DNA from: Thalia democratica
Taxonomy: Eukaryota
DNA length: 64,000 bases
Direction: 5' to 3'
Assembly: GCA_965202585.1 (NCBI GenBank)
Contig: OZ241826.1
Coordinates: forward strand, 54,436,001-54,500,000
Of the stretch, positions 1 to 64,000 are shown one piece after another. The notes beneath the pieces are model-generated. The model was not told the origin of the DNA, ran no database searches, and saw only the letters and a list, made by a program, of their open reading frames with translations. The stretch's first letter is position 1, and the number at the start of each line of letters is the position of its first letter. The position numbers and the translations under genes are program-made.

Positions 1-89
1 AAAAAGTAGTTTTAATCTTTAACTGATTCTGTATAATTACAACGTTTAGTTTATTTATAAGCCTTAGAACCCTCAAAGTTTTGTTTCAG

Positions 90-1453
90 TTCAAAAATAT
101 TTTTAGGCAGTAGGATTAAACGAGACGGAACAGCTTTTGAAGTCAGTTTAGATCCAATAACAACTCCTATTAAGAATGCACCAGCAAGACTAGAAAGACT
201 GAAAAGTAAGAAAAAACGAACTCTGACCAAAGAGAAGCTAGAAATAAAAATGAAAAAAGCCCAAGCTAGAAGAGTAAGTTTAGTTGTAAATGATGGGCAT
301 AATGGTCGTTCATTTTGTTTTTTACAAGTTGATTTTTTATTGTAAATTTTTCTCTTAGCTATCAGCTTAGCAAAATTTTAAGTAGTTTTTGATATATAAG
401 AGATCATAGTAGTTGTGCTCAATAGGCTCAAAACAAAAACGCAAAAAATACTTTTTTTTAGATATATCTTCTTCATTTTTTAACTAATCTACTTCAAGTT
501 TTTAAGTCCATTACTAATAATTTTCTTTTTCAATGCAGGATTTTTGTCAGTGTTATAAAATAAAAACTTTATTAAAAAACGTTTTTTTTATAGTTCATGT
601 ATTTTTTTTATTTTTCTTTATCAAAAAAATTATAGCATTTAAAGTCTGTTTATATATACAAGGAATATTTCCTGAAAATTTGATGTATTTAGCTCAAAAA
701 ATATGGGATAAGATAAATTTAAGTTAGTTTTTAGACTTACTAAATTAGCAATAAAAGCTGTGGTCCATACGTTTGTATTAGAAACTTTTTACTAAAATGT
801 CTATATCTCAAAATTTTTTTTTTTAATCTTGACTTATAGTTTACACTTTTAGCTTTAAAAAAGAATTAATGTTAAATTGCTAAAAATAATGTTCTTAATC
901 CCTATAACCTTAATAGTTGTGTTTAGATTTATAGATTTAAGTTGACTTTAACTAGCACGACGATTTATCAGATGGAACATGAAAGATCGAAATCGCGCAT
1001 GGGTTCTAAGATGGTGGAACAACGATCAAAGACATCACAAAATTTGAATGATAATCTACAATCTGCAATGGGTGACGTTTTGAAGGTAAGAAAAGTAAAA
1101 TTTTAATATCAGAGTTATTATTTATTAAGAGATATTAGCATATAATTTTTTTTAACTGCTTTCTATTTATTTGTTCAAAACTTTTGTTATACTAATATAG
1201 TTTAATTTTATTGACAAAATTGTAGGGTTTAAATAATGAGGTAAGAAAATCTGCTAACACTCCACCTTTATCGGTTAAAAGCAATTTACACCCTGCTCTA
1301 GACGAAATGGGTTCTGACCCAGGAATCTTTACAAAAGATACTATTTCTAGAAAAGCTTCTAGTGGTACATCTTTATTTAACAGTGACGATTTAGAAAGTT
1401 TGGATGAGGTCATTATTGGCAACCATGATGATAATGATTCGATTGTCATATAA
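90..1453 (+). CDS. 3' part of a stathmin-domain-like protein (5' exons lie outside the window)
   Basis: Three phase-compatible GT-AG exons: about 90(or 107)-273, 927-1085 and 1226-1453 (TAA). Translation ...KRDGTAFEVSLDPITTPIKNAPARLERLKSKKKRTLTKEKLEIKMKKAQARR... resembles the stathmin/STMND1 'GxAFEvIL' motif followed by a basic coiled coil. The exon chain is well supported; the family call is from recalled motif similarity. Confidence 0.6.
420..850 (+). mobile_element. Partial Kolobok-like family copy in the gene-1 intron
   Basis: CAAGGAATATTTCCTGAAAATTTG and GGTCCATACGTTTGTATT..ATATCTCAAAA are shared with 33660-33830. Confidence 0.55.
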
Positions 1454-4400
1454 AGGCTTAAAATACGAAATTAACGCATAACATTTAGCTATACATTTTC
1501 ATTAAAAATTTTAGTTATTTTTTCACATAATTGATACTTTAAACTTAGTTTTAGACACATTTAATTATTATATTTAAAAAAATATACTTTACTCCTCTGT
1601 TTTTTATATTTTAGCCAATTTATATAATTTTTAAACCTATAATAAAAACTTTCTGAAGTTTTCTATTGTCTTTTAGTTAATTATTTACGGTATAACAAGG
1701 TTTTGAATTTGTTAAGTTTAACTTTACCTGATAAGAGAAAAAATAAGATTTTTATATTTTATTGTTTAATTTGTATATAGAGTATCAACAAAACTGCCGT
1801 TTTATTTCTAATGTATTTAAAATGTTCCTCACTTTTTTAAACATCTTTTATTTTATCAATCTGCTTTTCCCACAATTGCTTATTGAATTTAGATTTTTAT
1901 ACAGCTCCCATTTTTGTAATTTATATAGTTTTCCAGGTTGTGTTTACATAGTTTTTGTTTTAAATAAGTTTAAAAATATTTAATTAACTAAAAACATATA
2001 TTCTTAGCAATTTGTTTTTCTTGAAATAATTAAAAATACCATTATGTACACTTTTTTTTTCTATAAGATAAATATGTTGTTTTTGTTTTGAGCTTTCCTT
2101 AAGTTTGGTTAAAGGAAAAAACTGTTAACTATTTTTTATACTTGTATTGAGATTACTTATTTTTGATCTTAAAGAAATTGATAATAAATCACATAACTTT
2201 ACACATACAAGTAAGGTTCTAATTTTAAACCAGTATTATTATATTTTAAGCCTAATCTGTTTGCTACATTAACTTGGTGAACAGAAAAATAGTTATAACT
2301 TAAGATTTTTTGTGACAATATATGTAATAAATAATTTGTATTTTTATACTAAAAGTTTTCAAGTAACATAACTAATTTAGGGTTTTAATATCGACTTTGA
2401 CTCCCAAAGTTCTTACTTGATATTTTGTTTAACAGGACCAAAAGAATTTCGATCCAATTAAGATTATTACAGCAGATAAGGAAAGTTAGTTGAATGTATA
2501 GCTTTTAATAAAAAACGAAACTAAACATTTTTTTTTTTCAGTAACTGAGATAGAATAGTTTAGAAGAAGATTTCGAATAACAGTTTAGTTCATTAAAAGT
2601 TTGATAAAGCAGCTTAATTTGCCCAATATAATGCAGAAATGTAAATTCAGCAGATGTATTAATAAGTAATTGCCAAAAGATTATTTTAGTATTTTTTCTG
2701 ACCATTTTTTTAAGTTTATGCTTTTATGTCTAGAAAGTTGAAATAAAAACTTTGTTTTTACGAAAATATTTTTGCATTGTTGTAATATTTTAGTTTTCTA
2801 CTGGACTGCTAGTTTAAATATTTTTTATCAATTTGTTACTAAGCCTTTCAACATGCAGTTAGAATTTTGTTTATCTACGTCTTTTATTTGTTATTTGCTG
2901 TCTATTAAATTAAATTTGTCAAAAAATAAATTTAAATCAAAAAAGACAAATTCGTTAAAAAAGTCAATACTTAAATGAAATAAATTTATTACAAGTAGCT
3001 AAAGTAGTCATAAAATTAACTAAAACTTAATATTGATTTAGTTTAGATGTTTTAATTTTTTAGTTGGTTATGATGTAAACTGTTGAAAAATGTTTAATAG
3101 TCGTTTTCTTTCACCTAAGTAATTACAAAATTTATATCTAGTAGTTAAATTATTTACTAACAAGAAATTATTTTTAAAAGACTGTATCTAGTTTTTGTTT
3201 AATTCTATGTTTTAGTTGTATTTTTTTAACCATTGAAAACATTTCGCTACGTTTTTAATATAAAGCTGTTTTTACATGTCGTAAAGTTTAATAGTTAACA
3301 TGTTTAAATGACATACTTGAGCGTAGTTTATAATCATTCAAAAATTTAGTCAGAATAGCATATTATATGCTGCAAATAATTTACAAATAAGAATAAAAAT
3401 ACTTTCTACCTGAAAATAGTAAAAAAAGACTGTAATGTCTATTGCAGAGTATAATATATTTTCCCAAAACAAATTTTCGTTATTGCCTTCTTTTGTCAAA
3501 GACTTTAAAAAAATCGCCGCCTTTATTTCATACGCTCTTTGCTAGTTTTTTTTAACCCTTTACATTTTTGTTTATTTACTATTTATTTCTCCTTGGCAGC
3601 CAAAATTTTCCCAAGGGGTCGATATCGCCCATTTTGGGAGAACCTAGTTTAATAGATTAATTGAAAAAGTTATTAATTAAAATAGCTCTATTATATCTGG
3701 CAAATTTTATTCTAATAAAACATAATGATTTCTTTAATGTAATGTTTATTATAATGTGTTTAAAAAGATAGATGATAAACATAAGCTTAAACATTTAAAA
3801 TAAATATAAAGTTTACTATAACAAACTTTTATTTATATGCAAATTTTGGTCTAATATATCATAGGTGAAAGCCTTACTTTAAAAATTCGTGTATTATTTT
3901 GATACTTTTATTAGTGTAACGGCTAAAAGAGTTGAGAAAATTTATAAAGGTGAAAAAAATATTATTAAAATGAAACAGTATGGCATTTTAAGTCAAATAC
4001 GAAGTATAGAAATTTTATGTTAGTTTACTAAGCTAATGTTTTTCTTACACTTAATAAAAAAAACGTAAAAGAAGACTGTGTATTAAGATAAACCACTTTC
4101 GAGATATACCTTATTGAATTGAAACTATTTTTCGCTATTTAGAGCTGCTAAAAAAAAAATTGACATTAAATATTTTTATTTATCACTTTTGAATTCAAAT
4201 TTATTAGTTAATTTATAAAAAACTTTAAAACTTTGTTGATAAATGCAAAGCTTTTCAATAAGTTATTTAAAAAATTTGTAGCTATATGTTCTTAAAGTTT
4301 TAGTTAAGGTTTATTCAGTCTGTTAGGGCAATCATGTATTTTTTTGGTATACTTTTTGTAGCAGTATTACATTTAAATAATCTTTCAAAAATAAAATTGT

Positions 4401-4800
4401 TGGAAATTCATGTAAGTGAATCAGAATTAGATTTTTTACGTATGTGTAACTTAAAACCTTGATATACTAAAAGTTATTATCTTTAGATATGTTACTACTT
4501 AAACTATTGTTTTAATAAGAATAATGTAAAAAATCTGTAAAAAGTCTTTAAAATATTTAAAAGTCTTTTAGTTTGGTACTATAAACGTAAAAAGTTAATA
4601 AACTTTTTTTAACATCTTCTAAAAACTATATATTAGTTTATTTTATTAAAAATATCTCAGTATAATTTTATTCGTCATTCCTCAAACTTAAAATAAAAAT
4701 GAGAAACAAAAGTTTTTGATATGTGTAAGTTTTTGTATAACTAATAATCTTCGTAATTTTTATTACTGTGAAATTATGCATGCTTCAAACAATGGAAAGT

Positions 4801-4844
4801 TCTGCTGATCAATTCGCTCTGCTGATCAATTCGCTCTGCTAATC
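4801..4844. repeat. 17-bp tandem repeat, about 2.6 copies
   Basis: Unit TCTGCTGATCAATTCGC. Confidence 0.85.
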
Positions 4845-6113
4845 TCAAGTTGTTTTTAAAATCGTATATGACCTTGTTGCAAATAACACACTAAAAACTT
4901 CACATAAACTGTCTTTAAAAATTTATGATTAAGTTTTTATTTGTCAAATTCATTTAGCATAATAGACCTTCAACAAGAAAAAAGAAATAAAAGCCTTTTA
5001 TCTGGTAGCAATGTTTCGGATATCATCAACAAAAATTATTTTTTCATCGTGTGCAGTCAAGTGCATACTTTTTCTTTCCTTGAAAACTTGTAGCCAAAAA
5101 TTCAAGATTCTAGCGTTAATAGAGTTTTAAAACAAATATAAATTCAGACTAAAATAAACTTGTGTCAGTTAGCGCGAAGAAATTTGAAGGGTAATTGCTT
5201 AGATTAAATTTTGATATACTCAAAAATATAAAACCAACCGTCAAAATAAAAACTATTAAAAACGTGAAAGACCATTCATTATTTTTTCGTAGTTTAAAGA
5301 ATTTGTTTCGAAGTTTTGTTTTGAGTTTAATTAGTAGTTTTTTTACTTTTCTAAAGTTTTTTTTTGCTATAATAAAAAGTAAACTAGGTTTAGATATACA
5401 TGTACATTTTGTCGTTAACCAAGCAAACCTACAAAGTTTAAGGGGGTTTGAGCACAAGCAAGAATAAATACAAGTATATATTTAAAATTAATTTGATTTA
5501 ATAGGTTTCTAAATGAAAACATAGTCTTTAGTTACTCGATAAAATGTTTTTTTAAATTATCTTTAACAGTCCTAGCTGACGTATTCTTCGAAACACCTAG
5601 ACATGTATTGAACTTTTTTTTTAGATTTTTACTGAATAATGTTAGTAGAACGTGTTCTTTTAATTTATCGAGAGTTTGTCTTAAAATCTAATAAACATTC
5701 ACGCAATTTTAAAAAACGAAACTGATAAGTTTGAGTTTAACTTATATCAGTTATAACTTGAAATAAAACTGTTTTGTAATACTAAAAGAAGATAGAACGA
5801 AAATTTTCAAAAATATGCTGCTTTTTAAGTCTGACAATGTTTGTTTTTTAAAGAAATTTTATACTTAGTTTGAAAAAACGATGTGATATAATCTCACAAC
5901 AATTTTTTTTATTTAAGTTCGTAAAAATCAAGTCTTTAAAGTTTTTTTAAATACTGAGAACAAAAAAAAAATATAACTTATATTTGCGAGCTACTTTTAA
6001 TTAGATTATTAAAAAACATTTTAGGTTTTTTTTTTAATACAACCCAATAAATATAGTTTTAAAGTTTAACTTAAGCCTAAATGTTTTTTTTATGTTTTAT
6101 TTTATTAGAAATA

Positions 6114-6155
6114 TTATAACTGACGATGCCGCTGGAAAGAAACGCTGTATTGTAA
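6114..6155 (+). ncRNA. Isolated minimal type I hammerhead-like motif
   Basis: TTATAA-CTGACGA-TGCCGCTGGAAA-GAAA-C-GCT-G-TA-TTGTAA. Stem I is 6 bp with one G-U pair, the cleavage triplet is GUA, and stem II is imperfect. Confidence 0.5.
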
Positions 6156-7249
6156 CGAATTTTTAAAACGTTACAGTTGTATTTTGTTCAAGATTAAGAT
6201 CCAAGTTGAGAACCTTAACTGTTTTTCTTGATATTTAAAATATATAGTACACTTGTATATGTTTAATAAATACTAAAAAACATTAATTTTAAACTTTTCC
6301 TAAAATATCTTAGTAAACATTCTGTCCAAAAGTATAGAAAAACTACATTTTTGTGATAAAAACAAATTATACAGTAATCTTCCTTTATTATACCTTTATT
6401 CTTCCTTTATTCTATATTCATTTTTGTGATATCAATTATTTAAATTTTTAGCAATGAAAGAAATTAAAAATTTACCTCAACAAAAGATGTATCAAATTCG
6501 CTGAAATTTTACGGAATGCAACTTTAAGATACTTTATGTGTAACATTTTTATTATAAATTATCAATTAGTTGTTACAAAAAAAGTATTTTAATATATTTT
6601 TGTACTACAATAACTATTAGAAATAATATCAGATTCTATAACATAACATCACCTTAATTATAAAAAACTTTCTGTTATCTATAAAATTTTACCTTTAATA
6701 TACTTACAGAGATATCAATATAATACTGACTTTTCTGTCAAAAGTTTTCTTTCTTGATCTAAATAGTTTAAAGAAATTAAAGTTATAACTATTTAAAATA
6801 TTTTTAAATGTAGTCCATTTCGTTGAAAGTATAAGTTATAAAATTTAATTATTTTAATTAAGTTCTTATAAAGACAAAAAACATTGAAAATATACTTCAA
6901 TTGATAACTTTTAAATACCTATATGCAACTAAAAAATAAAGAATATATAATAAAATACAGCAAAAACATATAGTCCCTTATAGCAACATATCTATTTGCT
7001 TAAAACATTTTTTTTTATAAACTTATCTTGAAACCTTATAACAAACGAAAACTTACGTTTTTTTTTCTCTGAAAGCAAGACTCGTACAATTATATTTTAC
7101 TGTCGATTATAATGTTCATGCAATTTTAAAATCATGCATAAATCTATTATGAAGTTTTCAAAAAAAACACCGCCAAAAATGATATAATAAAAATAGGGTG
7201 CTTGATTGAAAACTGTTAGTGTGAACTTATCATTTAAAATAACTATATT

Positions 7250-10200
7250 TTACGGATCCCACTCATAATAGTCGTCAGATAGACATTTTTCTCCGTTAGA
7301 AGAAATTTTTGAGGTTACTGCATCTGATACAATACTGTTTCCAGATTTATTTTCAATTTTGGAAGGTCTATTAGTTATGGGTCTCGATGAAGAAGGTTTG
7401 CAACTGGTAAGGTTTTTTTCAGCGGTTTTGTTGTTGTTGTTTTGAAAGCATACAACAGAGTCTTCTTCAAAGTCTGAAAAGTCTGATGATTCCGGATCTT
7501 CCTACAATAAATACATTTGTTTGAAACAACAAAGTTTTATTAAACTATTCTTTAAAGTTTATAGTGGAAAAAATCTCAGTCAGGTAAATTTTAATCTTCA
7601 ATTTAAAAATAACTAAAATTTAAAAAAAGACAGTTCATCATGCCTGTGATTTTTAATCTTTTTTTTTTTTGGAATTCTATATAATACAATAACAATACAC
7701 AAGTACTTTTTCATTTAAATAAATTTACTAAAACAGTTATATCTGCCCAAACTTACGAACTGAACGTATTTTAACAGAATAAGTAAGTATTTTTCTCCTA
7801 ATAAAACAATGAAACACTAGGAGCTTTATTTTTTTAAATAATTATTTATTAAAAAAAAGTATTTACTTTAACAAAAATAGAAAAACTTTAGTCTGTTTCC
7901 AGTTAAAAAAAAGTTTATTAAAATAATTTTCTTATGAACAAAGAATTGTAAAGTATTTTATAAAATATAAATATATATTTTTTTTTTTCATTTTAATGTG
8001 TTGAAAATATGAACCTTTTTATATTTGTTTGATTTTAATAAAACTAAACTTTTTGATAACAAGTTTTATTTTTCAAATGTTTTAAGTTCATAAAAACTTC
8101 AAACTTAAAATTTAAAGGAATTATTTACAAAAGAATGTTTCTTCCTGTAGGAATTTTCAATTTTAATTTAAATCCAAAGGTTTTTTGTACACTAGGTCAT
8201 GGGAACAAGTATTTTAAAGTCTTTTTTTCTCGTTCAACAAAAAATCTAAAACTTTTTTTAAAACCATACATAAAATCTTAAATTTATTATTAAACCTGTA
8301 GCTACTCCTTGAACTCAAGCTGAGAAAAAATATTTGCTCTCTTATAATAAGTTTTCATAAAAATCTGACTTACAATGAGGGGATTCACAGTGATGGTCAT
8401 TGCAGAGTCATCCCAGTCCATGTCATCGTCGCTTTTTGCTGCCACCTCGTCGGTTAGTTGGTGAGTGCTGTCTTCAGAAACTTCGCGGTTGTGAAGCTTA
8501 CTGTGGATGAGCGCGGCTATTGCCAAAACAACTAATAGGACAACGCAGATTCCTGTAACAACAAAAGGTACAGCATTTTGTTGATCTTTTTTGTGAACTG
8601 CTGCAGAACTGTATCTTTTAATTGGATTATTTTGATGGTTAACGTCGTTGTTTTTTATTTCAACTGATGGTTTTTTATCGTTGTTGGAAACTAGTAGACC
8701 CTGAGGCTTGTTTAGGTCGTTATCAATATATAGAACTTTTTTCTTATTAGGCTCTGTCTTTGTTTGATATTCTAGAAAGTGGTATTGAAGTAGTAAAAAA
8801 CCTTCTTTTTACTTACCTTTACAAGTTTACTAGAACTTACTAAAGATAAAAATATTAATCAAATAGTACGTTTTTTAAGTGGTTCTCGAAAACTGAACTA
8901 TTTACTTGTGCTACCTTTGTTTGTAAGAAGTTCTTTTGACACTTTGATGTGATCTTGAACTTTTGAAGGAGTTGGTTTAACATCATACATTTTTTTTGTA
9001 GAAGTTATCAATTTGTTTTCGACTGTAGTGTAATGATCTACTGTACTTTCGTCTAAAACACTAGATTCTGTACTTCCTTCATTATTCGATTTAAAATCAA
9101 CCTTTATGAACAAACATATACTCTAAGTAAACTTTAATTATCTAAATAATATAACAACATGATAATATAGTAAATAATAATACAATATAAATATAAATAA
9201 AATTAAACAATAAATTTTATAGAACAATATAATAAATATAATACATCATAGATATGGGGTGCACGACTATTCAAATTCTGATATTTAAAGTTCCGAAAAC
9301 TTAAACTCTGATAATTTTGAATTAGTTTGATTTATCGTATTAAAAATCTACTTATATCAAAATATTTTTAACCACCATTGTTTTATTTTTTAATTAGATA
9401 TACATTAACCACTTTTTTTTTTCAAAATATAACTTCTTTTTTGTAAAATAGCTGAATCAGTTGTAAAACTTAACAAAACATGGCTACTTTTAGTTTTTTA
9501 TAAATATTTACTTCATTTTATTCTATTAATTACAATTATAACAATAAGACCTACATTAGCATTTCTTATTTGTATATCAAGTTTAAGTATTTTTTGAGAT
9601 GTGGTCGTTGTAAAATTTTTATAAGAGTTTAAATGGTCAGAATTTGAGTTGTCGGATTTGAATTGTTATGTAACCACAGATATGTACATTACATCCTCAA
9701 TGATTTTGATCTTATTGAGTTCATTATGTATTATTATGGTTAAGTGTAAATTAGTGATGTAAAAATTTGATTTAAAAAAAAAAAAATTTAGTTGATACTT
9801 TTTTTAATTTGTTAAATACTAGATTATAGGTAAATTTTACAATCAAAAAATACTCTATAAGTTACTTTAGGCTTACTTTAAGTGGAAAACTTTTACTAAA
9901 AGAATTCGCTTTTCCTTTACATTCTATGTCAAAAACTAAAGACTTTTTTTTAATGGAGGTAGACCTTTTAATTAAAATGCTTCTTAGTCCTTCCTGGTAT
10001 GTTTCCAAAGTTGAATCTCCTTAAACATTATTGATAACAATTTTTTTCAATTTCTAAGGTTTTTATTAAAACTCAACAACAAAGCAATATTAACATTTAA
10101 CAAATGAGGCTAATCCCTTAGTTGTTTTTATTTAAAGATTATTTAGAACAAAATTATTATAAATTTTTTTTTATTTTTAAAACTATTGTACTTTGAAATA

Positions 10201-13200
10201 TTTTATTGCTAATGCTTTAAAAATCCGGACTGAATTACGAGCTGATATATTTTATGCAGAAAAAATACTGTATTACATAGACTATATTTTTCAAACAGTC
10301 TGTGCCGTACTGTTTTTTATAATATTAATTTAAATAAAAAATTTACAAATTCTAATAAACAAATTTTTCTTACTTCCTGAAAGAATATAAATATTTTTTT
10401 GTTTTTTAAAATTCATGCTTTTTTTCTTTAACCATTTTTTGTTCAAATGTAACAAAGAGCTGTTAGAGTTTTCTCCTTTTACAGTTACTTCGCAACGTCT
10501 TATTTTTTCTTTTGAATCTGTCGAATAAATTAAAATCCAGCTACTTAAAGTTAAAAGTTAAGCAAACCACATAAACTTAAAGACCTATAAAATCTTGTTT
10601 TAACTAAATAACATTTTCAAAATCAAACAAAGTAAGCTTTTATATTTCCATAAGTTTCTTTAATACCAAAAACAAACCTAATGCAAGCTCATTCTCTTCG
10701 GAACTTTTAAGTCTTATTAGTACATCTTGAAACGGACTAACATCTTCTTTAAGTGGTAACACGAAGTTTTTATAGTTTAAACCTATTACATATAAATAAT
10801 TAGGAACATCTAGTTGTAGTTGAAGTTTAATCGAAACGGGCTTTATTTTAGGACAGTCTTCTGAAAATTGTGCTGGACAACTAAAAGTATTAATTAGTAA
10901 ATTTAAAATATTATTCTTTCCATTCAATTTAAAACTCACTTGAGCTTAGTAGATAAAATAATAGTTCGATTTATAACTTCAAGATTCTTTAAACTGTTTT
11001 TATACTTTAAAAATCCCATTTTGAGAGGTAGTTCAGACAGACTTTCTAAAATTTTTGTTTCTTGGTAGCCCTGTCGAAAAATTAAAAATTAATAATCTTT
11101 AATTTATTTAAATAGTGTCTTATACCATATCATATAATGGTTATGCCATAGCTGCACAAAATACTAGTCAAGTTTTTTTTATTTTTAAAAACTTTCAGTA
11201 TAAACAAAAGTTTATAAAAATATATTAAATACAGATTTCATTGAAATACAAACATTTATCACTTACTGTATAAAAAAATAAGTAATTGTTTTTATTATTT
11301 TTCATCATTTTTACTTGTTTTAAATTACTGCATTAAACTTTTTTTTTCGATAGTACTAAATAAGCATTTACATTAAAAAAAATCATTTTATATAGTAAAC
11401 AACTTAGAACATACTAATATTAGTTAATATAGTCATTAACAAAATCTGAATTGATAAAATACTAGTATTTAGACACAAAAGTTAAATACATATTTTTTTT
11501 TTAATCTCGGCTAAGTTCTGATTTTGCTGCTTATCTTGTTTTAAAACATTGATCGTTTTATAAATATCAAGAGAAAATGGTTTCAACGTATACAAACCTT
11601 TGAAACGATAACATTTTTTGATTTTTCTAACCCCAAAAACTTGATACCTTCTTGGCAAAATGTTAAACATTGTCTTTCATTTTTTGACATTAACTTACCA
11701 TGACTTACTAGTAATTTAGTTATTTTACCATAAAAGTGTTGATTATAAATGGATTCTTTACCTGAAAAATAACTAAAATATTGTTTTAATAGAATACTTT
11801 CAAGATATTTTACTAGTTAGTTATTGTCAAAAAGATGAATACTTGATTTAATTTTATACACAAAAGAGTACTTTCAAAAAACTGAATAAAACTAATACTA
11901 TTTCTATGCTATAGTTTAAACTTTTGTTATACGAGATAGCTTAAAATATACTTAATAAACTTATGTAAAAACACGTTTTAGTTATTAAGTGTTTTTGATG
12001 TAAATAATACATAATTCACTTACAAAAAGCTCAACTTTATTTTATAACAATAATAGTCTTTCTTAAGATAGGTAAATTAAGTAACTTTAACTTTTAGACC
12101 TTCCCAAGCAGCTCCAACGCTCCAAACAGTAGAAGAAACTTTACTTAAGTGCAAAGGATAATCGTCAGCTATAAGAAAAGGCTTTTTACTCACATTGTTT
12201 ATGTACAAACTGATATTTGGGTAATCAATGTTGAGTAAAACTTCGTATTTTATGTTGTTACAGTTTCCATCCTTCAAAAATTAAACAGTTATGAGTCATG
12301 TTTGAAAAAAATGAATTATACTTTTTTGTAAAGCTTTTCAGCTTTGTATTCAAACAGTTATTCTTTAACAGCCTAATCTAGATATTTAAGCAACACCAAT
12401 TCAAAACGTTTCAATTCTTTAGATGCAAGTTAATAATTTTTACTATCAGTTTATCATGCTTTTTTTTCATATCAATTCTTTATTAAACTATTTCATAAAT
12501 AGACAATTTAAAAAAAATTTAATTAAAACGTCTTTATTTTTATTATTTTAAATATTTTAAAAAGTATCAACTAGTTTAAAGTTTTTTAACTTGTTTTAAT
12601 TTCTTAAAACTCAAACAACTTATTTAACACCAACAGTAAACTGCATACACTAATAAAAAAACTATTTTACTTATCCAAGTACTTTTCTAAAAAGTTAAGT
12701 TTCATAATTTGAAGTGTGAACGATTATGTAAAAATTTCAAACGTTTAAAGGTAAAGCGTTTAAAGGTTTTTCAAAAAACTTATGCATTGTTTTGTTTTAT
12801 AGACATTAAAAAATTTCAAGCGTTTAAAGGTTTTTCAAAAAAAAAACACACTGTTTTCTGTTATAAATAATAAAAAATTCCCTAAAGAAGTATAGCGCGA
12901 TATATTATTTAATACTTACTATACCAAAGAACTTTTTAAATTAGACTGAAATCTATAAGAAAGTAATAATTAATTTTCTATTAAAAGCTTACACAAAACA
13001 AGTCAACATAGATTTGAAGTTATTTAAGATTTTTATCGGTAACAAAGGTAAAAAATGTCTGAGCTTCACTTGAAAATACTAAATTATGCATAAGTATGAA
13101 GAACGTCATCTTAAAATAAACTTCAGCGTTTTCAATTTATAATTCAAGCTTCGAATTTTAAAGTTTGTTTTGAGTGTTTATTTTTTACGAATATATAATA

Positions 13201-16200
13201 ATAAAAATTTGAATAAAATTTAATTATTATGTAAAACTTGTCCAAACTTTGGTTTTCACTTAATTACCAAAAGTATTAAGTAATCCTGGGCATGACGTTA
13301 AGCTGTTCTGGTGTATGACTCGATAACCGAAAGGTTTTTTGTAGACAAGGTCCTTGGACCAAACCTTTTGAGCGTATTTTTTGTCGTTCAATAACCAATA
13401 AACAATAATCCAAGTTAAAATAATTTTGTTGTATAAGATTTCTAAGTACTTCGAAATTAATAGATTCAATTTTTCTTAGAAATGTAGTTTAAAAAACTTA
13501 AAAATACGTTTAATATTACAAAAAATAAACTATACATGTTGTACAAACAAAAATAAGTAGTGAGTGTTTGCTACTATACTTAGTTTTTTTCAAAACAATA
13601 TCTACCTTTATTTACTATGGAAATAATAACTGATAAACATATCAGTTTTAAAAGTTAAAGTACATACTACAGTACAGCTTGTATAAAAGACCCGTTAAAT
13701 CTAAACTTTAAAATACTTATAACTCTAACACTCTCGTCGTTTAACTTCCAATGCCACTCAGCTGGATTTTGTTGCTTTATATCTAGTCGATTTTTGTATC
13801 CATTTGGCTTTTTCCTAATCAATAACATAAGATGACAATTTTGCACGTAAATCGCTATATGGTGTCGATTATGACCTTAAAAATATTTCTATTTTTTTAA
13901 GTTGTAGCTATTATATTATTAGTTTTTATAATGTTTATTAGAGAAATATAGCAATTAAATTTATAAAAGCTTATTTTTTTAAATGTTAGTGAACAAAAAC
14001 TTTGAAGTGTATTTATCAAAAAAAAGTTAACAAAATTGGATGAAAACTTAGAGTAAACATACTTTTTTAATTAGCTTCAAGAACTTTTTTCTACCCAATA
14101 TATAACTTTGCAAAAAAAATACAAAATATATGTCTATAATCTATTCATGTTTTACAAGAACTTTAGTCATTTAGAAATACCTGATTCATCTGATTTGCAC
14201 AAAATGGTTCGTTTCTCTCCTAGTTTAGATAAACTAGAATCAAAAAGTTCCATTGTAAACGAAATTTGTGTGGTACCATCCCAATCAATACTATTGAGAA
14301 AGGTAGACTTTCTGTCACTTAGTTTAGTAATAAAGTCTTTTTCAGTAAGCTGATAAGACTGACTTGAAGACGAATTCTATAAAGAAAATTTTTTAATGAC
14401 TACACTGCTTAGAGATGTGTTTTATTTACTAAAAAAAACTATATAACTAAAAAAAGTACAAAACATAAATGTATCACTTTAAGTATTCATATGTATATGA
14501 ATCTATTGTTTAAGTGAAAATAGTTTTTAGTAAGTACCAATACTCTAAATATTTATCAAACACTGCTCGTATTTTCGATTCTAAAATCACTTTGCAAGGT
14601 AAAAAACTACTAAACGTTTATTTATATAAAAACAACAACTTAATTAAAGCTCAGTTATTTCGCTATTAAATATATAAGAAAAAATAAAACTTACATTTGT
14701 CTTGTGAACGGATAAAATTTCACTTACATTTTTTCTTCTTGCTAAAATTTATTTGTTGATTACAATTAAAGCTTATTTAAAATTTTATAAACTTATAATT
14801 CAAGTTACAGCAATGACTAGTTTACGAAAAAGAATATTTTGAATGAATAATTTACCACAAGTTTGTTTAAGCAGCTGCGGGGAGCATTCAAAATTTTCTT
14901 TATGGTCAAACTGCAACCCTGCAGTAACTTCAACTTCTACCGACTCGTTAAAATTTGTGCAAGTCTCTAATTTCGGTAAATGCTTGATAATTTGAAAAAT
15001 TTTTTCGTTGGAATTTACTGGAATCACGGGCTCTAAATCTGAAATAAACGTTTTTTTCTGATTACTCTTTGCAAATACTAAATAATAGTAATACACTATT
15101 TAATACTAAGACCAAAAATGTGTAAACTACATTTAGTAGTTTATAACTTCTTATTACTTTTTAAAACTTAAACAATATTTTTCGATTTAAATGTAAAACT
15201 AATATTATTGTTGTTTCAGTATGTCGTGTAAGAAAACTCCCTTGAGAAAAAAAATTAACTGGCGATAGATTCAACGCTAAATTCAAGTTTATTTGAAAAA
15301 GCTACACAACAAACACATAATTTTAACTGTATTAAAGTTTAAGTACTTACAATATATTTTTCAGTTAGATATTTATTAAAAAAGCATTAAAGATATTTTT
15401 AGAATAAAAAATTCTAAAAGAATAGTCTTAAAACTTAGATCTGCTGCGCTGTAAAGTTTTTCCTTGACATGGCACTAAGATAAATAATATATGAGTTTTA
15501 AATTGCACAGTTATACTTGCTTACAATGTATAGTCGTCTCAAACCGTTTTTAGTAAATTTTTAATGCTTTTTAACGAGTAATAACGTATCACAATCCAAA
15601 ACAAAAAATCATTATTTAGAATTTTGAATAGTCTTTAAACTTTTATGTTTACTATAAATTCTTTAAGCTAAGTATAAGTGTAACAAATACTTAAACTTTA
15701 CAGTCTTTAAAAAACATGATTTATCACTATATTTAATAATCCAGTCTAATTTATGATTTATTATAACATATATTTTTCATACTTTAGAAAGTTGTTGAGA
15801 AAGGTATTCTCAAACATTTTAACCAATATACAAATAATTATTAAGACCTAAATTTTTACGATAAAAGTTGACTTATGTAAAATAATTTGTCAAATTCTAG
15901 TAATTTCCGTTTAAATAAAGAGTATTTTTGTTACGTTATAGTTTTATATTAAGATTAACTAAAAAATTAAATTTTTAAAGATAACAGTTACTTAAGCAGT
16001 TAAAAATTTGTTTTTATAAACGTATTAGTCCTGGACATGACGTTAAACTGATCTGGTGTATGACTCGATAACCGAAAGGTTTTTTTGTGCACCAGGTCCT
16101 TTGACCAAACTTTTTGAGCGTTTTTTGTCGTTCAAGATACAATATATACTACAAAACATGTTTTATTCAGTAAGTTTGTGTTAGTTTTCAAAAAAATATA

Positions 16201-18616
16201 CTTTATTTTTATATTACTATGCTTTTTTGTTATTTACTCCTTAAACCTTAAAAAAACTTTTATGAAACTAAAAAATACTTAAACTAACATTTTGTATTTG
16301 TAGAAGACTTAAATTAAATAAAAGTTAAACAGTAACTTAAATATATCTAAGTATACAGTGCTAATTTTCTGAAATATTTTTTATTTTAACGAGATAAATA
16401 CTATTAACAAAAATTAACTTACTTTTCCATCCAGGAATACATGGCTTTTTTATATATACTTCAATATTGTGAATTAATGAATTTTTACCCCTACAGTCTC
16501 TGGCCATCACTTCAATGTCAAACTTTTGATCAACATCAGAAACTTTTAAATACTGTAGTGAATATATTTCCCCTGTTTAAATATCTAACTTAGTAAAAAA
16601 AATAAACATTTTAAACTAAGTAATAGTATTTTAAAATGCTTCAAACTTAAAATATAAATACTTAAAAATTAGTTTTACATGTACAACTTATAACTATACA
16701 AGTCAAATACTGATATTTTAATTTCTCTTAACAAATGTTAGTATAATATCTTTAAACAATTAAAAGTGCGTATGTCAGCTGTTTTTTAATGCGGCAACTC
16801 GATTTAAAATTAGCTGAAAGACTCGCATACTTTTTATATTATAAACTAGCCTACAATTTTATATAGTAATGACTTTTCAGTAAACAAGCTAGAATAATAA
16901 AAAAAAATGCTTAGATTTTTTTTTTTTAAGTTTACAATTTTGTTTAATAAACTTGTTTATACTTTAGTTTTAATTTTGTGTATAATTATAGTAAACTGTT
17001 ATTGTTTTATAAATGTATAAACTACTAAAAGTAATAAATGCATTTCCTTTAAGCTTGTTACAAAACAGTTTTAAAATTATTTTTAGTAATTTTCAAAACG
17101 AAAATTACCTGTGTCAGAAATATTAAAATACTTTTGGTTGTTTATAATATGAAAACCACAAATTTTTTCACCACAGTCATCATCACGTGCTACAAGCCTT
17201 AGTAAAGAATCATTAACATTAATATTATCGTGAACAGTAATTGAAGATGGTGAATTAACAATAATTGGGTCGTGTTCATTGCTATCTATCACCTTCACTT
17301 GCACTTTTGATCTGAATTAAAGTAATTCACTCATATTTAACTTATCATTTCATACTAATTTTTTATGTATATAAAAATTAGTTACACAATAGTTTGCAGT
17401 AAAAGTAATTAACGAACATTCTACAATATTTTCAATTTTATATAATCACTTTTCCAACAGTTATAAAACACAGTTCGTACTTTTTTGATTTTTTTCTTCC
17501 TTTAGTTATTCCACTAGAGACTTTCCATCCACAATCGACAGCGGCAACGTAAAACTCGTAAGTTGATTGGTTTTTGCAACTCAGTAATCCAACATCATCC
17601 TTTAATTGGATGCTTGCCTGTCCCAAGCTGACATCTAAAACAAAAGCTCCGAACGGTAGCCATTTTCCATCCTTATTCGTCAGCTCAAAATCACAAATTT
17701 TACCTTTGCAGAAGGTTTATTTGATGAAATGGAATTTTACTTGGAGGTTATTAGTTGTTATATCTTGATAAGTTTAATTTTTTTTAGTTTAAAATTAAAT
17801 GATATCACAATTCTATCAAATTTTACAATACTTTATTGATTCTATTTAAGTTTAATAGTTTGAAACAAACGTCAAAACTGTTTACAAACACATTCTTTTT
17901 AATTTTTTTTTGTTCCGGCTTAGAACTTTAAAGAGAACTCAATTTTATTCTTAATACCTGAGTAGTTTGGTGAGTCTTTATCCTGGGCGAACAAAGGAGG
18001 GTTAAGGATAACATTCACAGTGTTTCCATCAATTACACCATGGTATTCCTTAGAAGATAACTGCGGTCGATGCCTATTTCTGTGACCTACAAGGATTTTT
18101 TAATATTTTTCATTTTTTAAATATTCTTTTGTAAAAAAAAGAAGTAAGTCAAAATAGTAAGCTATAATTATTTATTATTTTTAGACAAGGTTTAAAGATA
18201 CTTTTACTAAGTTTTTATTATAAATAATATATTTTTTAGATCCAATCTTAAATATTATTAAATAATAAAAAGTAAACTTCTTATTATTAATATAAGTTTA
18301 ACTTAGTTTTCATTACCTTTACGCTTTGTTAGCTTAGTAAAACCATAAAAAAAAATTCAATATGCGTTTTTTAATATCTATTCGCACAAAAAAAAGCTTT
18401 TTAAATAATAATTACTGCACAGTCACCTACTCTGCTTGATAAAACAGAAAGATAAAACAGAAAACTAAAGTTAACAAAGTTAGTTATAACCTCATAAAAA
18501 AAGTCATGTAAAATTAAAACAATCAGCTTTCTTTGAAATATTTATAATTATTATTTACCAGAGCAACTTAATATTCCTATGAGAAGCAAAACTGTTTTAA
18601 AAATCCTAGAATTCAT
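7250..18616 (-). CDS. CLSTN: Calsyntenin (alcadein): cadherin repeats, LamG-like domain, single transmembrane helix, about 1074 aa
   Basis: 19 exons with matching phases: 18616-18559 (signal peptide MNSRIFKTVLLLIGILSCS), 18086-17958, 17703-17481, 17311-17109, 16572-16423, 15301-15260, 15077-14856, 14741-14695, 14376-14181, 13875-13724 (or 13730), 12271-12100, 11761-11598, 11070-10940, 10880-10678, 10517-10374, 10019-9877, 9101-8906, 8771-8374, 7501-7250. Diagnostic motifs: YHGVI..LNPPLFAQDKD, AVDCG, CIPGW, TILCKSD..HNRHH, AEWHWKL, DDYPLH..VGAAWEG, CLTFCQEG, TM helix VPFVVTGICVVLLVVLAIAALI, MDWDDSAMTITVNP. Confidence 0.95.
9257..9675. mobile_element. MITE with ~20-bp imperfect TIRs (family also at 36779-37156 and about 42660-42989)
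   Basis: GGGTGCACGACTATTCAAATTC ... GATTTGAATTGTTATGTAACC. Confidence 0.6.
13284..13408 (+). repeat. Structured ~125-nt dispersed repeat, copy A (calsyntenin intron)
   Basis: TCCTGGGCATGACGTTAAGCTG..GGTGTATGACTCGATAACCGAAAGG..GGTCCTTGGACC..TTGAGCG..CGTTCAATAA; aligns by eye to five other copies. Confidence 0.9.
16028..16143 (+). repeat. Structured ~125-nt dispersed repeat, copy B (calsyntenin intron)
   Basis: GTCCTGGACATGACGTTAAACTGATCTGGTGTATGACTCGATAACCGAAAGG..TGCACCAGGTCCTTTGACC..TTGAGCG..CGTTCAA. Confidence 0.9.
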
Positions 18617-21600
18617 TATAATTTGTTCAGAGTTACTTGTCCATTAAATAGTTTCTTCTAACTATTTATATCGAAAACTGAAGCTAATATAACTCTATGA
18701 AAAATAGTTATACGCACAATTGATTTTCCCTCATGAATTATTTGGATTTTTTCATAGATTTTGTGGAATGCTTTAAACTAATGACCACAAGCGGTGATAA
18801 TTTCTCTAAAACTGATATTATGAAAAACTTAAGTTTAAGTTTTAACAAGCTAAATAGAAAACACAAAAATTTCAAGAGGTATACCGAGATTTCTATATTT
18901 TTGATAGTATTATAGCTTGTACTAACTTTAAACTACAGAGAAACTATATTTTAATAATTAAAAAAAAAAATTATATGAAAAATTGTCTTCCATATCTTTT
19001 GAAAAATTTTAAATAAACAAGTAATTTGAATATAAATTAAAAGGTTCAAAAACTAGTAGTTTTACAAAATTTTTGTGTCGAAAAAGGTCTTTAAAATATT
19101 TTTTCTGAATTATAGCGTTAATATAACTCTTATACTTTTAATATAAAAGATAATTATTAGAATATCTAAACATTTTTCAATATGTTTACTAAAAATTTGC
19201 TAAAAATTAAAGTTAATTTTCTTGATACTTAATTTAATCAAAAAAACAATAAAAAAACTTTTGACTAAATAAAATTCAACTTCAATTAGCTTTTGATTAA
19301 ATTCTAGTAAACAGTAGTTTTCTGATACTTTTTTAAACTTTAAAGTTAAGTAACTATGACTGAAAGTATTTGGCACGCTATGATTTTAAATACAAAGCGA
19401 TCACAAAGACAACGAAAAGTTAAACTAATGTAGATTAAAACCTAAGAAATAACAAAAGTGTAACTAGTTTTACAAGTCTGTAAGAAAGTAAAATGAATAT
19501 AAACCAACATAGAAAACAGAGAAAAAATCAAAAGTAACAACACTATACGCAACCAATAAAATACTAAATATATACTTAGTTTAAAAGCAAATTAAACTAA
19601 TACGCATTTTTTTAGTATTGAATTGGAAGATTAGCTTAAGTCCAAAGTTTAATATTTTTTCAAATATGAAAAAACTGTAAAAAAATTAAGTTTGTATGTA
19701 AAGTGCTAATTTTTGTTTTTAATGAAACTTTACGGTATAACTTAGTTGTATAAAATTTTATTAAATTAAAATTATTATAAAGTTTGTTGAAATTTATGTT
19801 TAAACCTATAACAGACTAAGTGTAAATATTTTTTTATTTTGTTTTAATAAAAAAATTGGTAATACTTAGTAAAAGTATAATAAAAATACATTTCAAATCA
19901 AACTTTATTAGTATGCATTGCAAATGCACAACTTTTACAATTTACTTTCAACTATTAAAAGTAAAGTTTAAACTTTGTTATTATATGACACTTAGGCTAA
20001 TTTAAATCTAAAAGTTATGGCTTTAATAAATGAGTTAACAGAAAGGTTTGGTCAAACCACTTGAATCATCAGACCACAAGCTTATGGTTTGATAATCGAA
20101 GTGGTACTATAAAATCTTTTTATTAATTTGAGCTCGTCTCATAACATACGAAAGTCCAGGTTAGGCTGTGTAGACTTTCACCGACGTTTTTGTTTAAAAA
20201 TACAACTACACACTTCTATTTATTTAAATAAAAATGAAAAATAAATATATAAGTATTGACTTTTACCTGAAGTACCCATATTTTGTACTATTACTTTACT
20301 TTGACTAAAGTTGTTGTACCACTTTTATTTGAACACTTTTTCAATTATGTTTATTCATATATTACTTTGTTTCGAAATTTATGTAAATATTTATTAAAAT
20401 ATGAACACTGAGTTAAAAAAAAATTTTACTGATTAAGAATAAAAGTTAAATTTGTAACTTTAAAGCTCTAATCTAAACTCTACGTAACTTGTTGCGCAAG
20501 TAAATATAAATATATTTTTGGAGCAACTAATACTTAATTTAGAAATTAAAATGGGATACTTAAACTCTTTTTTTTTTTTTTTCTTCTGACCATTGTGGTG
20601 TTGGAACAAAGTTTCTTCCATGGTTTAGCATATAAGACTGAGACTGATTTTTTTGATGGTTCTAACCATTTTTTTTTGTTAATACTTAATTTAGTAAGCA
20701 ATTTAGTTACAACAACAGTTTCTATAATCTTATTCTTATTTTCTTTACACTTATGTTTTTTTTTGTTCTAATATTTTGAACATTTTGATTATTTCGGCTA
20801 TTTTAGGAATTTTTGTTTTCACCTAAATGCGTTTTAAACTCGTCTAGGACATTCTAAAATTGATACTTCAGTGCGTTTAAGTATTTTAAACTCTTTTAAA
20901 ACAACTTTAAAAGCAACTTTAAATAAATTTATTAACACGTTGTCTAAAACTTTTGTTTTCGTAAACTAATATGCTTAAAACATTTGAGTAACAAATTATA
21001 TAATTATTCAAGCAAACTTTGAAAATTTTACTCTTTAGAGCTCTCCATGTAATATGTAAGTTCAAATAATACCAGATTTTGCAATTTTTAAGTTCCAAAA
21101 TTACTAAGAGTCTTCACAAATTTTGTCATAAAATGATTTGCAACAACTACAAAGTTGCGTTAAATATTTTTTTACTACTACTCTTTTTAAAGTTTTTTCA
21201 AATTATGATTTAGTCTCTTTAGAAAAATAAGACAAGTTGTTTGAAAAATAAAAATTTTAGAATTTTTAAACTAATTGTTATAATTACTTTTTTAAGAAAT
21301 AAAAAGTAAAAAGTTTTCAAAACAGCTCTTAAAAAACCATTAAATTTATTTTTGCTTCAAACAACAGAGTTGTATATAAATTTATATTAGCTACCTAATT
21401 ACACGTACTTAAGCATAAACATAAAACATTAGAATTTAAAATGTTTACTTTAAGACTCATGAGCTTTATGATCTTCAGGAGCTTCTTTGAAAACACCCCT
21501 AAATTAAAAAAAAAACAGTTAAAATATGTCTAGAATATTATAATTAATTTTGTTTTTAAATAACTTTCGTTATTTTTGAAAAGCAAGTAATCCTAGTCAG

Positions 21601-22350
21601 TTAAAAATCTAAAAAGAAAAGACATAAATGAATAACTAGAGGATTTTTGAATAGTTGCTGCACGCTTTAATTTGATGTAAAATTGAAAAGTATTTTGGGT
21701 AAGTTTATTTTCAGAAAATTAACCAATTGGCCGCATTTAAACTCATATAACTTCTAATAACTTTAACCAGAAAAAACAAAAATACTTTAAAAAAACAGTT
21801 ATATTTATTAGTTTGATGCAGTGGCGTAGTGTGGTATATTGGTCGGGGGTGCTTAATTTTTTTTTCTCAAAAAATCCCCTAAATTATACTTTTGTAACTA
21901 GCTATAAAAAGGTATTTTTATAAGAAATATATTTAAAATAAATTCATTAAGTAAAATAAGTTCGAAGTAACTGTCATATACTTATATATTACTAAATTAC
22001 ACAATTAAAATAGTATAAATTTCATTAGAATTACTTATACTTGCACAAATGTAAACTTACTAAATAAAAATTGTTTTTACTATTTACAGTAAACTTTATA
22101 TCTTTAAAAATGAATATATTCAATAAAACAAAAGTATCTGTTTTATTTACGAAAAAAATATCAATCTCTTTAATATACAGTACAACATTGATAACAGCAC
22201 CTCATTGCACATAACTTAAATAAAGTTACACAGAAGTTAAAGTAGACCAACTTTATAACTGTTATTACAATTTATTACAACTTTGTAAAATAGTTAAAAG
22301 TATACTTTTTAAATTTAATTTAATTTGAAAAATTGTAAGTTTTGAAAAAG

Positions 22351-22593
22351 TGGTTTGATGGCCGTTCTGAGAAACCAACGAATAAATACTTCTCGGCGAT
22401 TGGGCAACATTTGTTGGACAATCCTGAGTGTGTTAAAAGTTATAAAAAGGACAATTTTTCAGTCTTAGTGAGAGCGGAGAACTCTTTTCAATTGCATATT
22501 CTGGAAGCTTTATGTTTTTAATCTTTAAGGCCCAGTTTATGTAAGCAGAAAAAGTTCGTTTATCAAACTAGACTTTTTAAATCCTTATATTAG
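22351..22593 (+). mobile_element. Penelope-like retroelement remnant: C-terminal GIY-YIG endonuclease, one in-frame stop
   Basis: Translates to WFDGRSEKPTNKYFSAIGQHLLDNPECVKSYKKDNFSVLVRAENSFQLHILEALCF*SLRPSLCKQKKFVYQTRLFKSLY*. This matches the typical PLE tail SAIxQHL..F.IL..L.ILEA..I..P.LC.Q. Confidence 0.8.
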
Positions 22594-22838
22594 TAATTTT
22601 AGAGTAAATAGTTTCTTATTAAAATGTTATTTTTAAGTATAGTTTTTATTTTTATTTTTATCGCTTGTTTATTTAGACTGTTTTAATTCTAAGGAGTTTC
22701 ATTAGTATACCAAATTTTTTTAGCATAAGCACTTATTTAATTTTTAACATTTGATTATTACGTCATTTTATATTCTTAAACTTTAAACTTCAGTATGATT
22801 TTATTTCAATTTGTATTCATTCAAATTCAGTTAGAAAC

Positions 22839-22875
22839 TATTTCTGATGAGCCTTACTACGAAAGTACTAAAATA
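22839..22875 (+). ncRNA. Minimal type I hammerhead ribozyme motif (PLE-associated, stem II degenerate)
   Basis: TATTT-CTGATGA-GCCTTACTAC-GAAA-GTAC-TA-AAATA. Core boxes are intact, stem I is TATTT/AAATA and stem III is the palindrome GTAC. It lies about 250 nt downstream of the GIY-YIG stop. Confidence 0.65.
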
Positions 22876-23018
22876 AATTTAAAGAAAATGAAATGACTTA
22901 TAAATATTAAAACTTAAAAAACTGATTAAAAAAACACGCTTACATTTAAAAACAAAATTACTTCGTTATTAAAATGAATTCTCAGATAGAATTTTTATTG
23001 GATCTATTTTATTTATTT

Positions 23019-23133
23019 GTCCTGGACATGACTTTAAACTGTATCCTGGTGTATGACTCAATAACCGAAAGGTTTATCGTACACCAGGTCCTTGGACCAA
23101 ATATTTGAGCGTTTTTTTCGTTCAATAAACAAT
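23019..23133 (+). repeat. Structured ~125-nt dispersed repeat, copy C
   Basis: GTCCTGGACATGACTTTAAACTG..CTGGTGTATGACTCAATAACCGAAAGGTTTATCGTACACCAGGTCCTTGGACC..TTGAGCG..CGTTCAATAAACAATA. Confidence 0.9.
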
Positions 23134-23267
23134 ACTATTGGTTAAAATAATGCTTTAAATATCTACTTTTATGTGAATAAGGGTCTTAATAACTAAAATT
23201 TATATTCAGAATAAAAAGCACGTGATAGGCATAAACTTTTGCTTTGCCGGAGTAGTTTTAAATAAAT

Positions 23268-23565
23268 CAGGGTTCGGAAAACTGCGGCCCACGGGTCACA
23301 TGCGGTCCATGATAGGTACATACTGCAACCCGAGAATATGCAAATTAGACCCGCTAAAAAAAGTGTTTAAATTTACACAAGATATTCTGAGGTTGGATTG
23401 GAAGAGTAAAAATAAATGGTTTTAGTTTAGGTTAAATATACGGAGAATTTACACTACATATTTTAGGTATATTATGGAAAGTAAAGACTGAAACTACGAC
23501 TGTGACCCAAATTATTATAATTTTCGAAATTCGGGCTGCGACCATCAAATGCCTGTCGACTACTG
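23268..23565. mobile_element. hAT/Charlie-like MITE
   Basis: CAGGGTTCGGAAAACTGCGGCCCACGGG ... TGTCGACTACTG. The flanks AAATAAAT / CAATAACT resemble a decayed 8-bp TSD. Confidence 0.55.
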
Positions 23566-24061
23566 CAATAACTGTTTCATTGTGAGTTAAATTAATCTTT
23601 ATTTAGTTTACATCAATGTAAGTAAATGATGATAAAGCAGAATTGTTTTGAATATATTTTAATTTAAATTCCCCTATTATGAAAGAGTCCTCCCCTAATT
23701 TTATATAAATAATTCCTTTAATCAATATACAAAACCTTACCAAGTAAATTTGATATTCAATAAAACAACTCAATATGTCAAAAATTTGGATTTATATCAG
23801 CTGTTTGTGGTTTTAATTATTGTTCATTTATGATAAAAACTTCAGTATTAACTTTTTTTTCAACTATAAATGATTTATTTTGAGTTCAAATAAATTGTAG
23901 GTTGTTTGTTTCCTTTACTGTATGCTGGATCATATAACATTTTTTTAAGGGCCTGATGAAGTAACACCTGATATAGGTGAACTTACTTACAACAGGGTGG
24001 TCATAGGTAATGGAGTCCTGGAATATTATATAAAATGTCCTGATGGTGTATAGTTTATTGA

Positions 24062-24150
24062 ACAACAAGTTATACTCTCAGAACATTTGGTCCTAGGACC
24101 TGGTGCACAAAAAACCTTTTGCTTATCGAGTTGCATACCACAGATACCTT
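24062..24150 (-). repeat. Structured dispersed repeat, copy D (5'-truncated, inverted)
   Basis: The reverse complement reads TGGTATGCAACTCGATAAGCAAAAGGTTTTTTGTGCACCAGGTCCTAGGACCAAA. Confidence 0.8.
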
Positions 24151-24679
24151 TAAAAATCTTGTGAGGGACCGTGTAGGGGTTCTAATGACAGCTTTAAAAC
24201 TTGAGTTGAATGCTGTGAGATTGAAACCTAGTGGTGGACACATTATCAAAAAAAATCATATAAATGAAAAAGAAAAAGGAAAATCATTGAATTTTATCAA
24301 AACAGTTGGATAATCATGAAATTTAAATAAAAAAAATTAAATATCCGAACATTTTAAACACTATTCTATGATAAATTCTTAATTTTTTGATGTAAACAAA
24401 TAGATTGTTGCCTGAATAATGGTTCTGACTTTTTTTTTATCATTTTTGTTTTAGAAAAAATTATTTCTACTTTAAGCCATAAAATTATCTCACTTCATTT
24501 AAAATAAATCTTACTTTTTTCCATCTGAGCTATAAGATAAATTTACAAATTAACATAAATTAATTAACTACTCTTTATGTAAGATTCAATAATATTGAGA
24601 TCTCGTTAAGTGAGGTAAAGGTTGCGTGGGCAGCTTAATACAACTGACACACAAGATTGAATTAAAAATTTCTGGATAA

Positions 24680-25300
24680 AGCCATCCAGGGTCCAACATT
24701 TTTTTTACAAAAATTAACTTTGGCTTTTACATGAAAGCTTTAAATACAAACTAAAAGCCTGTTTTTTATAATAGAATTCAAAAATATCATTTAACGTTTG
24801 AGATATTTTATTTTTTGTAAAAAGTTTCCGACGCAAACATATGAATTGCAAATTTTTTGGGGTCAATTTTCTCAGAAATTAAAAAATTCACTAAAAATCT
24901 TTCTCCTCCTTCATTTTTCAAGCAATCTTCTTCAAATTTTCAGGAAATGTTCCTTATATTAATAGGAAAAAAAGTTACTTTAGAATTAATAAAATAAAAA
25001 TGTTATCATAAAAATTAAAAAAAAGTGTTTTTTTTCAAAGTAACTTTTTTTTTTTTTGTATAAATAATATAAGACTGAAAGTTTGAAGAAGATTGCCTGA
25101 AAAATGTAGGAGATAGATTTTAAATAAAATAGTCTTTTTTTGCTGTTTTAGTTTTCCATTCCATAGGGAACCTTTTATGCGGCCCAACTTTGAATAGTCA
25201 TATCTCAAAAAATAATTTGAATTTTTTAAAACAATAAAAAGCATCTACAAGCTTAGAAAAAGCTCTTTGAAATAAGATCAACTTGTAAAAAACATAAGTC
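24680..25300 (-). mobile_element. Kolobok-like non-autonomous element, same family, two different arms
   Basis: Shares TTTTCAGGAAATGTTCCTT, AATAAGATCAAC, CTAAAACAGCAAAAAAGACTATTT and GGGGTCAATTTTCTC blocks with 33250-33924 (inverted) and 30028-30709. It ends at TTAA 25301. Confidence 0.7.
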
Positions 25301-25443
25301 TTAATAGGATCTCTATCATTTTATCAGGAAGGCCATATCCACAAGGAAACATCTCATGAGAAACAGAAAGGACACTGACTGCAATTTTGGTCGAGTCCAG
25401 GACCCTGTTGTGTGAAAAGGGGACCCTGCTCTTGTCGCTTAAA

Positions 25444-27284
25444 CAGGGTTGCCACTCGGTCAGGAAAAGTCAGGAAATCAGGAAAAGTCAGGAAAAATTT
25501 GAAAAAATTACAAAAGTCAGGAAAAGTCAGGAAAAAATGGGGGGTTTTGAAAAAAGTCAGGAAAAGTCAGGAAATTTGATAAAATAAAATAAAAAAGTCA
25601 GATTTTTTCAGTTTAAATTTACGAAATTCCTTGTTTTCCAAAGCCTTTAAGTGGTAAAAGTTAATTAAAAGTCCTTAAAGTCAGAAAAAAATTTCAAAAT
25701 TTTCCTAAAAATTTACAAAAATATTTAGTTTTATTTCCAATGCCTTCAGCTGGTATAAATTAGTAAAATATCCTTTATAATACTGCAAAAATTTTCTATT
25801 AACATATTGAACAAGTACCCTACTTGAACAAGCAGATTTTGTAAGCTTTTTAGTATTTATGATCTGTAGCAAGGACACTTCCATAGTGAAACTGTGATAT
25901 ATACACAAAAGTTTATCTAGCATAATTTTAGAATCAAAGAGTTTTTTGTTCAAGTAAACAATTGAGTTCTTTATAACTAAGCAGTTAGTTTAGTATTTGA
26001 TGTAACAAGTTAATGTGTATACTTTACCTCTTTATAATTTTTTCAAATTTGTTTAAATTTTTTAAATAAGTTATAAGAGAGGTATAATATGCCAAGATTA
26101 AATTTACTTATTATTTGTATTTTTTGGAGAGTAACTCAAGTTTTTAAAGTATATAAGAGTATATTTATTTGTTACAAACTTTATACTAAATGATAAGAGG
26201 AAATATTTTATACAACAGATATATAGTTTACTTTTTTATGTCTTTTTTTACAGTCACTTAAGTATATTCTTTTTTATTCTTTATTTAACGATTTTATATT
26301 AAATATTGGGTGTATTTTATTGAACTAAGTGAACAATTTATATAAGTAAAACATGTTTTAAGTAAATACTTTTTATTACTAGATATTTTTAACTTAAACG
26401 CTAAATTTTTATCACTAGATTTATTTTACAACTTATATGCTAAATCTGACTAAAGTTTACTTTTTTAGTTAAATAAATAGCTTATTACTGATAGAGAGTA
26501 AATTTATTTTTTGTATTAAGGTGTCAGATTAGATTTATTTGTACAGAAAACTAACACTTTATGTATTGGGTTTTTAAACTCAGACTAACCATTGTTATTT
26601 TTTTCAGATCAGCATTTAATTGTTTTTTTATATTTTAATTATGCCAAAGTTTACATATTTCAAGAATTCTTGGCTTTCTGAAAAAGATTTTTCTGAATGA
26701 AAGTTCCTTATTAATTTAAGGTTTTAATTGTAAAAGTTCCTTATATGTCGTTTCGTTCATTTAGATACATTTATACTAGGAAATTCTAAAAAATTGTGTT
26801 CTTTATTGTTTTAAGGTTTCAACTGTAAAAACTTGTTATTGTTTTAAGATTTTAGTTGTGAAAGTTTGTTATTAATTCAAGGTTTTAATTGTAAAAGTTC
26901 CTTATATGTCGTTTGTTTATCTAGATACATTTATGCTAGGATTTGCTAAAAAATTGTTTTGTTTTTCAGACAAGCTGTGTTTATAAGGTAAAAATACAAG
27001 AATTTTGCTAATAGAGCTGTTTATTACAAACATCAATCATACACAGATGGTTTAAGTGATGTACTGGAAGTTTGATTATAGAATTCAGCAAAAAACTATT
27101 GTTTAGAACCTGTATTAAAGTTAGATTGGAAGTTTTATATAGTTTTAAGTGTTAGATTATGTATTTTAGAATAAGTCTAGTTTAAGAGTTTGATTTAGAA
27201 AAGTCAGGAAAACTTTGGTAAAAAGTCAGGAAAAAGTCAGGAAAAGTCAGGAAATTCTTCTCAGCTTTTTGAGTGGCAACCATG
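25444..27284. mobile_element. 1.84-kb non-autonomous TIR transposon (hAT-like) with 6-bp TSD
   Basis: TIRs CAGGGTTGCCACTC / GAGTGGCAACCATG (one mismatch), with CTTAAA on both flanks. AAAAGTCAGG direct repeats occur at both ends, and there is an internal ~50-bp duplication at about 26730 and 26890. No transposase ORF. Confidence 0.85.
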
Positions 27285-27656
27285 CTTAAATTAGTTTGAT
27301 TTTATAATAATAGGCCACCATAGATTTAATTATACTAGAGGCAGAAAAGCTTTTTAGACGCAAAAATGTATTGAAATTATCTTTAAACAAGCCTTATTGT
27401 TTACTAGCAATAGAGTTATTAGCTTATTTGAAAATATTTATTAATAATATAATTGTCTTAAATTTAAAATAATTATTAAAAATAAATAGAACTCTGTGTA
27501 AGTTTATATTTACACAGAGAGTTCAAGCTAAAAAATGCTCCCAGCCCCTTTAGTAATAGTCACTAAAATTTTATAAAATAAATTCTAGGAAATTTTCAAG
27601 GAAACTTTTTAAACTTTTTTTTTTCTACTAGCAGGTCCTGATTTTTTAGACATAAT

Positions 27657-27712
27657 ATCATCTCATTTCATCTATCTCATTTCATCTCATTTCATTTATC
27701 TCATTTCATTAT
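27657..27712. repeat. Compound pentanucleotide microsatellite
   Basis: ATCTC/ATTTC units. Confidence 0.8.
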
Positions 27713-28399
27713 CAGTAATTTTTCATGGTATATTTTAAAATTTTATTTTTCTCAGTAAAATAAACATTCAGAACTATTATATTTATAAGAAATACATTTA
27801 CTTAGCATTATGGTGTGTACTAAACTTCCTTTTTAAATTGTGTAATATGCACATGTTTTTTAGAGTTAGAGAGAACCACTGAGAGAGAGTTAGAGAGAAC
27901 CACAGTACTGTTCATACTCATCTTTAACTTACTTTTAATAGCAATCAGTTAATATTCTTTATCATAGGTTTTAAATTTGCTTTTTAAAATAAAGTATGCT
28001 TTTTAAAAATTTCTGTAAAATTTTATAAAAGTATCTATAATATGCAATAAAAAAATTTCTATAAATACAATTTTATTAAAATAGGAGTTGCATTCTAGTA
28101 AATCAATATAGTACAGTAAAATATCAAAAGCTTTGGTAATGCTTTTAAAAGGCTTAATTTTATTTTTAGATACTCTTTTTTTCTAATCATCATACCTAAT
28201 TGTATACACAATCAAAAGTTAATTTAGCTTTAGGCTAGAAAAGTAAAGTATGATTTCATTCAATTTATGACTTTTGATTTTTGTTATCCTGGAACTTGCA
28301 GTGTTTTCATTGCATTGTTGTAATTATCTAAAGAATTCCTAAAAATCTAAAAAATGAAGAGAAGTTGTAACACTTTAATATGGATTAGGAAGTTTAAAA

Positions 28400-29280
28400 C
28401 AGGGTTGCCAAACATTCAGGTTACTCAATACAACTCAGGCTAGTTTGAAACTTTTGAAATATTTAGACCAAGTCAGGTTAGTTAAATTTTTTCTTTTGCA
28501 AAACTCACACTAGTTTTGATGTTTTTCTTAAATCTCAGCCTTTTAGTTTCACTTTATTTATTTTTAGTAAGTTATATTTTTAGGCCATAGGGGGTAAATC
28601 ACTTTTTTACTAATTTGTTTTATTTAGTATAGTTATTTACAAATTGCTTTTAACATACTTTTGATAATCAAAAATGTTTTTTAGGTATAGCTGGTTAAAC
28701 TTGAAGAGTATATAAGGTTTCTTAACAAAAATAATTTTTTTAAATAAAAATTTTTTTTTTTTAAGTTTTGGTCAGAAAATTTTTCCTTTATGATTATTTT
28801 AAGCTTGTTTCTATAGATTTTTCTAATTATTGCAAGGAATATTTTTTGAAAGTTTGAGGTAATTATAATAATAAGTAATATATATATATATATGATATGA
28901 TAATAAAAGTCTATCTCCTCCTTTGAGATAATTATTATCTCAAAGAAAGAGATATACTTTTATTTGTAGACAGTTTTAGTTTTTTCCTCCCATAAAAAAC
29001 CTACTAAAAATTGCAACTTTAACTGGCTATATCTCTAAAAGTAGTTTGGACAATAAAAGTCTGTAAAAAACAAGTTATAGAATAGTGAAAACTCTAAAAT
29101 TAAATAAAGTTGTTATAACCCCTCTTATGGTCTTTTGTTATTGTTTTGGAATTTTCTATTTTTAAACTTCATTAACAGTAACTTCTTCAGTTTTTGGTTC
29201 CATCAACATTTTTTAAATTCTTAAACTCAGATCAACTTCAGCTAGCTTGATGTGACTCAGGTTTTTTTTGTCACTCATGC
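28400..29280. mobile_element. Degenerate CAGGGTTGCCA-ended element carrying a nested Kolobok-like copy
   Basis: Left TIR CAGGGTTGCCA and ACTCAGG subterminal repeats; the right end is decayed. Confidence 0.4.
28583..29133. mobile_element. Older, degenerate copy of the Kolobok-like foldback
   Basis: Begins GGCCATAGGGGGTAAATCAC and ends ATAACCCCTCTTATGGTC. Internal blocks CAAGGAATATTTT..AAAGTTTGAGGTA and AACTGGCTATATCTC match 30028-30709. Confidence 0.55.
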
Positions 29281-29424
29281 ACAATGTTTTAGTTGTAAGT
29301 AGCAAAAAAAATGAAAAAATAAGTTTTTGTCCTTAGTTGTATATTCAATTGACTTTATTGTTAAGCAGTTTATAATGACCATGTAAGTTTATTCTTTTTC
29401 AGTTTTTAACTTGTATAACATAAT

Positions 29425-32400
29425 ATGAACAAGGTTCAATCAATGTTTGGCCGTCATTTTTCAACTGCTGCTGGACAAGAAATAGAGCAAGCAACTAATT
29501 TATCCGATTTAAATTGGAACAATAAAGAAGAAAAGACTAACCAATTTACAAGAGTTTGCAGAACTATTGATTCCTATTCAGATGGTGCTAAGGATGCTAT
29601 TAAAGCCTTTAGGAAAAGACTGAATGGAAACAAAAATTTTAGCCAAGTAGAGTTATCAGTGTCATTGCTAGATTTTTGTGTAAAACATCTGGGAGTTAAT
29701 TTTCATCTTCTAGTAGGAAGAAGGGATTTTGCTGGCGATGTATTATTGACTTTGCTATCGTCTAAATCTCAATATCCATCCAATATAAAACAAATAGTGT
29801 TAGGCATAATTAAAATGTTGGCAGAAACCTATAAGCATAGCAATGTAGAAATGAGTGATGTCATAGCTATTTACAATGATTTATTAGATCACAGATATGA
29901 GTTTCCAAAAACAAACAAACTAAATGTTTCTCTTTCTAGCAATGAACAGAATTCCTACTCAAGTTCAAGTGGCAGCTCTTCACTGGTTCGCCCAGCTCAA
30001 CAAGGTCTGATATACTTTTAGTATTAAGGGCATAGGGGGGGGTAAACACCCTTTTTTGGTTTTTGATCTTATTTTATATAGTTTTTACTAAGCTACAAGA
30101 TGCTTTTTACAGATTTAAAAATTTCAAAATAATTTTTGAGATATAGCCAGTCAAAGTCGGAGGCAACAACAGGTTCCTTATGGGAGGCGCAAACTAAAAC
30201 AGCAAAAATAGACTATTTCACTAAAAATCTATCTTCTCCTACGTTTTTTGAGATAACTACCTCAAATTTTCAGGAAATGTTCCTTGATATTTTTAGAAAA
30301 TTCTGTCGGAACAGAATTTAAAGAAATTAAAAAATAAAAATTTTATATAAAAAATAAACAAAAAAAACAGTTTTTTTTTATTTTTTTTATTATAAATTTT
30401 TTATTTTTTAATTTTTTTAAATTCTGTTCCGACAGAATTTTCTAAATATATCAAGGAACATTTCCTGAAAATTTGAGGTAGTTATCTCAAAAAACGTAGG
30501 AGGAGATAGATTTTTAGTGATTTCTAGTTATTTGCAGTTTTAGTTTGCGCCTCCCATAAGGAACCTGTTGTTGCCTCCGACTTTGACTGGCTATATCTTA
30601 AAAATTATTTTGAAATTTTTAAATCTGTAAAAAGCATCTTGTAGCTTAGTAAAAACTATATAAAATAAGATCAAAAACCAAAAAAGGGTGTTTACCCCCC
30701 CCTATGCCCTTAATTATTGTTTTAGATGTTTAAAAAACTAAAAAAACTATTTGAATTAATTTTTTGAAGTTATGTTTAAATAAAAGTTCTATTTTATTGA
30801 TAATACAAGTTAATTAATGTTAGTTTAATAATTGAATAATGTTTATTATTTTAAAGTATACAAGTTTCATAAATATTTTATGTGTTTATTTTATTGTATT
30901 TATTTGCAATTTAGAACCACTTTTATTACTGTTCTTTGTTAAGTATTATAATTTTTATACTATATTAACTATTGTAAAAAGTAATCAAAGACAACTTTCT
31001 AATTCAAGCAAAATTTTTGTTAGGGTATCAGTGTAACCACACAGTCAGGTCTTTTAGGCTTGTTTAAAAAAATTTGAGGTCCATGCTGACTCAGGATAAT
31101 GTAATTGGTTTTTATACACTAAAATTAGTTTAACAATTTTTAATAGAATTAGAATAGCCTAAATATAAAAATAAAAAACTGGCATTAGTATTCAAAATTA
31201 TTATAGTTTAATTATGTTTATTTTACACTTTTCAGGCTAGTTTTAAATTTCAAAAAAACTCAAGAAAGCTCAGGCTTTTTTTTTTCAAATTGTTTGAAAA
31301 ACTCTGTCTAATTTAAAGTTTGTTCCTAAATATCTAGCAAATTTTTATGAATTCATTATTTTTGTCTTTAATTATTTTTGTATAGACTTTCTATTTTCTT
31401 GTTTCTTTTATTACTTTATCCATTACTTAAGCTGGATTAACTAAAAAAAAATCAGTCTTTAATTCTTACTTTTTTTCATTTTATAATTAACTGAGGCTAG
31501 TTTTGGTCACTTAGACTGACCTTTTTGCATAAAAGAATGACAACCCTGACTTTTACAAAATTATGTTTTTCAGTGATATTGAATATAAAATATGCAAGAA
31601 AATGTTTACAGTCACACTCTTTGTCATGTTTAAATAAAACATAAGTATATATAAACTTTAGGGTAATAGAAAATTACTTTGAACGTTTAAATTATTTTAA
31701 TGGTATTTTAATATACTCAGCATACATCATAGTGACTAAGACTAGTTTTGATCATTCAGGATCGTTTTTTGCTGGGTGAAGGACAACCATGTAGTATTCT
31801 TAGGATTTTTTTTAAAGACCATTTTCAAACCTTAATATGCACTAGTTACTTAAATGATTTTAAAAACTCTATTATTTATATAAAAATAGTGTTGTAAAGT
31901 CTTCACTAAAAATTTTTTCAATGGGCAACAAGCTTATTTTATTTTTTAGAAATGTACTAAATATCAGCTGTATGCTAGTTTATAAAAAAATATTTCTAAA
32001 ATGCTTTTAAATCCTCACGTTGAAGAGTTTTCAGATATATTTGTTTATTAGTTTTAGATAAACTTAAAATCAATTTCGAATCTAGACTAAAGTTTTAAAG
32101 TTCATCTAAATTTTTGCTGTAAATAGATGATGAAAATTTAGTTTAAATAAGATATTTTTTGAGAATATGACTAAAAGTTCTTTAAGGATCAAGATGTTGC
32201 TTTTTTTTTTATTAAATGCTCATCTCTAATATTATTTTTAAAGAAGTAGGCACATTGATATTACATGTAAGTCAGAAAGTTCAAAATGAAAATGTAAAAG
32301 TTTTATAGTTTGATTCTCAAGCTTATTTAAGATTTGTTATACTTTTTTATTAAAGAAAAGTAATTGGATACTTTAAACTATGCTCTACAAATAACTCAGC

Positions 32401-35209
32401 AAGTACCTAAAAGTTTGTTTATTAAATCACTAATATGGTCAGTATTTTATTTTGAAAGCTAATCATCGAATTTAATTGACTTTGATAAAGTTTTAATTAT
32501 ATAATTTATTTATAGTTAATTTCTATTTTTATCAGAATTTGATATTAACTTTAATTTTCATTGTGCATTCTGATTCATATTAAAAAAATCATTTCAAAGT
32601 AACATTTTAAATTAAGCTTTAGCATTTAATTTATTTATAACTCGCAAAAATATTTCTACTATCAATTACTATTCTACTAGCTTTAAACCTTATAATCCAT
32701 TTTAAAATTTCTTATATTTCCAAGTATGTCTCTGCTACTTTAATTTAATGTACCACTAGATTAGTACTTAGGCTAAAAACTTAATGTATGTATATAATAT
32801 TGGTAAAAATTTTACATAAGTTCTATAGACCATTTTAGTGATAGCTACTTTTTTACTGACACAAGTTGTTTTTTTCTGTATAGCTGATGTTCGGCTGTAA
32901 TAATCTTTTTAAGTTTACAAAACAGCAAAGTAGTTTACTTTTTTAATAAAAAGTTCTTAATGAACATTTTTTTTAGCTTTACTTTTTTATTTGTATATAA
33001 ATTTAAGCTAAATTATTTTTAGTAGGTAAAATTATTCCCCCTGGCCAACCAATACAAGTAAACCAGAAACAGTTGCTTAAATTACAAAAAGACTTGTCCG
33101 TTGTTGAAGGAAATGTAAAAGTTTTTAGTGATATGTTGACTCACATTGACCCTGTCGGAGGAGATCAACAAGATATCCAACTTATGGGAGAGTTAAACAG
33201 AACCTGCAGGTATTTTTTATGTTTGTTTTGAATTTAAAAAAAGTGAGAGTACACATAATGGGGGGTAAGCCATGTTTTTCACAAGTTGATCTTATTTTGT
33301 AGAGTTTTTACTAAGCTTTAAAAAAACTAAGTTGCTTTTTACAATTTAAAAAAACTCAAATTAATTTTTGAGATATGACTGGTCAAAGTTGAGCCACATA
33401 ATAGCTTCCTTATAGGGAAGGAAAACTAAAACAGCAAAAAAGACTATTTTGTTTAAAATCTGTATCCTCCTACAATTATCAAGCGATCTTCTTCAAACTT
33501 TGAGAGTCTAATCTTTATACAATAACTAAAATAGATTACTTTAAATTTCAAAAAAAATTGAGTAAAAATACCTTAAAAAAAGGCTTTTTTTTTAGTTTTT
33601 GTGGTAAAAATGTTATTTTTAATAATTTAAAATTCATAGGAAACGTTTTTTCCTTATAATGTAAGGAATATTTCCTGAAAATTTGAATAAGATTGCTTGA
33701 AAAATGAAGGAGGAGATATATTTTTAGTGATTAAGTTTCCGAGAAAATTGACCCCAAAAAGTTTTCGGTCCATACGTTTGTATCGGAAAATTTTTTACAA
33801 AAGATAAAATATCTCAAAAGTTAATTGATACTTTTGAATTCTATAAAAGCTAGCTTGTAGTTTATACTTAAAGCTTTCAAATAAATGCCAAAATTATTTT
33901 AAATGTGTTGGACCCCATATGGCCTTAAAAAGATCCGAGCGAAACAAGTTCACTTGAATATATAATAACAACAAACAAACAGTATTCCTTCTTTATTACA
34001 CTAACACATGTTTCTGTGTGGTAACGGGTTATCACATATCAACGGAGCTCTGTAAAAAACACTATTTAGATTTTACATAGTATTTATTAAATAGTTGTTA
34101 CATAATTACCTAGTAAGTAGTATTTATTTTTAACAGAGCTCCGTTGAAGTGTTTTAACCTGTTAAGACACAGAAACATGTCTTAGTGTAATAAAGAAAGA
34201 AACTGTTTATTTTATTGTTATTATATTTAAAATAGCTTTAATTATCTTGCTTAAAAGATGTAGGTGATAACTGTATTTTTTAAACATGTTTACTAATTAA
34301 AACGAGTTCAATTTAAATGTAAAACTATTTCGAACTAGTCAAGATAATTTTTTCCATTTTTCTAATTAGTAAGTACATTACAAAAGAACAAGTACAGCTT
34401 AAGTTGTTAGAATTTATTTTTTGATAGTTTAAGAGAAAAAAAAGGCCTAAGTTCAATAACTTAAAATAACTTTTCTAAGTTGAGTACTAGTTAATTTTTA
34501 ATAAATAAAATTAACTTCAAAAAGTTATAAGCATGCTTACTTTTTTTTTGTACATTAAAAGAAAAAAGCTCTATTCGATTAGTTACTTAATTTGTGTAAT
34601 TGCAGGTCTATGCAGCAGAGAATAGTTGAGTTGATCGGCCAAGTGCAAAACGACGATGTTGTAGTTGAGCTGTTGCGCATCAACGATGAGTTGAACAACG
34701 TTTTTATGCGTTACGACCGCTTCGAGCGCTACTCGAATCCGCAAAACCCTCAGCAGGCAGCAGAAGCACCGATCAACACCACGACACTGCCTGTTGTTGC
34801 TACTGAACCTCCCCCAAGCTATAATGATTCCGAAAATTTCACCCCAGCACCAGCGGTCACCAACGACCTTATTGACCTCGGAATTGACAACTCTGTCCCC
34901 GAACAGCCAGCCAGCAACAATGAACTGGCGCTCGGTGATTTTTCCAAGCTAAGTTTGCAGCCCGAGCCAGCTGCTGATATCGAAGAAAGAGTGAAGAACT
35001 TTTCAGGAAACCAGAGCGAATTGGACGAAGTGAAGGAAATAGAAAGTTGGCTGAACAGCGACCAGCAGTTTGGTGGTCAGCAAGCGGAAGTGGACGACTT
35101 CAGCAATTTTTTGTCGCAGAGGGCGACCACTAGTCAGCCGAATCAAGCTGATGCTGGTAACAACAGCAAAGTTCCCACCGCTGACCCTAGCAGCCAATCC
35201 TTGCTCTGA
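29425..35209 (+). CDS. TOM1: TOM1/TOM1L-family VHS-GAT endosomal adaptor, 455 aa
   Basis: Exons 29425-30004, 33026-33209 and 34606-35209; phases 1 and 2 match. VHS: [31 protein letters not shown]: [49 protein letters not shown]. Tail: [21 protein letters not shown]. Confidence 0.93.
30028..30709. mobile_element. 682-bp foldback non-autonomous DNA transposon, TTAA-flanked (Kolobok-like), in TOM1 intron 1
   Basis: TTAA|GGGCATAGGGGGGGTAAACACCC ... GGGTGTTTACCCCCCCCTATGCCC|TTAA. The two arms of about 310 bp are near-perfect reverse complements. A TTAA duplication with RR..YY termini is the Kolobok pattern; piggyBac has CCC..GGG termini. Confidence 0.8.
31029..31548. mobile_element. Degenerate CAGGGTT-family element in TOM1 intron 1
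   Basis: Starts CAGTGTAACCA and ends TGACAACCCTG, with repeated (C)TCAGGCTAG motifs as in the 28400 copy. Confidence 0.45.
33250..33924 (+). mobile_element. Kolobok-like non-autonomous element in TOM1 intron 2
   Basis: The left part matches the arm of 30028-30709. The right part ends GGACCCCATATGGCC|TTAA. Confidence 0.7.
33959..34226. mobile_element. Unclassified foldback MITE with ~110-bp TIRs (partial copy at about 41375-41440)
   Basis: TATATAATAACA..CTTTATTACACTAACACATGTTTCTGTG..AACGGAGCTCTGT mirrored by ACAGAGCTCCGTT..CACAGAAACATGTCTTAGTGTAATAAAG..TGTTATTATAT. Confidence 0.75.
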
Positions 35210-36778
35210 AAGCTATTTTTGCCCTCTCAAATACTGTTTCAGTTTATTTTTTAAGTTTGTAAACATATGTTCTTGATTTTTTTTAAATTATAAACACTGC
35301 GTAATTGACTTTTTTTCTTTTATACTTTTTCTTTCTATCACAAAATTACAACTGATTTTAAAAATAGTTTTTCGAATTTTCGTTAGAAACTTTATCAATT
35401 AAAAAGGCGTCTTTTAAATTTTTATTATTATGTTTTAAATTATAAGTTTTAGATAGTTCGTTTAATTTGAAAACTTTATCTGTGTAAGTAGTATTTGATA
35501 TAATATAGTTATACACTTTTTTGAATCCTACTTTTTCAATAAGTTGCTAAAACAACGTAAGTTTATGTATATATATATGTATAAGTTCTTACTGCTGCAT
35601 AATAAAATTAGTTTTCATTAAGATTTCTTAAACAACCGATGTAATTTACAGTTAATGTTTAACTTGATAATGCTTTTAGTTTTATTTGAGTTTGAAATTT
35701 TATTACTGTATACTATTTGTGCTATAAATATTAAACTCACCAAACTATTTTTAAAGTTAAGTAATGGTTTATTAGTAAAATATTTTACTTACCCATAAAA
35801 TAAATGTCTGTTAAAAATTTGCACATAATTTCAAATTTTTAACAGTTAAGATTTCATAAACTACCTTTGAAAATTTAGAGATTAAAGTTTCAGCTTTTTT
35901 TATCATTTTCACTATTATTTATTTCTGTATTTTATAGTGCTCAGCTTTCATTGCAGATAAAAATTTAGATATTTCATCGTAAAAAAAAGTATAACTACTT
36001 ACCTTATAAATTATTTGTTTTTACGAGATTAGTTGAGACGCTTTTATTCTATTTAAATTAAATATACTTCAGTGATTTATCACTAAATTTAAAGTTGTTC
36101 TACTGCTTTAAAATAATCGATGCAAGTTTTTATTACGTATATTAAATCTTTTTGATTGTAAAGTACACAATTTTATTTTATGTAGATTATATAATAAATT
36201 GAACTGTAAGTTTATTTTTGTAAAACGATACATATTTTTAAGGCACTAGATAATCAAAAAATAGCTAAAGTAGTTTAACTAAGACCAAAATTAAATAAAT
36301 TTTTTGTAGTTTAAAAAAAGCTAGTTTGAAGACTATTATCTCAAGTCATACAATCCTAGCGAAGAAAAGTTCGTCAGTTATATGGGCTAACAAAGAAACA
36401 TAATTACTTTTATTAAAACTCAAATCAATCTTTAGTTTTAACTCAATCTACTTAGTTACTAAATTAGTACTGTATATAGTAAATATCATTTGTCACTTAT
36501 TAATTTATATTTCTGTGACCATCGTACCAGCGTGAAACAGTTGAAACATGGAATAATTTTTTATTTCAGTAATCTGTTGTATAAGCACTTATGTTTTCGT
36601 AATAAATAAAAAAAGTTTTTTTTAGTATTATAGTAAACAATTATGTTACACTTATGTCATTTAAGCAACTGTTAATATGTATGCTTATAACGTATATACA
36701 TGCAAGTTTTGTGTTTAATGATAATTATGTGTCATAAATAAGCCTCATGGAAGTATATCATTAACAAAGTTTTTAGCC

Positions 36779-37156
36779 GGGTGCACGACTGTTAAAGTTC
36801 TTATAAAAAAATTTAAAGGGCCACAACTAAAAAAGTAATGCATATTTGTCAAATATAAAAAATACATATGTAGGTCCTATTAATATCTACAAGCCGTTTT
36901 TTCTCTTTGCAAAACATTAAATATTTTTTGTGATATGGCTTAAATAAAGTGAAAAATATAGTTATTTTCAGTAATTTTAAAATATCTTAAAAAAATTTTA
37001 AGATTATGCAAAAAAGAAAAAGTGGCTTGTAGGTTTTAATCAGATCTCCATGTGCTTTTTTTATTTTTTTTGAAATTTATATAATTTTTTTAGATATAGG
37101 GTTTTAAATATTTTTTCACGAATCTAAATTGTCAGAATTTGAATTGTCATGTAACC
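36779..37156. mobile_element. MITE, GGGTGCACGAC family
   Basis: GGGTGCACGACTG ... GAATTTGAATTGTCATGTAACC; the interior aligns to 42660-42989. Confidence 0.65.
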
Positions 37157-37206
37157 TTTTTAGCCTAAGACTGGTTACAAACATATTCTATGACTACTAA
37201 CTATAC

Positions 37207-38460
37207 CAGTGGTATGCAAACTGCGGGTCAATTGTGGCCTGCAAAGAAATAATCTACGACCCGCGATCTAATTTTTAGAAACAAAACTAAAAATAACGCA
37301 ATAAACAAATGTCTAGTTTAAATTTATAACTAAATAAGAGCTAGCTATAATAACATTAATGTTTACTGTTGAAAATTAGCAGATTTAGAACAACACTAAA
37401 GCGAATCAACAAAAAAAAACTTACAATAATAATATTTAAGAAAACAATTATTTCAAAAGTACCTATCTTAAAGATTTAAATGCTTTGTCTGAATTTTATT
37501 TTTGTTTACATAAACTGAGTTTTAACGATTGTATACGTAAAGCTTCAAGAATGAAAATGTTTTGATTTGCTCACTAATTAATTGTTTAAGTCCACAAAAA
37601 AAGTAATTTAAAATGAATAACTTTATGCCTTAATTATTGTAATGCTCTCAGAAATTCAACACTTTATGAAAACTATACGTAAAAAAAAATTTTTTTGAAT
37701 AAGTAATAATACTTCATTAACATAATTTGCTACTTAACATAAGTAAACTTAAGTATTAAAACAAAATTATTAGATTACTTACAATACTTTAACTACAATT
37801 TATATTCAACTTATAGTTCATATCATTTTTACAAAAAATATAATAGTACTAAATATAATAACCGTTTTTTTGAAAAGTTATACTACTTTTTTATCTTTTG
37901 GCTCATTTACCATATGAAGCTATCATTTTATGGCATAAGAAAATAACAAAAAAACACCAGATATATATTTGTAGTTTTATATTTCTCAACAAAAATTTAA
38001 TCTCAGCGGGCAGCGTTTTTTTTTATAGTTTTGCGTCAAACGCATCATTGGACAAAGAGAAAAAAAAGGTCAGCAATGACGGCGATCTTCTACAAAAGAT
38101 CGCAAAAAAGAATAAAACATCATTTTAAGAAACCGTAGAAATTAAAATTAAAACGATTTGTTTTTTATTTATTTTAGTTACTATTTGTTGCATCACTGTG
38201 TTTTTAGTTCTCTTTATTATTTTATTTTTTGTATGTTACTATTTTTAGGCATAATACGCTTAGCTGATTTCGGCTGATCGCAGGCTTATTAATATCAATT
38301 TGCACTAAAATAAAATTCATAGCATATAAAACAAAAAGTTAATAAAGTCCTCAGTTTTAGTGATATAGATAAGATTTTAAAACTAAAAAGTAAATAGCGA
38401 GCAAAAGATTTCTGTTGGCGGGCCGAATTCGTTCCCCAGGCCGTACGTTATCCACCTCTG
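37207..38460. mobile_element. Charlie-like ends, possibly composite
   Basis: CAGTGGTATGCAAACTGCGGG left end and GGCGGGCCG..GGCCGTACGTTATCCACCTCTG right end; no TSD match. A further left end, TAGGGGTGT..ATACGGCCC, is at 38535. Confidence 0.4.
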
Positions 38461-40385
38461 CAATAACTAATGTGTAAGTTTGTTAAATAGATTTTCGTTG
38501 ATTACTTTTCAGTTCTACTAACTTTTCTACAGACTAGGGGTGTAGGTACAACATACGGCCCAGCAGAGAGAATACAGCCGGCAAATAATAAATGTTAAGT
38601 ACAAACTAGATATTGAAATAATAACTCAAAAACACTTAAGATGTATGATATTAATTAAATTGAAGTAAGTTGTGGTGCTAGTTTGTTATAATGTGCTCTT
38701 GTAGAGTCTATGGAAAACAGTTGTAAACATTGTCTAATGACTTAACAATATTCACAAAAACAAACTCTACAAAACACGATGGATAATTTAGTTATACTGC
38801 TAAACTATCTTTACAGGATATACTGATTTTTTATATAGTTAAAAAGCTTTTCTTCTATATTATCAATGTTTTTTTTTTAAGTCTTATAGTTTAACTTTCA
38901 GAAATTTCATACTCTAAATTTGGCATAAATATTTAACTAATATAATGATGTTTCTAAGAAAGAGGTGTTTTTAAGTGACCAATTTTGAGAAGATTTTGAT
39001 TATTGATTTATAAAATATTTGCTCTTTAGGTTTTTAGTATTAAATATATAAAAAATTGTAGCATTTTCACTCAAAAGTTTCTTGTTAATTAAATTTGCTA
39101 AAAAAAGCACCAAATCCAACAATATTAGAAATTAACATTTTTTTAAACTGTACTTAACTATAAAAAAAAGAACTTTCAATTTAAGAAGAAGAAGTTTAGT
39201 CTAACTAACTCATGAGGAATTACCATTGGGCTGAAATCTATAAACTAGTTTGACTTTTTGTGTTAATAAAATTAAATGATTTTTTGTTAAATAAAATTTT
39301 TGAACTTTTAGAGCACCAGTTTATTTTGTTCAATAAACTATTATAAACAAATTACTTGAAATTATTTAGCATAGGCTCTCATAATTATCTAAAAGTGAAA
39401 AATGTACAACACATTAAGATCAAGCATTAAAACATAGCAGACTACATATGATAAATATAAATTAAAATATATAGTAACTAAAAAAATTAGAAGAAAAAAC
39501 TTTTTTTTTATAAACCACCATTCTGTTTCTTACTAAAAACCAATATTAGCAAAGAATTTCTTCAAAAAAACTCGTTTGGTTTGTCTGATACAAAGTGACT
39601 TAGTCTGCCTGATGTGTACTAATGAGGACGAAGCCAAGTTGCGTGAACTGTTGTTGAAGACCGTGCAGTCTAGTGCTTGTATAACTTTACGAATACAACT
39701 TCAACCAAACTCTATGTCTAACATTTTCCTTAATACGACTGAGGCTGTCACATCTGTCTCGCCGACTAGAGATGCTGCTTACCCCTAAAATACCCTCTTA
39801 AATTTGTTGATATTGAATAATTTAAGATTGTATTGAAATTTTTTTTTTAATAGTTCTAGCCTTATAAGTTTAAGCAACTATATTCTGAAATTTAAAGATT
39901 AGTTTTCTTAGCTGTTTTGATGTTTATATAAAGAACATATCTAATAAAGTTAAAGTTACAAAAATGAACATTATAAACATACAAAAGAAAATATGGTACA
40001 GTACAGACGAAGTTTATTTTTTTAGTTTTATTGAAAAATAAAATTAAAGTGTTATGAGTATAAAAACTTAACTTTAAAAACAGTATACTCTTTTTGTCTC
40101 TAAATAACTTAATTAGTTTATTATTTTTGTAAATTTATTTAATTGAAGGTAATTTGTTTTAAACATATTTGTTTGTTTTTTTATTGCAACTATCATAGAG
40201 ATAACATATCATTTTGGAATTTTGTAACTATCTTTTATATTTTGTATGGTACTAAAATTTACAGTTTGAAGTGGTTTTTAAAGAAAGTAAAAACTAAAAA
40301 AAATAGATCCAAATGGTCTAATAGTACTTAAAAAGATTATAAACAAAATATTTACACACCCTGAAGAATTAATAGGTATCCAAAA

Positions 40386-40475
40386 GGTGTGCGACTCGAT
40401 AACTGAAAGGTTTTATCGTGCACCAGGTATTAGGACCAAACATTTTCAGCTCTTTTTTTTGTCGTTAAATTAAAT
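40386..40475 (+). repeat. Structured dispersed repeat, copy E (5'-truncated)
   Basis: GGTGTGCGACTCGATAACTGAAAGGTTTTATCGTGCACCAGGTATTAGGACCAAA. Confidence 0.85.
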
Positions 40476-41919
40476 AAGATAAATTAATTGAACAATATCA
40501 AAAAAAGAAAAACTAAATAGTACTTTTAAACAATGCAACTTTAATAAAACCAGTAGATTTTTTTGCTCAGATTTTAGTGTTTAATATAAGTTTAAACTAG
40601 TATAAATAGCTTCAACAACTATAACATGCACTTTTATAAAAGTTTCTGATCTTATCTAAAATACGACTACCTTAATAAAAACACAAGTCAAAAATTGTAA
40701 AACGTTAAAAAAGGTCTCTTTCATAATAGAGTTAAAAGAAGTGGCGTCGCGTGGTCTTTTTGCTAAGGGGTGCAGCAGATTGACATTGTCAAACTAAAAA
40801 AACCCCTAGTTAGAAAAATTTAAATCATAAAGTTAATATGAAAAGATAGACAACTTTTTTGAGAAAAAGTATTTAAACTTGTTTAAATAAATCTAAAATA
40901 AAATATAAAAAGTTAACATACTTTATACCTCTAATTACCATTACCTTTTCTTTATAACTTTACCTTCTTTTTAATTTAAGTTCCATGAAAGTTTCTGTAT
41001 TTGCACAATTATAAATTTACTAACTCAAAATTAACACTTAACTAACTAGTAATCAAAAACAACATTTTAAATATAAAAGACTTTGTGCAAACAATTTTAT
41101 AAAAAATTTACAAGGTTATTAAGATCTAGTTAAAAAAAACTATCTAAACATCTTAAACATTTTATATCAGTAACAAAATAAAAGGTAAATTTTGTTCAGA
41201 CTTAATATAAAAGTTATTAAACAACCTACAAGTAATAAAATCTAATAACAAAAAATACATATACAAAAAATGTTAAATTTAAATTATTTGATATCTAAAT
41301 CTTATTCAATATCTAAACTTTTCAATAACTTATAAAAAAACTAAAAAAAAGAAGTTTAGTCAGACTTTATTACACTAACTTTATTACACTAACACATATT
41401 TCTGTGTGTTAACGGGTTATATATTCCATTATCATTATATGTTCCAGTGACTTGTTTCGCTAGGATCTGTATTAACAAACGCTTAAATTTATATTTTAAA
41501 TAGTTATCTAATAACAACAATTTTTATCTGAAACAACTAACTTTTACTACAAATGAAAAAGTTAAGTTAAATCAGAATTAGTTTTAGTATATGTACTACA
41601 TATTAACACAAAAAGTAAAATCTATGTAATAGTTGACTATTTGCAAAATAACAAAATTAAAATTTGTAAAATAACCTATAAGTATAATATCTAATCAATA
41701 AAAAACTAAGTTTAGTTAAAAGTCTACAAAATATGATCAAGCTGTAAAAACTTATTTTATTAATGCTTTAATATCAATTTAAATTTCAAGTCAACCCATA
41801 CAGTAATCATGAAGTAGTGCCAAAGTTCTTTATAAGTACAAATTTTAGTTGTTTGATCTGAATTTTAATACTTGAAATAAAACTAAGGCAACAACAGATT
41901 CTGTATGTAAGGTGTTTAA

Positions 41920-42381
41920 CAGCAAAAAAAAAGACTATTTCACTAAAATTCTATATTTTCCTTCTTTTTTTAGCAATTGTTTACCAAGTTTTTCAAAAAA
42001 ATATATGAGATTTAAAAATTTTACAGATAAAATTTTTTTAATTTTAGAGTAATTTTTAAGATGAAAAATTAAGTCTTTTCATAACTTTTGTCATAAGGTT
42101 TTTTTTTCAAATTATGTGAGAAAATTTTGTTTTAAATCAAGCTAGAACACTTTATGAAGTTTTTAGGTTGCTAGCTTAAATAATAGAAAAAGAAATAGGT
42201 TTTATAACTATTTTTGTTTTGTTATCCCCTCCAATAAGAGGCTATTACTTTGTCTGACCTTATCTAAATAGTTAATTTTTTTTTTAATCATAAAATGAAA
42301 TTTTTGGCTTACTAATATAACTTAAAAAAAAAATTATACCACTTACCTTAGATAGTAAAAATTGTAGATCTCACCATAGCC
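41920..42381. mobile_element. Partial Kolobok-like family copy
   Basis: Contains the AACAGCAAAAAAAAGACTATTTCACTAAAA block and ends CTCACCATAGCC|TTAA. Confidence 0.5.
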
Positions 42382-42469
42382 TTAAATTTAAACATAAATT
42401 TTTTCTACTAAGTTAATGCCAACCTTATTTATGATGAGTATTTTTCATTTTCGAAATGTTTTTTTTTTT

Positions 42470-42522
42470 GGAATTGGCAAATTTCAGGTTTTTCAAGGTT
42501 TTCAGGTAAAGTGGCAACCCTG
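42470..42522. mobile_element. Isolated right end of a CAGGGTTGCCA-type element
   Basis: TTTTCAGG repeats followed by GTGGCAACCCTG. Confidence 0.4.
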
Positions 42523-42659
42523 TAAATAACATAGGTAGCCTCTATTTTCTCTAAATACTTTAATGTATTCAGGAATAAAAAAATAATGATAAATGAAAAA
42601 ATGGTTATTTTTTTTATGAACCATTGCTAAAATAATTGTCAATAAAACACAACATTTAA

Positions 42660-42989
42660 AATTCTTAAAAATTGTTGAAAGGACCGCAACTTAAAAAGTA
42701 ATGTATATTTCAAAAATTTATAAATAGGTATTTAAATCTTATTAGTATATACAAGCCATTTTTTATTTTTGGAAACTTTTAAATTTTTTTGTGATATGAT
42801 TAAAATAAGTTTTGAAATATAGTTATTTTTAATAATTTCTAATTTATTTTTAAATAATCATAAATTTGCAAATAAAAAAATGGCTTGAAGATATTAATCA
42901 GACCTAAATAGCTATTTACAGTTATTAAAATATGTTTTACTCTTTGAGATATGGTTTCTTAGATTTTTTTTTTGAATTGTCGTATAACC
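42660..42989. mobile_element. MITE, GGGTGCACGAC family, left end decayed
   Basis: AAGGACCGCAACTTAAAAAGTAATG..TACAAGCCATTTTTT..AAAAAATGGCTTG interior; ends TTGAATTGTCGTATAACC. Confidence 0.55.
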
Positions 42990-45250
42990 ATGAAACACTC
43001 ACAAAACTACTAAGTTTTATAATTTTTAACAATAATGCCTTTAAAGAACTTGTTATAACTTTTGGTTTTGATAGTTTTTTTTTTTGTACATGTGTCGACC
43101 ACTGGGTTTTGATCTTGCTACATTCAACTCAGAGAGTAAACATTTAGTGTATTCATTTTGTTTATATTAAGAACATTTTTCAATGTTCAAAAACTATTTT
43201 TTTAATTCACATAGTGCTGCAGTTCATGCAGCTCCAAAGTTAACCTTTTCAACAACTTTTTGTATAAAATTTGAATATATTTAAAATCCAGCTGACACAG
43301 ATTGAGCTTGCAGCTGAGAACTTTGAAGATATTTGAAGATCGATTGTAAAACTCGAAAAACTAACAAATTTACCATTAAATTCATTGAAAAAAAGCAAAA
43401 AAAAATGTTTTTTTTTTTGACTAAGTTGAACAAAGTTGACAGCTCCAGTGTGCCACCCCACGTGACGCCCCTGGTTAAAAGAACAAGTTACCGTTGTAAT
43501 ACGCTTTGTTTTCTGTATTCAAAAATTCTGCTTAAGAATATTATTTTCAAAACTTTTTGTTTGTAGACTATTTTATTGAAACACCTAATTGCACAGAGAC
43601 TACTGTACTACAGTGATTTCAACTTAAAGATTATTAAATTATAAGTTTATAATTGAATAAAATTTTAACATTGTTTACTGTGTTTAAAAATTGTAAAATT
43701 TTAAATAAGACTTTTTTATTGTTTACAATTTACATTATAACATTTGAAACTTTTATTAAAATAAGCTCCTTCTGTTGTGATCGTATACCAAGTAGAGTAG
43801 TTAGAAACCTTAAAATGCGCTCAAAAAGGTGTATAATACCATTCTATATAAATCATTTCAAAATAATGCTTGAATTAGTACACAATTTATTTGTTTTACA
43901 TGCTATTTTATATAACCATTCGATTTACAAGATTTTAAAATACTACAAAAATTTGTACGCATTTTATTTGCTTTAATAGCTATCCAACCATTTAATTCTT
44001 TTTTTTTCAGAAAACGTTTTCAAACTTTGCACAGCTTGTGTTTTTGTTTCCAAAAATTATATATATTTTATTATCTTTTTAATTTCAATACTATGAAATT
44101 TAAAACTGAAAACGATAATTTACTTAAACGTTTATTAATCTAAACTAAATTTCTTTATTAAAATAGTCTTACAATATGTAAGTGTATTATTCTAAAAAAA
44201 TACAATTTTTTTCTGTCCACTGAAATACTTTATTTGTTCAAACAAAACAAGAAAAAGGTAAACACACGTAAAACTAAAAATTTACACTTAGGGCTTGTAT
44301 CTTTGTTCCGAAAATTTTTAAACGTAATATAAGCTCTGTCAAATGATAAAAAACAGTCGAAAAAAATAACAACTATATTTTGTCAATAAAGGAGGAACTT
44401 TAAACGTTAGGGTTCGTACAATTAAAATTCAACACAAAGTATTCTATTCTACACACATGTATTTTTCAAGATTTATAATTACAAAAAATCAAAAACAAAC
44501 TACTTATTGCCATATTTTGTAGAAATTCTAATGATATATTAAACGTGTTTCCACAGTGCAACACATATATATATATCTTATAGGCACGTCTAAATTTTTA
44601 TACATAATAAAAATTTTGCTTTTTTATTAAACTATGCACAAAATGAAATATACAAAAAAAAGTCAAGCATTTAGAATTTTTTAAATACTGTTTTTTTGTA
44701 AAAGCGTTTTATGCTGTTGATAATTAAATTACCACTCAATTTACAATAAGTTATTTTTGCACATTATTGTTTTTGATTGGTTTTTCAACCAAGATAAGTC
44801 TACTCTTACAAAAAAACATATTTGTAATAAAACTTTGCATATACTAAATTACAACAGAGATGACTAAACCAAACTTTCGTAGGTATAAAAGCAACAAAAA
44901 GTTAGCACACATTTTAAACTTTCTTGAAACTTTAAATAAAAAACCAAAACAACATAAATTGTTTAACAACATACAAAAATAACAACTTTCTGTAATCGAT
45001 AGTGGACAGATTTTCAGGGTGTATAAGAAACCCATTCAAACAAAAAAAGCAAAAATTAAAATAAAATTTTGGAGCGGTGACAGGGTTCTATGGTATGGGG
45101 GTTAAGAGTTTCAATAAAAACTCGGCCATTTTGTATCATTTATAATTTCCTAAAAAGTTTTTTGGCCGGAAAAGAAAGTACATTTTGCTAAAGCCTAAAA
45201 AAACTTGTTTTACACAATGATAAAAAGTGACAGTGTTGCGTAGACATTAG

Positions 45251-45279
45251 TTGCGTAATGACGTCATTCGATACGTCAT
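45251..45279. promoter_or_regulatory. Cluster of bZIP sites (C/EBP-PAR-type site, palindromic CRE, half CRE)
   Basis: TTGCGTAA overlapping ATGACGTCAT, followed by TACGTCAT, within a CpG-containing island in AT-rich DNA. Confidence 0.45.
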
Positions 45280-46224
45280 CAGTGCTTCACGAAATGAAGA
45301 AAACTCGGACCTAATTTTCTAAGTAAAAGAAGGAAACTATACAGAAAGTTTAAAACAGTTTGATAAATAAATGTATTAAAAAGTTTAACTATAATATGCA
45401 GAATACTTTAAGTTTAATTAATATTACACTCATGCATACATGCTTAAATATATTACGTAAATATATAGTATTGTATAAATTAATGATAGCTAGCTTATAC
45501 GGTTATGTTATTGCTGTAAGCTTGTTTTTCTATATACGCACACTTGTCTACAACATCACACACTTATCATAAATATGTATAACAATAAGTCTAAATTTTA
45601 TGTATATATAATTAACTAGCCTCTATCTATCATAAATATCTTTAGAAAAATTAAACAAAAGGCCTCAAAAGAATTAAGTAGTTATCGGCCAAAAGGATTA
45701 AATAAGGGTAATGTTTAAGGTTTCAAATCAAGAGCGAAAAATCATCATATTAGTGGTTAAAAATATAAGTTTGACTCGTGTTCTTTTTTTACTCATAAGC
45801 ACAACTGAACACCACAATAGCAGGTTTTTGAATCCAATAGATTTCAAAAAAGAGACAGAATACTGAAAGACAAAAACTTAAAATTAATCTTTAAATTTAA
45901 ACAGGACTTTTTGTTCAATTTAGCAAATGGGGTCTTCATATGTAAAAGTAGTCGAGTCTTCGGTAGAACGCAACGAAAACGTTAAAAAAACAGGTAGACC
46001 CTGCTCGATGTGATACTAAAAGAAAATTGCGTCTATCTGAAAATAAATAGTAGTAATTTGTAAGCTGTCTAAAATGTAGTTGTTATGAAAATTACTTGAC
46101 AGTATGCAGGTACTTTTTTCAAAATTTATTAAAAATTTAAGTTTTTAAGTATATGCTTTTGTCTAATATTATGTCGTTTATAAATGTTCTATATTAGAAT
46201 ACAAAACTTACTTGTACAAGTTTT

Positions 46225-49200
46225 CTATTGGGCAACCGCGACAACCGGAGCCTGAGTTGAGCTGGTATGTTGCACATTAGCACCTTTTTTGTCCTCCTGG
46301 GTTGGAGTTATTTGAAGTGGGTGCATGTGAAATGGTGGTGGAACTTGCATGTGACCAGCAGGTGGAGGTGGAATCGGATACTGTATAACATTTATATTTA
46401 TTAAAATAGTAACTGTGATAAATCTAATCTAAGAGCTAATAAAATAGGCAAATTTGTACAAAATGAGTGCCTAGTGTATTTAACTTGTGTGAAATTAATG
46501 ACAATAAAATGGCGACAATTTAGGAATACATGTCTAAAGTTGAAGCTTACTTTAATCTTTGAAATTAATTGTGTTAAATTGTATTATGAAAGAAAATAGT
46601 TCAAGAAATCACGCTCCAAAGTGTTTGTAAGAAGAACGATGTATAAATATAACTTTAGGTGGGTATTTTGAATGCATTATCTGGTTGCACGCTTGATTGA
46701 TTAAGCTGCGTGAACTTTGCTCACTGCAATGATGCTAGCAAAGTACAACTTAAGCACTTATCTGACTTTACTCGATTTGCAACAGTAAAACTTGGCTCAG
46801 TGTTTATCAGAAATGAATTTAAGATGTAAGTTGTAACTCAACATGATCTTCCTGAATTATTCACATTTCACTTTCGATTTCCAATGTTAATACGGTTTCT
46901 TTTTAAAAGCTAAGAATTGATTTATTAAAGATTTAAAACATTTGGTTTATAAAAAAATAGCAAGTTTTTAGTTTTTGAAAAATTTTAATTTTATATTTTT
47001 ATATTTTAAATTAAAGTAAGTTAAAAGGGTTTGAATATAAATAACGGAACGAGTAAAATATCCAATTAAGCATAATTAAGCCAAAAAAAATATTATAGAA
47101 TTGAAATGATAACAAAGTTATATTTTTTGTTGTGTATAGGTCTTTATTACTTTTAAAATTGATTTGAAAGCTTTATTGTTTTGATTTAACACATTTATTT
47201 ATATATGTTTATAATTACGAATTGTTTTTAATAGCATAAACATTAACTTAAGTTTAATATAGTATACTTTTAATCATTCTAATTAATATTTTTAGTGTTT
47301 TAGTTTATAAAACCTGTAAATGCTTTTAGGTATAGTTTATTAACAATTTTTATAAACATTTTTTTTACACTTTTAAATTATATATAAAAACTACTTTTTC
47401 CAAAATATAAAATTAAGCGTCAGCATATATTTAAGTTTTTGTTTTTTTCAAAAATTTAGTTTTGTTTCGATACAAGTTAGTACAAACACTATACAGCTAA
47501 GGCTCAAAATAAAACTTTACAAGTTATTATTATTAATTTGCAACAGCTGTATGCGATTACAATTGAATTAACTTTGCGCAGCAAATAGCCAGCGACTGTT
47601 ATAATGTAGTCTTTTAAAAAAGTAGAGTAGCGTTGTAGAGAGAAGGCAAAGAGAGAAAACGGCACTCTTATTTTTCACTTTTTTGCCTGGGCAAGTTTTG
47701 AGCAGAGCCAAGTGAAACGTGGCTTGTAAGTTTTATGTGATCTCTGCTTTATTTGTTTTTCACTAACTGTAGGTATAATCTATAGCTGCCGCCGTATTAA
47801 TTGGTGGTGGTACGACAACTTAAATAATAATGTTGTAACACGATGAGATTTTATCATTTTTACGCTTGTTTCTCGTGTATCCTAGTTGAGCTCATTTGTG
47901 TCTATTTTTAAACTGTTCATACTTGACTAATTGCACACGTGTATCAAATTGATTCACATTACCTTTAGTTAGTTTTTCTATCATAATTAAAATAGAATTC
48001 TTAAAAATTTTTAGAATAGTGTTTTGTGAACTTAGTATCAAATATAATAAACAGCTCTAACAAAAAACTTTTTGTATTAAGTTTCTTGTGCACAAAAAGA
48101 AATGCTTCATGCAACAATAGAAACTCTTTTTACCTTACATTTTTGAGCATACTTTTGTTTTTTACGTATTAAAGTCCTTGTTGCAGCCAGAACAAAGTGC
48201 AAATATCTTTTTGTGTAGAAATATTAAGCTATTAGTTTAAGTAATGCAGTTAGAACGAGCAAAATAAGATTGCTTAAAATTAGTATTAAAGTTTGTTTAA
48301 GAAAGGCTTGTAGAGATATGCTTTAAACTAAACTCTGCAAACGTTTATAATTTATTTGATTATTTAGTTACAACAGACTTTTTTTGGCTTACTTTGACAT
48401 TTTTAGATTTGTTTCCTTTTGTCTACTTTTTATTTGAACAAGATAACAAAACATTATAGATTACTTGTTCATTTTATAAATAAAATTCTACAAGCTTATA
48501 ATATATTATTTTGCTATAAATAAGTAACGTCACAAAAAGTTGCATACCCTTATTTTTTGTTAAAAATAAAAAGTATTAATAAGTATATAAATTTTAGTAT
48601 CAACAAATTAGACATTGTTTTACAACTTACAGCAACATGGGGTGGTGGTCCAGCAATGTGAAGCTGTGCAAACTGCTGAACCGGAACAGCCGGTCCGTGA
48701 TGAACAATATTTGTAGCAACGTGTCCATTATCCATCTGTGGGGCCGGGTAGCCCTAAGAGAAAATTTGAAATTAATATAAAGTTATTAAAATTGTTTAGA
48801 TAACTTTTTTTTAATATTAACAAGACCCTCCTTAGTTGATAATACTCAACAGTAAATAGTTTAAGTCATAATAAATGCTAACGTTAGCTTAATATACATA
48901 GTTTAATACACTTATGTTAGTAAAAAAAATAATAAACTTTTCGAAATCATGTTAAAAATATATAAAAAGTACACATTAATATGTTGTACAAATAAATAAT
49001 TTTATCTTAAGTTTTATATTAAGTTTATGTCAATACTGTTTAATAACTATAATTAGTACCATTAAAGTCAAATTACTAGTTTTAATTAGACAAGTTTATT
49101 ACCTGACTGCCGTGCTGAGGTTGCAGCATGTACTGGTGATTCATTATCATGTAATGAGGCCCGTTGACCTGAGGCAATGTTTGCGAAAATTAAGATAAAA

Positions 49201-52200
49201 CGTTAAAATATTTTTGAAAAGAAATTGAAAAAAAAAAAAAAAAACTAACAAACTGCGGGCTCGTGATTGGCATCATCACTCTATTAGGACCGTTTCTGAA
49301 AATTATTTTTAAAGTAAATGTCATTTTCGACTTCAGAACATATAAATAATAGCTTCAATGGTTATTAATTACTTTAAAGATTTAACTTTACCTTTGTGGT
49401 TGATAGCTCATGTGTCGAGCACCAGAAGAATAACCTTCAAATTGGTAAATTCCCTGTTCGTTTGGAAATGCACGGGCAATCATTCTCGGATGGTTCTTTT
49501 TCTTGTTTGCATTTCCATCAGCAAACTTTATCATCAATGGTTCCGTGCATTGTGATTTGTTTACTGCAACAATTTTAATTAGAGAAACTTTCCTGCTTTT
49601 TAAAGCTTAATTTAACAACTTTAAGTGAAAGTCAAGCGTAACACGGTTGCTAGTATGTATAAAATACTTCTGTAGTAGTGAGAAAAAGCCACTTACAAGT
49701 ACAGCCAGATAGTTCATTCATAAACTTTCCATTAATACGAGCTATGATGAGCTCACACTTTTCCTTTGATTCCATTCTGTGTTAAAATTGTTTTTGTAAA
49801 AGTACTGATTAAAAGCATGTGTATTATTATAAACACTTTTATTTGAGTTTTAAAAAGTCTTTTTATCATTTATAATGGAATGAAAATTACCTTATTAATA
49901 AAGAACGACCATTTATAAAGTATCTACTAAATTATAAAAAATACAAAAATAAAAACTGATCTGACTTAATCTTAACTTTATAAAAACAAAAAATACCTTG
50001 CAAAACCGACTCCTCTAGAAAGACCGCTAGAGTTTTCACGTAGCACTCTTGTCGAAACGACTGCTCCATATGGCTTCAGAATACTTTCAAGCTCGGTCTC
50101 AGTTGCGTCCCTTGGCAAATTGCTGAAGTACAAATTCGTTGGATCTTGTTCTTGTTGCTGTTGGTTAATTGTTACTTATTACAACCGGTAAAGTAGTTAC
50201 ATAACTAGAATGCCTAAATTCGACCTTATTCTCTTTACTTTTACTTAAGCTGATTGTGCTGTTTTAAATTCTTAATAGTTATTTAATAATAAAAAAACTA
50301 TAATTTGATACATTTATTTTTAAGCCAAACAAGTAAAGGTTAACGTGCAAACTTTTCAGTATCAATATACTTGAAAGTTTTCTTTAATTTTTGTAATTAC
50401 AGCCATTTATTAAAAAAGTTCATTTTGTAAATCTTTTAAAGATATGCGCTAAAACTAAAAAAGGTTTTTGTGCATTAGCTTAGCATGTAATTTAAAGTTT
50501 TATAATTCATTCATTTAAGAAAAATAAATGCAAATTTGCAGCTTGAAATGTTTAATCACTGCTATTGTATCCGGCATCTTTAGCAATATAACAGTATAAA
50601 GGAAACGCATGTAGGTAGCAAATCACACATCCTGTACTTTTTTACATGAACAAAAAGCACGATTTCTGCTGCAGAAAAAAAGTAAACAAAATGGTATGAT
50701 AGGAAGCTTTATAACTTGTTTACTTTATTGCTTTTTGTGTATATTTTACAATTTAAATTGTTGTCATTGTTATGAAAAAAAACTAAACGATACATACTGT
50801 ATTTCTATACACATGCACTACTGTAAAAGCACTTAAAAAGAGGAAAAAAAGGAACTTTAAAATCAAATTTTAAAAACTGTTATTGTTGCTGGCTGTTTTA
50901 TATACGATAAAATCTAAAAAATAGAGAACGACTGTGAAACAAAGCAAACTTTTGCAGTGTTGAGAACAACACAGGCTGCATTAGCTCAATCCACTTACAA
51001 TTTGTGAGTTGTTTTTATGATATTAATAAAATGTTACCTGTTAAGCGTCAAAAAATAAGCAAAGGGCTGTCAAATAAAGCTTGGATAATTTAACAAAATA
51101 TAAAGGTAAAAAAAGACCACAACATTTTAACTTTATTTAGAATTTTACAGTTCGCTACTTTACGCGTTGTTATTTATGTGCCGCGTGGAGCTTTAATGCT
51201 GTTGAGTTACAATGCTTTTTTTTTCAATTTGCCCTTATTGAACTTGTTTACGCCAAATCTGGACACGCAATAGCAATTTTATTTGTTTTTTTATGATAGA
51301 AAATCATATACAACTACTTTTTTAAATTAGACAGAAGATCAAAAAAATTAATTTTTTTATGTCTACTTTTCCATTTATACTAACTGTTTGATTTAATTTT
51401 TAAAAGCTTTATTAAGAAAAACTACAATTTAAAAATTAATACATCCTTTCAGTTAAACAAACTGTATTTTTGCTTAAAAATTTTTCAAATATTTTTGATA
51501 AATAATTACTACTTCCTTAATTTGTTCGCCTTTATTTAGTTTCACCTTTTTTCTCCATACTTAATCTTACAAGAAATATTAAATAAACTGCTTATTCTTA
51601 AGAATAAAAAACAGTTAGAATTAAATTTAAGATTTAAAATAAACAAGCTAAGCAGAAAATTCAAAACTTTGAAATTGAAAAATTATACTTTTTTAAGTAA
51701 GTTTGTTCGTAAAATAAATAAAAAGTCTTGGTAACTAATTTTAAGATTCTAATCTAGTTGAAAAAAAAACAAATTGTCATTGTTTGTAAATCGAGTCCTA
51801 TCAAAAAGTAACAAGCAAAAAAATATATCAAAAACTGTATAAACTTTCGACTTCGAACTTTTTTGTTTATCATTACTAATTAGACTAACTGTAGTAAGAA
51901 ATTTTTCATGCACTCAAGTTTAAAAAACATTTCTTAGGCTTTTTTAATCAGCCGACGTTTTATTTTTATAAACTAATACTTGTACATTTTTTAATGTAAG
52001 TATAATGTATTAGAATTATGTTTTTCGGTATTGATGTTACACTTATAAATCGTAAAATTTTGAACAACATACATAGGTCTTTCCTACCTTCGCCATCTGG
52101 GCCTGGATGTTAGCTGATTTCAACATCTCAACAGCTTTTTGAGCAGAATCGGGCTGTTCAAAATCTACAAAGCCGTAACCTTTAAAATTTTATAAAGATT

Positions 52201-55200
52201 ATTTTGTGAAAGATTAGATACTTATGAAACTAAAAAACAAACGAGTACTATTATATAGTATAAAATTATTTAGTTTTTTTTTTGTACCAAAAACGAAAGT
52301 GATTTTCCAAAAAAAATTTTAAGTGACTTAGGTGTTAAAAATCATATTAACCCTTAAATATAAATTTGTATTATAAGAAAAGTTATACAAAAAGTAAACA
52401 TAATTGCAATTATTTTTGAAAATAAATAAATTTATTTTAATATTATGTTAAAGTAACGCAAAACTCTCTGTAAAACTCTATCAAAAGTAAACATTTGCTT
52501 GCCAAATAAAGTTTTTACAAAAAACCTCAACAGAGTGCTTGTTTAGAAAAGTAAATGAGAATGAGGTGATTATATTTTACAAATAAAATTACAAAAAACG
52601 TCAACAGTTGCACTGTGAAATCGCAAGGAATATTTTCAAAAAAACTGAAACAACCTTTACAGAGTGAAGTAGCAGGATCGATTATGGCTTTTGTTGATGT
52701 AATTTTTCCGTATCTAAAAATTAACACTTTATGATAAACAGGAAAATAAGCTGCCTCATGTAGTAATAAATAATTACGTTCATTAACTGTATTTTTATAT
52801 TTTTAAACTTTAATATTTATAAGTTACACAAAATTTCCTTTACTGGCAATAATTATTTTTGCCTCCTTTTTTTAATTTTGTTATTCACTATAATTATACA
52901 TGTAAGTAAATAATTAACTAATTTAAATCATTTTACCCTTTTTCTAAAGTTCTAAACATAAATTTTAAAACTGAATGTAACTTAAGTATATTCTTAATTT
53001 TTGTTCAAAGTTTGATGCTGACTTAACATAGTTGTCTAAGTATCATTAAACTACTTTTGTAAAAGCATTTAACAGTATTAAAATTAAAACTAAAGTTTTA
53101 ATTTCACATTTTACAAAGCCTGGAACACGGAAGTATTTTTAATGTGAACTTTTTAAGTTTTTATTAAAATTATATACAAACCTTTGAAAAGATATTCATT
53201 ATATTCTATCGGATTATGTATAAAGTTTTAATATAATGATATTTCTAGCTTGACATTTAAAACATAGGAAATTGTTAGTTTCTGCTCTACGTAACACTTA
53301 AAATGATCCTTTAATGATAGAAGAAAAGAAAAAGTACGTTAAATTTTTTATGGACCGCTACCCATGTAGAACATAGCTATTTAAATGTCATATAATTTTA
53401 AGAAAAACTTATCTAACATTTAAATTCAGTTTTTACTATTAAGATAATTAAATATTTGATACAGATTTTTTTTTTTTTAATTATACTTCTTTTACAAAAG
53501 AAGCAAGTTTTAGCTTTAGAAAACTGTAAAACTCATAAAATAAAATAAAAATTCCACAGAACTTTGATATATACAAAGCGTTAAAATCTACCCCTTGCAT
53601 AGTTGAAAAAGAAAATCGTCATTGCAGTCTTGCGCAAGTCCACGAATATAAAGGTTGGTTTTGCTCAGAAGTTCCTGGTTCTGACGATTGTTCAACCTGC
53701 GCTGCTGACCACCGTTGATGCGCTGCTGTTGATGCTGTACACTTTCGTTGATTAGTTTAACCTAGAATAGTTTTTTTACATTCAATTGATAAACATAGAA
53801 TATTTATGTAAAGTTAACTAAGAAGCTTGGTTAAGCTTAAAAATATAAATACACATGAAAATATATATTTTAAATACCTCTTTGTCGTTGATTGATTCGC
53901 TTTGTTCTGTAGTTGCAGTATTCTTAATGTTCTCTACGTCATTACTCAACCCATTTGAAGTAGTTCCGTTTACTAGCTGAGTGTTCTCCTCATTTTTTAA
54001 AGATGCACTCACTCCATTCTGATGAGTTCCGTTTGTAATGATACCGTTTTGCATTTTTTCGCTAGTTTCAGATGCAGTCTGTATCAAAATTGACTTTGAA
54101 AGTTTACATAAGTTAGACAAAGCATGAAAATAGAATTTCAATACTTATAAGTATTTGATATACTTTAAATCATTTTTAATGAAAACTAGATAGTTTAAAG
54201 TAAATATTGAATTAGTCAAACAGATAGTTTTAACATTTTGATTTTTATATCAAACAAAAACACTTTGCAGCACTTAAGAAAATGTGAAATAGTTTTATTT
54301 TATCAAATAAAAACTAGGAATTAAGTTTTTCAAAAAACCTAAAGTCTATTATTCTTTATTATGAACTACTTTTTGCCATTAATAGAAATTTTAAAATATA
54401 TAATAATATGCTACAATTAAACAAGTTTTACTAAAAATCAAGATATTATATACTTTTGATATATGTTTTTTATTGAGTATTAATCAATAATTTGTTAAAT
54501 TTATTACTTTTGGTTCAATAATATAAAACTAATAAGTTAAAAAGGTTTATAAAAACCATCTTTAATAACACTATTGGTGTTTTAGTAAATATGATATGAA
54601 TTTCTATGTGATAACATTTTTACATGCATCTTTAAAATTCTATAACTTTAGATATTATAATTAAGGATGTGTTTTATAAGGTTTTTTACTACTTAAAAAT
54701 ACCTTTAGGTTTTTTTTAATTTAACTATATTTTCATTCAAACGTTGTACTTAATAAAGTAATTTAAAAATATGTTAAAGTCAGTTTTAGAAGAATATCAT
54801 TTAATACTTTTAAGAATAGTTTTATGTAAAAATTATAAAATGTTTTTTTTTCTAAATAAGCAACTTATCAAAACTTATTAATAAGGTATATTAAGACTGT
54901 TTATGATAGTAATAGAAATGTCTCAAAGTTAATTACGGTATAATAAGTTTCAATTAAAAGTTTTGAGTATATTTTTTACTAAAAAAGACTTTTTAAGCTA
55001 TAAGTTAGAAGTTCAGATTTAAAGCTTTACTACTGAAAGTAAAATTTAAGAGCTAGTTTAGTCAAGTTAAAATTGAATTAAAGAATGTTTAAAAACTAAC
55101 TAATAATTTATTTTAAATGGCTTTAACTATTTGCTTTAGTCAATAGTATTGTAAATTTTATTTATCAAAAAAAACTAAATTGTAAATATTATTTCAATAT

Positions 55201-55509
55201 TTAACTATAAGTACTATTTTTAAGTTCTATGTTGAACAGTTGTAGAAAACAATTATTTTTTTATTATCAGTGCTTTAATTTCTATTTGTAGAAAACACCG
55301 CTGTTTTTCTATAAATAAACTAATTTTTAACTTGTTAAACTGTGTATTAAACAACGCATACAAATGTATATTAACTATTTTTTAAACTTTTTAAGTAATG
55401 CTAATTTAAATACAGTTGTTTAATAATCTTTGTAGTTTTATAGTAAAAAATAAACTCGATACTTAAATTAAGTACAACATACCTTGTTCTTAACAGTGTA
55501 TGGACCCAT
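46225..55509 (-). CDS. RBMS: RBMS/MSSP (Drosophila Shep-like) two-RRM RNA/ssDNA-binding protein
   Basis: Exons 55509-55483, 54078-53878, 53761-53592, 52713-52655, 52179-52088, 50157-49997, 49776-49697, 49563-49392, 49295-49250, 49168-49103, 48752(or 48735)-48631, 46380-46225 (TAG). Motifs: [80 protein letters not shown]. One junction in the low-complexity tail is ambiguous (see findings). Confidence 0.93.
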
Positions 55510-55599
55510 TTTTCTTATAAACTTAAAGTTATTTTGATGATCTCTCCTTGCAAGTAGTTGATGAAATAAAACTAAAACAAGTTATACTGTACTTTATTG

Positions 55600-55690
55600 G
55601 ACACGTATGCAGAAAAAAGAAGTTCTCTCGCTGAACAAGGTGAAATCTAGTTGAATTAAATCTACTAGGTGGCGCTAATAGTATACTTTT
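55600..55690 (-). promoter_or_regulatory. Probable RBMS proximal promoter
   Basis: Locally GC-richer segment 90-180 nt upstream of the ATG at 55509. It contains CACGTA and CTACTAGGTGGCGCTA. Confidence 0.4.
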
Positions 55691-57903
55691 TTGGCTGTTT
55701 ACTATTTTTTTACAAAAGTTCTAACAATTTTATATTACAAGTTTACTTTAATAATAAAAAATATTCTTGTTAGAAATATATTATTTAAACTTATATTAAT
55801 ATCTTAAACCTTAAAAAAATCATTTAAGGTTTAGCAAATCTTAAGATATCTATTTTATGACATGTAGTCTTATTACGTAAATATAGAACATTTTATATTT
55901 GTTCTTAACTTACACAATCCCGGCTATTAAAATGATGACTTTTTTTAAATTGCTTACATAGTATAGTTAATATGATATAAAAATAATTGCTTTATGAAAG
56001 AAAGATGTTTTTTGGCGACTAAAAAAAATAAATGTTTTACTTTTTAGTATTTTGGTTTAATTATATTGTATTTTAGGTTTTTTTATTATCATTAGCTTGT
56101 TTTAAAAAAATCTTAAATTTTTTTAATGTATAAATATTCGAAGTGAAACAGATGAATTACAGCTTAAGAAATTACATAAATCCAAGTTACAACCAAGTGA
56201 GAGGTGAGTTTTACATAAGAAATTTTAAAATCTCATTAAACAAATAAAACAAGGTTAACTTAAAAGTATAATAAATAAATGAAATAAAAAAGTAGAACAA
56301 ATAAAAACCTAAATTTTTCAAAGCTCAGTTTTATGCCTTTTTTTGATTAGAAAGTTTTTTTTTTATTGTAATAATTTAAGTGTCAATAGATGTACTGAAA
56401 TAACTTTAGTTAATAATTGCTGAATAGGTGTTGAAAAAAAGTTTAAAATTTTTTTTAACTTTGCTAAGTTATTATTAAACCAAATTAAACATCTATCTAC
56501 ATCATATTAAATATAAGTTAAAGTAACAACTACATTTTTAAACAACCATATAAGTTTAGTTTAGAAGTAATTTTTAAAAAAATTGTGTTTTTTTTTCGGA
56601 AAAATAAATTAACAGCACGTTAACGAAATTAAACAACAAAAACTTTGCAAAAATATTAACAAAATTAAAACATACTATTTATATAGTTTTAATTTATCAA
56701 TTTTATGTTAAACTTTTTGGCTCGCAATTTTAATAAGTAGTGATTCTATTATTGAAATTTGCTACATATTTTTATCTATATCATATTATAGTTTTTTGCA
56801 AACTTTGAATTGTTCAAAATTTATAAATTATTGGTTTTTAGGCTTTGTTTTATAGTATCAAATACTCTTTTTTTTAACCCTTTATTCTCGTCTAACATGA
56901 ATAAGTTTAGATGTGCAACTTATGTAGTTATTCACGCAATTAAAACATATGCAACAATGCTTATTTCGTATAAAGATAGAAACTTATATAACAATATTTC
57001 ACTCAATTAACAAATGAGATCCTCAGTTATAATTTATACCTTATTCTATTTAACTGAGATATATTATAACTAACGACCCTAATAATGCAATTTATTAATT
57101 GAGTGAAAAAATGCTTTTTTTAATTTGTTGTTCAATAAAATTGTAATTCTTCTCCTTGGAACGAGCATAAAGTTATTGTTATAGAAAAATTTAATACATA
57201 TGTATATACTAAAGTTTATTTACAAAATGTATACAAAAGCAACTATACTCAGGTTTCACATTTCACTTTTCAGGTCTTAAGTAATTGTTAATTCATAGCA
57301 GGGGCGTGTTTTGACTGGTTTCCTGTACAAACCCTGAAAAAACTGGATTAAAAGTAATAACTAAGCGATTGTTTATGCTTTTCTTTTGAAATAGTCTACT
57401 AAAAAATCATATCTATTTGTTAACTTTTTAATATTAAATAAAACTAAATTTTAACTTTTTAAAGAACCACTTCAAAAATGACGTAATTATATAAGTTGTT
57501 TTGTAAAAAAGTATATATTATCTATTTAAAAAAAAACATAATTACGAACGGAGCACATTTAAAAAAGAAAACTTTTCATTCTAATTTAACCAATCAAAAG
57601 TTTAAAAAAAATGCTATTATTGAATGACTTTACAACTCCAAGTGTTTCATTTTTAACTACGAAACCTTTGACATAATCATTCTTTTACAACATTAGACAA
57701 ACTGTAGTTTTATTTGAATTTTTTCACCAAACTGTAAAATAACTGTTCACGCCTGTACTAGTTTGTTATAAAATTACACTTATTATTTATTTAAATTTTA
57801 CTTTTACCTAAATTATTCTAACTGGGACTGTTTGACTAAGTAAATTATTTACATATAATTGAATATGTCTTTCTGTTATTATATTATATTTCTGTAGAAT
57901 ATG

Positions 57904-57997
57904 TGGTGTACGACTCGATAACCGAAAGGTACCTTTAACCCTGGTCCTTAGACCAAAATTTTTGAGCGCATTTTTCTATTGTTCAATAAACAATAAT
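57904..57997 (+). repeat. Structured dispersed repeat, copy F (5'-truncated, internally altered)
   Basis: TGGTGTACGACTCGATAACCGAAAGG..GGTCCTTAGACC..TTGAGCG..TGTTCAATAAACAATAA. Confidence 0.85.
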
Positions 57998-60893
57998 ATT
58001 AAGACTAGTTAATTACTAACCTTAGTTAATACTTCATTTTTAGTTGCTTAGTTATAAAAGACTTCGTTATACTTGTTAGCTTCACAATGTAAGGCAACAC
58101 TTTCACATTGTCAATAATAACAGAACATTTCACTAAAAGTTAAAAACTGGATATCTTATTTTCTGTTGTACTGGTATTTTAAAATTGTTAAATTAAAATG
58201 CACTTAAAGACGCCAATTATAGTAAACTGTACTTTACAACATACTTTTATAAATATTTGAATAACTGTGAGATATCTTATGTACTAAGAGCGCTTAAACA
58301 AATGAGCCAAAACTACAAACTTTAAGTAGGTGAATGTTAGAAAGTTATAGAATTAGTTTTGAATATTTAATCTTATTTAATTTTTTTCTAAAAGTTTTTG
58401 CTTTTAACGCATAACCAACGGAGAAAGCTTCTTTTATACAGTCTACACACCATCAGATGTAGTTGTTAGCAAAGTACAGTCCGCCAATAGAAATATCTAA
58501 CCTGCGATACTTTCTAGCTTGAACACAATTACTAACTTAAAAGTTTATAATAAAAAAACTTTGAAATATGCTTATTTATTTTAGTTCACAGTTAGTATCA
58601 CAGTTCACTTATAAAATTATTATTTCATTACAATTTTACTTTTAAATGCTTTTTCATAACTATTATACAACAATTTTTTAATTATGCAGCTCGCTTAAGC
58701 TGAATTAATTTGAAACAAATAAACGCTTAATATTCTTTAGTACTCAGTTTGAATAAAAAGATTAGCAAGCTGGTAACTCTGCCCTTTACCCATAACTATC
58801 TACGTATTAACCCGTAAGCAACTAGGTATTGCGACAAGATGAAGCTTTTATGTCAAATAAATGCTTAATTTTAAATATATAAAAACTTTAATATAACACA
58901 TAACTTTTACTTTAATAATGTATTCATTAATTCAATGGTTTTGAAACTTTTGAATAAGTGAGTTCAGTTGATCACTTAAAAAAGTTGTCGATCCGTTGAT
59001 TTTATTTTAAGTCTAAAAAATGTACATAACAAGTTTTTTTTTCTTTATTATGTTACATATACTAAAACTCAGAATCAACAATACTGTAATTATTATCATA
59101 TATAGTAAATACAGATTTAGAAAATTTCATTATTAACATAATTTTCTATGCACAGTATAAAATGGAACCAATCAAAAATACTGAACACACTTGGAGAAAA
59201 CCAAAACACATAGTAATAACTTAAGTAAGACCGTGTAACTAGTATTAAGTAATAAAAAGTTTTTTAAATCATTATATCTGTCTATACAAAAATATGTATA
59301 AGTCAGTAAAATTTAGAGTTTTTAACAAAGTTTTATTCTACTTAGTATTACAAAAGTGAATTTAGAAATGATGCACTACACAATAATCTATACAGAAAGT
59401 TGTCTAGCAAGTTATATAAAAAACTAATAAGACTAAACTTACCTATTAGTTGTTCTTAATAATATATATATATATATATATGTCACGTTTTATAGAATAC
59501 AAGTGATGATTCAGTTAATAATATACAACCAATTACGAAGGTAAATTTATTGGGTTGAAAACAAAACTTCATCAATAAATAAAGATAAAAAACGTAAATT
59601 CATTCTGAAATTTAAAAACTTGATAAAAGAAAAAGTAATAACAAATAAAATGAATCAATATTGAGTAATCGAAAAGTTTAAAGAAATTCTGTACAATTTA
59701 CAAACTTACTTCATTATGACGATAACAGAAAGAATTTTAAAATGTAAACTTAAAATGAGATACTAGAATAAATAGAAAACAATAAATACAAAACAAATAG
59801 TTAGTTTTAAAAGTATACTATTTATATTAAGTTTATATAGGAAAAAGTATATAGGTATAGCATTTAATCATATATATATATATATAAAAGGAAAATTAAT
59901 TAAACTGTTTATATAAAAAAAGGCAACAAAAACACAAAGAAAATTTATATGAAAAAACCATTAAAAAGAAATATTGCATTGACATATCATGAGATTAAAG
60001 TTATAATGTCATTTTCAGAACATTCTCTTGTGTTTCATATTCATTTCAAACCATAACTACATTCGAAAAGTCTATATATATAATCCATATATATACATTT
60101 TTTAAATAAAAGTCAATTCAACAAATGAAAGTTCAGCTAATTTAATTTTCAATTCTCAATTTAAGTATATTAAACTAAAGTTTGAAAATTAAAAAAACAC
60201 AGCAGTGGCACTAAATGGTAAGTATGAAACTAATAAAGAAATAAAATTTGAGTAAGTTAAACAAATTTTCTAAAATATTTATAAATTCTCTACACAAATA
60301 TATTGACTATACACAAATTTTCTACCAAAACAACTTTACGAGTATATCTTATTATAGTATTAACAATTTCGTTTATAACTATCAAAGATGCAAGAATATC
60401 ATATCACAAACCTTGTAGTTCATTAAGGTTAAAGAATTGCATTTAAACAACTTTTTGAAAATTTCTTACTTACTTTTTTAAATCTTTCTACAAAAGTAAA
60501 TAGCAATGGTTTAAGTACAACATTATTAATTATAATTTATTTGAATACTCTAAATCTTAACTTATCTGTAATTAATAAACCCATAATGTTTTAAAATCTA
60601 GCTTAAGGTTACCATCCTGAAAATAAGCCATTTAAAATAATTGCAAGTAACTCTATTTAAAACATTTAGTTAGAAGAACAATCTAATATTAGAAATTTCA
60701 ATTCAATCTAATTATCATCATAAAATTTATGTACATTAATATTTCAGACTTAGTTAAAATAAAAATGTTTATAATTGTCAAGGCTTGTTCAGCATGAAAT
60801 ACTGAACAGCAAATTATAATTTTTTTTTAAATACATTTTTCTACCTTTACTGCATGCAACGTGTCTAAAAAAAAATAAGTTGAAAACAAATAA

Positions 60894-62723
<1,830 letters not shown>

Positions 62724-63434
62724 TTGAAGTTTAAGTTAGATTCTATCAACTAATTATCTAGAAAAGTAACATATTTTACACAATAAAAAGTTTTTAAAAT
62801 TGCCTCGATAGAAAAAAATAATGAACAAAGACAAAACATTTAGCTAAACTATAGCTTATAGTAAATCAAATATTTTTTTGATTAGTAGTTGTATTTTTAG
62901 GCAAGGCTTTCGAAAATATATATACTTGTTAATAACCTGCCATTCTGTTTAACTTTTTTTTGTAACTGATAAGTTATTCTAAATATGGAGCAAAAAAAAA
63001 TGTCAAACTTATAATTAAATATAGTCTCCTTTATACTAGGCTGATAAACTTAAATGTGTTGTTTTGTTAATCAACAAATAAAATTACTTTTACTTTTCAG
63101 AAGTATAACTATTTATTTAAGTATTTTAGACAAAAAGTAATCAAGAAATAATGTTTAAAATAAATTTTGATTAGAGTTAAAATGTTGATTCCAAAGTTGT
63201 TTTTTATTTAAGTTTTATTGTTATAATAGGTCTTCTCAATATACTTTAAATACCTTTGATAGCTTAAGTGCACTTTATCAAAAAATATTTAACAAATAGA
63301 ATTTTTACTGAAAAAAAGTAACAATAAATTCAAAATAATAACCCAGTCATGTTGTTTACCTAATAATTAGACCTGCTAACTACAGTTCTTATTTGTCATT
63401 AGAATTAACAATCTTTTATTTTTATGCACAAAAA

Positions 63435-63747
63435 GAGGGTTCCCACAAAAATTTCAAAAAAAATTATTAAAATTAATATTAAAAAAAAAATTTTTTTTTA
63501 TTAACTAGGTAGCGCCATAAAGTCATTTTTGTATTGAGACTGCAAAGGTTTTGATTTAAATAATATTATTAAATTATTATAATAAACTTTTATGTGTTTT
63601 TCACCACACAGTTTTGCTGATTTGGCTTTTAATCGCCTAGCAAAAAAACGTAATTTATAGGGATTTTTACATATTTTTCAATTTTTTAAAGGGATTTTTC
63701 AGAATTTATAGTGAATTATAGGGATTTATAGGGAAGTGGGAACCCTG
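63435..63747. mobile_element. 313-bp MITE with 6-bp TSD upstream of ZMYND19
   Basis: TIRs GAGGGTTCCCAC / GTGGGAACCCTG, with CAAAAA on both flanks. GGGATTT subterminal repeats. Confidence 0.75.
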
Positions 63748-63814
63748 CAAAAAGCAAACATAATTTATATATTTTCAATTTTATCCGCTTTTTTTTTTGA
63801 AACACATAATTTAA

Positions 63815-64000
63815 GGCCATGGGAGATTTGGATTAAAAAAATTACACAAAAGAAGTTTATAAGTTAAAGAAGTATGAAGTATAAGGAAGTTTATATATAA
63901 TATGAAAGTTTCAATTAAAAATTTTAATTTTATTAACAAAACAATGTTTCACTTGCTTGAATCAAATCAAACAAGATCATCAGTTGAATAAAAGTTTAAC
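63815..64000. mobile_element. Possible start of a Kolobok-like element, cut off by the window end
   Basis: TTAA|GGCCATGGGAG terminus only. Confidence 0.35.

Follow-up and report, generated by a model that had tools for sequence, protein, structure and literature searches.

Copies of the repeated unit in the window

The window, that is, the whole 64-kb stretch of DNA that was analysed, carries seven copies of a short repeated unit. These are listed by position, strand and type:

8172–8246, plus strand: seventh copy, 5′-truncated and decayed (nhmmer, E 2.3e-10)
13283–13409, plus strand: full-length stand-alone unit of the intermediate subfamily, with the 5′ end ATCCTGGGC and three CAATAAN heptamers at the 3′ end
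16028–16144, plus strand: full-length stand-alone unit of the intermediate subfamily (profile match and flank)
23019–23140, plus strand: young stand-alone unit of type A, with the 5′ palindrome GTCCTGGAC, three hairpins and the tail AATAAACAATA followed by CTATTG
24049–24169, minus strand: old type-B unit, stand-alone and full-length, decayed (profile match)
40359–40483, plus strand: old unit of type B whose 5′ part has diverged strongly (profile match)
57904–57995, plus strand: hairpins 1–3 and tail, without the 5′ palindrome segment (profile match)

The profile of the full-length unit matched the window at 23019–23133, 16028–16143, 13284–13399, 24169–24051 (minus strand), 40368–40472 and 57904–57994, with E-values from 1.9e-37 to 2.6e-17; the match to the seventh copy spans 8172–8244. 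All six copies listed by the earlier note were recovered in this search where it had placed them, and some of their boundaries were revised. The plus-strand copy given as starting at 40386 exists, but the diverged full-length unit begins near 40359, and 40386 is the start of its hairpin 1. Three full copies had been described as starting at GTCCTGGAC; this is exact for the copies at 16028 and 23019, but not for the 13283/4 copy, which reads ATCCTGGGC. Nor are these three the only full copies, as the minus-strand copy reported at 24062 is also full-length, and so is the diverged unit at 40359. Genome-wide, a first look with a 122-nt query gave 3744 candidates for the family.

The upstream flanks of several copies were inspected. 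The sequence upstream of the 23019 copy has no relation to the 3′ UTR of the LINE described below. The 24062 copy is preceded by DNA that is single-copy, save for one alternate haplotype contig, and no LINE body is found there. Upstream of the 57904 copy lies a ~480-bp unrelated repeat, which stops before the unit; this copy is either 5′-truncated or derived from a tail variant. A variant copy in L007 has unique DNA upstream.

Structure and covariation of the unit

An RNAalifold consensus of 14 units contains three hairpins, which are located as follows in the 23019 copy:

23046–23087, plus strand: hairpin 1, with the outer stem 23046–23056 paired to 23077–23087 around AACC-GAAA-GGTT (23063–23074), which has a GNRA tetraloop (MFE fold)
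23087–23098, plus strand: hairpin 2, GGTC-CTTG-GACC (RNAalifold consensus)
23105–23125, plus strand: hairpin 3, TTGAGCG, a U-rich loop and CGTTCAA, after which the AATAAAC... terminal repeat comes

The plus strand of the 23019 copy folds with −35.7 kcal/mol (z = −4.7), compared with z = −1.25 for the minus strand, in line with the earlier proposal that the plus strand is the folded one. The observation that stem variants are often G-U pairs on the plus reading was also borne out by the unit alignment and by RNAalifold. To assess the fold further, base pairing was counted across a covariation sample. Paired cells amounted to 85.8%, compared with 31–49% when the partners were slid. Five pairs in helices 1 and 2, which belong to hairpin 1, were altered on both sides, and helix 3, the stem of hairpin 2, was 96% paired. 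Changes on both sides were observed for 8 pairs (reached in 3 of 500 shuffles) and 14 cells (reached in 0 of 500), in a sample of largely decayed copies in which a small number of comparisons between lineages supply the clean compensatory changes. The tail of a sister LINE lineage (L073:3213–3327) keeps all three hairpins. In this tail an A-U pair of the inner stem is changed to G-C, the loop GAAA is changed to GAGA (both GNRA), and the closing G-C pair of hairpin 3 is changed to A-U. The three-hairpin tail exists in nature in no fewer than three versions with an intact fold, and so offers a ready system for studying RNA recognition by stringent LINEs.

The 5′ 30 nt are unpaired in the RNAalifold consensus. 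Only in the single-sequence MFE fold does the 5′ palindrome pair with an internal GTCCTTGGAC at hairpin 2, closing a domain; this long-range pairing has no covariation support and is absent from the consensus fold.

To compare the unit with known RNA classes, Rfam was searched at two stringencies. The whole window gave 0 matches at the gathering threshold, and the unit searched at E ≤ 10 gave nothing relevant, only three chance-level matches to bacterial sRNAs. These scans agree with the earlier statement that no known ribozyme core is present, and no covariance model of the known self-cleaving ribozymes (hammerhead, HDV-like, twister, hatchet, pistol) matched. Threading the unit by eye into an HDV-like fold would break hairpin 1, which is supported by covariation. 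The further suggestion of a self-cleaving RNA was not supported, given that no Rfam family was found at E ≤ 10 and that the covariation-supported fold excludes the 5′ end. The strong strand-specific fold and the occurrence of units in marine metatranscriptome contigs would also be expected of a host family of structured non-coding RNA genes with many gene copies. This explanation is very improbable, as the copies are neutrally decaying, truncated, found in both orientations and linked to a LINE, and no Rfam family matches.

Link to a parent LINE

Upstream sequence is common to 3 of the 28 best genomic matches, and all 11 other copies of this upstream block end in the unit. The 12 longer copies share their 3′ end, and their 5′ ends fall at 11 points over 1.5 kb. 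A walk upstream along these copies arrives at frames coding for reverse transcriptase (RT). One of them, L073:3–1772, is an open frame of 589 codons located ~1.45 kb upstream of the tail; it matches RVT_1 with an E-value of 1.2e-35 and also matches L1 and R2 ORF2 structures. Open frames of 1039–1125 aa are present among the genomic copies. Relatives with 42–65% identity carry Exo_endo_phos together with RVT_1, the endonuclease being seen in these relatives, and one relative, which is 65% identical, also carries an N-terminal PHD finger. An architecture of PHD finger, AP-endonuclease (APE) and RT has been reported for some CR1/L2 subgroups (PMC4120745). Because the relatives carry an AP-endonuclease and one of them a PHD finger, the LINE probably belongs to the CR1/L2 group, a placement drawn from the domain architecture of relatives and not from a tree.

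It is very likely that the ~116-nt unit is the 3′-terminal module of the 3′ UTR of this LINE, which would encode both endonuclease and reverse transcriptase. The UTR is ~1.5 kb long and the repeated unit corresponds to its last ~116 nt. Among the options raised in the earlier note, a headless SINE/LINE 3′ tail was borne out: the unit is contiguous with the RT ORF in longer copies, and most copies stand alone and have no promoter head. The autonomous partner that the earlier note suggested looking for was found as a LINE with an RT ORF that shares the tail. In substance, the unit thereby matches a transposable-element family, one without a curated name. What had been put forward as a ‘new structured or self-cleaving RNA’ can now be named as a putative LINE recognition tail and its tail-only copies. 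When this repeat-rich genome is annotated, masking of the family as LINE-derived is advisable. This is ordinary mobile-element biology, save for one detail, the very sharp 5′ end of the units.

3′ ends, flanks and insertion sites

The 3′ end of the unit is ragged and is built of CAATAAA-like heptamers. Target site duplications (TSDs) showed no excess at any length in 31 units compared with mismatched-flank controls, and no terminal inverted repeats (TIRs) were found in the units. The earlier claim that both features are missing therefore stands, with flank matches no better than mismatched controls. A ragged heptamer 3′ end and no TSD above chance fit a ‘stringent’ LINE that recognises its own 3′ stem-loops. 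A MITE or other TIR transposon was set aside on the same observations, namely no TIRs and flank matches at the level of the mismatched controls. In the organism's DNA unitigs, which break at repeats, no joint that removes the unit was observed.

A DNA-level element mobilised as a single strand (Helitron/Helentron or IS200/IS605-like), whose subterminal hairpins would act as DNA signals, could account for the hairpin ~10 nt from the 3′ end and for the lack of TIRs and TSDs. Instead of TC...CTRR, however, the termini are (T)GTCC... on one side and a ragged ...CAATA on the other. Many 5′ truncation points and continuity with the RT ORF also argue against it, and the G-U pairs favour RNA over DNA. 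The chance that such an element is present is negligible, and the earlier option of a single-strand-mobilised or Helentron-type element was dropped, since the ends of the unit are not of that type and its autonomous partner proved to be a LINE.

Units were also seen in marine RNA metatranscriptome contigs, which cannot show RNA ends. A metagenome scan with an 18-nt core gave 33 matches, all by chance in unrelated contigs.

Stand-alone tails and their sharp 5′ end

Exact matches to the initial 23 nt of type A number 263 genome-wide. A 9-mer of the LINE UTR precedes this start exactly in 22 of the 263 occurrences, and in 9 more with one mismatch within the 9-mer. As few type-A starts are preceded by the LINE 9-mer, ~86% of the young units are stand-alone. 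Their 5′ ends lie within ~3 nt of one another and within 2 nt of GTCCTGGAC, and are ragged by 1–2 nt. T predominates at position −1 (30 of 39) and at position −2 (25 of 39), as in the LINE, whereas position −3 is unlike the LINE.

The sister LINE lineage is younger and carries a diverged tail without the GTCCTGGAC palindrome. Neither 24-mer counts nor the 40 best matches showed an excess of stand-alone tails in this lineage: one 24-mer from the tail has 98 occurrences, another lying ~64 nt upstream has 70, and all 40 of the best matches continue into the UTR. The excess of stand-alone units is confined to the palindrome-bearing tail. The two lineages encode nearly the same protein and differ about five-fold in their stand-alone share, a contrast that amounts to a natural experiment on the origin of promoter-less short retroposons.

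To look for a promoter within the unit, ARAGORN was run on the window and Rfam (E ≤ 10) on the unit. No A/B boxes and no tRNA, 5S or 7SL similarity were detected. The absence of tRNA A/B boxes claimed earlier is consistent with this result, as ARAGORN found no tRNA-like gene in the window and Rfam gave no match. The folded strand carries runs of T6 and T8. A SINE in the strict sense was rejected: the tail is common with the partner LINE, but there is no internal pol III promoter. Between type-A units and LINE-attached tails there is no diagnostic difference, and their divergence is 3.3% and 3.7%, respectively. The region specific to LINE lineage 1 reaches ~280 nt upstream of the unit, past its boundary. 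The unit subfamilies appeared in succession, in the order B, intermediate and A, and none of the ~14 B and intermediate units seen incidentally is LINE-attached. This lack of LINE-attached older units fits an independent lineage of short elements as well.

It is possible, but rather less likely than not to our judgement, that the stand-alone units form such a lineage, SINE-like and self-propagating from B through intermediate to A, which would use a promoter of its own and parasitise the LINE via the common tail; LINE lineage 1 may then have gained the module by template switching. The succession of subfamilies, the older units that were never LINE-attached among those seen incidentally, and a currently young LINE lineage without the 5′ segment all point in this direction. 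Against it stand the missing A/B boxes and tRNA, 5S or 7SL similarity, and the T6 and T8 runs of the folded strand, which would stop pol III. Type-A and LINE-attached tails that are not diagnostically different (3.3% versus 3.7% divergence) and a lineage-1 region that extends ~280 nt beyond the unit boundary also speak against it.

Alternatively, the sharp 5′ end might arise at the RNA level, within the 3′ UTR of the LINE: by self-cleavage, by a fold-reading host endonuclease, or by a 5′-3′ exonuclease that stalls at the structured domain. Any of these would free a stable tail RNA that can be mobilised. The ~86% of 5′ ends that lie within ~3 nt, the absence of an excess in the sister lineage that lacks the GTCCTGGAC segment, and the MFE fold in which the 5′ palindrome pairs with GTCCTTGGAC and closes a domain are consistent with this. 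We nevertheless regard it as improbable. No ribozyme or exonuclease-resistant RNA family matched in Rfam at E ≤ 10, the 5′ 30 nt are unpaired in the consensus fold, and the long-range pairing lacks covariation support. Additionally, a ribozyme would cut at one bond, whereas the 5′ end is ragged by 1–2 nt.

Proposed mechanism

We infer that the protein of the LINE attaches to its own RNA at the three stem-loops of the tail. Target-primed reverse transcription would begin within the terminal CAATAAA-like repeats, and a start within these repeats would lead to ragged 3′ ends. Copying would then run toward the 5′ end and give full or randomly 5′-truncated LINE copies. Tail-only RNA would be copied in trans by the same enzyme, resulting in a large stand-alone, non-autonomous population. 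The source RNA of the stand-alone units would have its 5′ end 0–2 nt upstream of GTCCTGGAC, corresponding to a tail RNA of ~118 nt that begins at (U)UGUCCUGGAC. We lean, with modest confidence, towards a source within the LINE 3′ UTR, either a start site or a site of processing, in which case the units would be dead on arrival. Less probably, self-propagating master units with a promoter of their own are the source. It is doubtful that the 5′ segment of 28 nt, which holds the GTCCTGGAC palindrome, itself acts as a processing or decay-stall signal that frees the ~118-nt tail RNA, which would then often be copied by the LINE enzyme. If this were true, the 28-nt signal would be a promoter-free route to short retroposons.

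Comparison with known systems

Some LINEs (R2, L1Tc) carry HDV-like ribozymes at their 5′ ends, and these match Rfam models. They resemble the unit as a LINE-borne RNA structure that fixes an RNA 5′ end, but the unit occupies the 3′ end, no model fits it, and its supported fold does not include the 5′ end. The ‘stringent’ LINEs (CR1 and L2, e.g. eel UnaL2) and their SINEs have these features in common with the family: a stem-loop region in the 3′ UTR followed by short terminal repeats, heavy 5′ truncation, and non-autonomous elements with the same tail. A LINE stem-loop with terminal repeats, and tails common to LINEs and SINEs, have been described (PMC3747384, PMC5729268). In the present family, however, not one but three hairpins are found, over ~90 nt, a CAATAAA-like heptamer serves as terminal repeat, and a tRNA, 5S or 7SL head is missing from the short elements. 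Canonical SINEs (tRNA-, 7SL- or 5S-derived) are likewise short, abundant and non-autonomous and use a LINE enzyme via a common tail, whereas the unit has no detected internal pol III promoter and contains internal T6 and T8 runs.

Maque of Anopheles gambiae, reportedly described by Tu in 2001, is said to be a very short tail-only retroposon, similar to a non-LTR retrotransposon 3′ end and lacking a pol III promoter. As far as this description goes, Maque and the unit are alike in being very short, interspersed, similar to a LINE 3′ end and without a pol III promoter. They differ in that the unit has a known parent LINE, a greater length and a fold, as well as a 5′ end that goes with a segment carrying a palindrome.

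The unit and its copies in the window

The repeated three-hairpin unit is explained as the 3′ tail, with a putative recognition role, of a LINE (a reverse-transcriptase-encoding non-LTR retrotransposon whose ~1.5-kb 3′ UTR ends in the unit), together with its tail-only retrocopies. A tail with such copies is a known kind of element. The feature is real and was well described in the earlier note. All six copies placed in the window (13284, 16028, 23019, 24062(-), 40386 and 57904) are present and align over ~116 nt. A profile built from full-length units recovered them at E 1.9e-37 to 2.6e-17, together with a decayed, 5′-truncated seventh copy at 8172-8244. Profile match and sequence put the true start of the 40386 copy near 40359. 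They also show that the 24062(-) copy is full-length as well. Judged by the upstream flanks, every unit copy in the window is stand-alone.

Other repeats occur nearby. Positions 21879-23018 and 24637-26400, with a summed word depth of ~10^5 in the DNA runs compared to ~60 for unique DNA, are other high-copy repeats, one of which adjoins the 23019 unit. A ~62-74-nt repeat at 24677-24750 has many genome-wide copies at 91-98% identity. At 57400-57881 lies a separate ~480-bp interspersed repeat (>1500 first-look candidates at 70-76% identity), which stops 23 nt short of the 57904 copy and has no relation to the LINE tail. A small contig (G000:C96:73180-77784; L002, L032) is 91-98% identical to window ~22.5-24.8 kb, both units included; it is probably the alternate haplotype and hence gives no empty-site information.

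Conservation of the RNA fold

The three hairpins proposed earlier are also the RNAalifold consensus of 14 units. The earlier note favoured the + strand as the folded one, and on it the fold of the 23019 copy clearly surpasses those of shuffled sequences (z = -4.7, compared to -1.25 on the - strand); many single-side stem changes are G-U on this strand, which fits an RNA signal. Pairing holds in 85.8% of cells of a 20-sequence alignment, compared to 31-49% when the partners are slid by 1-3 columns. Both-sided change was observed in 8 pairs and 14 cells of this alignment, values reached by 3 and 0 of 500 shuffles, respectively. No Rfam model matched at gathering thresholds over the whole window, and a search of the unit at E ≤ 10 returned three chance-level matches and nothing else, in agreement with the earlier statement that no known ribozyme core had been found.

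The unit is joined to a reverse transcriptase

Upstream sequence, and not downstream sequence, is common to 3 of 28 unit loci. This upstream block is itself repeated; each of the 11 additional copies examined terminates in the unit, and most of them extend further upstream. The block copies have a common 3′ end and 5′ ends scattered over 1.5 kb, the signature of 5′-truncated non-LTR retrotransposons. Walking upstream led to copies homologous over another 1.5 kb that carry reverse-transcriptase frames. In the genome stretch L073, an open 589-codon frame (RVT_1, E 1.2e-35) ends ~1.45 kb before the tail, and its product matches solved structures of L1 and R2 ORF2 proteins. Searching the genome at the protein level found copies whose open frames span 1039-1125 aa. 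Relatives in the databases, 42-65% identical, contain Exo_endo_phos and RVT_1, and the ORF of one of them also encodes an N-terminal PHD finger; certain CR1 and L2 subgroups are reported to combine PHD, endonuclease and RT in this way (PMC4120745). From these frames, domains and architecture, the partner of the unit is probably an APE-type LINE, presumably CR1/L2-like. The longer copies, which join the unit to a reverse-transcriptase ORF, thus bear out the headless SINE/LINE 3′ tail among the origins suggested earlier.

The LINE has at least three 3′-end variants.

Tail variants of the LINE
Lineage 1 (stretches L061, L062, L058-L068): ends in a type-A unit
Lineage 2 (L070-L077; tail at L073:3213-3327): young, diverged tail without GTCCTGGAC
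Third variant (L047, L007): distinct again in the sequence immediately upstream of hairpin 1

The three hairpins are kept in all tail variants examined. In lineage 2, compared with its sister lineage 1, the inner stem has G-C in place of A-U, and a GAGA tetraloop stands where lineage 1 has GAAA, each of the GNRA type. The outer stem of hairpin 1 has been remade, with several changes on each arm plus a bulge, and hairpin 3 has a longer stem closed by A-U instead of G-C. Lineage 2 copies, which include those with long open frames, are 93-98% identical. The LINE 3′ UTR contains an internal tandem duplication of ~150 bp (L061:742-1042; on the element strand of L070, 1823-2166), and L070 carries an additional insertion of ~190 bp with a 136-bp inverted repeat.

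Unit ends and the origin of the sharp 5′ end

In the best matches, the 5′ end is sharp at (T)GTCCTGGAC, and the 3′ end lies at AATAAACAATA, sometimes continuing into CTATTG. The terminus consists of CAATAAA-like heptamers, three in the 13283 copy, and 3′ end points vary within ~8 nt; the lineage 2 terminus is a variable ATT run. In stringent-type LINEs, short terminal repeats follow a stem-loop region, an arrangement common to the LINEs and their short dependants (PMC3747384; PMC5729268), and the unit is alike in both respects. As in the earlier note, no target-site duplication was found: the flanks of 31 units show none above mismatched-flank controls. The units fall into at least three subfamilies: type B, which is older, an intermediate type and the young type A.

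Stand-alone units are in excess in type A. Its first 23 nt have 263 exact matches in the genome; the nine LINE-UTR bases directly precede 22 of these exactly and 9 more with one mismatch. Allowing for divergence, ~14% of the starts are LINE-attached and ~86% stand-alone. In lineage 2, there are 98 occurrences of a tail 24-mer and 70 of a 24-mer ~64 nt upstream, and the best 40 matches to the tail together with the 63 bases upstream of it all continue into the UTR, which indicates no comparable excess. Going by these counts, the stand-alone excess accompanies the tail variant whose 5′ segment of 28 nt contains the palindrome.

A pol III origin of the 5′ end is unlikely, since A/B boxes are lacking, as the earlier note had said, and the folded strand contains T6 and T8 runs; ARAGORN found no tRNA-like gene in the window. 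A ribozyme-made end is also unlikely, because no model matches, the supported fold omits the 5′ 30 nt and the position of the end varies by 1-2 nt. In a single-sequence fold the 5′ palindrome pairs with the internal GTCCTTGGAC; this putative pairing involves invariant bases and is absent from the RNAalifold consensus. Two candidate origins remain: the RNA could start or be processed at a site within the LINE 3′ UTR, or master units could propagate themselves from a putative promoter of their own. Stand-alone units carry T at position -1 in 30 of 39 cases and at -2 in 25 of them, matching the TT of the LINE, and depart from it at -3, which places the beginning of the template RNA 0-2 nt before G1. 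Divergence from their own consensus is equal for stand-alone type-A units (3.3%) and for tails attached to the LINE (3.7%), and our comparison of the two gave no diagnostic substitution.

Genome setting

The unit is spread across the 802-Mb, ~25% GC assembly (3744 first-look candidates; best 40 scored matches 93-100% identical). No empty site was found in the organism's sequencing runs (DNA unitigs, which break at repeats), and a metagenome scan with an 18-nt core gave chance matches only. A- and B-type units were found in marine metatranscriptome contigs, some after LINE-UTR-like sequence; such contigs cannot show RNA ends and may include DNA carry-over. One window exon is also present in marine metatranscriptomes, whose contigs contain ORF 29425-30021. 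VHS (E 3.9e-17) and GAT (E 2.2e-12) domains in the exon-like ORFs 29425-30021 and 34592-35209 suggest a TOM1/GGA-like gene. Units are often found close together, separated by no more than a few hundred bases (L053:1511-1744, L014:1080-1858, L054:1197-2031). This clustering could stem from preferential insertion into existing copies or AT-rich tracts; in L053 the units are head-to-tail, the older one beginning where the young one ends.
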